The notes under the pieces: generated by a model
What the model was told of the DNA's origin: nothing
Database searches by the model: none
The model's input: the letters and a program-made list of their open reading frames with translations, nothing else
Shown here: one piece after another, positions 1 through 64,000 of the stretch
How the letters are laid out: each line of letters starts with the position of its first letter
Position numbering within the stretch: position 1 is the stretch's first letter
Translations under genes and position numbers: made by a program
Virus record (IMG/VR): IMGVR_UViG_3300027518_000006
Origin: a virus
DNA: 64,000 nt
Reading direction: 5' to 3' (one strand)

Positions 1-27
1 TGTGGAAGTGTCTACTATATAGGACAT
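1..27 (-). CDS. 5' end of a gene running off the window (MSYIVDTST...)
   Basis: ATG at 27 preceded by TGATATAAT with a 6-nt spacer, matching the recurrent leaderless pattern. Confidence 0.4.
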
Positions 28-33
28 ATCTAA

Positions 34-42
34 ATTATATCA
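34..42 (-). promoter_or_regulatory. Extended -10 promoter TGATATAAT, leaderless start
   Basis: TATAAT at 34-39, 6 nt to ATG at 27. Confidence 0.55.
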
Positions 43-92
43 CTTATTCTAGCATAGATCCCTTTATTTGGCAGGGTAATTATAATGTTATA

Positions 93-698
93 TCAGAGGT
101 ATTCTTTATTTGCAATTATGACTGCCATAGACTCTGGCTTAGCCCTATCTCCACGCCAGTAAACCTCAACAACCATAGCATTATTACTTATATAAGCCTT
201 TTCTTTTTCTGTTGCGTACTTAGATGTCCATCCAGCAGTCTTTATTTTATCTATCAATTCAATACTTGGCCTATCATCATTTATAATAAACTCTTCGCCA
301 TACCATGGGGCATGTAAATCTTCTATTATATACATTTTACTATGTTTAAATAATAAAGAAAAACTTGTCTCTATCATCTCAGTAGTATGACCACCGTCAT
401 CTAAGATAACATCATATAAACCAGTAACATTTTTTATCATTTGTTCTCTATTGGTTTGATCAACTATTCTTAAATCACATCCATTTACAATATCAAAATG
501 TTTTATATCCCACCCTTCAACTACAGTATCTTTATTAAACCACTCTCTCCACGTTTTAATAGAATAGCCAGCCTGTATTCCTATCTCTAAAAATCTTTTA
601 ACTTTATCTTTATCTATATGTTTTTCATAAAAATCTAAATATTTATGATAGGTAGCCTTATCTGTATTATATTTTAATCCTATGTCTTGTAATTTCAT
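93..698 (-). CDS. SAM-dependent methyltransferase, sugar O-methyltransferase-like (MycE/rhamnosyl O-MTase type)
   Basis: TDK..H.Y..FY, LEIGI..G.S...W, VILDDGGH, YIIEDLH motifs. Confidence 0.7.
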   Translation of the reverse strand: MKLQDIGLKYNTDKATYHKYLDFYEKHIDKDKVKRFLEIGIQAGYSIKTWREWFNKDTVVEGWDIKHFDIVNGCDLRIVDQTNREQMIKNVTGLYDVILDDGGHTTEMIETSFSLLFKHSKMYIIEDLHAPWYGEEFIINDDRPSIELIDKIKTAGWTSKYATEKEKAYISNNAMVVEVYWRGDRAKPESMAVIIANKEYL

Positions 699-1492
699 AT
701 ATTTCTATCTTTAATTTGTCTAGACTCTACTGGTATTAACTGTCCTTTGTGTGAAGCATTAATATCTTTTCTTACCCAAGTCATACCAAATGGCTCAGAT
801 AGATTATTTTGTGCATCTCTTTGTGGAAGTCTTTCCGCTAAGGACTGAAAAGTTGGGTCATCGCTTAAGTTAAGATAAGCATTATGATACCAAGGTAGAT
901 CGTAGAAGGCTGGAGAGTTTACTAAAAGCATTCCAGCAGTTGTCCAATGCTCTTGAATCGGTGGATCTTGACTTACAACCTTACCAGACAAACCATAATC
1001 TGGGACATTAACTCCAACCAGTGGCCTATCTACTTCTAACAATTTTTCTACAATATCAACATTTAAAGTTGTATCTGAGTCAACATATAATACTGCTTGA
1101 TAGTTTACTACTCCTTGATTTAATTCTGTACAGTCTTCTCCCCAGTGGTGACCTGAAGTTATTCTTGATCTTTGAGCAAATTCTCTGATAAGGTTACGAC
1201 CTGTTTCAATTCTTATCCATCTATTGTGTGAGGTTACCTTTGACTGCATATCGTTTATTGTATATGTCCAATAGTCTCCATTAACTTCCTTTAATGCTGC
1301 AATTACAGAGTGAAATGGTTCTAATCCTCTTTCATCTAATTCAAATGCAGCAAACCATTTAGCATTAGGAAACTTTTCTATAATTCTAACTCTATCTTCT
1401 ATCCAAGTCATATGCTCTAATCTGTCACATTTCCAAGCAACAAGAGGAGTTCCTATTACAAAATGCTTTTCATAATCAATTGGTTTTAACAT
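695..1492 (-). CDS. GT-A fold glycosyltransferase-like protein
   Basis: VLYVDSD DxD motif, GRNLIRE, DD near C-terminus; lies in sugar cluster. Confidence 0.55.
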   Translation of the reverse strand: MLKPIDYEKHFVIGTPLVAWKCDRLEHMTWIEDRVRIIEKFPNAKWFAAFELDERGLEPFHSVIAALKEVNGDYWTYTINDMQSKVTSHNRWIRIETGRNLIREFAQRSRITSGHHWGEDCTELNQGVVNYQAVLYVDSDTTLNVDIVEKLLEVDRPLVGVNVPDYGLSGKVVSQDPPIQEHWTTAGMLLVNSPAFYDLPWYHNAYLNLSDDPTFQSLAERLPQRDAQNNLSEPFGMTWVRKDINASHKGQLIPVESRQIKDRNI

Positions 1493-1943
1493 AGTTATCC
1501 TTTATTTCTTCTATATAGTCTGAACATATACCAAAGTATCCTAGATCTTTAATATACTTTGTACCCTGATTTTTTTCTGGTAATACAAGTATAGAGCAGT
1601 CAGAAATTTTTGGAGTTCCAGGGTATCCCCAAACAAATCCCTTGCTAGTCATAGTATAGTCATCCATATTATGAAAGAAACAATGTAAATCATTTTCTAC
1701 ACAAGTTTCTAAAGACTTATAATCTTTACAGTGTATCCAAAGATTATCTTTTCTTTCTTTTAACCATTCTAAATCTATAAAATGATCTGGATCATCATGT
1801 CCTAAATATAATTGTCCAAGGTTAGTTCTTAAATCTATTTCTACTTCATACCCCGCAAAAATGGCTGCATCAATGTAGAAGGGGTTATTTTCATTTCTTG
1901 ACACTGGACCATTTAAATTGCCACGATGGGATATGTATTTCAT
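1476..1943 (-). CDS. PLC-like / GDPD-type phosphodiesterase
   Basis: ISHRGN, EN, VEIDL, LYLGHD, LWIHCK, GICSDY motifs. Confidence 0.8.
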   Translation of the reverse strand: MKYISHRGNLNGPVSRNENNPFYIDAAIFAGYEVEIDLRTNLGQLYLGHDDPDHFIDLEWLKERKDNLWIHCKDYKSLETCVENDLHCFFHNMDDYTMTSKGFVWGYPGTPKISDCSILVLPEKNQGTKYIKDLGYFGICSDYIEEIKDNYVKTN

Positions 1944-2647
1944 TTTTCAGTCTGAACCCAAATCCATTGACGATGGTTGTCTCCAGGACCAGTTGGTCTA
2001 ATATCAGATTTATAATTTTTAAACCCTATCTTATTAATCAAATCATCTTTTAACTCTTCTTCATCAGTAATGCTTACATCTGCATGACCATTTGTGCTTG
2101 CTGCTTCATAAACATTATCATAATATTTTGCAGTAGGAATTCCTTCTTTACCACCGTATCCCATTTGAAAACAAAGTTTTCCACCTGGCTTTAAGACTCT
2201 ATATGCTTCTTTTAATATATTAAATCTAATTTCATGTACACAAATATGTTGAAAGCAAATAACTGCAAACATAACGTCATAAACATTATCTTCAATCATT
2301 GATAGATTATCTCCAGAGGTATGATATAAATTAGGAATATCAATATTGTTATATTCTAAATTTACCCTTGACTTTTCTAGATTAATGTTAGATATATCTA
2401 CTCCATCAATTCTTTTAAATCTATTATGAAACTTAACTAAATTTCTTCCTGGACCACACCCATAATCAAGGGCAATCATATCGGTTGTATCAAAGTCTTT
2501 AAAAAGGTATGTATCGTAATCTTTCCAGTCATTATGAGCGTCATAAGATCCAACAACTGGATCTTTAAATTGTAAACTCCATACAGCAGCATATTGATCA
2601 TAATATTTATTTTGCATATTTAAATAATCTTGTTTATTTCTATTCAT
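1940..2647 (-). CDS. Class I SAM-dependent methyltransferase
   Basis: ALDYGCGPGR motif I, GVDIS, YRVLKPGG. Confidence 0.85.
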   Translation of the reverse strand: MNRNKQDYLNMQNKYYDQYAAVWSLQFKDPVVGSYDAHNDWKDYDTYLFKDFDTTDMIALDYGCGPGRNLVKFHNRFKRIDGVDISNINLEKSRVNLEYNNIDIPNLYHTSGDNLSMIEDNVYDVMFAVICFQHICVHEIRFNILKEAYRVLKPGGKLCFQMGYGGKEGIPTAKYYDNVYEAASTNGHADVSITDEEELKDDLINKIGFKNYKSDIRPTGPGDNHRQWIWVQTEK

Positions 2648-4017
2648 TTGTTATTCTCCAAGTAGTAGTTTAAATCTTCAGGGGTTCCTATACCCCACAT
2701 TTTTTCTATTTCTTTTACCCTTATCCTCTTACCATCTTCAATCGCTTGATTAAAAACAGGACAAACGTAAAATTCATTATTAGTTCTTATATCTTTTTGT
2801 ATCATATCTTCAGCATATTTTACATAATCTGATCCATGCTTCCAGTAATAAATTCCTACTGTTGCATTATCTGATATAGGATTCTTTTCTGCTACCTTTG
2901 ATACAAAGCCGTTATCACCAATTTTGGCATAAGACCATTTAGGATGTGTAGCCTTAAAGGTTAGAATCCCACCATCTATCTCGTCAGCATCAAAGGCGTA
3001 AAGACACTCATTACTATTCCATTCTACAATTTGATCAGAGTTTGCAATCAATAAAGGTTCATTGCTATTTATATATTCTTTTGCCAATAAGGTTGTTACT
3101 GCAGCACCTTCTGTTATTCCATTTATTGTTACAATGTCGCATCCTGGCTTGATTAAGTTTAAGACTTGCTTTAAGTTATATTTATGAAAATGTTCTTCTT
3201 GAACTATAAACACATAATGAGCATCTATATTTAAATTATCTACTACGACTTGAATCATTGGCTTACCGTTGACTTCAATTAATGGCTTAGGGAATGTATA
3301 TCCTGCTTGTGCAAATCTAGATCCAGCACCAGCCATAGGAATTAAAACATTCATCTTTTCATTTTTCCAAGGCACTTCTTTTTTCCCTTTCATTTGTAAC
3401 CTATCTATCATATCAAAGAACTTGTCCTTAAGTAGATCATCTGCGTCCTTAATGCCGTATAGGTGCCCTCCAGAGGCTATAGCGCCCTGTCTGCCAATAT
3501 GGGAGTCTTCTACTATTACTGTATTTTGAGGCAAGGCATTTAATGCTGTCATACATTTCCAGTACATTTCAGGGTATGGTTTATGATGCTTTACATCTTC
3601 ATTACTAACTATATATTCTATATATCCTAATACTCCAATGGCATTTAATGCTGTTATGATAGTTTCTCTAATAGAATTACTTGCTACCGCAATTTTCCAT
3701 CCATCTTTCTTTAACTGCTTTATTATAGATATTGCTGTTTTATTTTCTGGAAGTTTTTGTAATATATCTATGGTCTGTCTTTGTTTTTCTTTCCATACCT
3801 GATCGTGATACTCTACTGGAAGTCCTTTTAATTCTGTTAACATTTTTAATTTCATAGTAGTTCCAAGACCATCATATTTTGACAAATGTTCTTCTCTAGT
3901 AACAACAAACTTAGGGTTAATCTTTATAAGAGCACTATTTAGTGCGTCATAGTGAACATCTCTAGAGTCAATTAGAACTCCATCAAGATCGAATATAACT
4001 AATTTATTATCGTACAT
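2644..4017 (-). CDS. HAD phosphatase fused to BcbE-like sugar-phosphate nucleotidyltransferase
   Basis: N-terminal IFDLDGVL, KPYP, VEDS..G (HAD); C-terminal IPMAGAGSRF, PKPLIEV, NSDQ, GIGTPEDL. Start set at MYDNKLV (4017); the track's 4077 start overlaps the upstream gene. Confidence 0.85.
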   Translation of the reverse strand: MYDNKLVIFDLDGVLIDSRDVHYDALNSALIKINPKFVVTREEHLSKYDGLGTTMKLKMLTELKGLPVEYHDQVWKEKQRQTIDILQKLPENKTAISIIKQLKKDGWKIAVASNSIRETIITALNAIGVLGYIEYIVSNEDVKHHKPYPEMYWKCMTALNALPQNTVIVEDSHIGRQGAIASGGHLYGIKDADDLLKDKFFDMIDRLQMKGKKEVPWKNEKMNVLIPMAGAGSRFAQAGYTFPKPLIEVNGKPMIQVVVDNLNIDAHYVFIVQEEHFHKYNLKQVLNLIKPGCDIVTINGITEGAAVTTLLAKEYINSNEPLLIANSDQIVEWNSNECLYAFDADEIDGGILTFKATHPKWSYAKIGDNGFVSKVAEKNPISDNATVGIYYWKHGSDYVKYAEDMIQKDIRTNNEFYVCPVFNQAIEDGKRIRVKEIEKMWGIGTPEDLNYYLENNK

Positions 4018-4672
4018 TGGCTGGCTTCGGTCCCGCATGTCTATGCCATTTGTTATGTCTAACAATAGCACCTCCATTGCATTTCATTACATACTTATTA
4101 CGAACCCTCATTGACCACTCAACATCTTCTTCTTCGTCCCAACCACGACTTTCATCAAGAGGCTCTTCAATCATTACGTGTTTTTTAACAATAAAGAATC
4201 CACCTGAGATATACATATACTCTGTTTGAGACCAATCGTCATAATTCAAAGACCAGGCTCTTCCATAACCAGGCTTGTCCCACAAAGACCAATCCATAGG
4301 ATTACGCATCCCTGTAATTAGAAACTGAGGACAGGAACATATATCCCAATCAGTTCCAAATTTTTTAAAACTTTCATACCAATTTTGATCAAAAACGTGG
4401 TAGTCATGCATTAAAACTATATTTTCATACTTAGATTCTTTAACTAAAACATTCTTCTTTCTTGTGATCCACATTGGTTTTTGACTTTCATCAAAGTCTA
4501 CCTTACGAATATCTGGTCCATCTATACCTTCACTATCTCCACCACCAACAAATAGTATTTCATATTCTGGAATACTTAAATCACGAATGCTTTTTATAAT
4601 GTGCAATAGTCTATCTTTATCTTGATATGTTGTTATTATTCCAAATGTCCATTGGATATCATTCATTGTCAA
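4007..4672 (-). CDS. GT-A/GT2-like glycosyltransferase
   Basis: TFGIIT, YEILFVG, KKNVL..ESKYENIVLMHDY, WDEEEDVEWS. Confidence 0.7.
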   Translation of the reverse strand: MTMNDIQWTFGIITTYQDKDRLLHIIKSIRDLSIPEYEILFVGGGDSEGIDGPDIRKVDFDESQKPMWITRKKNVLVKESKYENIVLMHDYHVFDQNWYESFKKFGTDWDICSCPQFLITGMRNPMDWSLWDKPGYGRAWSLNYDDWSQTEYMYISGGFFIVKKHVMIEEPLDESRGWDEEEDVEWSMRVRNKYVMKCNGGAIVRHNKWHRHAGPKPANVR

Positions 4673-5588
4673 ATCCTGTTGCTATAACTGTTACACGAAT
4701 TTGATCTTCTAAAGTTTCATCTACTACTGTACCAAAAATTATATTTGCATCTTCATGAGCATTATCAGATACTGCAGTTGTTATTGTTGAAACTTCAGCC
4801 ATTGTGATATTAGAGGATGATGCAATTGAAAGAAGAATACCTTTTGCACCCTTTAAATTAACATCTAAAATAGGGCTAGTCGTTGCTGATTCTGCTGCTT
4901 GATCTGCTCTATTCTTTCCTTCTCCAAATCCAAGACCCATGAATGCTGTTCCTGCGTTCTCCATTACACGTCTTACGTCTGCAAAGTCCACGTTAATAAA
5001 CCCAGGGGTAGTAATTAAATCAGTAATAGAGGCAATACCTTTTAATAAAATAGTATCTACTTCTTCAAATGCTTCTGTCATGGTTACTTTTGGATCTAAT
5101 AATGTTAATAAGTTTTCATTTGGTATTACTATAATAGTATCTACATTTTCTTTTAATTTTTCTATACCCGCCAAGGCTTTATTCATTCTTTGTTTGCCCT
5201 CAAAAAAGAATGGAGTAGTAACAATACCTATTGTTAATGCACCAACATCTTTTGCTGCTCTTGCAACTACTGGAGCACTTCCAGTACCAGTTCCCCCACC
5301 CATTCCTGCTGTAATAAATACCATGTCTGAACCAAAGACTATATCTTTTATATCTTCTACATTTTCTTCTGCTGCAAGTCTTCCTTGTTCTGGATCAGCG
5401 CCTGCACCAAGTCCTTTAGTAACATTACGACCAATGTCTAATTTTATATTTGCTGTACTTGTAACTAATGCTTGAGCATCTGTATTTAATGCAACAAACT
5501 CAACTCCAGATAGTCCCATATCTGACATACGATTGACAGCGTTAACACCACCACCACCGCATCCTATGATTTTAATATCTGCTAACAT
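4659..5588 (-). CDS. ftsZ: Cell division GTPase FtsZ, core domain only (no C-terminal tail)
   Basis: GCGGGGVNAVNRM, NTDAQAL, GLGAGADP, GMGGGTGTG tubulin signature, PFFFEG, T7 loop INVDFADV; ends VTVIATGFDNE*. Confidence 0.97.
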   Translation of the reverse strand: MLADIKIIGCGGGGVNAVNRMSDMGLSGVEFVALNTDAQALVTSTANIKLDIGRNVTKGLGAGADPEQGRLAAEENVEDIKDIVFGSDMVFITAGMGGGTGTGSAPVVARAAKDVGALTIGIVTTPFFFEGKQRMNKALAGIEKLKENVDTIIVIPNENLLTLLDPKVTMTEAFEEVDTILLKGIASITDLITTPGFINVDFADVRRVMENAGTAFMGLGFGEGKNRADQAAESATTSPILDVNLKGAKGILLSIASSSNITMAEVSTITTAVSDNAHEDANIIFGTVVDETLEDQIRVTVIATGFDNE

Positions 5589-5591
5589 GTA

Positions 5592-5990
5592 TTAAACCTT
5601 TTTATTTCTTTTTGCTAGCAGTTGGTCAAAATCTTTAACTTTTGTATCGCCAAGATATCCCCAAGCATATCCTTGATCAATCATTGCAAGGTTTAGGTTT
5701 ACATCATCAACAAATAACCATCCAAGAATTCTTCCATATTTTTCTGATGAATCCATTTTTTCAGTTTTGATAATTACAGTTTTTGCATGTGCCAATGCTT
5801 TTTTAAGCCATTCTTTTGATTCTAATCCAAGTTTCTTTTCATATAGATCTTTAGTTCTAGATTCTGGGGTATCTATGCCAGCCAGTCTAACTCTTGATGA
5901 AAATGATATATCAAACCCAAGATCAATTTCAACATCAATCGTATCTCCATCTACTACGGCTGTTACTTTTTTTACATGATATTCATACAT
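5592..5990 (-). CDS. Thermonuclease (SNase-like)
   Basis: VVDGDTI, RVRLAGIDTPE, KYGRIL, GYAW; probable start MYEYH at 5990 after TATAAT-N6. Confidence 0.9.
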   Translation of the reverse strand: MYEYHVKKVTAVVDGDTIDVEIDLGFDISFSSRVRLAGIDTPESRTKDLYEKKLGLESKEWLKKALAHAKTVIIKTEKMDSSEKYGRILGWLFVDDVNLNLAMIDQGYAWGYLGDTKVKDFDQLLAKRNKKV

Positions 5991-5996
5991 GTTATT

Positions 5997-6002
5997 ATTA
6001 TA
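5997..6002 (-). promoter_or_regulatory. -10 box for leaderless start of the thermonuclease-ftsZ-glycan operon
   Basis: TATAAT then aataac then ATG(5990). Confidence 0.55.
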
Positions 6003-6504
6003 CCTTACTTCCACAGGGTATATTCCTAATATTTACTAGGTCTTCTTCTGTTAATACCTGATTTTTTGACTCGTAAGGATACATCAAGGAGTTTGGATCA
6101 TCGCTATGATCAAGTCCTATTCCATGCAATATTTCATGAAGCAGAACATTTTTATTTTTCGTAAACATAGATATATAAACATTGTCTATTCTTGCTTCAT
6201 TATAACTATCCATTAATATAGTTCTTCCTAATATATTAGAATCCTTAGATCCTAAATAATATATTTCCATATGAGGTTGCTTTTTCATAGACTTTTTCCA
6301 CTTTCTAAAAGTAAAATTAGATATAGTCTCTATGTATCTAATGGTAGGGATTATTTCATCTTTTTTATAGTCATCATAGACATAAAATAGTTTACAATCT
6401 CTCCATGTTATTTTACCGTGCTTATTTTCTATATATGTGTCAGCAAAAGATATTGAGGGTAGAAATGATATTACTAACGATAGTATTATTATTTTAAGTT
6501 TCAC
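5998..6504 (-). CDS. Secreted matrixin-like (M10/metzincin) zinc metallopeptidase
   Basis: HEILHGIGLDH zinc motif, Met-turn SLMYP, hydrophobic N-terminal signal. Confidence 0.8.
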   Translation of the reverse strand: MKLKIIILSLVISFLPSISFADTYIENKHGKITWRDCKLFYVYDDYKKDEIIPTIRYIETISNFTFRKWKKSMKKQPHMEIYYLGSKDSNILGRTILMDSYNEARIDNVYISMFTKNKNVLLHEILHGIGLDHSDDPNSLMYPYESKNQVLTEEDLVNIRNIPCGSKV

Positions 6505-6704
6505 TAGTTACCCCTATATTGTCTTTCTTCATTTAAATGTTTTAACATTTTTTGAGCATATTCTTTACCTCTTAAATCATCCATAAATAATACTATTTCT
6601 TCTGCCATTTCAAATGGTTTTATATGATACTTAACATCTTGTAAATGTTCTATAAATTCTGCAAGTTCATTAACACGATAGTCTTTATGTTTACGAATCT
6701 GCAC
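6504..6704 (-). CDS. Hypothetical protein
   Basis: ORF tiles with neighbours. Confidence 0.55.
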   Translation of the reverse strand: MQIRKHKDYRVNELAEFIEHLQDVKYHIKPFEMAEEIVLFMDDLRGKEYAQKMLKHLNEERQYRGN

Positions 6705-6957
6705 TCGCTGTTGATTTCTTTAATTGACCAGTTCTAATGCCATGTTTATATGCAAGGTTTGCTGCTTTTCTACGAGCCTTTCTAGCAGCACGTTTTTTTG
6801 CAGGATCCCATGAAGCGGCCTTGTCTGGTCTTTTGATTAAATTATAACCACCACGACTTCTTCCAGTTGCTCCAATGTTTGGTTCTTTTGGATTTTGCTT
6901 TATTGCCTTACCATTTGCTCTGTTAGTATTTCTATCAGATGTTTTCTTTTGTGCCAT
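6691..6957 (-). CDS. Small highly basic protein
   Basis: K/R/A-rich (AKKRAARKARRKAA). Confidence 0.6.
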   Translation of the reverse strand: MAQKKTSDRNTNRANGKAIKQNPKEPNIGATGRSRGGYNLIKRPDKAASWDPAKKRAARKARRKAANLAYKHGIRTGQLKKSTASADS

Positions 6958-6972
6958 TACATTTCTCCATTC

Positions 6973-7257
6973 TCATACCTTTATACCCTTTTTTAATAAT
7001 TTATATTTACTGTATGTCATAACACTAACCTTTATAATATCACTATTTTTATCTAAATAAAATTTTGAATCAGTTGTTAAAAGCACAATAGAACTTTTAT
7101 CTTTTAATAAAATAACTATTGCATATTTTTCTTTTTCTTCTTGTAATTTATTTAAAGAATTTGTTTTTAAGTCTTTGTCTAAGTATAAACTGTTTTCTTG
7201 TGCAAATGATGGAAAACTAATTAAAGATAAAAAAAGTGTTAATGCTATTTTTTTCAT
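6973..7257 (-). CDS. Hypothetical exported protein
   Basis: MKKIALTLFLSLISFPSFA signal peptide. Confidence 0.55.
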   Translation of the reverse strand: MKKIALTLFLSLISFPSFAQENSLYLDKDLKTNSLNKLQEEKEKYAIVILLKDKSSIVLLTTDSKFYLDKNSDIIKVSVMTYSKYKLLKKGIKV

Positions 7258-7436
7258 ACGTTTTCTCTATCTAATGGAGTTGGAGCAGTAACCAAAGTAC
7301 CACACTCTGCACATTCTGAGTCTAGTAAATATTGCTCTATATTATATTCTTCATCAAATGTAACTAAAACTTTAAATATATTAGTACCACAAATAGGGCA
7401 TACGCTTGTTGGTATTCCTCTTGCGTTTAATGACAT
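7254..7436 (-). CDS. Small zinc-ribbon protein
   Basis: CPICG ... CAECG. Confidence 0.65.
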   Translation of the reverse strand: MSLNARGIPTSVCPICGTNIFKVLVTFDEEYNIEQYLLDSECAECGTLVTAPTPLDRENV

Positions 7437-7531
7437 ACTTCTTCTTTCTTAAATGCTCGTAAATTCCTGGTTCTGTAAATACCATCATACCTGAAAATAT
7501 TCCTATTGTCAACAAAAATTCCCAAATCAAT

Positions 7532-7666
7532 TTAACCTCTAGTGTCAGACCAAGATGCCCAGTTTAAATTAGATGTCCTAACCTTTTCTGCAAATGACAT
7601 TCCACAAGTACAGGCAATATCTTTAAGCCTTTTACAATCTTGACAGTAATTTGATTCTTCACTCAT
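7532..7666 (-). CDS. 44-aa Cys-rich protein (not in ORF track)
   Basis: MSEESNYCQDCKRLKDIACTCG...; begins 6 nt after a consensus -10 box. Confidence 0.55.
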   Translation of the reverse strand: MSEESNYCQDCKRLKDIACTCGMSFAEKVRTSNLNWASWSDTRG

Positions 7667-7672
7667 ATATAA

Positions 7673-7701
7673 ATTATACCTCTTTAAGGTGTTTTAGGCA
7701 A
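7673..7701 (-). promoter_or_regulatory. SigA-type promoter TTGCCT-17-TATAAT, leaderless
   Basis: -35 at 7696-7701, -10 at 7673-7678, ATG at 7666. Confidence 0.65.
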
Positions 7702-7756
7702 CCCACCAGCCAAAAACCTCCAGCCCTAGATCCCCTAAGCCAGATTCCCCTCAGTA

Positions 7757-8041
7757 TTAATTTGCTTTCTTATCTACTGAGTTAAATGCATTATTGATTT
7801 CATCGATGCTTAGTCTTCCATCATCAATGAATCCTCGTGCTAGTTTTTCAACTACTGTAGCAACACCTAGAGTTCCTGCAAGAATTATTGCACTCATAGT
7901 ATCTATACCAATAATTGCACCAGCACCAATAACTCCAAGTCCATTGGCTGCAAATACAGCGATTATTCTAAGTAGAATATTTTTAATACCGCTAACTGCT
8001 CCCATTGCCTTTTCGTCATCTAGTTTTGTTTCTTTTGCCAT
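7757..8041 (-). CDS. Small membrane protein (holin-like candidate)
   Basis: Two hydrophobic segments, charged C-terminus; GGAG SD before MAKETK. Confidence 0.5.
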   Translation of the reverse strand: MAKETKLDDEKAMGAVSGIKNILLRIIAVFAANGLGVIGAGAIIGIDTMSAIILAGTLGVATVVEKLARGFIDDGRLSIDEINNAFNSVDKKAN

Positions 8042-8043
8042 TA

Positions 8044-8526
8044 TTATTCTCCTTCCCTTATTCGTATAGTTATTAGCCATACAAACAAGACAGTTATAAT
8101 TGCATACCCTACGATAGTTTTTGCACTACCCTCGAGTACTAGCCATGCTGCGAACATACCTAGTAATGTCCACAATTGGTTTAATGTTTCTACAAATGCT
8201 TCTACTAGCCATGCCCATATAAATTTAACTACTGTCCATACTTTATTTAGTATCCATAGAATTAATTTCCAGGTATTAATAAATACCCATTTAATTGCAT
8301 TCCAGATACTTGTAATAATCCAGGTAATAACTTGAGTACCTTCATTAACTACCCCAACTATTCCTTTATATATACCTTTAAGTATCTTCCAAATAAGATT
8401 AAGAACATATTTAATTACCGCCATAACCTTGATTAGAATAAACTTAACTAGGTTTATGGGTAACATAACTACGAACTTAACTGCTTTGAAGATAAACTTA
8501 AAAGGTTTTAGTATTGCCTTTATCAT
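8044..8526 (-). CDS. Membrane protein with 11-residue amphipathic Trp repeats
   Basis: W at 69/80/91 and 75/86/97; two C-terminal hydrophobic helices. Confidence 0.6.
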
Positions 8527-9923
8527 GTTATCCTCCTTATTTCTGCTCTTGCATTCATCTGCACTATGCTTGAAGACATTGCTACAGATCCTATTAATTG
8601 ACCCACAATAACTGTTGCAACAACAACTGTTTGTGATTCCTCTCTTTCTTCTTCTGTCATATCAGCACCCAATTGTCCAAGTGCTTCTAACACTTGTCCT
8701 GGATCTGATACAAACTCTCCTAATAAGGCCCCAGGGTCTGACAGTTGCTCAAATACAACTGCAACACCTGCTTCTAATTCAACACCTTCACGGTATTCAA
8801 TTATTTGATTTTCATCTAATTGTTCTAAAAATTCTAAAGTTTGCTCATCATTTAATCCTTCAATTAAATCTGCTACTGGCATTGCTTCATCTACTTCATA
8901 ATTTTCAATTAATAATTCTGCAATGTTTTCTAGTTGTTCATCTGTAATTTCTTCTTCATTAACCAATAGTTCTTCAATTGCATTATCCATTTCTTCTTCA
9001 ACTGCTATAATTTCTTCTATAGGAGTTGGTTCTGGTGAAGGTTCTAAAATTATTTCTATTTCCTCTTGCACTTCTTCTGGCACTTCTATTTCTGGTTCGT
9101 CAGTTGGTATCACAACAGGTTCTTCAGTTGGACCTAGATCAATTGGATCAGGATTTGGAATCTGAGTTTCTGTAGGACTTGGCTCTGGACTAGGCTCTAC
9201 TGTTTCTGTAGGCGTAGGAGTAGGGCTAGGGCTTTCTGTAGGTGTCTCTGTAGGTGTTGGTGTAGGACTTGGAGTTTCGGTAGGTGTTGGGGTAGGGCTT
9301 GGTGTAGCACCACCAGTTGACTCATAGATATATCTTGTATATTCATTTGAACCATTTAATCCAAATACAGTTCCTACTCTCCATCCACCGCAAATATTTC
9401 CAGTTCCACAATGACCAGTATGCCAAGATAAACGAAGTGAGCCATCATCTAAATTTCCACCCCATGCAGCATAAACATCTGCAGAATTTTGGTTAATAGT
9501 GCTATTAGGAGCAAATCCTAAAGAACCCATGCCTGTATTAAAATACCAATAGGAAGCGTTTTCTAATATAGTTTGATTAGACATATTTGGTTGAATGGTA
9601 AATACCATTTCTCTTTTACCAGCAGCAAGGAGCATTAAGTTTGAGTTGTTAGTTAGTCCACCAGCGTATAGAATATATTCTTGATCACAAGCAGTGGTTA
9701 TATTTGATAATAAATCAGTACCTCCATAAGTTCCAGACCAACACAGAGCCCATCCACCAGATTCAACTACAGATTTATCAACATTCTGTTGTGGTCCAGA
9801 TGGATAGTAAGATGGTGGGTCTTGAATAGAACTTGCGGGGGTAAAAGAAAAGAACAATGCTAATAACATTGGTGTCAAAAGCATTGCTCTTATTTTAAGT
9901 CTTTTGTTTTTAACCTTTCTCAC
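8523..9923 (-). CDS. Exported, membrane-anchored surface protein with Pro/Thr stalk and acidic region
   Basis: Signal peptide, ~165-aa Cys/Trp globular domain, [10 protein letters not shown] repeats, Glu-rich region, C-terminal hydrophobic segment. Confidence 0.7.
9180..9305 (-). repeat. Tandem Pro/Thr/Ser/Glu coding repeats ([10 protein letters not shown] x~3)
   Basis: Visible gtaggtgttggtgtagg repeats in DNA. Confidence 0.8.
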
Positions 9924-9979
9924 TCCAAGGCAATATATGCCTAGTTACATTATACTTTACTATTAAATAAAGTTATGTA

Positions 9980-10369
9980 TTATGAGTTAAGAATTGTTGT
10001 TGGATCTATATCTTTTCCTGCTGACCAACGAATGTTGTCACGCATTTCAAAATGTAAGTGTGGACCAGAAGAGTTTCCTGTATTTCCACTTAGTCCAATT
10101 GCTTGTCCTTTAGTTACCTTGTCTCCAGGCTTTACATCTAGTTTAGAAAGATGTGCATAAATTACCCATCCACCTTCAACTTTTTGTACTGCTTGAGTTC
10201 CGTATGATTTGCCCCAGTTGGCAGGTTCAATTTTTCCGTCTGCAACAGCAAGAACAGGTGTTCCTGTTTTTACAGCAAAATCAACTCCTGTGTGATAACC
10301 CTTGGACCACATCTTGCCAAGTTTTTTGTAAGGTGTTGTAATTTTTCCATCTTTGATTGGTAATCCCAT
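9980..10369 (-). CDS. M23 family peptidase (stand-alone)
   Basis: HTGVD, YAHLS, G.SGNTGNSSGPHLHFE. Confidence 0.92.
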   Translation of the reverse strand: MGLPIKDGKITTPYKKLGKMWSKGYHTGVDFAVKTGTPVLAVADGKIEPANWGKSYGTQAVQKVEGGWVIYAHLSKLDVKPGDKVTKGQAIGLSGNTGNSSGPHLHFEMRDNIRWSAGKDIDPTTILNS

Positions 10370-10391
10370 TTATATCTCCTAATAAATAAAA

Positions 10392-10419
10392 TAGAGGGGA
10401 AGATTTCTCAACCCCTCTA
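10392..10419 (-). terminator. Intrinsic terminator after ssb
   Basis: TAGAGGGG...CCCCTCTA stem followed by T-rich tract on minus strand. Confidence 0.65.
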
Positions 10420-10436
10420 ATTATTATACTATCTAA

Positions 10437-10859
10437 TTACAACCAAGGATCTGGTTCATTAGAGGTATTTACTGTTGTTGTATTTGAAGATGTTTCCCAA
10501 GGATTGTTAGATCCATCTTTTTTTGCTGTTTTAGAATAAAGTGCAAGACCAACGTCACTTGCTTCAATTTCATAAGCATGTCCATTAGTACCATCACTCT
10601 TTTTAAATTCATGGTATTTAATTTTACCTTGAACGATAACCTTATCACCCTTTTTAAGTGAGGAAGCCATATATTTTCCTAGACTTCTCCATGCAGATAC
10701 ATTATAAAATGCTGTATCTCCGTCTTTCCAACCGCCCTTGCCATCTGGCATACGGTCTGTACATGCAACACGAATATTTGTTACATTTTTATCTGGTCCA
10801 AACTCTTTTGACTCTGGATCTCTTACTAGATTACCCACAATAGTTGTTACTGCTGGCAT
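10437..10859 (-). CDS. ssb: Single-stranded DNA-binding protein, bacterial (actinobacterial) type
   Basis: TIVGNLVRDPE, FYNVSAWR.L, SLKKGDKVIVQG, C-terminal DPW. Confidence 0.9.
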   Translation of the reverse strand: MPAVTTIVGNLVRDPESKEFGPDKNVTNIRVACTDRMPDGKGGWKDGDTAFYNVSAWRSLGKYMASSLKKGDKVIVQGKIKYHEFKKSDGTNGHAYEIEASDVGLALYSKTAKKDGSNNPWETSSNTTTVNTSNEPDPWL

Positions 10860-10882
10860 ATCTTACCTTCTCTCTTCTCTGA

Positions 10883-11128
10883 TTATTTATCTTTGTATGT
10901 TACATCTAGAATAGGGTCTAAAGAAACCCTTGCTCCTAGTTTTTCCAAAGCACCCTTTACCTTTTGTAGGTATTGAATGCACTGAAATCTTTCTGCGTCA
11001 GTGTAATGTCTCCACTGGCTCTCATAGAATTGTATCGTAAGAAAGGCATCATAGTCAAGTATGTCTATTTTAAATTCTTTTGGAATCTTGAATGTTCTTA
11101 CTGCTCTTTTCATTTGATCTGTATACAT
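10883..11128 (-). CDS. Hypothetical protein
   Basis: ORF tiles with neighbours. Confidence 0.6.
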   Translation of the reverse strand: MYTDQMKRAVRTFKIPKEFKIDILDYDAFLTIQFYESQWRHYTDAERFQCIQYLQKVKGALEKLGARVSLDPILDVTYKDK

Positions 11129-11409
11129 TATGAACTCTCTATTACTGCACCAGACCAGGTATTAAACCAGTCTTCTTTTGTTTTATGTGAGTTAAATTCT
11201 TTAGATATTTTGCCACCTTCAAAATATATGCCTCCCCATACACCCCACTCTTGATTACTAACAGCATAAGCCAAACACTGTCTTTGTGCTGGACATGTAA
11301 CACATAAAGAGTCAACAGTTTTTGCAATATTTTTATTTTCTTCATACTTATCAAAAAATAAATTTGTATCCATATTTAGGCATAAAGCCTTATCGTTAAA
11401 CTTGTACAT
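11128..11409 (-). CDS. whiB: WhiB-family Fe-S transcription factor
   Basis: ALC...D..LFF, CVTCP...QCL..A, WGVWGG. Confidence 0.93.
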   Translation of the reverse strand: MYKFNDKALCLNMDTNLFFDKYEENKNIAKTVDSLCVTCPAQRQCLAYAVSNQEWGVWGGIYFEGGKISKEFNSHKTKEDWFNTWSGAVIESS

Positions 11410-11617
11410 GTGCTATAAACCTATCTGGAATATTCCATACACCGTGATCTATCATTTCAAACTTATATTTAGTCATCCATCTATCATTTTTGAATATACC
11501 ATTTTTAGTATAGTACCCATCATCATCTGTATAAATTATAACTGTCCAATTATCCCATTCAAAATTAGGATTAGACTTTACTATTGATTCCATTTTATCA
11601 AAACTATTCACTATCAT
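11396..11617 (-). CDS. Hypothetical protein
   Basis: ORF tiles with neighbours. Confidence 0.55.
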   Translation of the reverse strand: MIVNSFDKMESIVKSNPNFEWDNWTVIIYTDDDGYYTKNGIFKNDRWMTKYKFEMIDHGVWNIPDRFIAHVQV

Positions 11618-11912
11618 ATTCTATTTCCTCCATTAATTCTACACTTGAATTATTTATATATATGTATGTAATCATAACTAAAAATATTTGATATATAGGT
11701 ATTAATACAAATCCTAATTGCTTTGTAACAAGTCCATATGCAAATAGTGTTATTTGACTAAGTATGAATGATGTTACTATAGAAGAAAATAGTAGTATAT
11801 TCCCTCTACCCCCAAAAACTGCTAGGCTCATACAGGTAAAAAAAATAATTTGTGTGAACAATATTATTATTGACCAAGTATTAAGACTAATATCTAAAAA
11901 TTCCAACTTCAC
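11604..11912 (-). CDS. Hypothetical membrane protein
   Basis: Three hydrophobic segments. Confidence 0.5.
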   Translation of the reverse strand: MKLEFLDISLNTWSIIILFTQIIFFTCMSLAVFGGRGNILLFSSIVTSFILSQITLFAYGLVTKQLGFVLIPIYQIFLVMITYIYINNSSVELMEEIEYDSE

Positions 11913-12234
11913 AACTTTCTACTAGTTCTGCTTGTTTGGCAAGTCTTGACAAAGATTCTTTAGGTGCACTAAAAAAAGCAAAGTAATTAACGTAAGATAA
12001 ATTATCTGCTACCCAAAATGTTGGTGCTTTTGAAAACTTAATCTTAAACCCTTTTTGTTTTAAAAAATTTTCTGATGAATTACAAAAGGCAGCGGTAAAA
12101 CTATTTATAGTATGTGGTCCAGCAGACCATATTGTTATTTCAGATTCAGTATTATTAGTTAAAGCAACTCCCATTGCTCTCATAAATATATCATAATCAG
12201 AAAAGGACTTAGTCCCTTCTACGGCAATAATCAT
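11887..12234 (-). CDS. SLOG/YspA-like protein (tentative)
   Basis: IIAVEGTKSFSDY start resembles YspA-type IVxGSRxFxDY. Confidence 0.4.
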   Translation of the reverse strand: MIIAVEGTKSFSDYDIFMRAMGVALTNNTESEITIWSAGPHTINSFTAAFCNSSENFLKQKGFKIKFSKAPTFWVADNLSYVNYFAFFSAPKESLSRLAKQAELVESCEVGIFRY

Positions 12235-12241
12235 TTTAGTT

Positions 12242-12454
12242 TTACTTTCTTTCTGTAAGTGAATCTAAGATCTTTAATAAATTCTTTGCTTCTTTATTTG
12301 ACAATGAAAATACATCTATCTTTTTTGCATTATCGGTATCTATCTCGCCTGACTCGTTTATCTCTGCTACATAAAAAGTATTATCATGTACCCAATAAGC
12401 ATTTTTATCAACGATAGCAACATTAACACTATCTTTATTTAAAAATTTGTGCAT
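12242..12454 (-). CDS. Hypothetical protein
   Basis: Probable start MHKFLN; the track's longer N-terminus overlaps a better ORF. Confidence 0.55.
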   Translation of the reverse strand: MHKFLNKDSVNVAIVDKNAYWVHDNTFYVAEINESGEIDTDNAKKIDVFSLSNKEAKNLLKILDSLTERK

Positions 12455-12473
12455 TTGGGAAAACTTTTTACCT

Positions 12474-12629
12474 TTATTTATTTTTTGAAATAGACTCTTC
12501 TCTAAATTTTGAAAGTTCTCTTTCTGATATGATCTTGTATGATAAAAATTCATATTCAAGTTGAGAGCATTTAGAGCGATAATACTGAAGCAAAGATTGT
12601 AAAATTTCAGGAGATTCTTCACTATTCAT
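12474..12629 (-). CDS. 51-aa coiled-coil-like protein (not in ORF track)
   Basis: MNSEESPEILQSLLQYYRSK...; follows TATAAT and AAAGGG SD. Confidence 0.5.
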   Translation of the reverse strand: MNSEESPEILQSLLQYYRSKCSQLEYEFLSYKIISERELSKFREESISKNK

Positions 12630-12655
12630 CACTGTCCCTTTCTATTATATATATT

Positions 12656-13582
12656 CTACAGGTCGTAGTCTGTTTTGTCAATATATTTTTGTAAACTAAA
12701 TGGAGAATCTATCCATACCCCATCAGATTTTTGTGATCTAATATTCATAATTGCATTTCTTTTTGATTTAGCCCATGCATATCCTGAATCTCCACCCCAT
12801 AGAAGCCATGCAATTTTTCCATTAGATGGTCTTTCTGAATTGTTAAAATCTTTACCTTGTTTGTCTACTTCGTGACGAGAAAAGAAAGAATACATTCTTA
12901 GTACTGTACTTGGACTTAATTTATTTCTATTCATAAGATCACGAGCACGAGCAACTCCAACTGCTGTACCACCACGACCAAATTTTCTTCTTAATTCTAA
13001 ACCTCTACGAGCATTATTTGCCATCGACTCTGTTGGTCTTAAATCTAAATCTTCTAAAGATCTTTTAGACATTTCGTCTTCCATGTCCATAGAACTTTCC
13101 ATATCATCCATGTTAATATCTGAGTCATCGTTTCCTACGGTTACATACCCATCTGGTATTACTGCAAATCTGCAAGCACCCTCTTCTTCAATTGGCATAT
13201 CTAATATGAGACATGCTACAGATGATTTATGCAATGCACAGTTTCCACAGTTTACTCCTATAGAATTATTTTCATTATTTGCACCATCTACATACCCAAC
13301 CCAAATTCCTTCTGCTTTATCAAGGGGTCCTGCCTCTTGTGCTAATTTTATTAATGAATCTGCAAGCATTCTTTCTGCGTCTGACAATTCATCGTATAGT
13401 GGCTTTCCTTCCCACTCTTGTACTTCATCTACTTTTTTACTATTTGCTTCTGCTGCATACAATGCACGTTGTTGATTAATAGCAGAACTTCTAGTTTTGT
13501 GACAACCTATGGCGCCTGATGGTCCAACTACGGCATAGCCGCCATTGCATCCTGGACCGTTTCTTATAATATCGTAAGGCAT
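12656..13582 (-). CDS. Three-domain phage protein with 4-Cys motif
   Basis: N-terminal GCH..R..A..Q..ALY domain; C-x2-C-x8-C-x12-C; C-terminal ARRGL..R...GRGGT..GVARA...RM.SFF.RH...AW.LWGG domain. Confidence 0.7.
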   Translation of the reverse strand: MPYDIIRNGPGCNGGYAVVGPSGAIGCHKTRSSAINQQRALYAAEANSKKVDEVQEWEGKPLYDELSDAERMLADSLIKLAQEAGPLDKAEGIWVGYVDGANNENNSIGVNCGNCALHKSSVACLILDMPIEEEGACRFAVIPDGYVTVGNDDSDINMDDMESSMDMEDEMSKRSLEDLDLRPTESMANNARRGLELRRKFGRGGTAVGVARARDLMNRNKLSPSTVLRMYSFFSRHEVDKQGKDFNNSERPSNGKIAWLLWGGDSGYAWAKSKRNAIMNIRSQKSDGVWIDSPFSLQKYIDKTDYDL

Positions 13583-13588
13583 AATAAA

Positions 13589-13597
13589 ATTATATCA
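13589..13597 (-). promoter_or_regulatory. Extended -10 TGATATAAT, leaderless start
   Basis: 6 nt to ATG at 13582. Confidence 0.6.
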
Positions 13598-13963
13598 CTA
13601 CTCTTTCATATCTTTTTCACGTTTTTGTAACAGATTTTCTAAAAAGAATCTTTCTTCTTCAGGCAGGGTATACATAACAGACCTTGTATATTCTATATCT
13701 TTAGGCATAACCATTGGAGTACCGTCTTTATCAAAGGTCAAGTCTATTATGTCTTTTGACCATAGTCTAAATGCTAATTCATTGATCATCTTAAAATGCT
13801 CTTCAAATAAGTCTGGCATTATTTCTTGGCACTTAGGTGTTAGGTTATATATAAATTGATTGCTAATAGAGTCATACCCTCTAATTTCTAATGCTCCCAT
13901 CTCTATTAACTGCAAAATAATGTTTGAGAGATCTTCTTCATTTACATACTCTTCATCAGACAA
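13598..13963 (-). CDS. Hypothetical protein
   Basis: ORF tiles downstream of terminase. Confidence 0.6.
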   Translation of the reverse strand: MSDEEYVNEEDLSNIILQLIEMGALEIRGYDSISNQFIYNLTPKCQEIMPDLFEEHFKMINELAFRLWSKDIIDLTFDKDGTPMVMPKDIEYTRSVMYTLPEEERFFLENLLQKREKDMKE

Positions 13964-15731
13964 GTCGGTACCCTCCGTTCCAATTTAGGGAACTACCTTT
14001 AATCTTGTCTGGGAAAAAATCATCTGCATTGTCTGAGTCAGTTCCGCCCTGAGACCAAGTATGTATATCTATTTCTTTAACTCTATTTCTTTCGGTATTT
14101 GATATAGAGTTATAAACTGATCCACACATAGCGTCAGCCAAATCTTTAGACTTCTTTCTAGGATGGTCTACACGATTTCCTATAATTCTAAGTTCTAATA
14201 GTTCTTCTAATAATATATCTATATGAGGTGCTATCAGTCTTTCTTCATAAAAAAGCATAGTTAAGTCTTCATAATGTTTCTTTGCTACTGATAAGGTTTC
14301 AGTCTTTATTCCTACCTGTTTTAATTCTTGTTGTATATCAAAAGATTGCCACCTATCAAAAGTAACTAATCCTAAATTAAAACCCTGCCTTCTTAAATCA
14401 ATAATCCAATTTTTTACCTCACTAAGATCAACTGGTCCTTCTCTAAGTGGCTCCCACCAAGCAATTGCGTCTACAACAACAAATGGAACAATTTGTTCAT
14501 AATCATTAAATGATTGAACACTTACCCACTTGTCTACGTGACTAATTGCAACTGCACATTTATCATGCTTTTGTGCAAGATCTGCATGAACGTAATAAAC
14601 TGTATCTGGGTTTGGTTTAAAGTTTATATCGAATCTTCTGGCATTATCTAAAGGATTTCTATTTGACAAACCTTTTTCTATTTTTTCTCTAGACTTAAAA
14701 AAAGCATCTGATGAAGTTGTTGGCATACAAGCAAAACGCATAAGTGCATCTGCTGGATCTGTAAAAAATGCTAACTTAAAATCTTCTATCTTTCTGGTTG
14801 GATTCATTTCCCATGTTGGCCTACGTAAGGCAAATACTCCAGGGTACTTATAAGACTCAATGTGATCTTCTTCCCACTCTACCTCAAACTTATTGTTTAT
14901 ATCTTCTTCACTTAGTGTTGGATTAATTGTAAATTGATGCTTTCTAATTATTGTTTGTTTGTCTGCAACAACATCTTCATATCTTTTAGAAATAAAGTCA
15001 CCTTTAAATCTTGGAAACGACAGTAGTATAACTTTACCAAAGTCTGGAAAGCGTGAGTCTACAGACCCTCTAAAGGCCTTGTAAAGGTTATCTGAGGTCT
15101 TTCCTTGATCATTACCACCAGCACTCTCCATTGCAAAACCTGAAATTTCATCAAGAACTGCAAGCATTAAGTTTAATCCTTCAGCAGACTCTCTTTCGGA
15201 ATGTCCAGAATAAACTGTAATAGATTTATTAAACTCTATGTTATCTACTTTTGCTTCATACTTTCCAGCAAACCAAGGAGATCCTTCAATCTTTGATTTA
15301 AAACCTTTAAAGAATACGTTCTTTGCTTGCTGAGCGTTTACCGCCACGTTAATTAAATCTATAGCATCGTTAGATGGTTTACCAAAATATCTTGATGGAT
15401 CTTTTAAACATAATAGTTTATATACAATATAAGCACAACCAATAGTGGAAGTATGATCTTTACCACTACCCTTTCCACACATAAGAATAACTTCTTGCTT
15501 AGTATATTTTTTGTAATGTTCTTTTCCTTCTTCTTTACCCAACCATCTTTGAACATCTTCTTCTTTATATATCTGACTCATACACTCTACGAGGGTATAT
15601 TGATAGTCTGATAACTCTGGTTGATTTAAATAGTCTTTACTCATAACAAATGTTTTAACATCTACTGGTAGTTCTAAAAAAGGACTTTCATCTAGTGCTT
15701 CTATAAAGTCACTAAAATCAATCGTTGTCAA
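13956..15731 (-). CDS. terL: Terminase large subunit
   Basis: Walker A GKGSGKD, Walker B AVLDE, nuclease HADLA, TFDRWQS, DHP...SKDLADA. Confidence 0.92.
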   Translation of the reverse strand: MTTIDFSDFIEALDESPFLELPVDVKTFVMSKDYLNQPELSDYQYTLVECMSQIYKEEDVQRWLGKEEGKEHYKKYTKQEVILMCGKGSGKDHTSTIGCAYIVYKLLCLKDPSRYFGKPSNDAIDLINVAVNAQQAKNVFFKGFKSKIEGSPWFAGKYEAKVDNIEFNKSITVYSGHSERESAEGLNLMLAVLDEISGFAMESAGGNDQGKTSDNLYKAFRGSVDSRFPDFGKVILLSFPRFKGDFISKRYEDVVADKQTIIRKHQFTINPTLSEEDINNKFEVEWEEDHIESYKYPGVFALRRPTWEMNPTRKIEDFKLAFFTDPADALMRFACMPTTSSDAFFKSREKIEKGLSNRNPLDNARRFDINFKPNPDTVYYVHADLAQKHDKCAVAISHVDKWVSVQSFNDYEQIVPFVVVDAIAWWEPLREGPVDLSEVKNWIIDLRRQGFNLGLVTFDRWQSFDIQQELKQVGIKTETLSVAKKHYEDLTMLFYEERLIAPHIDILLEELLELRIIGNRVDHPRKKSKDLADAMCGSVYNSISNTERNRVKEIDIHTWSQGGTDSDNADDFFPDKIKGSSLNWNGGYRLV

Positions 15732-16239
15732 TTACAATCACCTCAGTTTGAATTTCAGAAAGACGTTTCATTATCTCTTCCCTAATTTCTGGATGGCTTG
15801 AAGCAATATCCTTTAATATCTTTATTAATATGTCATGCTTTCTTTCCATTTCAATAATTTGTTCTGCTATTTCTTTATTATCTAACAACCCCGCTTTTTG
15901 CAGCATCTCAAGTCTCTTGCTTTCAATGTCTGCTATCAGTTTGATAGCGGTTGTTTTTGCTGTTAGGTTTGCACTAGAATCTGCAGCATCTATAACCTCA
16001 TATGTTTTTCTAATTAAAGATGAGTAGTGTTGATCTGCTCCAGCAAGTGCTTCTTTTGCTCTTGCGTGAATTGCTTGATTGTTTGAAACCATAGAGCGCC
16101 AGTCATTAAGTAATGCCATAACTCTTGGACGTGGAATGTCTAAAGTGTTTGAAATTTGAGAAGCATCAAAGCCTTTTAGGTACTCAGAAGCAACTTGGTT
16201 TACAAGGTCTAAGTGTTTTACTAAATCATCTGTTGTCAT
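15718..16239 (-). CDS. Terminase small subunit candidate
   Basis: N-terminal HTH (SQISNTLDIPRPRV), helical C-terminus, directly upstream of terL. Confidence 0.55.
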   Translation of the reverse strand: MTTDDLVKHLDLVNQVASEYLKGFDASQISNTLDIPRPRVMALLNDWRSMVSNNQAIHARAKEALAGADQHYSSLIRKTYEVIDAADSSANLTAKTTAIKLIADIESKRLEMLQKAGLLDNKEIAEQIIEMERKHDILIKILKDIASSHPEIREEIMKRLSEIQTEVIVIDND

Positions 16240-16561
16240 CTAATGTCCTTAATAATACGAGGTATCCAATAAGATCTAAAATAGTATCCTCTGATGCATA
16301 TTCTTTACCTTTATGTATTCTATTAAGTTTATCATCAATACGAATATATAATTGCTCTTTAGGATCAGATTTACTAAATATATTAATAGGATGGCTATAT
16401 GAACTACCATATGATTTATTCTTAGTTATTAATAACTCTGCTATATCAAGACATTCTTCTAATATTTTTCTACCCGCAGGTGCTTGAGTTGAGACATCAC
16501 GAATGAATTTCATTCTATCTTCAAGTTCTTTTTCAAAGTTTGGAGTTTTATATTCTGCCAT
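16226..16561 (-). CDS. DUF1599 / nucleotide-modification-associated domain-like
   Basis: KNKSYG.S, RIDDKLNRI, EDTILDLIGY. Confidence 0.75.
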   Translation of the reverse strand: MAEYKTPNFEKELEDRMKFIRDVSTQAPAGRKILEECLDIAELLITKNKSYGSSYSHPINIFSKSDPKEQLYIRIDDKLNRIHKGKEYASEDTILDLIGYLVLLRTLDDNR

Positions 16562-16563
16562 AA

Positions 16564-16713
16564 TTACCTCTTTGACTTTCTAAGACCAAACTTGGCAAGA
16601 TACACATATATTGTTTCAACAGACGCCCCACATTCTTTTGCAATTTGCTCTGGTGTTTTTTTATCAACTTGATACCTTTTCGTTAGCCAAGCCTTACTTG
16701 TATACAGTTTCAT
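16564..16713 (-). CDS. 49-aa HTH protein (not in ORF track)
   Basis: WLTKRY..DKKTPEQIAKECGASVETIYVYLAKFGL. Confidence 0.7.
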   Translation of the reverse strand: MKLYTSKAWLTKRYQVDKKTPEQIAKECGASVETIYVYLAKFGLRKSKR

Positions 16714-16740
16714 TTTATCATTATCCCTGAGACTTGTCAA
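16712..16740 (-). promoter_or_regulatory. Near-consensus promoter TTGACA-17-(TGA)TAAAAT
   Basis: -35 at 16735-16740, -10 at 16712-16717. Confidence 0.55.
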
Positions 16741-17338
16741 CATTTTTAGGTTCTTCTGCTAACTTAAACCAATTGTTACTTGAATACCAACCCATTGCGA
16801 CTGCGTCAGCAACATCGTCATCATCTATATCTGTATCAAAATTTATGTTTACCCATTTAATAGTTCTTTCTTTTCTAAACTCTCTTTCTTTTTGCTTATA
16901 CCAAGAAAATGAGTGATCTCCTGGGTTATCTTCTCTGATTTTTAATTTTTCATCTTTAGTAAGTTTTTTATTACCAATCCAATTTTGCCAAGCAACTGGA
17001 GAACAAGAAACTACTGGTCTAGATTCATACATTTGAACTGAACCAATAATAGCACCTTGAACCAATGCTAAGTTCATAGCAGTTTTTTGAGAGTTAGTAT
17101 ATATTGCTGACTCAATAACAACAGCATCAATGTTAAAATCTTTAAGAAATGGTATTAATTTTTTACAAGCGTCTCCTGCTTTTTCGTACACATGCTTTCC
17201 ACTAAAATTAATTTTTCCATACTTATGTAATTTTTTATCTACAAATATAGAAAAAGCCATAGAATTGGTTGAAGCATCTATCGCTAAAATTTTACTTGGA
17301 AGTCCTATGCTTAATAATCTATTCTTTTTCATAATCAA
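16721..17338 (-). CDS. RuvC-like Holliday junction resolvase
   Basis: ILAIDAS, VVIES, DDDVADAVAMG. Confidence 0.85.
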   Translation of the reverse strand: MIMKKNRLLSIGLPSKILAIDASTNSMAFSIFVDKKLHKYGKINFSGKHVYEKAGDACKKLIPFLKDFNIDAVVIESAIYTNSQKTAMNLALVQGAIIGSVQMYESRPVVSCSPVAWQNWIGNKKLTKDEKLKIREDNPGDHSFSWYKQKEREFRKERTIKWVNINFDTDIDDDDVADAVAMGWYSSNNWFKLAEEPKNVDKSQG

Positions 17339-17612
17339 AATAATCCTTAATATCTTTAATAAATTTGTCTACTTTTTTGTTATTAACCAAACAAGAATTA
17401 CAAAATGTTGCATCGTTATAGGCACTTAACAAGGTTCCGCATCCTCCAGCACATCTTCTTTCTTTTCCAAATCTACTTTTAAATTTAGACATCTGGTATC
17501 TTTGTGTAATTTTTTGTTTTGTAGCATTAGTTCTACAATCAACAGAGCAATATATTTGATTCTTACTTTTTGTAAAAAAATCTTTTTCGCACCACTGACA
17601 TATTTTGTTCAT
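17319..17612 (-). CDS. Zinc-finger protein
   Basis: CQWC..F....NQIYCSVDC; CAGGC; CNSC. Confidence 0.65.
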   Translation of the reverse strand: MNKICQWCEKDFFTKSKNQIYCSVDCRTNATKQKITQRYQMSKFKSRFGKERRCAGGCGTLLSAYNDATFCNSCLVNNKKVDKFIKDIKDYFDYEKE

Positions 17613-18388
17613 TCAAGATTTTTCCTAGCCTCGATCTTAATGTCCCCAACTGGCTTAGTTTGACACACTTTGAAAAAATCACAACTTTTACATACTTTAT
17701 TTTCAAACTTATTTCTATATGGATTTTCTGGAAGTTGTTTATCATCAAAAGCCTTTTGGACCCTTCTCATCCAATCAAAGAAATAGTTTATAAAGTCCTT
17801 ATACTTTTGATTTAAGTTTACAGGAAAGAACTTTAATTCGTGAGTATTTTTATTTTCATATATCAAAAAGGCAAATGACTTCTTTAATATCTTCATATAG
17901 ATTAATAGTTGTTCTATATTATAGTTTCTTGGTTTAGTAGTTCTATGAAAGGATTCTTCATTAGATGTTTTTATTTCAGTAAGTATTTCCATACCGTCCC
18001 AATTAATAATTGCATCTGTTTTTGCAGATATAATGGGATCTTCATTCTTAATGGATAATTCTTTATGTACTAATATTCCAGCATCTTCCATTGCTTGTTC
18101 GATTCTAGTATGTCTATCAGTACCAGAATCCATATTAGCAACTGAATACCAATCGTTAGTATTTTCTGCTTCGTTTCCCTCAAACCATAAATACCAAAAT
18201 CTTGGACAATGTCCAGCACCATATGTTAATCCAGATGGCGTGAATCCCACTCTTTTTTTAAAGGTCATTCCCTTTTTATGCTCATAGCCATCTTGTATTT
18301 TTTTAATTATTGCCTTGGTATCAATCTTAGTTTCTTCTTTAGAAACCTCTTTAACTGGAACAATCTTTTTCATTAATCTTTTAGTCAC
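17609..18388 (-). CDS. Cas4-like PD-(D/E)xK exonuclease
   Basis: HCPR, KTD...EIKT, QL..YM, CKSCDFFKVC Fe-S cysteines. Confidence 0.85.
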   Translation of the reverse strand: MTKRLMKKIVPVKEVSKEETKIDTKAIIKKIQDGYEHKKGMTFKKRVGFTPSGLTYGAGHCPRFWYLWFEGNEAENTNDWYSVANMDSGTDRHTRIEQAMEDAGILVHKELSIKNEDPIISAKTDAIINWDGMEILTEIKTSNEESFHRTTKPRNYNIEQLLIYMKILKKSFAFLIYENKNTHELKFFPVNLNQKYKDFINYFFDWMRRVQKAFDDKQLPENPYRNKFENKVCKSCDFFKVCQTKPVGDIKIEARKNLE

Positions 18389-18699
18389 TAGGAATTCCTT
18401 ACATTATATTTAAGGGCATCCACTAATTTGTCTACCGCTTCTCTTGCTGTATAGTAAATATTTTTCTTTGCTCTTTCATCTTTTTTTACATGTGAATACC
18501 AAGCGGCAAGCATTGCAAACTTTGCTGAGTATGCTTGTAACTGAGTAATAGACAGTGTTGCTTTTGCTGGGGGTATGTCTGGATTAGCAATTAACTTAGC
18601 AATCATAACTAACGCTTTAGTTAATTCTTCATCTTGCATATACTCTGATATTTCATTAAACTTTGTTACATTATTTAATAGATCTACCGTATTATCCAT
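18388..18699 (-). CDS. Hypothetical protein
   Basis: ORF tiles in recombination module. Confidence 0.6.
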   Translation of the reverse strand: MDNTVDLLNNVTKFNEISEYMQDEELTKALVMIAKLIANPDIPPAKATLSITQLQAYSAKFAMLAAWYSHVKKDERAKKNIYYTAREAVDKLVDALKYNVRNS

Positions 18700-18988
18700 T
18701 ATTCTCTCTTAACTGTTCGAATACTTCCCACTCAATTATAGCAAGTCTAACTTTTTTATTTCCTTCTCCAAGTACAACCATAAGTACTGGATCTTTTTTT
18801 CTATCTACCTGCATTGTGTCTGACACAATCTTTGCCCAAGAGTCTCGGCTAACGGAGTAGGATTTAGAATATTCTTTGACATCTACAACGAAGTCATCCA
18901 ACGATCCGTCAGCCTTGACTGGTCCCCTGCCTGAATTAATGTGTGGCTTGGCACCAATGCGTTTTAGTTCTCCACGCTCACTCATCAA
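18692..18988 (-). CDS. Small PD-(D/E)xK nuclease/resolvase-like protein
   Basis: SGRG..KADG...DFVVDVKE. Confidence 0.55.
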   Translation of the reverse strand: MMSERGELKRIGAKPHINSGRGPVKADGSLDDFVVDVKEYSKSYSVSRDSWAKIVSDTMQVDRKKDPVLMVVLGEGNKKVRLAIIEWEVFEQLRENNG

Positions 18989-19155
18989 TATCCCCTTACA
19001 TTAAAATTAACTTTAGATAAATGCTTGTTAGCACACATCCAAGTCAAGTCTTGATTTTCTTTATACATTCTTGCTGTCTGTACTGTTTCTTTACATGTTT
19101 GACAAATAAATTTGCCATTATATAAAGTATATTTAGGAGTTAAGTTTTGATTCAA
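18985..19155 (-). CDS. 56-aa zinc-binding protein (not in ORF track)
   Basis: TTG start; FICQTC ... WMCANKH fills the gap after recA. Confidence 0.55.
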   Translation of the reverse strand: MNQNLTPKYTLYNGKFICQTCKETVQTARMYKENQDLTWMCANKHLSKVNFNVRGY

Positions 19156-20167
19156 GTTCTTTTAACTTATCTGGGTTTTGTTTTAAGTATTCAATTACTT
19201 TTGCTCTACCTTGAAGTCTTTCTTCAAATACTGTATACCATGCTCCACCTTTTTCAATAACTCCAACCAATTCTGCTGTATCTACTAAGTCGGCAACTTT
19301 ATCAATACCAACTTCTTCAGAGTCAAAATAAAAATCATAAGATCCACTAATAAATGCTGGACCAGTCTTATTAAAATCTACATGCCAATTTACAATGCGG
19401 CCAATTTTAGATTCAATTAACTTATCTCCAACAGCAATCTTACCTTTAATTGCTTGATTTTCTGATTCACTTGACCATAGTTTAATTACAGTGCTTGAGA
19501 AGAACTTGACTGCTTGTCCACCTGTAGGCATGTGAGAAGCATACATTGCACCAATGTTATTTCTTTGTTGTGATATCAATACCAATAGTGTTTTGGCTTC
19601 TTGGTTATTAGCGTAGTTAAGCATCTTAACTGCATTAGTCATATCTTTAGCCTCTGCACCTATCTGTTTAGTATTTTCTAGTTGTTTTAATTCTGCTGAA
19701 TCTTTTTCAAAATAAATAGCAGGTAGTAATGCAGATATAGAATCAACAATTAGTATATCTACTTTTGCTTTCATTAGTTGAGTAGCGACATCAACCATAT
19801 CATTAATAGTTCTTGCTTCAGAGTAAATTAATTTATCTGTATCTACCCCAAGTTTTTGTGCCCAAATAGGATCAAAAGATTGTTCAGCATCTATCCACGC
19901 ACATAACTTTCCCTCTTTTTGTGCTTCTCCAATCATCTGTAAACAAAATGATGATTTACCAGCAGACTTGTTGCCCCAAACTAAAACTTGTCTTCCGTAT
20001 GCAAAGCCACCTCTAAGTGCGTTATTTAAACTAGGACTTGGAGTTTTTTGTTTTGTAATTTCTACATCAGTAGCATTACTTAATCTTTTTCTTAGACTTG
20101 GTTCTAGTTGTGAAAGAAACTCTTCTGTTGATATTCCTTGTATTTTATTATCCATCTTATTAACCAT
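19133..20167 (-). CDS. recA: RecA-like recombinase
   Basis: GNKSAGKS P-loop, WIDAEQS, IVDSIS, GG.AVKFFSS, GAWY. Confidence 0.93.
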   Translation of the reverse strand: MVNKMDNKIQGISTEEFLSQLEPSLRKRLSNATDVEITKQKTPSPSLNNALRGGFAYGRQVLVWGNKSAGKSSFCLQMIGEAQKEGKLCAWIDAEQSFDPIWAQKLGVDTDKLIYSEARTINDMVDVATQLMKAKVDILIVDSISALLPAIYFEKDSAELKQLENTKQIGAEAKDMTNAVKMLNYANNQEAKTLLVLISQQRNNIGAMYASHMPTGGQAVKFFSSTVIKLWSSESENQAIKGKIAVGDKLIESKIGRIVNWHVDFNKTGPAFISGSYDFYFDSEEVGIDKVADLVDTAELVGVIEKGGAWYTVFEERLQGRAKVIEYLKQNPDKLKELESKLNS

Positions 20168-23100
20168 TTACTACCTCTCTGAGTATTTCTGTTCCATCTT
20201 TTGTTACTTCAAAAGTCATTTTCTTTGCCTTACCTGGCTCGCACTTCATAAATCCCTCTGAAAATTTAGTTGGGAATATTACAATAGGTTTCATATCTCT
20301 ACTTGCATCGGCAACAATCATGTTAGCCATCTTCTTTCCTGTTTTTGTTGTTCTAGGTTTAAATGATAGCACATAATACTCATCATTTCCATAGGGTAAA
20401 GTTTTATAATTTAAAAACTTAATTAATGGATTATTTAAAGAATCTTTTATATCTTCTACTGGAACTGCTTCCATAATTCTGTTACTTGCTACCGCCATAA
20501 CATATGTCTTACCTGGCTCTATCTTGGTCTCTTCATCATCAAATATTCCAACCATGCCAGTAGAATCCATTAACTCAACACGAGACCATCCTTTGCCGCG
20601 TTTAATGTTTTTAATTACACCCATAAGAATAAACACTCCAGTTTCTTCAAAGTCTTCAACATCATCTATATAGGCATAATAATGTTGAGGAACACTTGTT
20701 TTAAATTCTGGTAAATTTAAATACTCATAAAGGTTTTCTTTTACTGTTACATCATTTCTAGGATTATCGGGAAAAGTTAAGGCACCAACAGCATCTAATG
20801 CAGAAAGCGCTCTTGAGTTTACCCCACTACCTTTTTTGAAAACAAAATCATAAAACTCTTGATATGTTTTAAATGGTCTTTTATTTATAATCTTAGAAGC
20901 AATTCCATCAGAGATCCATTTAATAGCAGATAGCCCTATTCTTATTCCTTTACCCTCGATCTTAAAATCACTATCAGATTCATTTATGTGAGGAAGTTTA
21001 AGTGCTATACCCATACGCTTTGCTTCAATAAGATATTCTGTTCTAGCATCTTTATCTTGTTCATTCTTTAACAATGAATAGATGAATTCAATAGGATAGT
21101 AATACTTTAACCATGCTGTCCAGTATGAAAGCATAGAGTAAGCAACTGCGTGTGACTTATTAAATGAGTACCCTGCGTGAGCCTCAAAATCGTGCCATAG
21201 GCCTTCTGCTTTGAACTGGGTAATATGTTTTGATGCACCAATAACAAACCTCTCTTTAAACACGTCAAATTCTTTTGCATCTTTTTTCTTACCAATAATT
21301 TTACGAACCTTATCTGACTCTGCCATACTCATTCCGCCAAGATAAACACAGGCTTGCATCACCTGTTCTTGATACAGAACGCATCCATAAGTATCTTTTG
21401 TAAACTGTTGCATAATGGGATGAATATATTCCGTGATTGCTCTTCCATGTTTTCTTGCTAAGTAAGTTTTACCAATTGTATTCATAGCGCCAGGTCTTAC
21501 TAATGCATTTGATGCAGCAAGTTCATCTAAGTTGCTAACACCCATCTTTACCAACAAGTTTGTATAAGGTGCTGCCTCACATTGAAACACTCCCTTAGTT
21601 CTTCCATCTGAAAGCATTTCGTAAACCTTTTTATCATTAAGATCTATTTCTTTTAACTTAATATCTATCTTATGTCTTTCTTTAATAATTTTTATTGTGT
21701 CATCAATAACTGTTAAAGTTTTTAGTCCAAGAACATCTAGTTTAATAAGTCCAATATCTGCTGCTTCGTTCATGTCCACGGCAACTACTGGAATTCTTTC
21801 CTTAGTTCCTGGAGCAGTACGAGTTTCCATTGGTGCATATTTAAAAATAGGTTCTTTAGAAGTTACTACTCCAGCAGCGTGAATTCCTGTACCACGAATG
21901 CGACCACGAAGTTGCTCTCCGTACTTTACTACATCTGGATATTTTAATCTAAACCATTGAGCAGTTTTACTTGATGTAAAGTCGTCCCAATCATCTACTG
22001 TTTTTAAAACCTTGTTTACTTCTGACAAAGGTATATTAAATGCTCTTGATACATCTCTAACAATACCCTTTCCTCTAAACTCTAAGAAGGTAGCAATAGA
22101 AGCAACGTTTTCATACTCTTGTTCTAAGTATGTTTTTAACTCGTCACGTCTTGAATCTGCAATGTCTGAATCAATATCTGGAAAGTCATTACGGTCTGGG
22201 TTTACGAATCTAAAAAATAGAAGTCCATATTTAATTGGATCAACATCAGTTATTCCTAAAGCATAACAAACTAGTGATCCAGCGGCAGATCCTCTACCAG
22301 GACCTACCAATATGCCTTGCTCCTTAGCCCAATTTAACATATTACTTACAATCAAAAAGTATGGAGAAAAGTTTTTATCTCTAATAATATCTAGTTCTTC
22401 TTGCATTCTTTCTTTATATTCTGGAATATCATATAATTCTTTTTCTACCATGCCCTTTAAAACTAAATCAACAAGTCCTTGATGAGGATCATCTGTTTTT
22501 GTGGGTAGCAAATCTAATCCTGATTTAATATCATAATCTTCTATCTTATCTACTATGTCTAAAGTATTAGTATATATATCTTCTCTAGTTATACCCTGCA
22601 TATTCATGGCTTGTTTCATTTCTTCATATGATAATAAATGTATATCAAATGTTCTAAATGACATTTGACGATCTTCACCATATAGGTAATCGAGTTTCTT
22701 CATAGGGTCACTTATCTTTTGTGACTTTTCAAACTTAGCGTCTTTATCTAACTTGGCATGTGTGTTTAAAAGAAGCATAATTTCTTGAACTACCTTTTGG
22801 TCAGGGTGTGAATGGTGGCAATCTGGAGTAACAATTACCTTTATGTCCATGCTATCTGCTAGACTTAGAAGTTCATGATTCATCTCACGACTATTGTGTG
22901 GCATTATCTCCACATAAAAATCATCACCGAAGGTGTTCTTAAACCAAGTCAAGTGCTTTTTGGCAACAGCATATTCATTAAACTCAAGAGCCTTATTGAT
23001 CATGCCACTAGGGCAAGCGGTAGAAACAATTAACCCCTCTTTATACTTTTCTAGTATTTCAAAATCTATTCTAGGTTTTCTGTAAAATCCTTCTGTCCAT

Positions 23101-23441
23101 GCTAATTCATTTAATTTATTTAAATTTTCTAAACCCTTTTGATTCTTTGCAAGAATAACTATATGATTATAAACTAAATCTAAAGGATCTCCTGTTCTTT
23201 CTAACTTATCTCTTTTATCAAATCTATCTAATGTTATATATCCTTCTATACCAAGGATTGGTTTTATACCCTGCTCTTTTGCAGCACGATACATTGGACG
23301 ATGTCCAGATAGTGCACCGTGATCTGTAATTGCAATAGCGGGCATACCCAAAGACTTTGCACGTTTACAATATTCTTCTGGTGTCGCTACTCCGTCCATA
23401 AGTGAATAATGAGTATGAACGTGAAGAGGTGCGTAATTCAA
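20160..23441 (-). CDS. dnaE: DNA polymerase III alpha subunit
   Basis: PHP domain HVHTHYSLMDG, GRGSAAGS, PDIDSD, HAAGVV, KLDVLGL, FNKSHA. Confidence 0.97.
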   Translation of the reverse strand: MNYAPLHVHTHYSLMDGVATPEEYCKRAKSLGMPAIAITDHGALSGHRPMYRAAKEQGIKPILGIEGYITLDRFDKRDKLERTGDPLDLVYNHIVILAKNQKGLENLNKLNELAWTEGFYRKPRIDFEILEKYKEGLIVSTACPSGMINKALEFNEYAVAKKHLTWFKNTFGDDFYVEIMPHNSREMNHELLSLADSMDIKVIVTPDCHHSHPDQKVVQEIMLLLNTHAKLDKDAKFEKSQKISDPMKKLDYLYGEDRQMSFRTFDIHLLSYEEMKQAMNMQGITREDIYTNTLDIVDKIEDYDIKSGLDLLPTKTDDPHQGLVDLVLKGMVEKELYDIPEYKERMQEELDIIRDKNFSPYFLIVSNMLNWAKEQGILVGPGRGSAAGSLVCYALGITDVDPIKYGLLFFRFVNPDRNDFPDIDSDIADSRRDELKTYLEQEYENVASIATFLEFRGKGIVRDVSRAFNIPLSEVNKVLKTVDDWDDFTSSKTAQWFRLKYPDVVKYGEQLRGRIRGTGIHAAGVVTSKEPIFKYAPMETRTAPGTKERIPVVAVDMNEAADIGLIKLDVLGLKTLTVIDDTIKIIKERHKIDIKLKEIDLNDKKVYEMLSDGRTKGVFQCEAAPYTNLLVKMGVSNLDELAASNALVRPGAMNTIGKTYLARKHGRAITEYIHPIMQQFTKDTYGCVLYQEQVMQACVYLGGMSMAESDKVRKIIGKKKDAKEFDVFKERFVIGASKHITQFKAEGLWHDFEAHAGYSFNKSHAVAYSMLSYWTAWLKYYYPIEFIYSLLKNEQDKDARTEYLIEAKRMGIALKLPHINESDSDFKIEGKGIRIGLSAIKWISDGIASKIINKRPFKTYQEFYDFVFKKGSGVNSRALSALDAVGALTFPDNPRNDVTVKENLYEYLNLPEFKTSVPQHYYAYIDDVEDFEETGVFILMGVIKNIKRGKGWSRVELMDSTGMVGIFDDEETKIEPGKTYVMAVASNRIMEAVPVEDIKDSLNNPLIKFLNYKTLPYGNDEYYVLSFKPRTTKTGKKMANMIVADASRDMKPIVIFPTKFSEGFMKCEPGKAKKMTFEVTKDGTEILREVVNG

Positions 23442-23459
23442 ATTTAATCCTTAATGTGA

Positions 23460-23483
23460 TGGGGGAGATATTTCGCTCCCCCA
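23460..23483 (-). terminator. Hairpin between ssb-like gene and dnaE
   Basis: TGGGGGAG...CTCCCCCA stem; no strong U-tract. Confidence 0.5.
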
Positions 23484-23489
23484 AATTGT

Positions 23490-24140
23490 TTACCAGTCAA
23501 CAGATGTTGAGGTTGCTTGGTTACTAAAACCAATGTAAAAATTTTCTTGATCTGCATAAGGTACTTCTCTAACAACCTTTTCTAAGTTAGGGTATTCATA
23601 AGTACCCCAATTAAATGGATCTGAGTCTTGCTTTTGTGGAAGCAATACGTAGTTAGTTTCTGTTCCCTTGCCATTACGTTTTAATTTCCAAGTCATATTT
23701 GAAATACTTGGAGAATCTGACGCGTATTCTCTAATTGTGTTGAAAGTAGCAGCCTTGCTTACTCCCATGCTCCATACTGCAACATGTGGTGCATCAATTC
23801 CGTTATCAACTAATACGTTGCAATAGAATCTTAAACGTGCTCTCCATCCACTCTTTGGATCTTTTCTAAACATTTCACAACCAAAGCAACGACCTTGTGT
23901 GTCTGTTGTACAAACAGACTTACGCTTATAGTCATCTGGGTTTGAGTGTTCACTTACAACAATTGCAAGACCACGCTTTTCGTCATACGTTGGTGAGTCT
24001 GCATCTAATTCACTAATGAATCTTATTTGGGTACTTTGACCATCATCTAATTTTAGCCAACTTACCTTTTCTCCTGAAACATTTGATTTTGGCTTATCAA
24101 TAATTGCTTCAATGTTTTTTAGACCTTTTATAATTGACAT
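23490..24140 (-). CDS. Phage-type ssDNA-binding protein (gp32-like)
   Basis: WLKLDDGQS..IRF, C..D....C.GC, aromatic C-terminus VDW; sits in replisome cluster. Confidence 0.65.
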   Translation of the reverse strand: MSIIKGLKNIEAIIDKPKSNVSGEKVSWLKLDDGQSTQIRFISELDADSPTYDEKRGLAIVVSEHSNPDDYKRKSVCTTDTQGRCFGCEMFRKDPKSGWRARLRFYCNVLVDNGIDAPHVAVWSMGVSKAATFNTIREYASDSPSISNMTWKLKRNGKGTETNYVLLPQKQDSDPFNWGTYEYPNLEKVVREVPYADQENFYIGFSNQATSTSVDW

Positions 24141-24183
24141 ACTTTTTTCTCCTTAATGTTTGCTCTGTAAATGAGCCTTGTAT

Positions 24184-25137
24184 CTATTTTAGCATAGAGG
24201 ATAGCATGTCGTCAAATCTATCTACAAAGTTTTTTAAGTCTTCATTAGACAAATCGGACACATCCTTTATACCCTCTGGAAGTGGTGGAGCCATACAACC
24301 TGTTCCAAAATATGCAATCATTTTCTTTGACATATTTTGACCAGCCTCATCGTTATCTCCTAAAACTATAACTTGATTAAAGTATTGCTTTAGAAGTTTT
24401 CTTTGTTCTTTTGAAATAGTAGCACCCAAGGTTGCAACAGCATGAACACCCACCTGCTCTAGCCTTATTGCATCAAAGGATGATTCTACAACAAAAACTT
24501 TGTCATATCTCTTTGCTCTTTGTAAATTAAATAAAGTTTTGCTTTTAGGTAAGCCAGGTGTGTTTTTAAATACCTTGCCTTCTGTTGATCTGCCAACAAA
24601 TCCTAAGCACATGCCATCTGGTGAATAAACTGGAATGGTTACCATGTCCTGTTTTTCGGAGTATCCAAGTTTATACTTAACTACACTATCTTTATCTATC
24701 TTTCTATCCTGATAATACTTAATAGCCTTTGGATTTGTAAATACACTTTGATGTAATCTTTCTATCACTTCTAGGTCATACTCTTTAAATTCTACTTTTT
24801 TATCTAATGTTTCTTGTAATACTTCTACTAAATTTCTATCATCTGATTTAGAGTCAATAAGTCTTGCTGCTTCAAAGTATGATCTGCCAGAGGCTTGCAT
24901 AATAACTTCTGTAAGTTCTTTTGTTTCTTGACAAGCAAAGCAGTAAAACATTCCATTTGTTTTGTGTATTTCTGCAGCAGGTGTTCTTGAGTTATTATGA
25001 AATGGGCAGTAAATAATAAAATCTATATCTACTTCTGATACTATGTCTATGCCAGAGGCTAAAAGACTTCTTCTGATTTGGTTTTCTGAGTAGTAAGAGA
25101 TTGAACGATTGTGTTCTTGTCTATTCCTAGTATACAT
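24184..25137 (-). CDS. DNA primase (CHC2 zinc finger + Toprim)
   Basis: CPFH...TP, FYCFAC, VVESSFDA, GDNDEAG. Confidence 0.9.
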   Translation of the reverse strand: MYTRNRQEHNRSISYYSENQIRRSLLASGIDIVSEVDIDFIIYCPFHNNSRTPAAEIHKTNGMFYCFACQETKELTEVIMQASGRSYFEAARLIDSKSDDRNLVEVLQETLDKKVEFKEYDLEVIERLHQSVFTNPKAIKYYQDRKIDKDSVVKYKLGYSEKQDMVTIPVYSPDGMCLGFVGRSTEGKVFKNTPGLPKSKTLFNLQRAKRYDKVFVVESSFDAIRLEQVGVHAVATLGATISKEQRKLLKQYFNQVIVLGDNDEAGQNMSKKMIAYFGTGCMAPPLPEGIKDVSDLSNEDLKNFVDRFDDMLSSMLK

Positions 25138-25373
25138 TTTGCTTTACCTTTTCCAACATGCACTCCGTAAACCGATAATTTAAAATCAAATGTCTTACCA
25201 TTATAACTTATAGTAAAGTCTGTGTCAATGTCGTATCTAGGAACGTAACCTTGATTTCTCATTCCATTAACGACCATAAAAATATATTGATCTTTTAATC
25301 TTGAGATATGAGAGTCGTCAAAGATCTCACCCTCTAGGGAAAACTTCTCTATTCTTTTGTGGCTGTAAGTCAT
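25059..25373 (-). CDS. Hypothetical protein
   Basis: Between dnaB and primase. Confidence 0.55.
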   Translation of the reverse strand: MTYSHKRIEKFSLEGEIFDDSHISRLKDQYIFMVVNGMRNQGYVPRYDIDTDFTISYNGKTFDFKLSVYGVHVGKGKAKCILGIDKNTIVQSLTTQKTKSEEVF

Positions 25374-25393
25374 ACTTAAATTATATCTTGTAT

Positions 25394-26635
25394 TTAAGCA
25401 ATTCCCTCAGTATCCTTATACATAAACCTTCCAGAGTCAAAATCTATATCTATCATAAATTCTCCACAAAATCCATGACGGTTTTTTCTAAAGACACACT
25501 CTAAAATACTACTTCCCTGTGCACGACCTAATGCCAATACCCAATCTGCATCATAAGCCAATTGTCTTGACCATGCTACCTGTCCAAGTGATGGAACGGT
25601 ATACATGTCAGTTGCATCATCTGGTGTTGCTGATGCAATTGCTACAATAGGAACTTGTTCAGATATAGCAAGGATCTTTAATTCTCTAGATATATTTTTA
25701 ATCTTTACTACTTCATTATCAGTATAGTTATTTGATTGCATTAATTGAATATAGTCAACAAATACTATGTCTGGTTTATATTGATCTATCTTACCCCGCA
25801 AAATTGATGGAGACACTTCTCCTAGTCCATCATTAGAAACTATATGAAAAGACGGCATTCTTTCTAAGTGAGTCTTACCCCAATTCTTAAATGACTCTGT
25901 ATCGATAATTCCAGAACTTAGTTTTCTGTGTGACCACATTCCTTGCCCCATAATTGTATATGCACGATTACGAACTTCTGACTCTGTCATTTCTAAAGAA
26001 ACGAAAAGTGGTTTTCTTCCATTCTTCCATGCTTGAACAGCCACAAAAAGTGCGAGCCAAGACTTACCAATAGCAGGATAAGCAAGAAGAATACCAAACT
26101 GACCAGCAGTAATACCCGCAGGAAGATAGTTGTCAAAACCTGCAAGACCTGTTTGAATACCGTGAATGCCTTGATCATGCATCTCCTTTACGTGTTCATA
26201 GTATGCTACAGCATCGTCTATATCTACAGCATCAATATCTCTAATCTCTGCAGTAATTCTTTTTAGATCAGCAGTCTTAGAAATAATACTGTTTAGTGCT
26301 TCTACTGGTTGATTTAATTTTAATTTACTTGCTGTATCCATAAGAACATTGCTTAAACTACTTTGTAAATGTTCTGTTCTTAATTCTTCTAAATGATGTT
26401 TTGTTCCACCAATTTCTCCAACTGGATCAAAGTCTCTAAATTTTTCTATTACTAAATTAATTGGTGGTACTGAACTATTTTGTTCTTGATATGTTCTAAT
26501 AAAATCCCATACATCTTTATGAGTCTTAAATAAAGAATCTGGATTCGCTTGTAATAATATATGTATTTGTTTATCTTTTAATACAGCAGATAATACTTTA
26601 CCCTCTAGATCTGCTGACATTATTTGTTTAACCAA
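25394..26635 (-). CDS. dnaB: DnaB-like replicative helicase
   Basis: AYPAIGKS, SLEM, VFVDYIQL, SRELK.LA, KNRHG. Confidence 0.93.
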   Translation of the reverse strand: MVKQIMSADLEGKVLSAVLKDKQIHILLQANPDSLFKTHKDVWDFIRTYQEQNSSVPPINLVIEKFRDFDPVGEIGGTKHHLEELRTEHLQSSLSNVLMDTASKLKLNQPVEALNSIISKTADLKRITAEIRDIDAVDIDDAVAYYEHVKEMHDQGIHGIQTGLAGFDNYLPAGITAGQFGILLAYPAIGKSWLALFVAVQAWKNGRKPLFVSLEMTESEVRNRAYTIMGQGMWSHRKLSSGIIDTESFKNWGKTHLERMPSFHIVSNDGLGEVSPSILRGKIDQYKPDIVFVDYIQLMQSNNYTDNEVVKIKNISRELKILAISEQVPIVAIASATPDDATDMYTVPSLGQVAWSRQLAYDADWVLALGRAQGSSILECVFRKNRHGFCGEFMIDIDFDSGRFMYKDTEGIA

Positions 26636-26925
26636 TCTTTTGCTTGTTGTTTCATTAAGCCTCTAATTCTATCATCTTCTTTTTTACCTTGCAAGTTTTT
26701 ATAAAGTTTGTCTGCATTATTTGCAAACCATTTCCAAGAAGGGGTTTCACATATTCTAAAATAATAATCTAATAATTCATAACACATATCTAAACCATAA
26801 GATTCTATCAAAGAATCTGCAGCCCACTGTTCTACATGAATATTAATATTAATATCAATACTATTAGAAATAGCCAGTTTTTTATATCTCGTAAGTAATG
26901 CATGACGTAATTGCTTTTCTGCCAC
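26620..26925 (-). CDS. Hypothetical protein
   Basis: Upstream of dnaB. Confidence 0.55.
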   Translation of the reverse strand: MAEKQLRHALLTRYKKLAISNSIDININIHVEQWAADSLIESYGLDMCYELLDYYFRICETPSWKWFANNADKLYKNLQGKKEDDRIRGLMKQQAKDWLNK

Positions 26926-27149
26926 TACTCTATTTCTTTCTTGGCTTCCTCAATTTTAGCAACAACCTTTGATTCAATAAACTCATATATTCTTTCCATT
27001 GCTGCATCTTTGTCTTCGCCTTCTCGAACAAAATCTGTACATCCTAGATCTAGTCTAAGACTTTGAAAATTGCCTAAATTTAATGTATACCCTAGTGTTA
27101 CGGATACTGTTGTTTTGTCAGACATAATTACCACGTTTCTTCTGCCCAA
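26925..27149 (-). CDS. Hypothetical protein
   Basis: TLNLGNFQSLRLD conserved-looking core. Confidence 0.6.
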   Translation of the reverse strand: MGRRNVVIMSDKTTVSVTLGYTLNLGNFQSLRLDLGCTDFVREGEDKDAAMERIYEFIESKVVAKIEEAKKEIE

Positions 27150-27673
27150 ACAGGGATATATTCCCCATCCTTAGTTCTTGTATATAACATAATAGCATCT
27201 CCAATCAAAGAACGCAACTCTTTTTCAGTAGGAATATTTTTTGATGCATTAACCCTACCGTCTTTTCTTGGTCTACCTATACTTATTGTAGCAATAGTTG
27301 ACCTAATTGTAAATAGGTCCTCTTCTGAGTAATAAGCATATTCTCCAAATATTCTTTTACCCCCAGCAACTGCCCCAGTTGGTGGATCTACTAACCCTTT
27401 TGTAATCCATCTTTCTAGTTGTATTCTAGATCTTCCAAATATTTTTATAGTATTTTTAACTGTATATGCTCTTTTTCTATGTTTTTTAAAGTCTGAATAT
27501 AATAGGGTTTGCTCTTTATCTTTTATAAAATTATAAATTTCACATATATCATTGGCACGATTAAAATGAATTAATCTTACTAGTTCTTTATTAAAAAAGA
27601 ATATTCTAGAACTTGGTTTTATAGATTGCTTCCAAGTATCTTGGCTCTGGTCTTTTCTGCTTTCATTATCCAC
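27128..27673 (-). CDS. Putative DNA-binding protein (MerR-like HTH)
   Basis: YTVKNTIKIFGRSRIQLERWI, YYSEEDL. Confidence 0.55.
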   Translation of the reverse strand: MDNESRKDQSQDTWKQSIKPSSRIFFFNKELVRLIHFNRANDICEIYNFIKDKEQTLLYSDFKKHRKRAYTVKNTIKIFGRSRIQLERWITKGLVDPPTGAVAGGKRIFGEYAYYSEEDLFTIRSTIATISIGRPRKDGRVNASKNIPTEKELRSLIGDAIMLYTRTKDGEYIPVWAEETW

Positions 27674-27837
27674 TGGGCAACTTCTCCGTGTCTATCTGGA
27701 TGGTTATACATTTCTCTTTTCCCACAAACTAAGCAATATAGTTCTAAGTGATCGTAGGAAGAAAAAACTCTATCTACTAACATTCTTCCTTCACACTTGC
27801 TGCACTCAATGTGCGTATTGTTAATTATTTTTGCCAT
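27619..27837 (-). CDS. Zinc-ribbon protein
   Basis: CSKCEGRMLVDR...YCLVCG. Confidence 0.65.
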   Translation of the reverse strand: MAKIINNTHIECSKCEGRMLVDRVFSSYDHLELYCLVCGKREMYNHPDRHGEVAQWIMKAEKTRAKILGSNL

Positions 27838-27859
27838 AGTTGAAAAAGTATATCATATC

Positions 27860-28282
27860 TTAAGGCGCTATGCCGATTGCTATTACACTTACTGACAAAT
27901 TTACAGCACCAGAGGTATTAAATCTTACTACCCCTTCTGCTCTGGATGTTCCAACATTTCTTAATGTACATATTACATCGTCTCCAGTAGTAGAGCCAGT
28001 ATTGTTTATAATTGTTGCTGTTACAACTGGGGTAAACTTAAACTCTGGGTATGTAAAGAAAAATGACTCAGTTGTATTTCCTGATGCGTTTGTTGTACTT
28101 AAAGTTTTAGTTGCTGAAAACATCTTTAAATTACTGGTAGTATCTGTGTTTTCATTAACCTTTGATGTAGAGGTAGCCCTAATAGCAATTGTGTTAGCAA
28201 TTGAATTAATCTGACTTACCATATCATAGATATAGTTTACGTCTAGTGGTTGCCCACGTTCTGGTAAGGGTATGGCTGCCAT
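27860..28282 (-). CDS. Small tail-associated protein
   Basis: Beta-rich, ends SVIAIG; follows tail spike. Confidence 0.5.
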   Translation of the reverse strand: MAAIPLPERGQPLDVNYIYDMVSQINSIANTIAIRATSTSKVNENTDTTSNLKMFSATKTLSTTNASGNTTESFFFTYPEFKFTPVVTATIINNTGSTTGDDVICTLRNVGTSRAEGVVRFNTSGAVNLSVSVIAIGIAP

Positions 28283-28307
28283 TTTATCTCCTAGTTAATT
28301 ATATCAG

Positions 28308-30434
28308 TTAAGCGTTTGTAGTAGATGTGTAGATTGAAGTAGAACTATTTAAATATGGAGTCGTAGCAGCAGTGCCAGCATAATTTCCAAAAGTTGTCAT
28401 ACCACTACCTCCAGTAATTCTTAAACCGTAAAGTGCTATATTGCCTGATGAAGTACCTTTGTACATCCTATTACCTATTATAGAGCATCTGGTAGAAACA
28501 AGATCTATAAATATAAAACTATAAGTGTTGCTTGTTTCAGTAGACACATTCTTTATCATATTATTAGTTATCATACAATCATCAGAATTTTCTAAAATAA
28601 TACCGTGTCTCATTACCCACTCAATTCGATTAGAGGTAACCAAGGCTTCTACGCAATCTGCAAGATATATTGCATGTCTTCCAGTTGTAACTGCAGGGGA
28701 TGGTCTAAAATGATTTCCAGATATAACTAAGCCGTCTATGTTTCTAGCAGTTATACAATCTCTTCCTGTAGATTGACTTTGTTGGAATATGTTATTTTGA
28801 ATACTTATATTAAAAGATGTATGCCATGAATCTGAAGTAGAGGTTGTTCTAAAACCTAGTCCAACTCCGCCAGCACATTCAGAAAAATTATTACCTTGAA
28901 TAATTGCTTCTCTCCAAACAGCATCTGATCTAACAGCATATTCTGTCATCCCATCAAATGTGTTATTAATTACTTTAATTTCTTCGTGATATCTTTCTGC
29001 TAAAACTGTTGATCCACTTGTATCTGCAGAGTGACTTCCAACACCAGTTGGCCATGCTACTGTACCAGCAAATCCAGAAGATCCAAAATAACAGCCTTCT
29101 ACGGTTACATCTTTACAAGTTGTTTTATCGTAAGATCCAAATTCTCCAAATACCGTAGACCTAAATGCACCATCTATTTGTATAGCCTCTGAATAACTCC
29201 TTCCTCCAGTATCAACAAACCCAATAAATTTACAATCTTTAATTCTTACTGTCTTAGAACTATTTATTTCTATAGCATGAAATCCACCAACATTTCTAAA
29301 TGTTGATTGTTCTACAACTATATTGTCTCCATGTGCAAAACTAAATATATTAGATGGATTAAAAGGATATGCGGTTGCTCTACAATCCCAGTCTCCACCT
29401 ATAACTTTAATATTAGACTGTCCAGAATATTCAGAATAAGATGCACCAGTATCTCCATTCCACAACATACTACCACCAGAGTATTCTTTTCTCATGTAAG
29501 CAAATTTTGACATTAAAAGAGTTGTATAAGAATAAATTCTAAGTCCAGAACTTAAATTCCATAGCCCACTTGGAATGTATACCGTTCCCCCACCAGCATC
29601 TCTTGCTGCATTTAATGCATTTTGAATTTTTGATCTTGAATCTGCTTCATTTGAAACTGCTCCAAAGTCCCTAACAATATCATAAAAATTAGTTATTGGT
29701 GCAGCGCTTCCAGATCCACTAGCAGCCGAACCATTTAAAAGAATTCTATTATTAGCGTCATCGTAGGTTGCTGTTATGTTAGTGTGAAAATTATGGTTTA
29801 ACAATGGTGCTGCTGCATCTTGTATTTCTTCTGTTGTAACAATTACTGAAGCAGAAGAGGCTGATGCAGATAAAAGAATTCTATTATTAGCGTCATCATA
29901 TGTTGCTGTTATGTTTGTGTGAAATGCGTGATTTAAAAGAGGGGCTGCTGCATCTTGTATTTCTTCTGTTGTAGGCGAGGCTGAGGCAGAAAGTAATACT
30001 CTATTGCTGTCGTCATCGTAGGTTGCTGTTATGTTTGTATGAAAAGCATGATTAAATAAAGGTGCTGCTGCATCTTGAATTTGTTCTGTAGTAACTGTTG
30101 CAGATGGAGATGATCCTGTAATTAAAACACCGTTTACGGTTAAACTACTTCCAACAACGAGGTTTCCATTAATATTTGCATTGTTTATTACCGAAGCACT
30201 ATTTAAATTAGCAACTCCAGATGTAGTTAGGGTAGAAGTAGAAATATTTTTATTAGACAACAAATTTTCTATAGAACTATTAACAAATGCTGCAGAGGGA
30301 GTATTATAAATCAATATATCATTGGCAGAAGCGCTTACTATGTTTACCCCGCCAATTGCGTTTATATTTACTGCTTCTTGAAAAAGACTTGTCCACTGCC
30401 CAGTAGAAGAATCAAATACTTTTGGATATGTCAT
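28308..30434 (-). CDS. Tail spike / fibre with right-handed beta-helix (pectate lyase-like) domain
   Basis: DFGAV..ADSRSKIQNALNAA...GGGTVYIPSG.W; many I..N.F repeats. Confidence 0.8.
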   Translation of the reverse strand: MTYPKVFDSSTGQWTSLFQEAVNINAIGGVNIVSASANDILIYNTPSAAFVNSSIENLLSNKNISTSTLTTSGVANLNSASVINNANINGNLVVGSSLTVNGVLITGSSPSATVTTEQIQDAAAPLFNHAFHTNITATYDDDSNRVLLSASASPTTEEIQDAAAPLLNHAFHTNITATYDDANNRILLSASASSASVIVTTEEIQDAAAPLLNHNFHTNITATYDDANNRILLNGSAASGSGSAAPITNFYDIVRDFGAVSNEADSRSKIQNALNAARDAGGGTVYIPSGLWNLSSGLRIYSYTTLLMSKFAYMRKEYSGGSMLWNGDTGASYSEYSGQSNIKVIGGDWDCRATAYPFNPSNIFSFAHGDNIVVEQSTFRNVGGFHAIEINSSKTVRIKDCKFIGFVDTGGRSYSEAIQIDGAFRSTVFGEFGSYDKTTCKDVTVEGCYFGSSGFAGTVAWPTGVGSHSADTSGSTVLAERYHEEIKVINNTFDGMTEYAVRSDAVWREAIIQGNNFSECAGGVGLGFRTTSTSDSWHTSFNISIQNNIFQQSQSTGRDCITARNIDGLVISGNHFRPSPAVTTGRHAIYLADCVEALVTSNRIEWVMRHGIILENSDDCMITNNMIKNVSTETSNTYSFIFIDLVSTRCSIIGNRMYKGTSSGNIALYGLRITGGSGMTTFGNYAGTAATTPYLNSSTSIYTSTTNA
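29737..30092 (-). repeat. Three ~35-aa repeats TTEEIQDAAAPLLNHAFHTNITATYDDANNRILL
   Basis: Near-identical copies at about 29737-29840, 29872-29972, 29993-30092. Confidence 0.9.
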
Positions 30435-30904
30435 AACTCTATTACACCTGTATCAAAAACTTGAATACTTTCTATTTTTTCTGGTGGGAAAGGATAACTT
30501 GGAAGTTGTCCTACAACTCTTAAAGATGTTGGACTTTCTCCTTCTTCTGAAAATATCACTGTACTATTATTTGCAATTCTTCCATAAAACTCAAAATCTG
30601 CATAATAGTCCCACTTTATAAAAAGATCATATTCAGAAATTTTTCTTCTTACAACACTTCCAGAAGGTAGGTCTATTGTTATTTCTTCTTTCCAATTTAA
30701 TTCGTAAGGACCACCTTCTTTAAGTGCTACAACTCTTGCATCTACTTGATTTGGGCTAATTTGACCAATGCTTGTTAAACTAAAAATTTTAGACCATTCT
30801 GAAATACTGTTTCTATCTTCTGAGGATATTCTAAATCTAATAGAATGTTTTCCATTTTTATAAGGTGGAGGCAATTTTTCTAAAGGAATTCTAAACTTTG
30901 CCAC
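30431..30904 (-). CDS. Minor tail protein
   Basis: Position in tail module. Confidence 0.5.
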   Translation of the reverse strand: MAKFRIPLEKLPPPYKNGKHSIRFRISSEDRNSISEWSKIFSLTSIGQISPNQVDARVVALKEGGPYELNWKEEITIDLPSGSVVRRKISEYDLFIKWDYYADFEFYGRIANNSTVIFSEEGESPTSLRVVGQLPSYPFPPEKIESIQVFDTGVIEL

Positions 30905-32031
30905 TATCCATCAACGCCCAACCCAAACCTATACTCAATATAGTTATTAGTATTTTCTGATTTTAAAATAGGTAAAGCGTTCTGTGTAGATATTAAATTG
31001 TATCCTACTAGTGAATAAAGAGGGTTTAGAGTAGATATATTTTCTATTCTCATACCGTCATAAATAATAAAGTAATTGTTTGTAGGTACCCCCGAACTTA
31101 ATACAGAAGTAAATATCTTGATGTAGTTAATGTTTGCAAAAGAAAAATTATCATCTTTAATTAATTGTGATATATCTCTTGTGATTACAAGATATCTGTT
31201 TGCTGAACCGTCTTGTGTAAAATCAGCAGAGGTTAGTCCTATATTCAACGTTGCCTTTGGACGTTCTGAATCAATATTAGAAACGTTATTTATAAACTGA
31301 ATTACTATTCTAACATTATCTGGGTTTGTATTTTGACTAAAAGTTCTACTTACTAGGCTTAGTGCTATTTTAATTTTATCTGTAGGGTTATTTCTACTTA
31401 GATCAAAGTTTAATGTAGAATTTTCTAAATATGCTGCACCCTCTGGTATAGTATAGGATGAGTTTATGTAAGAACTACTTCCACTTACCATCAATGCTTT
31501 GCTTAGTAGTCTTGGGGGCTCTTGTCTTATCTTTCTTGTATTGTTATTAAAGATATCTGAGTCAGAGTTAACAAATTGTGCTGATAAAGATGTTGTGATA
31601 TTGCCGTTATTGTCTCCGCTGTCAATTGCACCGTTTGGCTGTAATAAAACTGGTGATGCTGCTCCTGTTACAACATAAGACCATTGTTCAATAGGGCTAA
31701 AGGTAACTATCAGTTTGCTATCATACTTTCCAGCAACAGAGTTTGCTCCTGCTGGGTATAGTCCAACCTCTGATATAAGGTATCTTTGGCTTGTTGGCAT
31801 TTCTGCTTTAAATACAATTTTTTCTACATTGTCCTCTTTAACAAAACCTTTGGCTATAATTGGAACCCTAAAAACCTCAAAATCAAGGGATTGTACGGAG
31901 GCTGATACTAATGATGCCTCTCCTGTTTCTAGTGGCTTAGGACCGCTTCCAGCGGCTATATGGGTGGCAAAAGCAGGTGCTTGTCCAAGTAGGAACTTTG
32001 CAATAATCTGTTTTCCGTTATTTGTTATCAT
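30904..32031 (-). CDS. Minor tail / baseplate protein
   Basis: MITNNGKQIIAKFL..., ISEVGLY; tail module. Confidence 0.55.
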   Translation of the reverse strand: MITNNGKQIIAKFLLGQAPAFATHIAAGSGPKPLETGEASLVSASVQSLDFEVFRVPIIAKGFVKEDNVEKIVFKAEMPTSQRYLISEVGLYPAGANSVAGKYDSKLIVTFSPIEQWSYVVTGAASPVLLQPNGAIDSGDNNGNITTSLSAQFVNSDSDIFNNNTRKIRQEPPRLLSKALMVSGSSSYINSSYTIPEGAAYLENSTLNFDLSRNNPTDKIKIALSLVSRTFSQNTNPDNVRIVIQFINNVSNIDSERPKATLNIGLTSADFTQDGSANRYLVITRDISQLIKDDNFSFANINYIKIFTSVLSSGVPTNNYFIIYDGMRIENISTLNPLYSLVGYNLISTQNALPILKSENTNNYIEYRFGLGVDG

Positions 32032-32771
32032 AATTGATCCACTTCAAATATTGTACCACTTGTGTCTATCTCAATTTCTACAATTTCAGAATCTTTTAAA
32101 TTAACAACTTCAATAACTAAATCTCCATTAGTATCTATATAAAGATAATCAGTTAAATTATTTTCTAAAAGGTATGTGTCAGAAGGGATTTTATCTTGTA
32201 GTTTAATAGGGAATATATCAAAAAATGAAGAGTCTGTTTTTTGAAGAGATATAAGGCTAGAAGGGTCAAATTTTCTTTTAATATCTGATAGGTTAGATAT
32301 AACATCATAGTATGGATTTATACCCTCGACTGTATCGTGTCTAACAAACTTAGTTAATTCATTGGCCCCAACGTTTTCAAATAATAGATTAGTTATTGTT
32401 TCTGCACTTACGGTTTCTTGTGCAAGACTTACTACGTCTCTTTCTGGAACCCTAACCATTTGTGGTGGTGGTGGAGGAAGTTGGACTACTGGCTCTGAAT
32501 TACTATAGTTTGTATCTGGCGGCGGTGGATTATTGCTTGACTGTTGTTGTTTAACAATTCCAGAATTAAACTTAAAATTTGTACCAGAAAACAAAACAGT
32601 TGTTCCTGCTTTTTGTCTAGCAGCCAAAGTTTTATTTTGTGTTATTGCTTGTTGAACTTGTTTTGTAGTTACTTGTTGTTTAAGTTGTGCAGAAAGATCT
32701 TTTGCAATTTTTGCAGGAGTATCTCCTTTTTGAACAGTTACCTTTCCAGTATTTTTATCTATTTTTGCCAT
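32028..32771 (-). CDS. Tail protein with N-terminal LysM-like segment
   Basis: VTVQKGDTPAKIAK, poly-Pro linker. Confidence 0.5.
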   Translation of the reverse strand: MAKIDKNTGKVTVQKGDTPAKIAKDLSAQLKQQVTTKQVQQAITQNKTLAARQKAGTTVLFSGTNFKFNSGIVKQQQSSNNPPPPDTNYSNSEPVVQLPPPPPQMVRVPERDVVSLAQETVSAETITNLLFENVGANELTKFVRHDTVEGINPYYDVISNLSDIKRKFDPSSLISLQKTDSSFFDIFPIKLQDKIPSDTYLLENNLTDYLYIDTNGDLVIEVVNLKDSEIVEIEIDTSGTIFEVDQL

Positions 32772-35700
32772 TATACTTCCACGACCTTAAGTCTATTAGA
32801 AACTCCTCCAGAAGATCTAGAGTATGATATTTCTGATATAACAAATTTTTTATCTGGATCTACAAACAGGTCGTCATCTGGAAGGGTATAGTTAATTTTT
32901 ACAATATCCCCTAATTGTAAGTGTGGGGTTCCAAAGGTTTGAATAGACATAGTCTTTCTTGGCTTAACTGTTTTTTTAACCATCCATTCCATTATATCTC
33001 TTGCTAAATCACTACTTTGAATATATGCAGAGTCTAAAGAAAAAGATCTATCTCCATATTTAGATCTACTTAACTTAACATCTTGATATATTTTATCTGC
33101 CCTTTGAGGAGACCTAATGGTATTATTAACAACAATAGGGTCTGAAAAATTAGATATGTCTCTATAGTAGTCATCAACAGTTAATACATTAGAAGTATTT
33201 TGAGTAAATGTTACTCCTACTATTCTTAAATAACTACCCGAAGTTTCATCTAGCACAATTGCCTTATCTGTATTATTGAATATTAAGAACTCTGCTCCGT
33301 ATGAGCCAGCCCTAAAACCAGACACGGTATAGGTTTTCTCGCTGTTAAAAGTTGGGGCAAGGAAAGCAAGAAATGCTGGGAATGCTTTGTCATACTTAAT
33401 ATTAAAATAAGCACACTCTCTTAGTATAGTTCCAAACTCTTCAAAGTATATAGAGTATTTTGGAGCATTGTTCGAACTAATTCCAGAAAGATATGTTGAC
33501 TGGACCAAGCCAGATACAGCATACTTTCTTATAGCGTCAGAAGAAGATATATCTCTATTTGAAAATACATTTGATACACTGTTTACTACAGATACACTAC
33601 TTTCTTTACTTTGTAAATTCTTTAATGCATATACATTTTCAAACATACATTTTGATGAGCCGCGGGTAAACAAAGCAATATTATTATATGCTGGCAAAGG
33701 ATCTGTATCATCTACTGTAGATATTAATATGTTATTTAGATATAGATAGAATCTTCTAGTTGTACCTATGTTTTCATATTCAATGGCTAAATCGTATACC
33801 GTTGGATTTTTTTGATTTAGTAGTCTATCTTGTCCAACAAACTTTCCTTCATCAACAAGTATCTGGGTTAGTCCTCCGTACAACTTATACGGAACTGCTA
33901 CTGTAGCACCATTTACGGTTCCTGGCTGAACTTTATAAAATACAATATTGTGCAATACGCTAGTTGTCTGGTTAGTAACAGCATCTGCTAGTGTATATTT
34001 TTGTAAATTATCTCCAGTTAAAGATATAATTTCAAAAAAGTATCCATAGTTATTATCTGGGTTTACCATTGCTGCAATACCACCAGACCCACCTACTACT
34101 GTTGAAGGTTCGTTTGCTGTTTGAGGATCTACGGAATAATAATCTGAAGCATTTTGTGCTGTTAGTATTTTCTCGCTTGCTTCTGGTTTTCCAATAATTC
34201 TCATTCTTGTTCCAAAGTGTTTATAGTCTTGATCCATTGCTTTGTATACATAAGTTACAAAATCTGTTTTATTAATTGTTGCTGGCATTGGGGTTGGTCC
34301 TGTAAAAATAAAAGCAGAAGATTGAACCGTTCCGCTTGCAGTTGTTTTAAGTGATTTAACAAAGTCATCATCTGGAACATTTTGTCTCATAAAGTTTGCT
34401 AAAATTCCTGTTCTAGAAGAAGTAATTGCCGTAGTTGTGTCTGCTCCAACTGTTGGACCAAGTGCTACTTTTGTAGGAAAAGGAATAGACGCTGTTGGTG
34501 TAGTTGTAAATAAAAATTGAGATGCCATTTTTATGCCACGAACATACGAATTGTCTGACCAGTAACTTGATAGACCAGCGTTATGCTCAACTGCGGTTGT
34601 TCCAAATTGTGCACGTCCATGTGATTTTACAACACCATTTTTGTAAGTAACTCCTGGCTCTAATCCAACTACTGCTGCAGAGTCTAACTCTTCATAGAAT
34701 GGTTCTGTATAAATTCTTATATTGCCAGTAGCGTACATTTTTCCATTAAAGGGAAGTGTTGAAAAATATTTTTGATACTCTTGATTACTTGTAAGAAAGA
34801 ATGTTCCTTGTCCTGGAATTGTATACTCTACTGCATCGTATCTAATAACTTCTCCATTAGCGTAAAGGTATCCTTGAAATCTTGGTAGCCAGTATACGTT
34901 TTCTCCAATGTCTATAATGTTATTTCTAATTATATTGTTTTCAACATATGGTACAGATGCTGATAGTGTTGTATTTAATGCTACCGCTCCCAAAGCGTAT
35001 CCACCAGATTTTGACTGCTCGTTTACTGTTTTAGTCTCTTGTTGGTCTGCTATCTCCCATAGCAATACTGGTTTATAAACATAAGTTCTATCTTGATCTA
35101 CTTTTATTGCTTGATTTAATGATGATACAGATCTTTGTATATATCTTGTAACATAGTTAATTCTTCCATTATTAATAATTTTTGTTTCTACCCCATCAAT
35201 ACTTATAATGTTAGGTAGTACTGATCCGCTAGATACTGCAGTTTTTTCTGCATACAATACATAATCTTCTTCTCTTTGATAAGTTTCAGGTAGTAGGTAT
35301 TCTTTTGACATTACTACAAAGTTATTGTATTCGTCAAAGAACATTGCTGTTTGAGTTGCTATTGCTAGTCTTTCTAATACCTCTGCTACTGAAGCGTCTG
35401 GCTCAACAAAGAAATATGGAATGATTGGATCGTTTGTATTAGTTATATTTTTAAATACATAGTTACTAAATCCTATATAGTCTAAAAGCACTGCAACTGC
35501 TTTTGTTAAGGTCGTGTTATTAAGCATGATGCTTGGGGCTGTCATTGTTTCTAGCCTAAAGAAGTTATCTCTTAGTGGTATGGATAGATTTGAAAGTCCA
35601 CCTACAACAGATGGGAACTCTTCGGAAAAGAAAGTTTTTAAAGGAATAAATTTATCATAGCCATTAACATTTAATATTGCTTCATAGAAGTCAAACTTTA

Positions 35701-37156
35701 CATTTGGTTTTAATAGTCCATATACAAGGCTGTCAGTATTATTTTCATTGAATGCCCCGTCATAATTTAATAATTCAACCTGTCCGTTTGAGGCTACTAA
35801 GCCACCTACTGGCAAGCCATAGTCAGATTTAGATATAGTTTTATTAGTTTCAAAACTTAATACATATGAAGATATGTCTGCTTTTAATCTAGGAGATAGT
35901 TCTATTAAATCAAAGGTAGTATTAGGTCCATACATAGTTTCTACTACTAGTCTTAATCCTTTTAGATATACTACATCTCTATATACCCTTTGATTATTTA
36001 TTGTATAAAATAAGGGGTCAGATAAATCTTTAACCATACCGATTCTTTTAGTATCGTCATCTTCTAATAAGGAGAATCCGTATTCGGGAATTGACACGTC
36101 CCATTCTCCAGAGTCGTAATTCCAAATATACAGAGTTCCAGGACTTGATGTGGTTGCTCCAACAATGTAGGATTCTCCGTTAGTTAGTCCAAACGAAAGT
36201 TGGGTACTGGCACTAAGGTATTCAACAAAATTAAATGAGTCTTTATATTCATCTGGAACTTTTATTCCATAATATATTTCTGTATATCCATCCCATGAAA
36301 CTATATTTGTATTATCTCTTCTTAAACTATTTTCATCAAATGATATTGCTTCTACCCAATTATTATTTTCATCTAGGTATTGTATCTTCCATCTTTTAGG
36401 AATACTAGACTTAGTTATATCTCCAAGAGGATCTACTATTGTTTGACCGTCAGAGGTTCTTATATTTGCAATAGGATCTTCTGCAAGATTAGTTTGCATT
36501 TTTACAACTATTCTATTTGACGGAAGTGCTGTCTCGTATGTTACAAAAGGTGCAACATCGTCAATCTTGTGTCCAATTCCAGCAAAAACTATATCTCCAC
36601 CTGAGTCTCTAACTACAGTTGAGTCTACAGCAGAAGATATACCAAATTCAAAAGTGCTAGTATTATCATTAGATGTTACAGATTCTTTACGATACGAATT
36701 CCAGTATTTAAATTTATCATATCTAGAAGCCATATAATATCTTGGTCTTCTACCTGATCTTATGTTGTCTACATATTTATTATTAAACCATAAGGCTTTG
36801 TTTATACCTGAGCGTGGGCGAAAGGGTTGAAAACATTCTTTAAGTGAAAAATATAATTCTCTATCTACTTCATTTGTAGTAAACAATAAAGAAGCATCGT
36901 TGTCATCTACAGCATACTCTGAAACTGTCTTAGATTCTAAAGCATCTAAATAATAGTTCGCGGTATCGTTAGAATCATATGAATTAATTAAATTAACATA
37001 TATAGATGATGCTGCATTGCCTGGTCTATATCTATAGTTTCCATAATTAGAAATATTCTCTAAATCATTTAAATTCCATTCAGCAGTTACTAATGATTCT
37101 ATTTGTAATGTATTTTTAGTTTTTATATGATCTAAAAGTTCTTCATCATTGAACAT
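32771..37156 (-). CDS. Large tail hub / Tal-like protein
   Basis: After Dit-like gene; C-terminal GTPHLQLGDIV...FVISEISY hub motif. Confidence 0.65.
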   Translation of the reverse strand: MFNDEELLDHIKTKNTLQIESLVTAEWNLNDLENISNYGNYRYRPGNAASSIYVNLINSYDSNDTANYYLDALESKTVSEYAVDDNDASLLFTTNEVDRELYFSLKECFQPFRPRSGINKALWFNNKYVDNIRSGRRPRYYMASRYDKFKYWNSYRKESVTSNDNTSTFEFGISSAVDSTVVRDSGGDIVFAGIGHKIDDVAPFVTYETALPSNRIVVKMQTNLAEDPIANIRTSDGQTIVDPLGDITKSSIPKRWKIQYLDENNNWVEAISFDENSLRRDNTNIVSWDGYTEIYYGIKVPDEYKDSFNFVEYLSASTQLSFGLTNGESYIVGATTSSPGTLYIWNYDSGEWDVSIPEYGFSLLEDDDTKRIGMVKDLSDPLFYTINNQRVYRDVVYLKGLRLVVETMYGPNTTFDLIELSPRLKADISSYVLSFETNKTISKSDYGLPVGGLVASNGQVELLNYDGAFNENNTDSLVYGLLKPNVKFDFYEAILNVNGYDKFIPLKTFFSEEFPSVVGGLSNLSIPLRDNFFRLETMTAPSIMLNNTTLTKAVAVLLDYIGFSNYVFKNITNTNDPIIPYFFVEPDASVAEVLERLAIATQTAMFFDEYNNFVVMSKEYLLPETYQREEDYVLYAEKTAVSSGSVLPNIISIDGVETKIINNGRINYVTRYIQRSVSSLNQAIKVDQDRTYVYKPVLLWEIADQQETKTVNEQSKSGGYALGAVALNTTLSASVPYVENNIIRNNIIDIGENVYWLPRFQGYLYANGEVIRYDAVEYTIPGQGTFFLTSNQEYQKYFSTLPFNGKMYATGNIRIYTEPFYEELDSAAVVGLEPGVTYKNGVVKSHGRAQFGTTAVEHNAGLSSYWSDNSYVRGIKMASQFLFTTTPTASIPFPTKVALGPTVGADTTTAITSSRTGILANFMRQNVPDDDFVKSLKTTASGTVQSSAFIFTGPTPMPATINKTDFVTYVYKAMDQDYKHFGTRMRIIGKPEASEKILTAQNASDYYSVDPQTANEPSTVVGGSGGIAAMVNPDNNYGYFFEIISLTGDNLQKYTLADAVTNQTTSVLHNIVFYKVQPGTVNGATVAVPYKLYGGLTQILVDEGKFVGQDRLLNQKNPTVYDLAIEYENIGTTRRFYLYLNNILISTVDDTDPLPAYNNIALFTRGSSKCMFENVYALKNLQSKESSVSVVNSVSNVFSNRDISSSDAIRKYAVSGLVQSTYLSGISSNNAPKYSIYFEEFGTILRECAYFNIKYDKAFPAFLAFLAPTFNSEKTYTVSGFRAGSYGAEFLIFNNTDKAIVLDETSGSYLRIVGVTFTQNTSNVLTVDDYYRDISNFSDPIVVNNTIRSPQRADKIYQDVKLSRSKYGDRSFSLDSAYIQSSDLARDIMEWMVKKTVKPRKTMSIQTFGTPHLQLGDIVKINYTLPDDDLFVDPDKKFVISEISYSRSSGGVSNRLKVVEV

Positions 37157-37758
37157 TATACTTCCTCAAGGGTAACAGATATGTTCCAGAAGTCGTGTGT
37201 TTCTCCGCCTCGTTTAACAACAGAATAATCAAACCCTGCAAACAAAACCTCTATAACCTCGTTATACTGACCAAACCTTGAATACTCACTAGTAGTAAAA
37301 TTATCAAATCTATCGTATGCTAAAAACATATAAAATGAACCTGGATGGTTATCGTACCACTTTACGATATCTACTCCACCAGCACCGTTATCTACAGTGT
37401 ATGGGGTAAGACCGTTGGCAGTTACTACTCCTGTGTTACTATATGCTGGGTCTCCGCTATAGGCTCTTGATGGAAGCATGTCCCATGACCAAGATACGCC
37501 TGTCTTATCTGCGATATGATATGAACGCATAGAACCAGAAATCATTCTTTGTCTATTTTCAAGTCTTTGTTTAGTAAAGTTTATTTCACTTCTATTATGG
37601 TCAGAAAGAATTAAAAAGTCTTCTCCTTCTTCTACCCCGCCTGGAACTAATAGTCCAGCATCTGATATTGAAAATGTGTCAGCCCATGCAACAGCCTGTG
37701 GTCTTTTTCTTAAACCACTTAAATTCCATCTATTATTTATATAAGTTTGATTAGGCAT
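37156..37758 (-). CDS. Distal tail (Dit-like) protein
   Basis: Directly downstream of TMP; ends WNISVTLEEV. Confidence 0.55.
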   Translation of the reverse strand: MPNQTYINNRWNLSGLRKRPQAVAWADTFSISDAGLLVPGGVEEGEDFLILSDHNRSEINFTKQRLENRQRMISGSMRSYHIADKTGVSWSWDMLPSRAYSGDPAYSNTGVVTANGLTPYTVDNGAGGVDIVKWYDNHPGSFYMFLAYDRFDNFTTSEYSRFGQYNEVIEVLFAGFDYSVVKRGGETHDFWNISVTLEEV

Positions 37759-40700
37759 CAGTATCTATTGCTCCTTATATTTGTGTCCATAGATCTTTTA
37801 ATTCTTGAAACAACTACATTTGCAATTTCATCTGGTGATGCAGTTGTATTTGGAACATTTACACTTATACTATAATTATACACTGGCGTGTTGTTAAGAA
37901 TTGTGCTTGTTGAAGATGTAACTGTTGGGGCAACTTCTGGGCTATTCAAAGACATACTTGGGAATACATCACTATTTAATGCTTTTAATAAAGGCATATT
38001 TGCTTGAGCAACTGATTTTCTTACTACAAATTCTCCAGGTGTTAATAGTGCTGGAACTCTATCTGTGTTTCCAAGTCCAGGAACTAAACTTCCTCTAGCC
38101 ATTTTTAATCTTGGTGGCGCTTCTTTTGATCCTTTATATCCAACATTTCCACCATAAGCATATTTCTTTATCATGCCACCAAATGCAAGACCTAGCACAT
38201 CTTTTCTATATTTTTCTAATCCAATACCCTTGCCTTTTCCTGTGTATGCAATATATGCAGCCCTAATAGCATCTTCAGTTTGTTTTTTCTTTTCTGCTGT
38301 TATTCCTTTTTCATTTTTTAATTTGTCTAATGTTTTTTTAGTTAATGCATCTTCTTGTGCATCTAATACTTTATTTAACTGATCTTGTCTTTCTTTTTCT
38401 GTATTAATAGTTTGTTGCAATGCATATATAGCATCATTTGTTGTTCTTAAGTTTATACTTCTTTGATATATAGTTTCTTCAATAGAATCTATCTCTGCTT
38501 GAATATCTTTCCTAGTCATTAATCTACCGTTTACAGACTCTGTTAATCCATCTAGTTCTGCTTGACGTTGTGCTTCAAGTGCTGTCTTAGTATCTTCAAT
38601 TTGATTTTGTGCACCAGTTTGTGTCATTGATGCAGCAGCCTGTGCGGCACCAGCAATATCTCCAGATGTTAAAGCACTTGCAAGATCAATCTGTTGTCTT
38701 TGTCTTTCTGCGACTCTATCATTAGCATTAGCAACCTTATCTAAGGCCTTAATTCTTTCATCATATTGATCATTAACATTTTTTTCTTTCTTTGATAAAT
38801 TATCTAAAGCCTTATTTCTATCTTCTATCTTTCTTCTATCTAATTCATCAGCACGATTTGATTTTTCTATAGTCTTATTTAATTCTTTAATTTGATCGTC
38901 ATAACCTTCTACCGCTTTTTTACTATCTTCTAATGCTTTTTTAACAGGGTTTTCTTCTAATGCTAGTTGTTCTAATACAAGTCTATTAATTTTAATACTT
39001 TCTGCTTGCTCATTAAATAGTTTAATATTATCTCTTAATTGTTTACCGCTTTGTTTTCCTAGTTCTATAATGGCTTCTGGACTTAATCCTTCTAATGCTT
39101 CTAATGATATACCTGCAGCAAGAAGTTTTGATTGTGCTGCTATAGATTGTTTTGTTTGAAGTGCTGCATCTTTTGCTGACTGCAAAGCACTTTTTGCTCC
39201 ATCGTTACTTCCACTACCTCCTGCTCCAATACTTGATGCAGTTTTACCACCTAAAATTTCATATGCCTTTACAAGTGCTGCTATTCCAACATTAGCACCT
39301 TTTTTAGCCTGTTCTATAACTGCTAATGCACTTGCTATGTCTGGATTTGAAACGCTCATTGTTATAATTGCATTTAAGTCTAAATCTTTAAATTTATTTC
39401 CAGTAGATAGATAGTGTTCTAATAATTTTTTTGCTGTTGCATTTTCACCCATATATGTTGTAATAACATTCATAGCGACTTCTTTAGTAATATTTTTTTG
39501 TAAAGATAGTGCATCTAAAGCACTTTGTGCTACACTTGCTTGTTTTGTAAATTCACTAAGTTTATCTGGATTTAATAGTAATTCTGTTATATCTATACCA
39601 GTTTTAAATTTTTCTTGTACTCCAGCAAGTCTATCTAACTCTGTTTTGTAACTACTCATTTCCGTAGTTGACTTACTCATAAAATCTGCTACTTGACCAC
39701 CTGCTGTTACATAATCTTGCATTGTTGCAACCAATGTAGGATCTATTGCAAACATATCCTCAAGTTTTTGATTTACATTTATATCTTCAATTTTTGATAA
39801 AGCAAGTAATATATTTGGATCTGTTATTTGTCTAAGAATATCTGCTTGATTTTCATTTACCTTTGTAGCGTTATATGATGTACCACTTTTACCTACCTGA
39901 ACAGTTTGTGGAGGGGCACCAGCAGTTTCAAATGTATTAACAAATTTTCTAACTTTTGCAGCATCTGCTTTACCCATTCCAGATAATTTTAATTCAAAAC
40001 CTTTATTTACTTCTGCTCTAAATGTTTTAATTGCATCTGTGGCTTTAGACATGTCGCCATCAAATTCTCTAATAATAGTTGCTAAGGCTTCACCTGTTGA
40101 TGCTACACTTGCCTTTGTCAAACTTTCTTTTTGTAAAATAAATTCTTGATATGTTATAGAACCTTGCTCTAGTTCATATTTAAGCAAGTCTAGTTGTTCT
40201 GTTGTAACCTGTGCTGCCTGTTGTGCTTGAGTAGCAATTGTTTTAGCAAGCATGTCGTCTGTACCACGACCAGTAATAATCATTGCAAATTTAGATAATA
40301 ATCCAGTGTTTTGCCATTGTTCATTTACAATTTTTTGTGCTTCTTGTGCATCAATTTTAGGAGTAATTATTGCACTTATATTTAATAAATTATCTGATAA
40401 TTTTTCTCCATTAGGACCAACTAATTTATTTAATTTAGCACCAATATTAATTCCTATTGTTTGATCATTAAGTTTGGTTCCTATATCTATTGCAATTGCC
40501 CTTGCTTCTTCAGCGGTAATAGACTGAGTCACTACCCCTCTTAATAATTGATTTAATATTGCTTGATCTCTTCCCTTTACTCCTCGAGTTTTTGCAACAG
40601 TTGAAGCATTTTCTAATAATTCTTTGCCTCCAGCGGTTTCTAAAAATTGTGAACTGGATTGTTTTGATTCCTGACTTATTACTCCGCCACCAGCAACCTC

Positions 40701-43700
40701 TGCTCTTTTAGTTGTAAGTTGTTGTTGTATGTTTTCTTTACCCATAGATTTAGCAAATTCAGCCATTGTATTTGCTGAACCATACGTTGCGTTAACAAAT
40801 TCAGATCCTGCTTGAGTTGTTTTTTTAGCCATATTATTTAATGCAATTCCTAATGTTATTGCAGCACCACCAATTCCTAATGTTCCAGTTAATCCTGGAC
40901 CAAGTTTAGTAATTATATTTCCAAGGAACTTAAACTCACCTGCTACATTTGCTGCTCTTCCTGTTAATAATTTCATTGCTACGCCAGTTGCTTTTGATGC
41001 TACTGACATACTTATAATACTTGCAACCATTGACTGCATTGGTCCCATATTTCCAAGCATTAAAGGCAACATGCCACCAACCATTCCTGCTGCACCTCTT
41101 GCTTGCGTATATCCTTTAGGATTTGCTGCTTTAACAACTCTTTGTTCATTTTCTTCTGCAAAATATTGAATACCAGAGGCAACGCCTCCTTTATTATATT
41201 TATTCATCTTTCCATTATTAATAGCAGTTAATAAATCATAATTTTGCTTAGTAGATTTTTTATTTACTACAAATTCTCCTGGGGTCAACATTGCTGGAAC
41301 GGTATCAGTATTTCCAGTACCTGGAACTATACTTCCTTTATTTGCTTTAAATGGACCGCTTACATTTGAACCAGTATATTCGTTTCTATTATAAATTGAT
41401 GCCCGCATATTTGGATCAACATCTATTGGATCAAATTGACGAGTTTGTGTTCCTATTCCACTTCCAACATTATATTTTCCATGTCTTTGTAATCTAGGCT
41501 TTCCATTAAAATAATACAGAGAAGCCTCATATGCTTTGCCACCTTCTGGTTGAACTAAATATATTCCTTCTTTAAATTCTTTATGTTCAAATATTTCTTT
41601 CATTGTTAAGTTTTTAGGTATTTTAGTTTTACCGCCACTTCTTACTGATGGTTTAAGTAACCCAAAAGCGCCTAGTGCATCATCTGCGTTTAGGCCCATT
41701 GCTTTACCAATCATCTTTCCTATGTTTGCATATTCTATACCTGGAACTTTTCCACCCTTGTTAAGGCCAAGTGCTAAAGTTTTAGAATGAACACCAAATC
41801 TTTCTAACAAAGTCTTTGTAAGACTTTCTGGTTTTGCGTTACCTATTTTTGTTTCTTTAAATTGATTTTTTAGTCTTTTACTTGCAAATTTTGCATCTTT
41901 TAGTAATGGATTTTTAATATTAAAAACAGTATTTAAAATATCGTCAGCAGTATAATTCTTAGGAAGATTACTTAGTAAACTATCTATATCTCTTGATTTT
42001 CCACCAGCATTTACATGTGCTGCTTTCATTCTTCTTTTAATAAATGAAAGATATTTATCGCTTGATAATTCAGATCTTTTTGTTAATGATTGTTGTATTC
42101 TTGAAATATCTGCTGCTTCTTTACTTCCCTTTGGCAAATTTTTTAATATTTGTCCATACATTTCTGCGGCCTTTGCTGAATGTTGTGGAGTTAATGGCAA
42201 TGATCCTTCTAGCATGTAAGAATATTCTGGAGTATCTAACAATTTTGCAATTCTAACTAATTCATCTGGAGGTATTTTTGAAAGTCCAGAACTATTTTGT
42301 GTTTTTAATTTTTGTATAGAACTTTGAGTAATACCATATTTAGCAATTTGTCTAAATCTTTCCTGCATTAAATTATATGGGCCAGAGGCAACTGCGGAGG
42401 CTCCTCCGCCAAAACCTGGAGTATACAGTCCAATATCTTTTAATTTTTTTGTTGCATTTTCTAAAGTACCTCTTGATAAAGTTTCTGCTTTTTTAGGATC
42501 TATTCCTAATTTTATAAGATCTCTTTTTCTTTGATAATGATCTTTATTTTGAAAAATACTAGATAACATTCTATTTTTTTGTTGACCAGTTGGCCTTGTT
42601 AAGTGTGATAAATGAGCAAAAATTGATGTTCTATTTTTGTAGACATCTTTTACAATTTCTTGCATTCCACCCAGTCTGTAGCCTTTAACTTTTCCACCCA
42701 TGTTATACATATGAGCACCGTGTCGGCCAGCAGGTCTTTTTGCTCCTCTCCAATTTTCTTGTATTTTTGTATAAGATTCCATGCCAGCAATTCCTTCATA
42801 GGTATCTTTAACTGAAGTAGTTCCTCTACTTTTACTAGTTCTTAATTTTTTGCTTACTTGCGTAGCCTCTGTCATTAAACTTTGTAGATGATCAGGAGTT
42901 AAATTATTTAATAATTCTTTATTTTGTAAGTCTTTTACGGAAACAAATTGAACGTTTTGATACTCTGGTTTTCCAAGTAGTGGTTGAACTCTTTCTAGTC
43001 CTGCTGAGTCTAAAAATCTTATTTCTTTACCTGGATATTTAGCAGCAATGTTAGCAAAATTATTTTCAAGAGTTGATTTATATGCATCTTTTTTCCAATT
43101 ACCTTTTGCTAATGCATCTATCATCCATAAACCTTCTTCTGAAACCATATCTTGTTTTAATACATCTAAAGGAACTCCTCTTTTATCAAATTCTTTCATT
43201 GTTCTTACACCAGTAAGTTGTTGATTATTTGAAGGATTTAAAAGATAAACAAAGTTATTTTTTAATTGTTCTGCTTTATTAGAAGTTTTAGCAGCGGTAC
43301 CTCTAGTTCTAGTGGCTTGACCTGCTCCTGCTAACTTTGCTGCTACAGCATTTGTTGCTGCAGAATATCCTGGTATATTACCAATTCTAAATCCAGACAT
43401 AGCATACTGAATTCCATTTTTAACTTTACCACCAACGTTTAACCTTTGAGCATTTATTGAATGAAGTAATCCAAGATTATTTTTAGTTGATTCTTTATTA
43501 ACTACAAACTCTCCTGGGGTAAGCATTGCTGGAACTTTGTCTGTGTTTCCCACTCCAGGAACAGTGTTGCTGTTGTCTGGTGTAAATACTGTTCCACCTT
43601 TATTTAAACCTATTGACTTAATTCTAGACTTACCTCTAGTAGCAACTGTTGCTGCAGCACCTTTACCTAAATTACTTGCGGCTTGACCTGTTCCAAATAA

Positions 43701-45671
43701 AAATGATTGTGCTTGTGATGCTCTAGTTTGTTCAGATATTAATACTCTATATGAATTAGTTAAATTTTTAATTGCTACGTCTGCACTGTTTGCAGAACCT
43801 ACTTGACTTAATAAAGCAGCGTTTGCTAATTCAGTTGCTGATCCTAACTGTCTTGCTGCATTTGCGGCATCTATTTCTGAAAGGCTTAAATAGTTTGCAG
43901 ACTGGGTCAATGTTTTTATTGCTGCTAATGGACCCTTTCTAAGTAAAGTAACTCCAAACATTCCCATAGAGTGTGTAAATTTAGCAAATGTACCAATTAA
44001 GTTAGCAAACAAACCAAATATCATAGTAGCGGCTGGAAGTAATACGCCACCTAATACTGTTGCTAATGCTGCAACATTTTTTACACCTTCTGGAAGTCTG
44101 TTAAAAGCATCAACTATTTTTGTAACCATGTTTACAAGAGGTATGGCCATTTTAACAAAGATTTCACCTAAAGGTGCTATTGCAATTTTTAGTCTTTCTA
44201 TTGCTCCAGTAAGTTGAACACTAAATGCCTGTTCTACTGTTGATAATTCTTTTTCTGCACTCTTAGCAAGTTGTTCTGTTGAATATCCTAGAGTAGATAT
44301 TACTTGTTGTGCTTGTGATCCCTCTCTAGAAATGTTTTCAAATAGTGCACCTAATCTTGCATATTGAAATTTTCCAAATATACTTTCTAGTGCTTGTTGT
44401 CTTGAGAATTCGTCTAATGTAGATAAGGCATCGCTAAAGGCCATAACAGTACCCATTAAATCTCCTCTATTAGTTTGAATAATAGAGTCAAGATTTATTT
44501 TAAACCCTGCTAATACATCTGTTGCTGCTTTTGTTGGATTAATTAAAGATCCAAGACCAGACTTTAATGCGTTAGCACCTTGCTCAGCAGATACGCCACC
44601 TTCTTGCATTGCTGCAAGAAATACTGTTAAATCTTTAACGTCTCCACCTAAGCCTTTAATAACTGGAGCAACACGAGGTATTGCTGCAGAAATGTCTTGT
44701 AAACTTACTACTGTTTGGTTTTCAACCATGTTTAAAAAGTTAATAGTGTCTGCTAGTTCTTGTCCAGATAACCTAAAAGCACTTTGAAGTGATATTGTTG
44801 TTTCAAGAGCAGCATTTTGATCCATCTGACCAAGTGTTGCTAATCTTGTTGACTCCCTAACTGCATCAGTTAAATCTGTGTTTTGTCTACCTGCTGCTGC
44901 AGCCTGTGCTGCTAAAGATAAAGTATCTTTTGCTGCAATTCCATACTTTGTAAATTCTCTACTTAGTCCTTGAACTGCTTTAAAGTTTTCTTGTAATTCT
45001 GCTGGTGTAGTAAATATATCACCATATACTTTTTTAAATGCTACTGCTTGTTTTTCTAAATCTGAAAATACCCGACCTGCTGTTGTTCCAAATATTGTTA
45101 ATGGTATTGTAAAACCAACCATAAGTTGGCGACCAGTCCATTGTACGTTTTTACCAAAATTAATTAACCCAGTTGTGCCTTGCTTAAACATTGAGTTTAA
45201 TATTTGCATTCTTTGAGCAGACACTGCTGCATCAGCGGAAAATGCTGTAAGTGGTCTAACTGCAAGGGCCTCTTGCATACCTTTTGATGCTTTTGCTGTA
45301 GCAATAAATTGAGTTTGCATTGTTCTTGCACGTTCTGCTGCAAGGGCAAATACTTCTGCGGCCATTCCGCCTTTTTTATTAAAAGACGCACTAAAGAACT
45401 GACCTAATGTTCCTTGACCTTTTCTTAAAGTGGAATCAAGTGCTCCAGCAGCAGTTTGCATTTTAACAAGTTCTGCTCTAAAAAAGCCACCTGTATTTAT
45501 TGAATTTTTAAGTCCTTCTGCAAAAACTCTTGAGGCTTGGCCTTGTTCTAATTGACCTTTATTTAATGTAAGATTGAAAGCATTTATCTGCTGTTGTAAA
45601 CTTCTTAATTCGGCTGCGGCACCACTGGTATTGATGTCAACATCAATTACCGTTTTAATAATCTCTGCCAC
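37758..45671 (-). CDS. Tape measure protein (2637 aa) with internal variable modules
   Basis: TP901-like core (GTQLMVGFT, LATLGQMD, SLQDISAAIPR, GANALKSGL); Ala/Gly/Leu helical; follows chaperone. Confidence 0.93.
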   Translation of the reverse strand: MAEIIKTVIDVDINTSGAAAELRSLQQQINAFNLTLNKGQLEQGQASRVFAEGLKNSINTGGFFRAELVKMQTAAGALDSTLRKGQGTLGQFFSASFNKKGGMAAEVFALAAERARTMQTQFIATAKASKGMQEALAVRPLTAFSADAAVSAQRMQILNSMFKQGTTGLINFGKNVQWTGRQLMVGFTIPLTIFGTTAGRVFSDLEKQAVAFKKVYGDIFTTPAELQENFKAVQGLSREFTKYGIAAKDTLSLAAQAAAAGRQNTDLTDAVRESTRLATLGQMDQNAALETTISLQSAFRLSGQELADTINFLNMVENQTVVSLQDISAAIPRVAPVIKGLGGDVKDLTVFLAAMQEGGVSAEQGANALKSGLGSLINPTKAATDVLAGFKINLDSIIQTNRGDLMGTVMAFSDALSTLDEFSRQQALESIFGKFQYARLGALFENISREGSQAQQVISTLGYSTEQLAKSAEKELSTVEQAFSVQLTGAIERLKIAIAPLGEIFVKMAIPLVNMVTKIVDAFNRLPEGVKNVAALATVLGGVLLPAATMIFGLFANLIGTFAKFTHSMGMFGVTLLRKGPLAAIKTLTQSANYLSLSEIDAANAARQLGSATELANAALLSQVGSANSADVAIKNLTNSYRVLISEQTRASQAQSFLFGTGQAASNLGKGAAATVATRGKSRIKSIGLNKGGTVFTPDNSNTVPGVGNTDKVPAMLTPGEFVVNKESTKNNLGLLHSINAQRLNVGGKVKNGIQYAMSGFRIGNIPGYSAATNAVAAKLAGAGQATRTRGTAAKTSNKAEQLKNNFVYLLNPSNNQQLTGVRTMKEFDKRGVPLDVLKQDMVSEEGLWMIDALAKGNWKKDAYKSTLENNFANIAAKYPGKEIRFLDSAGLERVQPLLGKPEYQNVQFVSVKDLQNKELLNNLTPDHLQSLMTEATQVSKKLRTSKSRGTTSVKDTYEGIAGMESYTKIQENWRGAKRPAGRHGAHMYNMGGKVKGYRLGGMQEIVKDVYKNRTSIFAHLSHLTRPTGQQKNRMLSSIFQNKDHYQRKRDLIKLGIDPKKAETLSRGTLENATKKLKDIGLYTPGFGGGASAVASGPYNLMQERFRQIAKYGITQSSIQKLKTQNSSGLSKIPPDELVRIAKLLDTPEYSYMLEGSLPLTPQHSAKAAEMYGQILKNLPKGSKEAADISRIQQSLTKRSELSSDKYLSFIKRRMKAAHVNAGGKSRDIDSLLSNLPKNYTADDILNTVFNIKNPLLKDAKFASKRLKNQFKETKIGNAKPESLTKTLLERFGVHSKTLALGLNKGGKVPGIEYANIGKMIGKAMGLNADDALGAFGLLKPSVRSGGKTKIPKNLTMKEIFEHKEFKEGIYLVQPEGGKAYEASLYYFNGKPRLQRHGKYNVGSGIGTQTRQFDPIDVDPNMRASIYNRNEYTGSNVSGPFKANKGSIVPGTGNTDTVPAMLTPGEFVVNKKSTKQNYDLLTAINNGKMNKYNKGGVASGIQYFAEENEQRVVKAANPKGYTQARGAAGMVGGMLPLMLGNMGPMQSMVASIISMSVASKATGVAMKLLTGRAANVAGEFKFLGNIITKLGPGLTGTLGIGGAAITLGIALNNMAKKTTQAGSEFVNATYGSANTMAEFAKSMGKENIQQQLTTKRAEVAGGGVISQESKQSSSQFLETAGGKELLENASTVAKTRGVKGRDQAILNQLLRGVVTQSITAEEARAIAIDIGTKLNDQTIGINIGAKLNKLVGPNGEKLSDNLLNISAIITPKIDAQEAQKIVNEQWQNTGLLSKFAMIITGRGTDDMLAKTIATQAQQAAQVTTEQLDLLKYELEQGSITYQEFILQKESLTKASVASTGEALATIIREFDGDMSKATDAIKTFRAEVNKGFELKLSGMGKADAAKVRKFVNTFETAGAPPQTVQVGKSGTSYNATKVNENQADILRQITDPNILLALSKIEDINVNQKLEDMFAIDPTLVATMQDYVTAGGQVADFMSKSTTEMSSYKTELDRLAGVQEKFKTGIDITELLLNPDKLSEFTKQASVAQSALDALSLQKNITKEVAMNVITTYMGENATAKKLLEHYLSTGNKFKDLDLNAIITMSVSNPDIASALAVIEQAKKGANVGIAALVKAYEILGGKTASSIGAGGSGSNDGAKSALQSAKDAALQTKQSIAAQSKLLAAGISLEALEGLSPEAIIELGKQSGKQLRDNIKLFNEQAESIKINRLVLEQLALEENPVKKALEDSKKAVEGYDDQIKELNKTIEKSNRADELDRRKIEDRNKALDNLSKKEKNVNDQYDERIKALDKVANANDRVAERQRQQIDLASALTSGDIAGAAQAAASMTQTGAQNQIEDTKTALEAQRQAELDGLTESVNGRLMTRKDIQAEIDSIEETIYQRSINLRTTNDAIYALQQTINTEKERQDQLNKVLDAQEDALTKKTLDKLKNEKGITAEKKKQTEDAIRAAYIAYTGKGKGIGLEKYRKDVLGLAFGGMIKKYAYGGNVGYKGSKEAPPRLKMARGSLVPGLGNTDRVPALLTPGEFVVRKSVAQANMPLLKALNSDVFPSMSLNSPEVAPTVTSSTSTILNNTPVYNYSISVNVPNTTASPDEIANVVVSRIKRSMDTNIRSNRY

Positions 45672-46042
45672 TATTCAATCACCTCGTAATCCAGACCTTG
45701 TCCAATACCAAAACCTGCTCTTTGAGCCGCAGATCCTTGTAGTGCAACAATATCTCTTGGATTATTTGTTTTGCCTTTACTGTAAACCTTTGCTTTGAGT
45801 TTCTCCCAAGCATCTTGGTCTCCAGAAGACTTATCAATGTCGACACCTTGTAACGCTGCAAAGAATTTTCTATTTTCATTTTCTTCTTTATTCTTTGCTT
45901 CTAGTATCGCTACTAGTTCAGGCATTGATATTGATTCCTCCAGTTCTTGATAATTCTTCCAGAATCCTAGAAGAAATACCTTAGATTCTATCGTGGCGAG
46001 ATCTAGTTCGCTCCAACTAGAGCCGCCGCTAGTGCGTTTGGG
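45671..46042 (-). CDS. Tail assembly chaperone extension (gpT-like, -1 frame)
   Basis: -1 frame open from the slippery site: PKRTSGGSSWSELDLATIESKVFLLGFWKNYQELEESISMPEL... Confidence 0.75.
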   Translation of the reverse strand, partial: PKRTSGGSSWSELDLATIESKVFLLGFWKNYQELEESISMPELVAILEAKNKEENENRKFFAALQGVDIDKSSGDQDAWEKLKAKVYSKGKTNNPRDIVALQGSAAQRAGFGIGQGLDYEVIE

Positions 46043-46338
46043 TCGTTCAACTTAATCCCTGCTGCTACTTCGATTATCTTATAAACTGTTGGTAAGTCAA
46101 TAACATCTTCTAATTTTTCTTTAGATGCTAATTCTGGATTGTATTGCTTCATAGCAATTACTGCACAATCTAGTAAAAGATCCATTGACTTAAGATTATC
46201 TTCTGCGATTTTTTCGTCAGAAATTTTTTGGAACTCTTTCATGAAGTCCCTTAAGAATTTAATTTTTAAAGGCTTCATTTCTACCTTTGTACCGTCTTGT
46301 AACTCAACTTCAACAACTTCGTAAACACTGCTTGCCAT
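46003..46338 (-). CDS. Tail assembly chaperone (gpG-like)
   Basis: Between tail tube and TMP genes; ends LNDPNALAAALVGAN*. Confidence 0.85.
   Translation of the reverse strand: MASSVYEVVEVELQDGTKVEMKPLKIKFLRDFMKEFQKISDEKIAEDNLKSMDLLLDCAVIAMKQYNPELASKEKLEDVIDLPTVYKIIEVAAGIKLNDPNALAAALVGAN
46036..46042 (-). other. -1 ribosomal frameshift heptamer C CCA AAC
   Basis: X XXY YYZ in the correct frame (GAC CCA AAC). Confidence 0.8.
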
Positions 46339-46363
46339 CTAATCCTCCTATGGATATAGTTAA

Positions 46364-46372
46364 ATTATAGCA
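46364..46372 (-). promoter_or_regulatory. Extended -10 TGCTATAAT upstream of chaperone
   Basis: Follows terminator; AGGAGG SD downstream. Confidence 0.55.
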
Positions 46373-46377
46373 CAAAA

Positions 46378-46400
46378 CCCACCTCTTGAAAAGAAGTGGG
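46378..46400 (-). terminator. Intrinsic terminator after major tail gene
   Basis: CCCACTTCTT-ttc-AAGAGGTGGG-TTTT. Confidence 0.75.
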
Positions 46401-46425
46401 CAATGTGTTTATTTAGTTGTTTTGG

Positions 46426-47112
46426 TTATGCACCGACTACACGATCTACGATTTTACCGTAAGAACCGTTTGATGCTGGAAGTAATCTGAAAGATACTTC
46501 GAACATTGATGGAGTATCACGTTTTGCAGATACTGTTACACTGTCGATTGACAATGCACGGTTTGCTACATAAACTCTTTCTACTCTGGTTGCTCCTGTT
46601 GCTTCTGGATCTCCAGAACCTGGACCAACTGCAATAAGTGCGCGTTCTACTGGAACCGCTCCAAGTTCGCCTGAGTTTATAACTAAGACGTCTTGTGTTG
46701 CTGTACTTGTAAGATCTGCATCTTGACCTGCAATAGATACAAGAAGATTTTCAAGTGTGGCTTCAGCAAATGCTGTAACCATATTAACTTGCATACCTTG
46801 CTTGTAAAGTTTTGCTACGTCAAGTAATTGATCTACTTGAACTTCACCGAAGTCTGGTTGGAATTGTAATTCCAAACCGTTCATGGTGTATCCTACGTTT
46901 CTCCAGTTTGCGTTTGCTTCTAGTGTATCTGCATATCTAGTTCCAGACACGAATGCTGGTACTGTTGAGACAGATCCTGAACCGAAGTTGTAAACCGCTG
47001 CTGAACCAGAACCACTTGAGTATTCAAGTGCTCCTGAGTTAGAAACGAATAGTTGTGCTGCACCTACGATAATTTGATTGCTATTACCTAAAGTTGCCAT
47101 ATATTTTTTCAC
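46426..47112 (-). CDS. Major tail (tube) protein
   Basis: VGYTMNGLEL, VDQLLD, AEATLENL, FEVSFRLLP; strong AGGAGG SD. Confidence 0.8.
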   Translation of the reverse strand: MKKYMATLGNSNQIIVGAAQLFVSNSGALEYSSGSGSAAVYNFGSGSVSTVPAFVSGTRYADTLEANANWRNVGYTMNGLELQFQPDFGEVQVDQLLDVAKLYKQGMQVNMVTAFAEATLENLLVSIAGQDADLTSTATQDVLVINSGELGAVPVERALIAVGPGSGDPEATGATRVERVYVANRALSIDSVTVSAKRDTPSMFEVSFRLLPASNGSYGKIVDRVVGA

Positions 47113-47167
47113 CCTCCTTTTATAAGGAAAAGTGGGGCTGTTTCCTCAATACTATTATATCGTGCTT

Positions 47168-47767
47168 TTAGGACTCATTATATTGTCTAGAATGATAGTC
47201 GTATTTAATGATAAGATCCCTAGAAGGTCTATATTCCATTAAATTAGATACATCTTGTTGACTTTCTGCATACCCCGATTGAAAAACATTTATACATTGA
47301 AACCTATATTTATAATAATCATATACAGAAGCACTTGCAGAAACAGGATAATTATCATATAGTTCTTCTGCAAATTCATTTATATCATCTGCTGCAGCAT
47401 CTTCTCTATCTAATACAAGGGTAATTAAAGAAGTAAGGTTAATAGTATTTCCATATCTATCTGCCCCGTTTGCTACGTCTCCATATAAAGAGCCACCATA
47501 AATGGTATATCGCATTTGTTCACTTTTAATAGGATAAAAATATTTATAAGAACCTGTTCTTACTTTAGTAAATTTATCAAATACTATATAAGGTAAATCT
47601 CCATCTAATATTTCAGGAGGAACATTTCCTGCACCCGCTGGAAAAAATGGAATCAAACTATTGCCACCAACTGTTTGTGGATACAGATTATAAAAGGCTG
47701 GGGCCTGTGTTCTAAACTGTTCCCACACATATCTATTGATTATATTCTCTGGTCTGTAAAGTGTCAT
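47168..47767 (-). CDS. Tail terminator / completion protein
   Basis: Position between neck genes and tail tube. Confidence 0.55.
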   Translation of the reverse strand: MTLYRPENIINRYVWEQFRTQAPAFYNLYPQTVGGNSLIPFFPAGAGNVPPEILDGDLPYIVFDKFTKVRTGSYKYFYPIKSEQMRYTIYGGSLYGDVANGADRYGNTINLTSLITLVLDREDAAADDINEFAEELYDNYPVSASASVYDYYKYRFQCINVFQSGYAESQQDVSNLMEYRPSRDLIIKYDYHSRQYNES

Positions 47768-48468
47768 ACTCTTTCTCCTGGTGCATTGTTAATCCAAGAT
47801 AGTGCTGCTGCTTTACCTATAGATGTAGCATTCTTACTCTTGGATGCAATCTTAACATTCTTTTCATATTCCTTAGAACCTCTAAAATGATCATAAAATC
47901 TAATAGAATTTAGATAGTCTTTAGTAAAATATATATTATAAAATTCATTATATGCCCTTACGAAAGATCCACGAGTTGCTCCTCCTCCAGGATTTGCAAT
48001 ATAGATGGGTCCGTTTCTAAAAAACTCTTCTCCTTCTATTTCAAAAAATAATACTTCGGCATCTTTTTCTTCGATAACTAATGGTATTCCTTCCTCCATA
48101 ATATTTGCTTTATCATAAAATGGTTCTTTACTTGTTGGAGAAGGGGTATCAGATTGTAAAAAGTCTGCACTAACTACTGCTGATTTTCCTTGCAATGATA
48201 CAGAAAGTTCATATAGTCTTGCAAATGGATCTCCTACTTGACCCCATTCATAAACATGGTGCAGCATACCTGGATGGGATCTAGCAAGTCCATCTAAGTA
48301 ATCATAGAATACATTAACAGAGGTACTGGCAATTTTCTCTGTTATTTTGTTTTGATTTCTTTTTACTTCATCAATAAATCCTTGAGAATAATTTGTTACA
48401 TTTGTAAGAGTATCTATAAAATTCTTTCCATTAAATTTAACTTTTATAGTACTCATTATTGATCCCAC
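47764..48468 (-). CDS. Neck / head-tail joining protein
   Basis: Position; LHHVYEWGQVG. Confidence 0.5.
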   Translation of the reverse strand: MGSIMSTIKVKFNGKNFIDTLTNVTNYSQGFIDEVKRNQNKITEKIASTSVNVFYDYLDGLARSHPGMLHHVYEWGQVGDPFARLYELSVSLQGKSAVVSADFLQSDTPSPTSKEPFYDKANIMEEGIPLVIEEKDAEVLFFEIEGEEFFRNGPIYIANPGGGATRGSFVRAYNEFYNIYFTKDYLNSIRFYDHFRGSKEYEKNVKIASKSKNATSIGKAAALSWINNAPGERV

Positions 48469-48929
48469 TTTTGTATTTGTGACTTGCTTATAAATAGTCT
48501 AAAATGTCTTAGTGTATGATCATAGTTAAATGTAGGAACTATAGTCTTTACTTCATACTTAGTTTTAATTGCACCCGCAGCATTAGAAAGGTTTTGTCCA
48601 TTAATCCATACATCATTTCCTGCAGGGTCTTTAATGTTAGTAATGGCTATTGCGGTAATCGGCATATATGAACCATTGCTTTTTTTTCTTAAATCTTCTT
48701 TAGTTCTAAAAAATGCATTTGAGTCATACACGAAGTCTTGTCCTTTGGTTTTTAATTCACCAGCAAAACCTCTATTGGACAGTTCACTTATTACTGAGCA
48801 GTATACTGTTCTATCAAATACCCAACTTTTTACTATATTACCATAATCATTTTGTGTGGTTTGAGAATAATATACTTCTGCTGTCATTGGAAACAGTATA
48901 TCGTCTAAACTAGATGATGGAAGAAACAT
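48456..48929 (-). CDS. Head closure protein candidate
   Basis: Position; DYGNIVKSW..DRTVYC. Confidence 0.55.
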   Translation of the reverse strand: MFLPSSSLDDILFPMTAEVYYSQTTQNDYGNIVKSWVFDRTVYCSVISELSNRGFAGELKTKGQDFVYDSNAFFRTKEDLRKKSNGSYMPITAIAITNIKDPAGNDVWINGQNLSNAAGAIKTKYEVKTIVPTFNYDHTLRHFRLFISKSQIQKWDQ

Positions 48930-49819
48930 TACAAAACCCCGATACGAAGCCTGTTTCTATACTTCTCCAAAATTTTGTCAACAAACATGTTTCCTGTATT
49001 GGTAGTTGGGTTTTTAGAAAACTTAATTTTAAAGTCTTCATTATCAAATGATTCTATATACCTGCTTATGTATTTTAGGTTATCCGACTTAATGTCTTGG
49101 ATTAGCATCTCACATGCCTCTTGGATGTCCTGTGGTACCACTTTCCAGCCATAATCGGCATCTACTCTATACTCTGACCCATCTGCAAAAGCAGGGTCCA
49201 AATATCGCTCGTGCCATACTGGTTTATAGTTAACCTTGTTTTCAGCGTCAGATTCATTTTCTACATTTGTAATTGAAGATCCGTCTTTAGTAATTGCGTA
49301 TGTTACAAGATTTACACTAGCACTAAGACTTGAATTATATATTAACTCTTCGTTTTTATATACCTTATATATTTTATAAATCTTTTCATCAATAGGAAGA
49401 TAGTCCATACCCATACCAATAATATCTTTTTCTTTTCTAACAAATGGAAAACCTTGTGTTTGAGAGTCTATAATATATCTTGCTAATCTTTCATATCCTA
49501 TTTCACTACCGTCAGTAATTGATAGTGCTGAAGCAACTGAATCTAAGTTGCAATATGGTCTAACAATTTCTATGTTTGTCATTATTACAGTGTTGCCACT
49601 TGAGTCTTTAACGGATGCTGCTAGTGATCCTGTATAGTCTAAATATTTTGGTGCTAAAGTAAATGATACTGCTCCAGAAATTGTTGATGCAGATGCTGAA
49701 AATGATTCTCCTGTGTAAAGGTCTTCGTAATCTAATGTGTATGTTCCACTTGGAGAAATTGTAAAAGTGGCGGTAAGAGAAGTAACTTTTTTATATTGTC
49801 TTTGATTTAATATTTCCAT
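48929..49819 (-). CDS. Head-tail adaptor
   Basis: YGWKVVPQDIQEACEMLI motif; after capsid gene. Confidence 0.7.
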   Translation of the reverse strand: MEILNQRQYKKVTSLTATFTISPSGTYTLDYEDLYTGESFSASASTISGAVSFTLAPKYLDYTGSLAASVKDSSGNTVIMTNIEIVRPYCNLDSVASALSITDGSEIGYERLARYIIDSQTQGFPFVRKEKDIIGMGMDYLPIDEKIYKIYKVYKNEELIYNSSLSASVNLVTYAITKDGSSITNVENESDAENKVNYKPVWHERYLDPAFADGSEYRVDADYGWKVVPQDIQEACEMLIQDIKSDNLKYISRYIESFDNEDFKIKFSKNPTTNTGNMFVDKILEKYRNRLRIGVL

Positions 49820-49843
49820 ATTTAAATAAAATCCTCCTTACTA

Positions 49844-49852
49844 ATTATATCA
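49844..49852 (-). promoter_or_regulatory. Extended -10 TGATATAAT
   Basis: After capsid terminator, before AGGAGG SD. Confidence 0.55.
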
Positions 49853-49867
49853 TTTATATAAAATGTT

Positions 49868-49898
49868 GAAGGGGAGACATTTTTGGTGTCTCCCCCTC
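49868..49898 (-). terminator. Intrinsic terminator after major capsid gene
   Basis: GAGGGGGAGACA-loop-TGTCTCCCCTTC stem. Confidence 0.75.
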
Positions 49899-49919
49899 TA
49901 ATTCCCTAAATAATTTAGG

Positions 49920-50912
49920 TTATTGTTTTGCAAATGCTACTGCATCTGTTTCTTCGATTTGTGCTCCGAAACGTAAGAAAGTAGTATATTCAATAGTATC
50001 TTTCTTAGGTTGGAACTCACGATGAACAGTAACGTCTCTTTGGAATCCCCAAATACGATTTTCTGGGAATGTCAAAGATACGAATCCTGCAGGCATCAAT
50101 GGTACTTCTACCAAAGGAATACCTAGTACACGGTATTGGATTGGAGCACCTAATGTTTGTGGTGCTACACCGTCAATAACGCGTTCTACGATTCTTTCTG
50201 AAGGTAGGTTACCAGATGAGCCAAGACCATTAATGATATCGGCTACTGTTTCGCTAGAAGCATAGAACTTCATGGCTGCTCTTGATGCACGATACTTACG
50301 TGGCATTGCTAGCACAATTGCTTGCAAGTCTTCAACGTCTGTACCAAATGCTCCACCAGCGTCATTACCAGTTTGTTCTTTTACATAGAAGCCTTCAAGG
50401 ATGTTTAGGAATGTATTTGTTCCTGAACCTGTTCCGTTGATTGCTAAGTCTTCAAGATCATTAGCGAATGCACGAGTCATTGTACGGACCAAGTGGTCTT
50501 CCAATCCTGCGCCTTCGATATTGTCTTCAAGTGCTTCTGATGATACTTCCCAGTCTAATCTAACTTTTTTAGTTGTGATTTCAACTTTTGTGAAAGTAAC
50601 TCCAGCGTTAGTGTATGAAGCGTCTGCTTGTGCAGCAGCGCGAATTACACGTTCACCAACATTTAACTTCTCTAGTTCTGCTGTGTTGCCACGCATTGTT
50701 ACACGGCGACCATCACGAGCAAGAACTTGTTGCTCGAAAATATATTCGATAAATTGGGCTGACTGTTCAGCGTTTAGGATACCACCACCATCTCCTGGTG
50801 TTGCGGTTCCTACTGGTCCAAGTTGTGATGCTGGAGTAGCAACTCCACCAATTCCTCCTGAAGCAATAACGCCTGTAACGGCTGCCTTTTCTAAAATTTG
50901 TTCTTCTGACAT
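49920..50912 (-). CDS. Major capsid protein (HK97 fold)
   Basis: GGILNAEQS..FI, KVRLDWEVSSEALEDNIEG, DLEDLAINGTG, VLGIPLVEVP. Confidence 0.9.
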   Translation of the reverse strand: MSEEQILEKAAVTGVIASGGIGGVATPASQLGPVGTATPGDGGGILNAEQSAQFIEYIFEQQVLARDGRRVTMRGNTAELEKLNVGERVIRAAAQADASYTNAGVTFTKVEITTKKVRLDWEVSSEALEDNIEGAGLEDHLVRTMTRAFANDLEDLAINGTGSGTNTFLNILEGFYVKEQTGNDAGGAFGTDVEDLQAIVLAMPRKYRASRAAMKFYASSETVADIINGLGSSGNLPSERIVERVIDGVAPQTLGAPIQYRVLGIPLVEVPLMPAGFVSLTFPENRIWGFQRDVTVHREFQPKKDTIEYTTFLRFGAQIEETDAVAFAKQ

Positions 50913-50939
50913 AATTTTTCACCTCCCAGTGAATTTTGT

Positions 50940-52616
50940 TTAACGATAGAGGTCAGCGGTATTGAGGAAACGCCCGCCCCACATCGATCCTTTTTTTATT
51001 TTATTTCCCTGCACGACCCCGCCGAGGTCGCCAGACTTACGGATAGCGGTGTCATCTTCAACTGCATCGACACGCTTTCCAAACTCTTCTACATTGCTTT
51101 TTACTGTTGTAACTTCCTCTGTTACTTTTGCAACGCTCTTTGTTAATTCGGCAAGTTGTTCATTAATTGATTTTACAGTTGCCGCTAAATCTCCAACTGC
51201 TGCGGTAACGGACTTGCTAATTTCTTCTACAGAAACTTTAACTGTTTGTACAGCCTTTGCCAAGTCATCATCTTTGCTTTCTACAGCAGGAGTTTCGGCT
51301 TTTTCAACATCTGCTGGTGCGTCTTCTGCTGGAGCATCTTCTGCAGGAGCAACTGGTGCTACTACTTCTTCTACTGGAGCATCTTCTGCTACTGCTTCTG
51401 CTGGTGCATCTGCTGGAGCATCTGAATCAGACTTAACGATTTCGTCTACAACGACTAATTCGTCTTCTACAACTTCTGTTTTTTCAATTTGAACATCTTC
51501 TGCAACTACTGTTGCTTCTTGTTCTGTTTTTGCCATATCATTTACCTCCTTATTAGAATTATCAGAAACTTGTTCTGATTTCATTGTAACTCTTCTCAGA
51601 GTTTTCATTTTATGTCCTACAATTGTGTCAGTTGGTTTACCGTCACGGTAGAGCCTAATAGCAACTGCTGGATCTTCTGGAGTTCCTGTAATAGTAAAAG
51701 AACTATTTGGAACTTTTATTTTTCCATTGCGAACGACCCTAGTTACTTTTCCTCTTGCAGTACCACCGCTTGAGTTCCATGAAACCATGTCGCCAACTTT
51801 AACATTTGACGCTTTGTCCATATCTTCTTCGTCATCTTTCTTTTTTTTCTTAGGTTTAATTGTTGTAGGATTTTTAGTAGGAACATTTTCATTAGTCATA
51901 GTTCCATTGTATGCTTTAATTAAATTCTTAATTACTTCGTTTTTTTCGTTATCAGTTGTTTCTACAAAACCTATTAAGGTTTCTCCTGATCTAATATCTT
52001 CTTCTTTAGATAGTCTTACAATGTTATTTTCTTTAGACCAGTATACATTTTCAAGTGACATTTTTGTCATTATACCGTCAAAAGTATTTTGTCCATCTTC
52101 TGCTTTTTGAATAGATACAATATTAGCAAATTGATTTGCAGGATTATCTACAAGCGATAATTCGTGGAGTTCGTAATCTTTAATAACCCTAATGGATTTA
52201 TCCATTTCTGGGTCGTATTGGTCTTCCGTATCTTTGATGCTGCCACCAATAGAAAAACCAGAAAGAGTGCCATCAAGAACTTTTTCCCAAGTATCTTGAG
52301 CACCTTTAGAAATATATGCATCTACGTACACCCCATTATAAAACTTATCTTTATCTTTATCATAAAATTTATCTGACTTAAATGACATTACCCTACCCAC
52401 AGCCACTGGCATGTGCATCTCACGTAAATTTCCACGGAACCTTTCAAAAGCCTTTATACTTACATCAGTAGGGACAATGTCTGACTGCTTGTCAACATTG
52501 TCAAGGGTGGCAAACCCAGAAACGGTTCGCTTCTCTTTATCGATTTTAGCAATTGGCATAGATAACTTAATAGAGTTATCTTCTGAGTGCCAAAATGCTT
52601 TATGCAAATTAGTCAT
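50940..52616 (-). CDS. Prohead protease fused to Tudor-like insert and acidic scaffold
   Basis: VSGFAT, EMH, GFSIGG, ELSLVDNPAN; VGDMVSWNSSGGTARGKV; APAEDAPAED repeats and coiled coil. Confidence 0.88.
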   Translation of the reverse strand: MTNLHKAFWHSEDNSIKLSMPIAKIDKEKRTVSGFATLDNVDKQSDIVPTDVSIKAFERFRGNLREMHMPVAVGRVMSFKSDKFYDKDKDKFYNGVYVDAYISKGAQDTWEKVLDGTLSGFSIGGSIKDTEDQYDPEMDKSIRVIKDYELHELSLVDNPANQFANIVSIQKAEDGQNTFDGIMTKMSLENVYWSKENNIVRLSKEEDIRSGETLIGFVETTDNEKNEVIKNLIKAYNGTMTNENVPTKNPTTIKPKKKKKDDEEDMDKASNVKVGDMVSWNSSGGTARGKVTRVVRNGKIKVPNSSFTITGTPEDPAVAIRLYRDGKPTDTIVGHKMKTLRRVTMKSEQVSDNSNKEVNDMAKTEQEATVVAEDVQIEKTEVVEDELVVVDEIVKSDSDAPADAPAEAVAEDAPVEEVVAPVAPAEDAPAEDAPADVEKAETPAVESKDDDLAKAVQTVKVSVEEISKSVTAAVGDLAATVKSINEQLAELTKSVAKVTEEVTTVKSNVEEFGKRVDAVEDDTAIRKSGDLGGVVQGNKIKKGSMWGGRFLNTADLYR

Positions 52617-52671
52617 ACTACTTCTATTATATAAGTGTTTATAAGAGATTTTAAAAACTTGTAACTATTTA

Positions 52672-54231
52672 TTATTCTACCGTTCTACCCTCGCCACCAG
52701 GACCTCGTCCTGTAGTGGTTGAAGTAGAATCGCTGTTGTTATCAGTTCTTTGTTGATCTCTCATTCTATTGCCAGTGGCTTGAGTTGTGATCTCTGCTCT
52801 TTGTTGAGCACCTAAGACGATAGGTTCTTGTCCACCCATTCTTGATGGGAATCCAAGTCTTTCACGAACCTCATTAGGAACAACTACCTGCATTCTTAAG
52901 TATCGCTCATCAATTTGACTTTGAGTAGTCTCATCGGTCAGGGTTAGTTCGTTAAGTTTAAAAGCAACCATATCGGTTTTTTCTTTTATGATTTTGTTTA
53001 TAACCTTTTCTAGGTTTCTTTGTGCTGGTCTTGCAACCTGCTCTTTAAAGGTTCTATCAGAAGATATTGCTGAGGCTATTGAAACTCCAGCGCCTCCTCC
53101 TACTTTAGAGAATGGAACTTGATGAGCCATTAAGATATCGTCACGGTTTGATTTGCGATACTTTTCAAATGATCCTTCTTGTATTCCATTTTCAATAGGT
53201 TCCATTTTAAAGTCTACCTTATTGTCTGTAGAGTCTCCTGGAAGTGGTATATATAGGGTTCTATGGTTTTGACCACGAAGTCCTGATTGTAAGAATCTAA
53301 ACAATTTATCTTCTGCATCAGACGATAGTTTTGCTCCTTTTAAAGTAACTATATATCTTGGCACTGCTTTGTTTTCAAAATAATCAATATTATATCTACC
53401 CGCTAAATTATCTCCAACCATAGCAACAGATGAGGCTACTGTGTCTGGAACTCCATAATAAGAAGTCTTTGGTGAGTATTTTTTAATGTGAATTAATTCG
53501 TTTGGTCTAGGATCGTTAGTTACTGGGTTTGATTCTTTACCTTGAAAGTTTCTAAAATAAACTACTCTTTGATTTACTATCTGAATATAACCATCACGCA
53601 ATCTTCTTACACGCACTGTAGTTGATGGAATATGGCCTACGTATCCGATTTCTCCGTTAACCTTTCTACCAATTTCTATATATCCATTACCTGTTGATTC
53701 AGCATCAATATATACTTTTTCTAAAATATGGCTAAAGGTATCTTCATCGTTTAGTTCTTCTAGCCACTCGGTCATTTGAGCCTTTAGTCTTTGGATTTTT
53801 CTTTGTGCTCTAATCAATTGTTCATCTGATTCAGCATCTTCTAGTCTTGCTAAAGTTGAGTCTGTGTTGATAAATGAATACCCTAAGCCAACAGTATTTG
53901 CTACTTTAGCATTTATAGCAGCATGGTTAGCAAATGAGTTTTCATAGAAGAATGCTAGTTCGTCTAAATTGTATGGTGGAACAACTACATCATAAAGTCC
54001 GTATGCTGTAACTATGTCTTGTTCTTGAAATAACTGTTTTGACCCTGTATTTTCTTGACCAGTAAATGCCTTACTTATTGATCTTGTTGCTCTACGTTTA
54101 AAATTTGAATCTAGTCCTGTATATGTTTTTGCTAATTCTGCATCGACCATAAAGTCATCGCTTTTTTCTGGTCTTTCCATTCTATCTAAATTATCTATTC
54201 TTGCAATAGATTCTAATTCTTCATTCTCCAT
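52672..54231 (-). CDS. Portal protein
   Basis: GNGYIEI, ELIHIKKYSP...YYGVP, YFEN.AVP, RDDILMAHQVP, NEVRERLG. Confidence 0.9.
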   Translation of the reverse strand: MENEELESIARIDNLDRMERPEKSDDFMVDAELAKTYTGLDSNFKRRATRSISKAFTGQENTGSKQLFQEQDIVTAYGLYDVVVPPYNLDELAFFYENSFANHAAINAKVANTVGLGYSFINTDSTLARLEDAESDEQLIRAQRKIQRLKAQMTEWLEELNDEDTFSHILEKVYIDAESTGNGYIEIGRKVNGEIGYVGHIPSTTVRVRRLRDGYIQIVNQRVVYFRNFQGKESNPVTNDPRPNELIHIKKYSPKTSYYGVPDTVASSVAMVGDNLAGRYNIDYFENKAVPRYIVTLKGAKLSSDAEDKLFRFLQSGLRGQNHRTLYIPLPGDSTDNKVDFKMEPIENGIQEGSFEKYRKSNRDDILMAHQVPFSKVGGGAGVSIASAISSDRTFKEQVARPAQRNLEKVINKIIKEKTDMVAFKLNELTLTDETTQSQIDERYLRMQVVVPNEVRERLGFPSRMGGQEPIVLGAQQRAEITTQATGNRMRDQQRTDNNSDSTSTTTGRGPGGEGRTVE

Positions 54232-54586
54232 TTTTGTTTATCCCTTTTTTAGCATCCATCCAGGCACCAATGTCGGTTTCGCTGGCAATATATCCTTCTT
54301 TCATTCTTCCAATTTGTTCAGAGTATTCCATATCTGATACTCTTCTTACTCCTGGCATAAAAATTACTTTTCCTGCTGGGGCATTATAATATCTAGCGGC
54401 CTGTGCTACCTTGCTCATCTTATCTAAATCATACTGATTACCTGGAATATTCATTACGTTGCCACCTTTGTCTCCAAAAGCCTTTCCATTATGATCCATC
54501 TGCCACACATATAGGCCATATCTTTGTTGTTTATTAAGTACTTTTAACTTTGACTTACCATTTTTGTCAATATTATTATTATTCAT
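54221..54586 (-). CDS. Hypothetical protein upstream of portal
   Basis: Leaderless start after TGATATAAT. Confidence 0.65.
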   Translation of the reverse strand: MNNNNIDKNGKSKLKVLNKQQRYGLYVWQMDHNGKAFGDKGGNVMNIPGNQYDLDKMSKVAQAARYYNAPAGKVIFMPGVRRVSDMEYSEQIGRMKEGYIASETDIGAWMDAKKGINKNGE

Positions 54587-54592
54587 AACCCA

Positions 54593-54601
54593 ATTATATC
54601 A
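54593..54601 (-). promoter_or_regulatory. Extended -10 TGATATAAT, leaderless start of head operon
   Basis: 6 nt to ATG at 54586. Confidence 0.6.
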
Positions 54602-54603
54602 GA

Positions 54604-57600
54604 TTATACAGGTCTTCCGCTATACTCTTCCCAAATTGTTCCAGTAATTATTGTTATGCCGTCAGAATTAATAGATAAGGTTGAATTATCTCTTCCAACT
54701 ACACTAGAAACTCCAAAAGTAGAATCATAAATTGATTTTCCATCAACAATAAATGTTAAAGGCTCACTCTGTCCTTCTATTTCTTCCCAGATTCCAGCAC
54801 CAGATTGATACCATGATCCCCATGTGGTATCTGATCTTAAGTCTCTCCACTCGTTATCAATGAATATAGAACCAAGAACGTCTGAAAACTTTTTGTAAAA
54901 TGCAATATTATTAACCATTAATCCTTCATATATTTCTAACTGCCCTACAGAACTTGGTAAATCTATAGACTCTTCAAAAGTAATTATTATTGTATTCCAA
55001 GATAAAGGTTGAATATATGGATTATCTACAATATTACCGTTTTGATAAAAAACTATACCAGTTGCTTCATTGTTAGTATCTTCGTCAAAAAGAACCATCT
55101 TAGCCCTAGTATAATTTGACTCTGGAACTAATTTAATATCATAAGATCTATTTCTAGTAGAAATCTTTCCTACCTGTACCGTTTCTTCTATCGTTTCACC
55201 CTTGTTGTAAAAACTCCAAAACTGAACACCTCCAAGCAAATACTCTGTTGCTAACTGTTGATTAATTGGAATGGTGATACCTCTAGTAGCAGTACTGTCG
55301 TATGGGAGAACGCTGATACCAGAATCTCCAGTATTATACATATAAGAAGTAGAGTCTTTATATATAGTAAAAGGGTTTTTTAGTTTATAAGCATATATAT
55401 CTCCATATCTATTAAATGGAAATAGTTTATATCCATCAGGACTATTAATGGAATAAAAGGATGATTCATCATATGCTAATGAAGATATAGACATTTTTCT
55501 AAGTTTGATAGGGTTTTTATTTATACCCTTTGAATTAATTTCTATATGAACTGTTATATAGTAATCTGCAAAGTCAACTAGTTGTTTAGGTGGAAATATA
55601 ACTGTTCTATCTGTTACTTCAAACTTAGTATTATTTATTTGGGTAGTAGTATATTCATCTAAATCTAATACTCTGTCTGCTCCTATTCTTACAGAATTTA
55701 TATATTCTGTATAAGGAATATTTCCAACATCTGTATATTTTTGCAAAGTTATATATGTCTTAATGGTGTCATTTTCTTTTAAAAATAATTTAGACAATAT
55801 GTCTAATTGTTCATCTGTTAGATATTCAACAAATTCAACAGTTTCTGGATTTCCACCGTCAAAACTAAAAATAAAACTAGAAGCAGAGGTTGTGGGCGAT
55901 CCGCCATCAAAGTAAAATTTAAAATCTAATGAAGTAGACAGCCCTCCATCAAGAGCAGGTATTTGGTCTTTTTGTAATATTAATGATGATGGAGAATCTA
56001 TATTAAATTGTAAAAGATCTAAATCGTAGTAAGGATTTTTATTTTTATCTTCTACAAATTTTCCAAAATATGATAAAGGTATTGAGTCTTCCCAGTATCC
56101 AGAACTTCCAATATCTATAGTAAGGCTATTTGATAAAATCTGTGGATGAAAGGTGTAGTTTCCAATATAGTATATTAAATTTTCTGTATCTATCTCTGGG
56201 TTAAAAAATCCATTGTCTAATTTGTATTCAACTAAATCTTTATCTGTAAACATTCTATTATTAAATGTAAAATTAAATATTTTTCCACTAAACATTGATG
56301 ATTGATTTCCACCCAAACTAAAAGATATGTTTTGGGGGTTGGAAAAGAAGTTATTTAAAGTACTTGAATATTCTTGAGATATGGTGTCTAAGTCAAAACC
56401 AGCAACAAATATAGCATTTCCCACAATAGGGTGATCAAATATCTTAGTATCGTTATAGAAGTACTCTACTCCTGCGGTGCTTGTTTTAACTGTAAAGTTG
56501 TTATTATTGAAGTTGTTAGAGAAGTACATTAATACTTCTTTAGTAGCAGTCAGAGTAGATGGTGCTCTAAATACCCCGAATATACTTTTAACTGGGGTAC
56601 TCAAAACATTCAAACTATTAAAATTAATACTTGAAACTATGTTGTCATAATTTGCATTAGGCTTTAATTTGATAAATGGATAGTCAGATCCTTGTATATT
56701 ATAGTTATCTATTAAGAAATTATCTAAGTCTACCACTTCACTAAAAATAATTTGTGGAAGAGAGTATTCTAAATTTGTAAGATATTTAGAGGTGCTGTTA
56801 GAGTTATTAAAGAATCCTGAGTTCCAATCGTTCATGTCTGGGTAGTTTATAGTAGAGGTGTATTTAGCGTAGGGGAAGTCTACCTGGAAAGAGTCTCCTT
56901 TAAAATTAGACACAATGTTATTTGCTGACTCAACTCCTTGAGCGTAAACAAATCTTTTCTTTGCAATTTGCTCTGGAACTACGTATGGATAAATAGCAAT
57001 AGCGTCTATTTCAAATGGGTATACATTTTCATTTCCATAAACTCCTACATAGTTATAATCTTTATCTGCCAATGTAAATTTATTTTGATCTATGTCCATA
57101 TCAATAACTAAATCTCCATTGATTAATAATGAAGCAGTATCTATGTTATATCTAAAGTCTAGTAGCATAGGTCTATACCATTTACCTATAAAATAAGACT
57201 TTTTATATGATCCTATTTTAATTGTTATAAAGTCTTTATCTATATAAATACCGTCAGTTTTTGTAAGTGGACCAACAATTTTTATTGGAGTTGTTGCGTT
57301 TGTATGTGCTCTTAGCCAAAACTCTAATGTAGTTTCTTTGTATCTTCCAGATTCATTTAAAAATCCTTCTGCTGGAAAAACCATAGATGGAATATTTCCA
57401 TAAAGAGGATATGTAATATTAGTTATATTTGTAGCACCAAAAGTAATTGGAAAGTTATCGCTATATGAAAGGGCTCTATTTTTTTCAACTATATAGTAAC
57501 CGTTTTTAGATTCTGCTATTCCATAAGAGTCTGCTACTACCCCAGTTATTGCTGAGGCTGACAAAGAAGATGATGCAGAAATGATGCTTAATATATTTGG

Positions 57601-58212
57601 GTCTATGCTTGCTGATAAAGTTCCAGTACTTTGATAATGGTGCAGTTCAGACCATTGACCAACCGATAAAGCATTTATAGAAAAGTTATAATCAGGTCCA
57701 GAGTTTCCTATTGAAGCGTTATCATATTTAACTTTAAAATATGGATATATATTGACATTGCCTGTAGGAATATTTAAAGTATGACTTACCTTTGTCCATA
57801 CCTCTTCTCTTTCTGGGGTATAGGAAGTAAAAAAAGTAGAACCACTATGTATAAACCCTATATCAAAACTAGATACGTTGTTATAGTTGTAAGCAAAAGC
57901 ATTTATAGACAATGTTTTTTTATCAGGATCTAAATCTGTAATAGAATTTATTGCTGTACCCGATGCTGATCCTTGATATCCAGATGATGCAGAAATTACA
58001 GTCAATACATCTGTTTGCTCATTTTCAAGTATTAATCCAACTGGGTCTGATGCTGAAGAAGAAACTATGTTGCTTAGGTCCCAATTAATAATGCTTTTAT
58101 CTTGTATGCTTAATTTTGATATAAAAGAAAAATCATCGTCTAGGGCCCATAGTGCAAGTGGATGCTCTGCAAATATTCTTGCGGCATAAAGATTTGAGAC
58201 TTGATTAGACAT
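54604..58212 (-). CDS. Large putative virion protein with LamG/concanavalin-like beta domains
   Basis: EHPLALWALDD, TLEFWLR, LLINGDLV; Ser/Asn/Ile-rich. Confidence 0.6.
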   Translation of the reverse strand: MSNQVSNLYAARIFAEHPLALWALDDDFSFISKLSIQDKSIINWDLSNIVSSSASDPVGLILENEQTDVLTVISASSGYQGSASGTAINSITDLDPDKKTLSINAFAYNYNNVSSFDIGFIHSGSTFFTSYTPEREEVWTKVSHTLNIPTGNVNIYPYFKVKYDNASIGNSGPDYNFSINALSVGQWSELHHYQSTGTLSASIDPNILSIISASSSLSASAITGVVADSYGIAESKNGYYIVEKNRALSYSDNFPITFGATNITNITYPLYGNIPSMVFPAEGFLNESGRYKETTLEFWLRAHTNATTPIKIVGPLTKTDGIYIDKDFITIKIGSYKKSYFIGKWYRPMLLDFRYNIDTASLLINGDLVIDMDIDQNKFTLADKDYNYVGVYGNENVYPFEIDAIAIYPYVVPEQIAKKRFVYAQGVESANNIVSNFKGDSFQVDFPYAKYTSTINYPDMNDWNSGFFNNSNSTSKYLTNLEYSLPQIIFSEVVDLDNFLIDNYNIQGSDYPFIKLKPNANYDNIVSSINFNSLNVLSTPVKSIFGVFRAPSTLTATKEVLMYFSNNFNNNNFTVKTSTAGVEYFYNDTKIFDHPIVGNAIFVAGFDLDTISQEYSSTLNNFFSNPQNISFSLGGNQSSMFSGKIFNFTFNNRMFTDKDLVEYKLDNGFFNPEIDTENLIYYIGNYTFHPQILSNSLTIDIGSSGYWEDSIPLSYFGKFVEDKNKNPYYDLDLLQFNIDSPSSLILQKDQIPALDGGLSTSLDFKFYFDGGSPTTSASSFIFSFDGGNPETVEFVEYLTDEQLDILSKLFLKENDTIKTYITLQKYTDVGNIPYTEYINSVRIGADRVLDLDEYTTTQINNTKFEVTDRTVIFPPKQLVDFADYYITVHIEINSKGINKNPIKLRKMSISSLAYDESSFYSINSPDGYKLFPFNRYGDIYAYKLKNPFTIYKDSTSYMYNTGDSGISVLPYDSTATRGITIPINQQLATEYLLGGVQFWSFYNKGETIEETVQVGKISTRNRSYDIKLVPESNYTRAKMVLFDEDTNNEATGIVFYQNGNIVDNPYIQPLSWNTIIITFEESIDLPSSVGQLEIYEGLMVNNIAFYKKFSDVLGSIFIDNEWRDLRSDTTWGSWYQSGAGIWEEIEGQSEPLTFIVDGKSIYDSTFGVSSVVGRDNSTLSINSDGITIITGTIWEEYSGRPV

Positions 58213-58243
58213 GAATACCTCTAATCTATTTTAGCACAAAAGG

Positions 58244-60187
58244 TTATTTTGAAATATCAACTATTTCGCAAACTCCAGCAACGCAAGATAACTCTTGACT
58301 GCCTGTTGTTCCATCTTCTGTTTCATAAATAGTCATCATATCCCAACGAATTGATTCTGGCATTTTCTTTACTGCCTCTTCATATTCCTCTTTTGTAATT
58401 TCTTGATATGGTGCTTGCTTGTATGAATGCTCTGAGGATGGTAAAAATGATACCCCACCAATTGAATCAAAGTTATCAAATACCCATGCCCCAACTCTCA
58501 TCCATTCGTTCTCGTGGACGTTAATTGTTACACTTGGATTATGTTCTGTCCAGTGTGTTCTGTAAATTTTCCACATTTCTAAATGATCTATTGCTGTTAA
58601 ATCTTTTGTAATAGTGGCATTCTTTGGAGCCTTTTGTGGAAAATAAAATACTGTTGTCTGATCTGGCTTCATAACATCTGCTTCGTATGGAACTCCAGAG
58701 TCTTTTAAGAATTGGGTTAATGGATCTTTGTTATCTCCACGTACGCTTCTAATGTAATATTCTGAATACCATGGATGAATTCCACTTGATACGCCAGTTA
58801 ACTGACTTACTGTTCCAGATGGCTTAACACAAGTAATTGAAACAGATTGATTAATTCCTATTTTTTCTGCTTCTAATTTATTAGATTCAACTGAGTGCTC
58901 TCTTAGTCTAACAAGTAACTCTTTTAATTTATCTCCAGCAGTAGAAGTTAATTTATTTCCATATATACCAGTTAAAGATACTCCTAGTAATCTTTCTTCT
59001 TCACAATTATCTTTCCATGTCTTACGAAGATATTTAAAGTTAGTTAAAGTAGATTGCCAAGTTCCTAGAATTGTGGCAAGTCTAATTTTTTCTAATAATT
59101 CTTTTTCAGTATCATCTGCAGAAATAACAACTTCTGTTAAATTGCAAAACTCATTTGATCTTAGTAAAATTTCTCCACAAGGATTTGTTCCTGATATTTT
59201 GCTTGAGTCTCTACGTCCAAATGAATCAACGTGTTTACGAACACTTTCCATGTTATAAATACCACGTTCTCCAGATTTTGAATCATAAAGGTTTCTCCAC
59301 TCACGAAGGAACTGTGCAGTATTTGGTTTTGAATTATAAACAGCAGAGTTATTTGCTAAGGCACGTTGTCCATTAACTTCCCACCATTGACCATTTTTTG
59401 CTTTTGCCATTTCAAAATCATCTAGGTTAGAAAGACTTATTAGTGCACTTCTTCTAACTCCTCCAACAACAACAACTTCACCAATCTTGCACATAATGTC
59501 ATGTGCTTCAATTGATTTTAGTTTTCTTCCTTTTGCAATTCTAAATGTTTCTACGCAATATTTGAATAAATCATTTAATGGTTCTGGACCAGATGCACGA
59601 CCACCGAAAGTTTTAAGTCTTGCTCCTGCTGGTCTAACTTTTGACATATCCCAGTTTGGAACCTGACCTTGATACAGCAATGCAATAAGTTCTTTAAACG
59701 CTTTTGCCCAACCTAGTTTTGAATCATCAACAACAATAGTTGTTTCTGTTGGATGAAATTCTTCAGATATTAAAGGAAGTTCATTAATGTATTTTTGTTC
59801 AACGCTAAATCCTACTCCTGTACCGTTCATTAAAACATACATCGCTTCATCAAAAGCACGAGGATGGTCTACGGCAATAAAAGAACAGTTGTATGCTGCA
59901 ATGTGATCACGGTCTAAGGCTGGTCCAGCAGTCATCAATGCTCTCATAGAAGGCATAATTTTATGATTAATAATTGCATCTTTAACTTCATCAAATATTT
60001 TATCGTCAGATGAATAGTTGTAATTAACTATCATATGATCTTTCATAAAATTAACATATCTTTCTACCGTTTCTAACCAAGTCTCTCTACGATTTTTATC
60101 TGTTATCCATCTTGCATATCTTGAAATATGAATAAAATTTTTGTATGGATCTGAGATGGATCCGTTTTGGTCAATAAATGACGGCAT
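58244..60187 (-). CDS. nrdJ: Class II (B12-dependent) ribonucleotide reductase
   Basis: YNCSF, GTGVGFS, GTNPCGEI, CNLTE, TCVKPSGTVS, C-terminal C..G.CEIV; probable start MPSF at 60187. Confidence 0.93.
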   Translation of the reverse strand: MPSFIDQNGSISDPYKNFIHISRYARWITDKNRRETWLETVERYVNFMKDHMIVNYNYSSDDKIFDEVKDAIINHKIMPSMRALMTAGPALDRDHIAAYNCSFIAVDHPRAFDEAMYVLMNGTGVGFSVEQKYINELPLISEEFHPTETTIVVDDSKLGWAKAFKELIALLYQGQVPNWDMSKVRPAGARLKTFGGRASGPEPLNDLFKYCVETFRIAKGRKLKSIEAHDIMCKIGEVVVVGGVRRSALISLSNLDDFEMAKAKNGQWWEVNGQRALANNSAVYNSKPNTAQFLREWRNLYDSKSGERGIYNMESVRKHVDSFGRRDSSKISGTNPCGEILLRSNEFCNLTEVVISADDTEKELLEKIRLATILGTWQSTLTNFKYLRKTWKDNCEEERLLGVSLTGIYGNKLTSTAGDKLKELLVRLREHSVESNKLEAEKIGINQSVSITCVKPSGTVSQLTGVSSGIHPWYSEYYIRSVRGDNKDPLTQFLKDSGVPYEADVMKPDQTTVFYFPQKAPKNATITKDLTAIDHLEMWKIYRTHWTEHNPSVTINVHENEWMRVGAWVFDNFDSIGGVSFLPSSEHSYKQAPYQEITKEEYEEAVKKMPESIRWDMMTIYETEDGTTGSQELSCVAGVCEIVDISK

Positions 60188-60230
60188 GAATAAAACACTT
60201 CCTTTGATTTTTTTTAAGAGTAATGATATC

Positions 60231-60259
60231 ATTGTACTAGAGTTTTAAAGAAGGGTCAA
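60231..60259 (-). promoter_or_regulatory. Promoter TTGACC-17-TACAAT for nrdJ
   Basis: -35 at 60254-60259, -10 at 60231-60236. Confidence 0.6.
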
Positions 60260-60260
60260 G

Positions 60261-60494
60261 ATGTTAACTATTCAAGAAGTTCACTTTTACACAAAACTAG
60301 CAAGTGAAGGCAAGGCCAATCCAATAAACTGTCCTTTTAACGAGGACATTATGAATCATGTAATAATATTAAAAGTTAAACAATCAGATGAGGTATATTT
60401 CGATTGCAAGACTTGCGATTCAACGTTCTCTCCAGGAACCAATGCTGAAAGAATTATTAAAAATACTATTGACAAATATAAAAATCAATTATAA
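60261..60494 (+). CDS. Small zinc-binding protein
   Basis: CP...; CKTC. Confidence 0.6.
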   Translation: MLTIQEVHFYTKLASEGKANPINCPFNEDIMNHVIILKVKQSDEVYFDCKTCDSTFSPGTNAERIIKNTIDKYKNQL

Positions 60495-60499
60495 ACTAG

Positions 60500-60630
60500 A
60501 TGGGTGGATAGGGAGGGAATAGATTAAATATAATATATTAAATAATATAAAATATATTAAATACTATCCATATATATACATATATACATACATGACTTAT
60601 ATCACATTTTAAATAAATAATAAAAATCCT
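60500..60630. other. Extremely AT-rich intergenic region, candidate replication origin
   Basis: AATATATTAAATA x2 (60532, 60551), (AT)n tracts, within the only plus-strand island. Confidence 0.4.
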
Positions 60631-60658
60631 TGATTTTTTTAAATCTATGGGTTATACT
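60630..60658 (+). promoter_or_regulatory. Promoter TTGATT-17-TATACT
   Basis: Upstream of AGGAGG SD and ATG at 60694. Confidence 0.6.
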
Positions 60659-60693
60659 AGAATAGTAGAAAAACTTCTTCAAGGAGGTAACTT

Positions 60694-61203
60694 ATGAAGA
60701 AAGTATATTCAGCACTATTGGCTTTTATTTTTATTGGTACTTATATTAATTATGTAGATAGACAGACTCCCTTATATACCGCCGAACCTTTGGTGGCTGT
60801 CTCAAAAGGACAAGCCACCTATAGTCCTTTAAAGGGGGTAATTACTGCAAGAGAATCTAACTCAGTTGTTGCTAGTCGTTCTAGGGCACAATTTAATGAT
60901 CCTAAATCTGAATTGGCAATAAAGTCTTACCAACATTATTTAAAAGAAAGTATTCCAGCAAAAGAATTAAGTTGTTATTTTAAACTGGTAGACAGAGAAA
61001 GTAAATGGAATCCTATTGCTCAAAACCCTAAGTCTACTGCTTTTGGTATAGGACAGTTTCTTAACAGTACCTGGGGTCTTGTTGACTCTAAAAAGACTTC
61101 TGATCCATACGCTCAAATTGATGCAATGATTAAATACGTTAATTTGATTTATGGTGATGGATGTAAAGCCTTAGATTTTAGATTATATAAAGGCTGGTAT
61201 TAA
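60694..61203 (+). CDS. Exported lytic transglycosylase (SLT / Rpf-like)
   Basis: N-terminal TM/signal; RESKWNP.AQNP.STAFGIGQFL, DPYAQI...IKY....YG. Confidence 0.85.
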   Translation: MKKVYSALLAFIFIGTYINYVDRQTPLYTAEPLVAVSKGQATYSPLKGVITARESNSVVASRSRAQFNDPKSELAIKSYQHYLKESIPAKELSCYFKLVDRESKWNPIAQNPKSTAFGIGQFLNSTWGLVDSKKTSDPYAQIDAMIKYVNLIYGDGCKALDFRLYKGWY

Positions 61204-61718
61204 GACTTCTTTTTAAATATTAAAGAAGCATTGCTAGTAGAGTTTTGATTAAAGGCTCTATCATAATATGTTTTATCTTTACTTGCTTTATTAGTAGGTT
61301 CTGATTGATGCTTTAATATTTCTTCATATTCAGGATTATAATATTTAATTATTGCTTCCCCGATTATATTTCCATACTGAACTTCATCTATAGGATCATT
61401 GGGTCTTCCTACTTTTATTACTAGGGTAGAAAACTCCTTTTCTCCTGCAATCTTTTTAGGATACCCTGCTTCAATTAAAACTGATCTAAAGGAGTTAGCA
61501 ATAGATGTTCCAAGGCCTATCAGAGCCTCGTTTTGGTCAAAAATAGCCATCGTAGGAACCTTACTGCCTAAAGATGTATCCCTACATATTTCTAGGGTTA
61601 AATCTGCTTGATTTTGAAATAAGGCTTTTCTATGCCCACTATTTTTTTTAAGAAAATTTTCCAGGGTAGTTGTAAGTAAATCTAAACCATCTAAAGGTTG
61701 AATAAATATCTTAGCCAT
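61200..61718 (-). CDS. Degenerate amidase_3-like protein (tentative)
   Basis: KIFIQP, ADLTLEI, GNIIGEAI echo the amidase_3 scaffold but the Zn-binding His residues are absent. Confidence 0.35.
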   Translation of the reverse strand: MAKIFIQPLDGLDLLTTTLENFLKKNSGHRKALFQNQADLTLEICRDTSLGSKVPTMAIFDQNEALIGLGTSIANSFRSVLIEAGYPKKIAGEKEFSTLVIKVGRPNDPIDEVQYGNIIGEAIIKYYNPEYEEILKHQSEPTNKASKDKTYYDRAFNQNSTSNASLIFKKKS

Positions 61719-61724
61719 ATATTA

Positions 61725-61730
61725 ATTATA
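61725..61730 (-). promoter_or_regulatory. -10 box, leaderless start
   Basis: TATAAT-taatat-ATG(61718). Confidence 0.5.
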
Positions 61731-62814
61731 ACGCAAGAATATCATCAAAGACTTTTTCCCAGTCTTTTGCTCTTACTTCCATACTAAATTTTTCTTGTAC
61801 AATTTTTTTATTTTGTTCTCTTTCTTTCTTTCTTACCTTTGGATCTAATAATTCTTCTGCGTGTTGTATCCACTCGTTAGCATTGGTTGCTATTCTTCCT
61901 ACGCCTTGCTCAGCAAGATATGAATACTCTGGGGAGTCACTTGCTATAAACGGTATTCCTGCAGCGCTATATTCAAGGCCTTTAATAAAAGACTTAGCAT
62001 CATTAAAGTCTAATTTATTTAAAGGAACTATTCCTATATCTATTTTTCTAAATAATTCTGGATATGTCATAATAGGTTTCATAGGTTCGTGAGTAAATAT
62101 GCTTTTATCTATACCGATTTGTTTGGCTACTGTAGGAGCATTAACTATGCTGCCAGAATGATGAAATCTACAGTGTTGATTTTTTATAAACTCACCAAAG
62201 AATGGGTTAAGTTTTTCTAAGTCACCACTACGCCAAGGTGTTGCTCCAACCCAACCAAAGGTAGGAAGATGACCAGAGTGATCATTTCTAGGTTTCCATC
62301 TATCTAAATCAATTCCATTACGAACTAAAAATACTGGCTTATTGGGATACTTTTTTTGATAAAACTCTTGAAGAAATGGGGTAGAAGTAATTAAAGCACT
62401 ACTTAATTCTATAATCTTAAAGTAATGTTCTCTATTATTCTTAGGATTCTTTTCAGGACTAGTCATTTGATATGCCATATTAGATTTAGCAAGTCCTTCC
62501 ATATGATCATCTAGATCTACTACTACCTTTTGTCCCATTGCTATTGCTTTTTCAGTTTGCTCTATAAAATTTTCAAGCATAATAAGTTTTAAAACTACAA
62601 TGTCCCAACCATGAACAGCCTTTTGATCAGGTATTAATATTCCATATCCGTGTTTAGGAGAAAATCCTGGCATACCCATGCCAGACTCATATTTATCTTT
62701 TTTAAGTTGGTGCATTGGAAGGTAACATCTATACCAAGCACATCCGTTAGGTTGAATAGGGTTTAAACCAAAAGACCAGTCGTAGGTTAAAAATCCAATA
62801 GTTGGTCTAGGCAT
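61726..62814 (-). CDS. GT-B fold glycosyltransferase (GT4-like)
   Basis: WYRCYLP, VDLDD, NGID, GWVGA, DIGIVPL...FNDAKS.IKGLEYSAAGIPFIAS. Confidence 0.85.
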   Translation of the reverse strand: MPRPTIGFLTYDWSFGLNPIQPNGCAWYRCYLPMHQLKKDKYESGMGMPGFSPKHGYGILIPDQKAVHGWDIVVLKLIMLENFIEQTEKAIAMGQKVVVDLDDHMEGLAKSNMAYQMTSPEKNPKNNREHYFKIIELSSALITSTPFLQEFYQKKYPNKPVFLVRNGIDLDRWKPRNDHSGHLPTFGWVGATPWRSGDLEKLNPFFGEFIKNQHCRFHHSGSIVNAPTVAKQIGIDKSIFTHEPMKPIMTYPELFRKIDIGIVPLNKLDFNDAKSFIKGLEYSAAGIPFIASDSPEYSYLAEQGVGRIATNANEWIQHAEELLDPKVRKKEREQNKKIVQEKFSMEVRAKDWEKVFDDILAL

Positions 62815-63083
62815 TACATACTTTCTTGTTGTAATTTGGGTGGATAAAACTTATCATCTTTATATGTCCAGCCAATATGAGGTCCATTCATAAATAAATC
62901 ATGGTTTTTTACTTCTACCACTGTTGGATTACTTTGTAAAATTGAAGCCATTCTTTCATCACATATAAAGGTTTGAACAACTTCGTTGTCAATTATAAAT
63001 GCTAGAGATATTTGTCCATCATATATTTCTTTTGTAGATACTTGATTACTTTGAGTATCTTTTTTTCTTTTTACTAATGGCAT
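62814..63083 (-). CDS. Hypothetical protein
   Basis: LAFIIDNEVV..., IGWTY. Confidence 0.55.
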   Translation of the reverse strand: MPLVKRKKDTQSNQVSTKEIYDGQISLAFIIDNEVVQTFICDERMASILQSNPTVVEVKNHDLFMNGPHIGWTYKDDKFYPPKLQQESM

Positions 63084-63084
63084 A

Positions 63085-63321
63085 CTACCACTTTCCTATA
63101 GGACATGTAGCGTGTGGTAATTTAACCTTCATATCCATAAAACATCCACACTCTTTACATTGATTTGTTAACTTAATTAGTCTATCACAACCCAAGCAAA
63201 TATTCAAGCGTTTACTCGACTCTTTTTCAGATATTTTTTCTATTTTAGGATTAATCATATCCCATGGCCTAACAGTATCGCCGTTACTTTTTTCTTTCCA
63301 TAGATCCCACTTACTGCTCAT
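63085..63321 (-). CDS. Cys-rich small protein (DUF6171-like)
   Basis: R..IC..C ... QCKECGCF...K......CP.GKW. Confidence 0.7.
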   Translation of the reverse strand: MSSKWDLWKEKSNGDTVRPWDMINPKIEKISEKESSKRLNICLGCDRLIKLTNQCKECGCFMDMKVKLPHATCPIGKW

Positions 63322-64000
63322 TATGAACCAACTATAGATATATCTTGAACTAAAGAAGATTGTTGATAGTCGCTTCCAGGGGTAAAAATAACTCCAGATT
63401 TGTACCCTTTATTTGGATTTGAAGCGGTATAGGAAATACTACTTCCATAAAAATTATTACTATCATCTCTAGCACTTACTGTTATTACGTTGTCAGAAGT
63501 AGATATTCTTATACCATTTATATTATCACTAGAACTGACGGTGGCAGGAGAATATTCATTAGAATCACTAGCAGTACTTCTTAATAATAAATTTGTAATA
63601 TCTGATACAGTACCATTTACTGAGGATATTAATTTTATATAAAAATTATATCTTGTTCTTGTTCCATAGGTATAACGGCTGCTACAATCTTCGCATCCCC
63701 ATTCAAAACCATTGTCATCTATTCCATAACAAAAGCCACGATCAACACATACTTCTGTAATACCGTTAATATATCCTTCAGACCCAACTGTATAAAAAGT
63801 TACCCCAGCCCACCAATTACTTGAATCTTGAAGCCAAAAAACTATTCCAGGACCCGCTGAAGTTAAAGACATTGTTGCAGTAATATTCTGAGATTTTAAA
63901 TCAAAACTTGTTAAAATTGGATATGAACTAGAAGAAGTTGAGGTTGATAAAGTGTCCCCATCGGTACTCCAAGTACCATTTATAGGATCCCAACCATTTA
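63321..64000 (-). CDS. 3' part of a Ser/Thr-rich beta protein, truncated by window edge
   Basis: Frame stays open from 63872 to 64000 (NGWDPINGTWSTDG...). Confidence 0.65.
   Translation of the reverse strand, partial: NGWDPINGTWSTDGDTLSTSTSSSSYPILTSFDLKSQNITATMSLTSAGPGIVFWLQDSSNWWAGVTFYTVGSEGYINGITEVCVDRGFCYGIDDNGFEWGCEDCSSRYTYGTRTRYNFYIKLISSVNGTVSDITNLLLRSTASDSNEYSPATVSSSDNINGIRISTSDNVITVSARDDSNNFYGSSISYTASNPNKGYKSGVIFTPGSDYQQSSLVQDISIVGS

What the first reader, a model, noticed from the sequence alone, without database searches (positions are those of the whole stretch)
4659..5588. Phage-encoded FtsZ with intact GTPase core but no C-terminal tail
Seen: every FtsZ catalytic motif is present (GGGGVN, GGGTGTG, PFxFEG..R, T7 loop NVDFAD), and the protein stops 3 residues after the last core strand (VIATGF-DNE*). 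Known: cellular FtsZ has a disordered linker and a conserved C-terminal peptide that binds the membrane anchor (SepF in Actinobacteria); tail-less FtsZ polymerises but cannot form a ring; phage tubulins described so far are mostly divergent PhuZ/TubZ. This copy is bacterial, actinobacterial-looking FtsZ. Inference: either it co-polymerises with host FtsZ as a division poison (bigger cell, bigger burst), or it is a repurposed cytoplasmic filament that positions phage DNA or capsids.
Basis: partly seen in the sequence, partly recalled or inferred. Interest (0 to 1): 0.85.

Follow-up and report, generated by a model that had tools for sequence, protein, structure and literature searches.

The report
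Tail-less FtsZ gene in lake phages

Summary
Window 4659-5588 (minus strand) encodes a 309-aa protein that passes the NCBIfam FtsZ equivalog cut-off. It aligns without gaps to M. tuberculosis FtsZ residues 8-313 and folds like it (TM 0.96). It ends 5 residues after the last core strand, with no linker and no C-terminal peptide.

The setting is a tailed phage of about 33% GC that carries WhiB, so the host is an actinobacterium. DNA holders are lake and subsurface metagenomes.

The truncation is not an error. More than 100 independent metagenome alleles, and viral relatives down to 63% identity, are all 309-313 aa. They form one clade (support 100/100) under purifying selection (dN/dS 0.05-0.10). 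All 111 complete cellular actinobacterial FtsZ checked keep a tail of at least 32 aa.

The donor lineage is unresolved. Actinomycetota are the most similar (58-61%), but the tree and AU tests do not settle it.

Function is inferred. The most likely role (about 0.5) is a dominant-negative subunit that co-assembles with host FtsZ and blocks septation. The precedent is truncated FtsZ1 of Agrobacterium.

I found no paper describing a phage-borne canonical FtsZ. Earlier scan notes report tail-less extra FtsZ copies in cellular genomes, none in a phage.

The parts
4659..5588 (-). Phage ftsZ: 309 codons plus a TGA stop. A complete FtsZ globular core with no C-terminal linker or peptide.
5100..5576 (-). 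N-terminal GTPase domain (residues 5-163). It includes the G-box GGGTGTG at nt 5280-5300.
   Evidence: Pfam PF00091 at 1.2e-45. Motif read directly from the sequence.
4977..4994 (-). T7 synergy loop NVDFAD (residues 199-204). The two catalytic Asp correspond to E. coli D209 and D212.
   Evidence: Read from the sequence. N199, D201, F202 and D204 are invariant in the 38-row alignment.
4668..4952 (-). FtsZ C-terminal subdomain (residues 213-307). It ends with strand S10 (residues 296-304).
   Evidence: Pfam PF12327 at 1.5e-30. DSSP on the AF2 model.
4659..4666 (-). ATGAATGA: the ftsZ stop overlaps the ATG of the next gene, a coupled junction with no room for a tail.
   Evidence: The same junction is present in L142 of the 63% clade.
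4007..4672 (-). Conserved gene of 215-221 aa directly after ftsZ, of no known family. It is the first gene of a swappable sugar-modification cassette.
   Evidence: No Pfam, PHROG or NCBIfam hit. It is 80-92% identical in 21 related loci and replaced by other genes in further loci.
5592..6014 (-). Staphylococcal-nuclease-like gene, 3 nt upstream of ftsZ.
   Evidence: PF00565 at 8.1e-17. It is syntenic in the close clades and absent in the 63% clade.
11128..11409 (-). WhiB-like regulator. It marks the phage as an actinophage and is a second possible hit on host septation.
   Evidence: PF02467 at 3.9e-13, above the cut-off. The same gene is present in relatives.

Best explanation
This is a real, selectively maintained phage gene. 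It encodes a complete FtsZ GTPase and polymerisation core without the disordered linker and C-terminal peptide that tether cellular FtsZ to SepF and other divisome partners. This much is shown: identity, fold, the conserved truncation, purifying selection, phage context and lake habitat. The rest is inferred. During infection of a freshwater actinobacterium the protein is made in amounts comparable to host FtsZ. Because its nucleotide pocket, T7 loop and other universally conserved positions are intact, it co-assembles with host FtsZ or caps its filaments. Mixed filaments carry too few anchoring peptides, so the Z-ring is poorly tethered and recruits or activates the septal machinery badly. 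Septation stops, and the very small host cell stays one undivided, enlarging compartment for making a genome of more than 90 kb and its virions.
For: The core is canonical. It scores above the TIGR00065 equivalog cut-off. It keeps 74 of the 78 positions that are at least 95% conserved in 247 cellular FtsZ, and the other four change conservatively. Per-site constraint correlates with that of cellular FtsZ, Spearman 0.56-0.67. The model is confident and matches Mtb FtsZ at TM 0.96-0.97. The truncation is a conserved trait. All 120 listed metagenome alleles are 308-313 aa. All 31 full-length loci of the viral clade (63-100% identity to the window's protein) end 2-4 residues after ATGF. By contrast, 111 complete cellular actinobacterial FtsZ have tails of at least 32 aa and 107 end in the D-[IV]-P-x-F-L type peptide. 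The viral copies form one clade, support 100/100. dN/dS is 0.05-0.10 within the close clade. The host anchor is as expected: sepF lies about 2 kb from ftsZ in a Nanopelagicaceae MAG and in other Actinomycetota, and the window has no SepF homologue. There is an experimental precedent. Truncated FtsZ1 of A. tumefaciens co-polymerises with the full-length FtsZ, and its continuous expression blocks division completely in a GTPase-dependent way, giving large round cells (PMC13732431). From my own knowledge, not checked here: C-terminal deletions of FtsZ are dominant-negative in E. coli and Caulobacter, and many phages block FtsZ with small proteins (lambda Kil, T7 Gp0.4).
Against: No experiment exists on this protein, and its expression level and timing are unknown. 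Identity to candidate host FtsZ is only about 58%, so co-assembly is assumed and not shown. FtsZ has diverged more than its neighbours between sub-lineages (63-81% against 80-98%). That could mean adaptation to something other than the slowly evolving host FtsZ. The host species is unknown.
Confidence: 0.5

Rival explanations
1. The core polymerises on its own into cytoplasmic filaments that organise phage DNA replication, capsid traffic or genome positioning. It would do so through an unidentified phage adaptor that binds the globular core. This would be a third viral tubulin-type system beside PhuZ and TubZ.
For: GTPase and polymerisation residues are intact. FtsZ has diverged faster than flanking genes between phage sub-lineages, as expected if it co-evolves with phage partners rather than with host FtsZ. 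Nine positions are invariant in the phage clade but variable in cells. The genome is fairly large, above 90 kb.
Against: No gene accompanies ftsZ in every clade. SNase is missing in the 63% clade, and the 221-aa gene is missing in L002-L004, L138, L139 and L143. No TubR-like, ParB-like or integrase gene was seen among the ORFs scanned. PhuZ and TubZ depend on their C-terminal tails, and this protein has none. The match to PHROG PhuZ is weak at 2.9e-05. The protein is far closer to cellular FtsZ than to any viral tubulin in BFVD, where identity is at most 20%.
Confidence: 0.2
2. The tail-less core titrates host factors that bind the FtsZ globular domain. These could be negative regulators, proteases, kinases, or defence systems that watch FtsZ. 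The protein would protect the infection in this way and would not poison the ring.
For: A defence protein that senses a phage protein in complex with FtsZ has been reported (PMC13423816, abstract seen), so FtsZ is a known node in phage-host conflict. The allele mosaicism at ftsZ resembles arms-race loci.
Against: Most known actinobacterial FtsZ partners bind the C-terminal peptide, which is absent here (my own knowledge). dN/dS shows plain purifying selection, not diversifying selection. No defence or counter-defence genes were recognised next to it.
Confidence: 0.1
3. The phage supplies extra FtsZ to keep host division or septal wall synthesis going after host DNA is degraded by the adjacent nuclease.
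For: It sits directly after a nuclease gene. JGI pipelines simply annotate it as 'cell division protein FtsZ'.
Against: Without the tail it cannot be tethered by SepF or recruit the divisome. The loss of the tail is the one trait conserved across the whole viral clade. No anchor substitute was found.
Confidence: 0.05
4. The gene is an assembly error, host contamination, or a recently captured truncated gene that is drifting.
For: None was found. Several 'phage' records in GenBank that hit FtsZ are unverified or bacterial records in which the FtsZ is probably host DNA.
Against: There are 64 kb of phage genes on one strand around it. Many independent assemblies from 15 studies hold it. No indel occurs at the stop. 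dN/dS is 0.05-0.10. Divergence within the clade goes down to 63% identity with the same end.
Confidence: 0.02

Closest known systems
Cellular FtsZ of Actinomycetota (for example M. tuberculosis FtsZ, PDB 1RLU, 5ZUE, 6YM9)
   Same: Same two-domain core. The alignment is gapless at 58% identity, TM 0.96-0.97, rmsd 1.2 A. The G-box, T7 loop and 74 of 78 universally conserved positions are kept, and the protein passes TIGR00065.
   Different: There is no linker and no C-terminal peptide, while cells have at least 32 more residues. The N-terminal 6-8 residues are also missing. The gene is encoded by a phage, not in a dcw cluster next to sepF. It has Met instead of the actinobacterial Glu before GGGTGTG, and 37 clade-specific substitutions. 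It sits on a long stem (0.64 changes per site) outside the actinobacterial clade.
Truncated FtsZ paralogues of bacteria: A. tumefaciens FtsZ1 and relatives in Rhizobiaceae and Phyllobacteriaceae (PMC13732431; bioRxiv 10.1101/412759)
   Same: These are also a GTPase core without linker and C-terminal peptide, with conserved catalytic and interface residues, co-resident with a full-length FtsZ. FtsZ1 co-polymerises with the full-length protein, and its continuous expression blocks division.
   Different: Those are chromosomal paralogues of Alphaproteobacteria thought to tune the cell's own division. This one is viral, of independent origin (its nearest relatives are Actinomycetota), and the full-length partner belongs to another genome, the host's.
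Phage tubulins PhuZ and TubZ
   Same: They belong to the tubulin/FtsZ superfamily and are phage-encoded.
   Different: They are very distant: PHROG PhuZ matches only at 2.9e-05, and BFVD viral tubulins are 11-20% identical with TM 0.60-0.80. PhuZ and TubZ need their C-terminal tails for filament contacts or adaptor binding (my own knowledge). No adaptor gene was seen here.
Small phage inhibitors of FtsZ (lambda Kil, T7 Gp0.4, prophage DicB and others) and the TM4 WhiB-like protein that hinders septation
   Same: The proposed outcome is the same: host division is blocked during infection. WhiB is also present in this phage. The septation effect of phage WhiB is cited in PMC10202952.
   Different: Those are small unrelated peptides or a transcription factor. 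Here the proposed inhibitor is a copy of the target itself with its anchoring end removed. There is no sequence relationship.

Membership tests
FtsZ (TIGR00065; Pfam PF00091 + PF12327) | Score above the curated equivalog cut-off | tested here: met
   389.8 bits against a cut-off of 295.2. Both Pfam domains are above their cut-offs.
FtsZ (TIGR00065; Pfam PF00091 + PF12327) | Nucleotide-binding G-box GGGTGTG and T7 loop N-x-D-x-x-D | tested here: met
   Residues 97-103 and 199-204. Invariant across 38 rows.
FtsZ (TIGR00065; Pfam PF00091 + PF12327) | FtsZ two-domain fold | tested here: met
   AF2 pLDDT 93.2. TM 0.96-0.97 and rmsd 1.2 A to 1RLU and 5ZUE.
FtsZ (TIGR00065; Pfam PF00091 + PF12327) | Disordered linker plus conserved C-terminal peptide that binds membrane anchors (SepF, FtsA, ZipA) | tested here: not met
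   The protein ends 5 residues after strand S10. Profile positions 327-353 are unmatched. Cellular copies have at least 32 more residues.
FtsZ (TIGR00065; Pfam PF00091 + PF12327) | Chromosomal division-cluster context (ftsQ/ftsZ/sepF in Actinomycetota) | tested here: not met
   The neighbours are a nuclease and sugar-modification genes inside a phage genome. There is no SepF in the window.
FtsZ (TIGR00065; Pfam PF00091 + PF12327) | GTP-dependent polymerisation and Z-ring formation | not testable with these tools
   Needs biochemistry and imaging.
Truncated FtsZ paralogues (FtsZ1 type) | Core only, with linker and C-terminal peptide absent and catalytic residues kept | tested here: met
Truncated FtsZ paralogues (FtsZ1 type) | Common descent with the Rhizobiaceae/Phyllobacteriaceae FtsZ1 clade | tested here: inconclusive
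   No FtsZ1 sequence was put in the tree. The nearest relatives found are Actinomycetota at 58-61%, and the donor is unresolved. An independent origin is the likely reading.
Truncated FtsZ paralogues (FtsZ1 type) | Co-polymerises with a full-length FtsZ | not testable with these tools
   Needs biochemistry (co-sedimentation or co-polymerisation with host FtsZ).
PhuZ/TubZ phage tubulins | Sequence membership in the PhuZ or TubZ families | tested here: not met
   Only PHROG 4733 at 2.9e-05 and 24 bits. Viral tubulins are 11-20% identical.
PhuZ/TubZ phage tubulins | C-terminal tail needed for filament contacts or adaptor binding, and a neighbouring adaptor or centromere (TubR/tubC) | tested here: not met
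   There is no tail. No DNA-binding adaptor was recognised beside it, and no gene is linked to it in all clades.

The most novel reading that the evidence does not exclude
A canonical FtsZ core was captured long ago by lake actinophages and has become a virus-run cytoskeleton. It would assemble independently of the host ring and work with still unknown phage adaptors that bind its globular surface. That would make it a third, independently evolved viral tubulin system, and the first built from bona fide FtsZ, operating in some of the smallest free-living cells.
Probability: 0.18. Interest if true: 0.85.

Novelty: new variant of a known kind. Interest (0 to 1): 0.68.

Why it matters
Phages are known to stop host division with small inhibitor peptides, and to build cytoskeletons from very divergent tubulins. 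A virus that carries the division protein itself, intact except for its anchoring end, would be a different strategy: poisoning a polymer with a defective subunit. It occurs in a phage family that is abundant in lakes and probably preys on dominant freshwater Actinomycetota.

It also offers a natural, long-selected minimal FtsZ core. That core could be used to ask what the linker and C-terminal peptide do in SepF-dependent division, and which core surfaces can change (37 clade-specific substitutions) without loss of function.

I found no paper describing phage-borne canonical FtsZ. Phrase searches gave zero hits. PHROGs and BFVD hold no close viral relative. The GenBank phage records that hit FtsZ are unverified or bacterial records, and those inspected carry full-length, cell-like FtsZ.

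Tried and rejected
- **Complex prediction.** Phage FtsZ with the Nanopelagicaceae FtsZ core and GTP gave no verdict (score 0.00). It counts neither for nor against binding.
- **RNA evidence.** No RNA holder has half or more of the words. Two lake metatranscriptome runs hold small shares (0.06 and 0.04). When laid, a few contigs at 89-95% identity cover parts of a relative's ftsZ (5325-5617, 5079-5215, 4878-5081). DNA carry-over cannot be excluded, and short pieces at 5284-5324 are other organisms' G-box. This is not used as proof of expression.
- **Promoter and terminator scan.** Over 1-12000 the scan was not above shuffles: 57 promoter-like sites against 59 expected. No statement on operon structure is made from it.
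- **The window's own assembly.** It is not held, so no G000 is available. The nearest virus record, G001, ends before the ftsZ region.
- **Core or accessory?** Long contigs found with TerL all break 1-6 kb after TerL and are only 36-70% complete. Five of them hold no ftsZ, but none reaches that region. The question stays open.
- **tRNAs for host assignment.** None found.
- **AU tests for the donor.** Phage plus Nanopelagicaceae gives p 0.114, and phage plus Bacillota-like gives p 0.394. Neither is rejected.
- **Literature.** The papers checked on freshwater or marine actinophages, jumbo phages and phage G describe no canonical phage FtsZ.
- **Frameshift fusion, considered and rejected.** A programmed frameshift joining FtsZ to the next gene is unlikely, because the downstream gene is replaced by unrelated genes in close relatives while FtsZ keeps the same end.
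Full report
**The gene and its protein**

Window 4659-5588 on the minus strand is an open frame of 309 codons.
- GGGGVN at residues 11-16
- GGGTGTG at 97-103
- PFFFEGKQR at 126-134
- the T7 loop NVDFAD at 199-204

Family and structure searches all agree that this is FtsZ.
- Pfam finds the Tubulin/FtsZ GTPase domain (1.2e-45) and the FtsZ C-terminal subdomain (1.5e-30, residues 213-307).
- The NCBIfam equivalog model for FtsZ scores 389.8 bits against a cut-off of 295.2, but matches only profile positions 18-326 of 353.
- Against solved structures the best match is M. tuberculosis FtsZ at 4.8e-112. The alignment is gapless, residues 2-307 onto Mtb 8-313, which is exactly the globular core used in crystallisation constructs.
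- An AlphaFold2 model has mean pLDDT 93.2. Its last strand is 296-304, followed by five residues.
- The model superposes on 1RLU and 5ZUE with TM 0.96-0.97 and rmsd 1.2 A.

The stop codon lies inside ATGAATGA, which also contains the start of the next gene. The upstream nuclease gene ends 3 nt before the ftsZ start.

**The setting is a phage of an actinobacterium from lakes**

Nearly all long ORFs lie on one strand, and GC is about 33%. Recognisable genes include:
- major head protein, prohead protease and portal
- large terminase and tail spike
- ribonucleotide reductase
- a 1093-aa DNA polymerase (PHROG 405), RecA, primase and DnaB helicase
- SSB and an M23 peptidase

A WhiB-like gene lies at 11128-11409 (PF02467, 3.9e-13) and is also present in relatives. 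WhiB is treated as a marker of actinophages in the literature I read (PMC3861242; PMC10202952). The head protein is most like those of Streptomyces phages, at about 42%.

DNA holders of the ftsZ region come from 15 studies: mostly lake-water or freshwater metagenomes, and the three best holders are labelled subsurface. No integrase or partition gene was seen among the ORFs scanned. The host species is not known. Nanopelagicales are an obvious candidate, but this was not shown.

**The missing tail is a conserved trait, not an error**

- The word-indexed protein search saturated at 8000 candidates. All 120 listed are 91-100% identical and 308-313 aa long, from JGI, ENA, NCBI and Logan assemblies, on contigs up to 86 kb.
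- IMG/VR holds a graded series of viral relatives at 93-97%, 78-81% and 63-66% identity, on contigs up to 94 kb with 32-36% GC.
- Every full-length one of these ends 2-4 residues after ...ATGF.
- Independent DNA contigs bridge the stop codon with no insertion or deletion.

Cellular FtsZ looks different.
- In 301 sampled Actinomycetota genomes, 295 have a match. The listed open frames are 354-545 aa, at 55-61% identity.
- Among 111 complete cellular copies the shortest tail is 32 residues, and 107 end in the usual acidic D-[IV]-P-x-F-L peptide.
- None of the best 150 representatives of the exhaustive search is a tail-less complete core.

**Evolution**

In a quick tree of 113 rows and a careful tree of 63 rows, the tail-less viral copies form one clade. 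Support is SH-aLRT 100 in the quick tree and 100/100 in the careful one. The stem is long, at 0.64-0.85 changes per site.

The clade is not nested within Actinomycetota.
- In the best tree it groups with Actinomycetota, but at only 68/32 support.
- Forcing it next to Nanopelagicaceae costs 20.6 log-likelihood units (p-AU 0.114).
- Forcing it next to Bacillota-like sequences costs 4.6 (p-AU 0.394).
- The donor is therefore unresolved.

Similarity still points to Actinomycetota: 58-61% identity, against 50-56% for others, and the best PDB hit is M. tuberculosis. However, the phage copies have Met, not the actinobacterial Glu, before GGGTGTG.

Selection is purifying. Pairwise dN/dS is 0.05-0.10 in the close clade, and 0.11-0.24 at depths where dS is saturating.
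- Of the 78 positions at least 95% conserved in 247 cellular FtsZ, 74 are kept across the phage clade. The other four change conservatively.
- Only three positions (L240I, G257S, A269I) are fixed differently from a strong cellular consensus.
- Site-by-site variability correlates with that of cellular FtsZ, Spearman 0.56-0.67, compared with 0.75 between two cellular sets.

**Neighbourhood**

The SNase-ftsZ pair is conserved in the close clades but not in the 63% clade. There ftsZ follows a 164-nt gap after small unknown genes.

The 215-221-aa gene after ftsZ, which belongs to no known family, is 80-92% identical in 21 related loci. It heads a sugar-activation and methylation cassette. In other close relatives it is replaced by a different cassette: two DUF8361 genes, a sugar-phosphate isomerase-like gene, an epimerase and an oxidase. 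So ftsZ sits at the edge of a swappable island, and no gene accompanies it everywhere.

FtsZ is also more diverged between sub-lineages than its flanks, 78-81% against 90-98% and 63-66% against 80-83%. I cannot explain this.

**How it most likely works**

The following is shown: a complete, constrained FtsZ core with no anchoring end, made by a phage. The following is inferred: it co-assembles with host FtsZ, or caps host filaments, and lowers the density of C-terminal peptides. The ring is then poorly tethered by SepF and fails to drive septation.

SepF lies about 2 kb from ftsZ in a Nanopelagicaceae MAG and in many other Actinomycetota, and the window has no SepF homologue.

The closest experimental precedent is truncated FtsZ1 of A. 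tumefaciens. It co-polymerises with the full-length FtsZ, and continuous expression gives a complete, GTPase-dependent block of division with large round cells (PMC13732431; bioRxiv 10.1101/412759). From my own knowledge, not checked here: C-terminal deletions of FtsZ are dominant-negative in E. coli and Caulobacter, and heterologous FtsZ often disturbs division.

I put this reading at about 0.5. The rivals are:
- an independent phage cytoskeleton (0.2)
- a decoy for factors that bind the core (0.1)
- a helper of host division (0.05)
- an artefact (0.02)

**Comparison with what is known**

The protein is a member of the FtsZ family by sequence and fold. It fails two features of functional cellular FtsZ, the tail and the genomic context.

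It is not a PhuZ or TubZ. The PHROG match is 2.9e-05, and viral tubulins in BFVD are 11-20% identical.

It works most like the truncated FtsZ paralogues of Alphaproteobacteria, but probably arose independently and acts across genomes. Its proposed effect matches small phage inhibitors of FtsZ and the septation effect reported for a phage WhiB, reached by a different means.

**Novelty**

Phrase searches for phage or viral FtsZ returned nothing. The one hit for 'phage-encoded FtsZ' concerns T7 Gp0.4. The actinophage, jumbo-phage and phage G papers I checked do not describe it.

GenBank phage records that hit FtsZ are unverified or bacterial records. Three of the four inspected carry full-length FtsZ of 387-413 aa with the usual C-terminal peptide.

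Pipelines already label these genes 'cell division protein FtsZ', so the sequences are public but apparently undiscussed. Earlier notes of this scan describe tail-less extra FtsZ copies in cellular genomes (e1-2476205), not in a phage.

**Use of unpublished genomes**

Genomes G053, G006, G125 and G093 were among the 301 searched. Three of their ftsZ loci (L110, L118, L121) were among the 101 actinobacterial rows used. Two of them (L110, L118) were in the quick tree. The careful tree and the AU tests do not include them, and no conclusion depends on them.

Noticed in passing
window 11128-11409 (-): A WhiB-like gene (PF02467, 3.9e-13) is conserved in relatives. It marks the phage as an actinophage. 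Phage WhiB proteins are reported to hinder host septation, so this phage may hit division twice.
   Followed up: partly
L127-L135 and L136-L146 compared with window 93-8500: ftsZ is a diverged island. Flanking genes are 90-98% (or 80-83%) identical to the window's, while FtsZ is only 78-81% (or 63-66%). This suggests allele exchange or faster change at ftsZ. It is unexplained.
   Followed up: partly
window 93-4672 (-); L237 9930-14507: ftsZ borders a swappable sugar-modification cassette. In the window it holds a 221-aa unknown gene, a HAD-nucleotidyltransferase fusion and methyltransferases. In a 61.5-kb relative it holds two DUF8361 genes, AP_endonuc_2, an epimerase and DAO.
   Followed up: partly
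L148 6001-6879 (IMG/VR 3300009163_000101, 34.5 kb): Another viral contig, with a portal 46% identical to the window's, carries a different FtsZ. It is 340 aa and 53% identical, with a short tail ending DFRDLFKK. It groups with Acidimicrobiia-like FtsZ on a long branch. This may be a second, independent capture that keeps a peptide-like end.
   Followed up: partly
window 5998-6504 (-) and 6973-7257 (-): A matrixin-like (Peptidase_M10) zinc protease and a 94-aa protein both begin with signal-peptide-like N-termini. Secreted proteins are unusual cargo in an early or middle phage region.
   Followed up: no
P0121 (representative search): An 840-aa protein holds two complete FtsZ cores in tandem, joined by proline-rich linkers, and ends in an IPEFLRR-type peptide. 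It was the top-scoring representative because both cores match.
   Followed up: no
G247 contig C180, 1797-3774: Two ftsZ copies (open frames of 359 and 401 aa) lie head to tail in one actinobacterial genome. Several other sampled genomes also show two matches.
   Followed up: no
loci L157-L236 (TerL relatives): Nearly all related viral contigs break 1-6 kb downstream of the terminase gene. CheckV rates contigs of 39-81 kb as 36-70% complete. The full genome is therefore probably about 110 kb, with a hypervariable stretch after TerL.
   Followed up: no
G002 C29 2290-2784; G003 C95; G004 C587: Pfam FtsA (PF14450) matches above the cut-off in three Actinomycetota MAGs, including Nanopelagicaceae. 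These may be other actin-fold proteins and not FtsA. I did not resolve this.
   Followed up: no

Follow-up and report, generated by a model that had tools for sequence, protein, structure and literature searches.

What concentrates the tripeptide Ser-Ala-Ser (SAS) in the virion proteins of the phage in IMG/VR virus record IMGVR_UViG_3300027518_000006? An earlier note on a 64,000-nucleotide stretch of this DNA (here called the window) read SAS as marking exposed sites for O-glycosylation by the phage's own set of glycosyltransferases (GTs) and methyltransferases, which would give a glycan-coated virion. Its counts were all reproduced exactly: 22 SAS tripeptides, overlaps included, in six putative structural proteins totalling 4241 aa, one in the tape measure protein and none in the other proteins it named. 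Its two sets of coordinates, 30327-30335 and around 29850, are likewise correct. This uncultured lake phage and its close relatives carry SAS at 5-8 times the chance level in tail, neck and fibre proteins. We favour, at a probability of roughly one in three, a selected surface serine motif that would most likely act as the acceptor for a serine modification. The SAS-bearing features are as follows.

28308-30434, minus strand: tail spike, 708 aa, with a C-terminal right-handed beta-helix; 7 SAS, at residues 34 (30327-30335), 79 (30192-30200), 149/151 (29976-29990) and 189/191/194 (29847-29870)
29697-30086, minus strand: three tandem repeats of ~40-45 aa in the spike N-terminus; repeats 1 and 2 end in LLSASAS, repeat 3 in LLNGSAAS
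30904-32031, minus strand: 375-aa tail protein; 1 SAS at 31897-31905
32771-37156, minus strand: 1461-aa hub or minor tail protein; 2 SAS at 36206-36214 and 34955-34963
45384-45392, minus strand: single SAS of the 2637-aa tape measure protein (1 against 1.4 expected)
47168-47767, minus strand: putative tail terminator, 199 aa, named by position only; 2 SAS, as SASAS at 47327-47341
48929-49819, minus strand: head-tail adaptor, 296 aa, with an N-terminal Ig-like domain; 3 SAS, as FSASAS at 49685-49699 and the SAS of LSASV at 49316-49324
54604-58212, minus strand: 1202-aa protein (p1202), between the NrdJ and portal genes; 7 SAS at 58048-58056, 57985-57993, 57961-57969, 57607-57615, 57571-57579, 57553-57561 and 55879-55887

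An ordered, serine-specific excess

The enrichment survives composition-matched shuffling: 22 SAS stand against an expectation of 2.7 (whole-protein shuffle) to 3.25 (40-aa local shuffle) in the six proteins (z ~11), and SAS ranks first among all tripeptides. The raw count is inflated because SASAS overlaps itself and the spike repeats are duplicated, five of the seven spike SAS being overlapping SASAS in two copies of the ~40-aa tandem repeat. Collapsing overlaps and spike repeats leaves 15 independent sites against 2.5-3.5 expected, a number matched by 0 of 5000 shuffles, 15-aa local shuffling included. The six-protein set was chosen post hoc; all 19 structural-module ORFs together hold 23 SAS where ~6 are expected (z 7), and some tripeptide proved equally extreme in at most 1 of 1000 shuffles of the six proteins and in 6-12 of 500 shuffles of all 19 ORFs. 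The non-tail ORFs of the window carry 1 SAS versus 4.8 expected (P=0.047), and the 49 ORFs of at least 100 aa beyond the six proteins and the tape measure carry none.

Both residue order and residue identity matter. In the six proteins the same-composition permutations SSA (4 observed, 3.0 expected) and ASS (5 and 3.0) are not enriched, and threonine does not substitute for serine (SAT 1 and 2.3; TAS 3 and 2.3). SVS (3 and 3.2), SSS (4 and 5.2), S-I-S and S-L-S all occur at expectation in the window, and a generic amphipathic S-x-S strand pattern was rejected there on that basis. Signals at the DNA level were rejected as the source of the excess, since 18 distinct 9-mers encode SAS and the 22 copies fall in the reading frame, with 0 and 0 in the two other coding-strand frames. 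In the spike gene, TRF reported no tandem repeat at the DNA level, and a separate repeat search did detect repeats. That chance, amino-acid composition or a DNA-level repeat or sequence motif produced the excess draws on the inflated raw count, but it is refuted by the collapsed sites, the family-wise shuffles, the unenriched permutations and the codon diversity, and retains a negligible probability; a composition artefact in particular was rejected because shuffles fall short of the count.

Distribution and turnover among relatives

A comparison of ten long related contigs revealed the same partition between proteins. Tail and neck proteins with p1202 hold 148 SAS against 31.5 expected (4.7x), as opposed to 1 against 4.5 in head proteins (0.2x), 8 against 13.6 in the tape measure (0.6x) and 13 against 19.2 in non-structural proteins (0.7x). 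The capsid lacks SAS in the window and in 80 homologues, and the portal has a single SAS in 53 homologues. Any coat would thus be limited to tail and neck, and the glycan-coated virion proposed earlier was too broad a picture. In phages known to be glycosylated the capsid is the chief target, and its lack of SAS was counted against modification. The tail tube has no SAS in the window, and 17 of 44 homologues have at least one.

Within the tail and neck set, the motif is kept while its positions shift. The hub, the 375-aa tail protein, p1202 and the adaptor retain at least one SAS in every orthologue, at differing positions: 16 different sites in p1202 orthologues, 10 among 11 hub orthologues, and 7 in those of the 375-aa protein, which carry 1-4 SAS each. 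Of all SAS, 14% fall in insertion columns, compared with 2.9% for tripeptides in general and 3.4% for SSA/ASS; SAS is five times as frequent in lineage-specific insertions as the average residue. The terminator SASAS sits in an insertion present only in the nearest relatives and the adaptor LSASV in a loop insertion; the adaptor FSASAS, in strand 39-46, is retained in 11 of 11 genomes, with S41 and S43 of this Ig-like accessory domain conserved at 90% or more. S-G-S is a weaker variant of the motif. A preceding L, V, I or F, described earlier as typical, holds for 13 of 17 sites in the window, but across relatives its frequency (31%) equals background.

Four unrelated phages show no SAS enrichment in their tail sets (observed/expected: LukeCage 6/4.7, Che8 2/3.2, T5 9/4.9, SPP1 1/1.7), and no tripeptide in these control tail sets has a z above 6.6, compared with a top value of 8.9 here; a general property of phage tails was accordingly rejected. 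Searches of an isolate-phage collection with p1202 as protein and with the 8.8-kb tail region as DNA gave no match.

Structural setting and the main alternative

AF2 secondary-structure predictions place six of eight mapped sites in a loop, a linker or the end of an element and two in strands. Most SAS are found in loops and linkers, in accessory domains or in lineage-specific insertions. No long tandem array of serine-rich repeats occurs and SAS sites are isolated within folded domains, the longest run being SASASSAS. The p1202 N-terminus is predicted to fold as CBM-like and LamG-like jelly-roll domains. The location of some SAS sites in beta-strands was counted against modification.

The main rival to a selected modification motif is that SAS is simply this lineage's favoured block in Ser-rich beta-strands, turns and fibre repeats, where small residues pack tightly, and that it stays unmodified and has spread via duplication and module exchange among tail-fibre genes. 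We regard this as somewhat unlikely, though a serious contender. It fits the adaptor SASAS, a beta-strand in an Ig-like sandwich, the hydrophobic-S-A-S-hydrophobic context in the window, and the spike, where tandem duplication visibly multiplies SAS. In relatives, SAS occurs in ~10-aa repeats of the type xAS-xx-Y-L-T, and an unrelated fibre has 'DV-SAS-AP' repeats; in fibre paralogues about a third of SAS lie in periodic structural repeats, with the first Ser replaceable by N, T or D. S-x-S with hydrophobic x is also mildly enriched family-wide (~1.5x), and one GT-bearing family member lacks the motif (see below). Against it, the window shows neither excess S-V-S, S-I-S or S-L-S nor substitution by threonine, six unrelated folds carry SAS, loops and linkers hold most of the mapped sites, and lineage-specific insertions show the fivefold excess given above. 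Repeat units of the form SAS-x(1,2)-Y account for only 14-32% of SAS, and the control tails lack the enrichment. The spread of a single shared module was rejected because SAS contexts comprise 212 dissimilar 15-mers. Were SAS an unmodified packing element nonetheless, it would be a caution that an ordered tripeptide can become 5-8 times commoner than expected in tail proteins with no enzyme involved.

Sugar enzymes and the proposed modification

Two loci at the ends of the window could supply sugar chemistry.

61726-62814, minus strand: GT362, a GT-B (GT4-like) glycosyltransferase; candidate enzyme, whose presence does not track SAS
93-4672, minus strand: sugar island, with a HAD/beta-phosphoglucomutase-like domain fused to a sugar-1-P nucleotidyltransferase, methyltransferases and putative GTs

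GT362 is assigned to the GT-B (GT4-like) glycosyltransferases by its match to GT1/GT4 family models. It matches phrog_7162 at 2.6e-31 and, weakly, Glyco_trans_1_4 and TuaH, and it falls with Atlas clusters named glycosyltransferase (225 cluster representatives at E<=1e-30); sequence and profile searches of the PDB with GT362 returned nothing usable. The gene adjoins NrdJ in all nine relatives covering the locus, and the gene content of the sugar island differs among relatives. A GT-B enzyme beside fibre and structural genes, together with interchangeable sugar cassettes, was counted for modification.

The genetic link between the motif and these enzymes is weak. GT362 is present in 9/9 enriched relatives and thus gives no contrast for co-variation, and tests of motif abundance against the cognate GT across genomes fail in two relatives. 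Of the long contigs examined, G006 is the closest relative; it lacks the 93-4672 cluster and has a different sugar cassette in its place, yet is as SAS-rich as the window phage (19 versus 6.6 expected), so the island is not needed for enrichment. G012, with a capsid 73% identical and a GT362 homologue 57% identical, shows no enrichment (6 versus 3.1, z 1.6) and has no SAS in p1202, hub or adaptor; its adaptor site reads STS. The earlier note was therefore right that the signal is real, protein-level, order- and Ser-specific and limited to proteins of the outer tail, neck and fibres, while its attribution to the phage's own GT/methyltransferase set, with the expected co-occurrence of SAS and GT cluster, is not supported. 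The more diverged the GT362 homologue, the weaker the SAS enrichment near it (4.1x falling to 1.6x), the contexts of distant homologues being mostly on contigs too short to use or lacking DNA. L132, a 145-kb phage with two GT362 paralogues, has no SAS excess (3/2.7) over covered sequence that excludes the tail tip. LukeCage was rejected as a 'same GT' control, its GT in the syntenic place having no BLASTP similarity to GT362.

We posit that S-A-S is a short linear motif that would be under selection on accessory domains, loops and linkers that face outwards in the tail, neck and fibre proteins of what appears to be one subclade of freshwater actinophage-like siphoviruses. Its serine may be modified in the cytoplasm, before or during assembly. 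The leading candidate would be O-glycosylation by a phage-encoded glycosyltransferase, with variable sugar cassettes shaping the glycan. The specific version that we hypothesise, a phage-specified O-glycosylation sequon read by a phage GT whose glycan is diversified by interchangeable sugar cassettes, is itself doubtful. Phage GTs are more commonly assigned to DNA or cell-wall modification (PMC10202952), a point counted against the modification reading. SAS might instead be recognised by something other than a GT, whether phosphorylated or acylated by a host or phage enzyme or serving to dock an assembly or decoration factor. The evidence of selection on a surface-biased motif with fixed residue order and Ser specificity fits this equally, and an enzyme other than a phage GT would fit the finding that SAS tracks neither GT362 nor the sugar island; however, no kinase, acyltransferase or other protein-modifying enzyme was found in the scanned window ORFs, and no candidate partner emerged. 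This reading is quite improbable.

Comparison with known glycosylation systems

To our knowledge, phage virion glycosylation is known chemically so far only for a few mycobacteriophages, in which the targets are reportedly capsid and tail tube. If SAS marks modified serines, it would offer a readable sequence signature for such glycosylation, which could then be predicted from metagenomes and tested on a small reporter, for example the adaptor domain of 95 residues. As a sequon it would give bacteriophage virion glycosylation its first defined acceptor motif, implying abundant lake phages with a sugar-coated tail, and would bear on the tuning of adsorption, stability or host recognition in abundant freshwater phages.

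By the account of Freeman et al. 2023 as cited in PMC12363180, phage GTs glycosylate the virions of three mycobacteriophages, Che8, Corndog and Myrna; like the actinophage-like window phage, these actinobacteriophages carry their own glycosyltransferases, which in their case decorate virion proteins. The glycosylated capsid and tube of Che8 lack SAS, as do the capsid and tube of the window, and Che8 gp108-110 have no BLASTP similarity to the window GTs (E > 0.09 for all pairs).

Another precedent is the modification of TibA and AIDA-I by TibC/AAH, which act in the cytoplasm and O-modify many serines of a surface protein that is folded, repetitive and rich in beta-structure. TibC/AAH are heptosyltransferases (GT9-like) and follow no strict sequon; this autotransporter heptosyltransferase family had no match among the scanned window proteins.

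SAS is a common unit of serine-rich-repeat (SRR) sequences. In SRR adhesins serines are O-GlcNAcylated in the cytoplasm by GtfA/GtfB, and GspB, Fap1, PsrP and the SRRPs resemble the proposed system in having Ser acceptors in alternating Ser-small-Ser and a cytoplasmic GT-B type enzyme followed by variable further GTs (PMC6973325), although here modification is only proposed. An SRR region is a long, disordered array of tandem repeats on an exported adhesin, whereas SAS occurs here as isolated tripeptides within folded virion proteins. GtfA has DUF1975 and requires GtfB and the accessory Sec system, while GT362 has only a weak match, to Glyco_trans_1_4; the scanned window ORFs yielded no DUF1975, GtfB or aSec gene. 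The chlorovirus PBCV-1 differs in being a eukaryotic virus with N-linked glycans at non-canonical sequons of its major capsid protein and unrelated enzymes, but is alike in concept, combining virus-encoded glycosylation machinery with its own acceptor rule, independently of the host (PMC5408694, PMC9614988).

Excess of Ser-Ala-Ser in the virion proteins

All genes of the window, which has a GC content of about 33%, lie on the minus strand. The features relevant here are as follows.

Features of the window, minus strand
28308-60232: siphovirus structural module, in the gene order of the next five lines
Start: NrdJ, then p1202 (1202-aa protein, 54604-58212), then a 121-aa protein
Head part: portal, protease, major capsid protein
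Neck part: 296-aa adaptor, two small proteins, 199-aa putative terminator
Tube part: Ig-domain tube protein, chaperone, 2637-aa tape measure
Tip part: 200-aa protein, 1461-aa hub, 247-, 375- and 157-aa proteins, 708-aa beta-helix tail spike
61726-62814: GT362, a GT-B/GT4-like glycosyltransferase (GT)
93-4672: sugar island, with a HAD domain (beta-phosphoglucomutase-like) fused to a sugar-1-P nucleotidyltransferase, two methyltransferases and further unmatched ORFs

The earlier note had counted 22 Ser-Ala-Ser (SAS) tripeptides in the spike, 375-aa protein, hub, terminator, adaptor and p1202, and all its SAS figures were reproduced on recount. The enrichment persists against composition-matched shuffles (z ~11), with 2.7 expected by within-protein shuffling and 3.25 when shuffled in 40-residue blocks. 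SAS ranks first among all tripeptides in the six proteins, and any tripeptide as extreme arose in at most 1 of 1000 shuffles. The six proteins were a post-hoc choice, bypassed by counting all 19 structural ORFs (23 SAS vs ~6 expected, z 7). Overlapping SASAS and three ~40-aa tandem repeats in the spike N-terminus swell the raw count; with overlaps and repeats collapsed, 15 sites stand against 2.5-3.5 expected, a number matched by 0 of 5000 shuffles, 15-residue blocks included. Window ORFs outside the tail set hold one SAS vs 4.8 expected (P=0.047). The SAS excess is confirmed as an observation.

SAS is not in excess in the tail and virion proteins of four other phages (observed/expected: LukeCage 6/4.7, Che8 2/3.2, T5 9/4.9, SPP1 1/1.7), and the capsid and tube of Che8, a phage known to be glycosylated, lack SAS. 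The top tripeptide of the control tail sets reached z 4.4-6.6, while SAS tested in the same way reached 8.9; SPP1 was left out of this ranking as no tripeptide of its tail set was frequent enough.

In the tail and neck set, neither same-composition permutation is enriched (SSA 4/3.0, ASS 5/3.0), nor are the Thr variants (SAT 1/2.3, TAS 3/2.3) or other Ser triplets (SVS 3/3.2, SIS 3/4.1, SLS 3/3.4, SSS 4/5.2); SGS (9/3.2) is the only other raised tripeptide among the variants tested. The 22 sites are encoded by 18 distinct 9-mers, with serine codons of both the AGY and the TCN type. Read in frame, the Ser-Ala-Ser codon pattern is found 22 times, against zero in either of the other two coding-strand frames. 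Codon diversity, in-frame restriction and variant counts together place the signal at the protein level, where residue order and serine both matter.

The scans made allowed no gene to be assigned to the TerL named in the earlier note. A 591-aa ORF at 13956-15731 has no Pfam match.

Distribution in related phages

No close cultured phage was found, the top capsid match being 42% to Streptomyces phages. IMG/VR holds at least 192 related contigs, and capsid identity is 78-98% in the 80 fetched. Ten long contigs (G002-G011), including a complete 101.7-kb genome, were fetched at full length, and nine of them have SAS among their top tripeptides.

SAS in the ten relatives, observed/expected (pooled counts are descriptive, not independent, because the genomes are related)
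Tail, neck and p1202 homologues: 148/31.5 (4.7x)
Head proteins: 1/4.5
Tape measure: 8/13.6
Non-structural proteins: 13/19.2
Proteins without a window homologue: 158/48

Fibre paralogues encoded upstream of the conserved glycosyltransferase make up most of the last group. At least one SAS occurs in each orthologue of the hub, 375-aa protein, p1202 and adaptor, at positions that vary among orthologues (16 distinct sites in p1202, 10 in the hub, 7 in the 375-aa protein). Insertion columns (gap in at least 40% of orthologues) hold 14% of SAS, 2.9% of all tripeptides, 6% of other S-x-S and 3.4% of SSA/ASS. A fixed site is seen once, in the adaptor motif FSASA[ST], whose S41, S43 and A44 reach 90% conservation or more in 37 sequences as distant as 50% identity.

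Five fibre-like paralogues (209-401 aa; L122 and L127 312-5415) form an array upstream of a 93%-identical GT362; four begin M-x-[RK]-[TAS]-R-D-[VI]-[SA], with AS-xx-Y-L-T type repeats within. The same array probably lies just past the window end at 64000. In G004, a fibre protein (61062-62771; L095) has SAS-rich repeats followed by a terminal collagen-like GP[QE]GP run.

Structural context and possible function

An AF2 model of p1202 residues 1-420 (pLDDT 82) has two jelly-roll domains resembling CBM22/CBM32 modules and LamG-type lectin domains, and of the six N-terminal SAS one is in a strand, the other five falling in loops, at element ends or in the linker between the domains (188-235). The adaptor model (pLDDT 74 overall, ~90 over residues 1-86) has an N-terminal Ig-like sandwich with SASAS within strand 39-46, and LSASV at 166 within a loop insertion. 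In the spike, SASAS follows two of three repeat units and the third ends LLNGSAAS. These positions put the motif outside the core assembly folds, in accessory domains, linkers and insertions, and the models suggest that its serines may be surface exposed.

We posit, tentatively and at a probability of roughly 0.35, that selection maintains SAS as a surface serine motif, whose most likely role is to accept a serine modification, with O-glycosylation as the leading candidate. The glycan-coated virion proposed earlier could hold for the tail and neck, where the SAS-rich proteins lie, but not for the capsid. Nearly as likely, though doubtful in itself, is a lineage-specific structural idiom. About a third of SAS in the relatives' fibre paralogues (51 of 158) falls in ~10-aa periodic units, xAS-[ST]x-Y-L/A-T, in which x is Ser 40 times in 63 and N, T or D in the remaining units; an unrelated fibre beside a 55% GT homologue repeats 'DV-SAS-AP'; and S-x-S with hydrophobic x is ~1.5x enriched across the family. 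The periodic units and S-x-S enrichment indicate that a strand and repeat component is real, but it fails to explain the loop and insertion excess, the absent S-V/I/L-S enrichment in the window and the exclusion of Thr.

The modelled folds of p1202, encoded between NrdJ and the portal gene, suggest a virion or fibre protein that binds carbohydrate; p1202 has no match among cultured phages, and its position is that of hypothetical gp46 in Streptomyces phage LukeCage (Stanwilliamsviridae). The spike repeats (29697-30086; residues ~115-245) are three of ~40-45 aa in 135-nt units with 66-78% DNA identity, each with the core IQDAAAPL...HTNITATYDD and a Ser/Ala linker after it; this part matched no Pfam family.

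Glycosyltransferase and sugar cassettes

The earlier note had tied SAS to the window's own GT/methyltransferase set, a link that is unsupported since the motif does not track these genes across related genomes. Of the long contigs fetched, G006 is the closest relative; it lacks the 93-4672 island yet is equally SAS-rich (19/6.6), and carries instead a cassette (L102 5393-9970) of genes for a TIM-barrel sugar isomerase-like protein, an epimerase and an FAD oxidoreductase. All nine enriched relatives covering the GT362 locus have the gene and therefore offer no GT contrast. G012, a family member (capsid 73%, portal 70% identical), has a 57%-identical GT362 homologue without enrichment: its tail set holds SAS at 6/3.1 (z 1.6), SAS is missing from its p1202, hub and adaptor, and STS stands at the adaptor site. 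Across 68 IMG/VR loci centred on GT362 homologues, the flank SAS excess is 4.1x where the GT is at least 75% identical and drops to 1.6x at 54-57% identity. G012 and this fading excess indicate that the motif is a subclade trait and fails to track GT362, whose candidacy as the cognate enzyme is weakened, with neither main reading decisively favoured. A changed GT specificity or another enzyme would be compatible with this lack of tracking.

The GT362 family is large (225 cluster representatives at E<=1e-30). Synteny with LukeCage (window 58244-62814 vs L121 10261-18171) spans a glycosyltransferase, ribonucleotide reductase, large unknown protein, small protein and portal; BLASTP found no similarity between the two glycosyltransferases. 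The top tripeptides of the G012 tail set, TWT and TDG, stem from a 366-aa Ser-rich, beta-propeller-looking protein of 'STDG-x-TW' repeats (L214-L216, reverse-complement 2-1099). Island content varies between relatives, the exchangeable cassette occupying the locus downstream of phage FtsZ; G002 shares the window's island type, with HAD-nucleotidyltransferase, methyltransferases and putative GTs. Another relative (L123 130-1826) has an epimerase/dehydratase-looking gene beside fibre genes, judged from its N-terminal GxxGxxG-type motif only. A 145-kb metagenomic phage (L132 1351-6511) encodes two tandem GT362 paralogues (44-46% identical), with three 2OG-Fe(II) oxygenase genes immediately before them.
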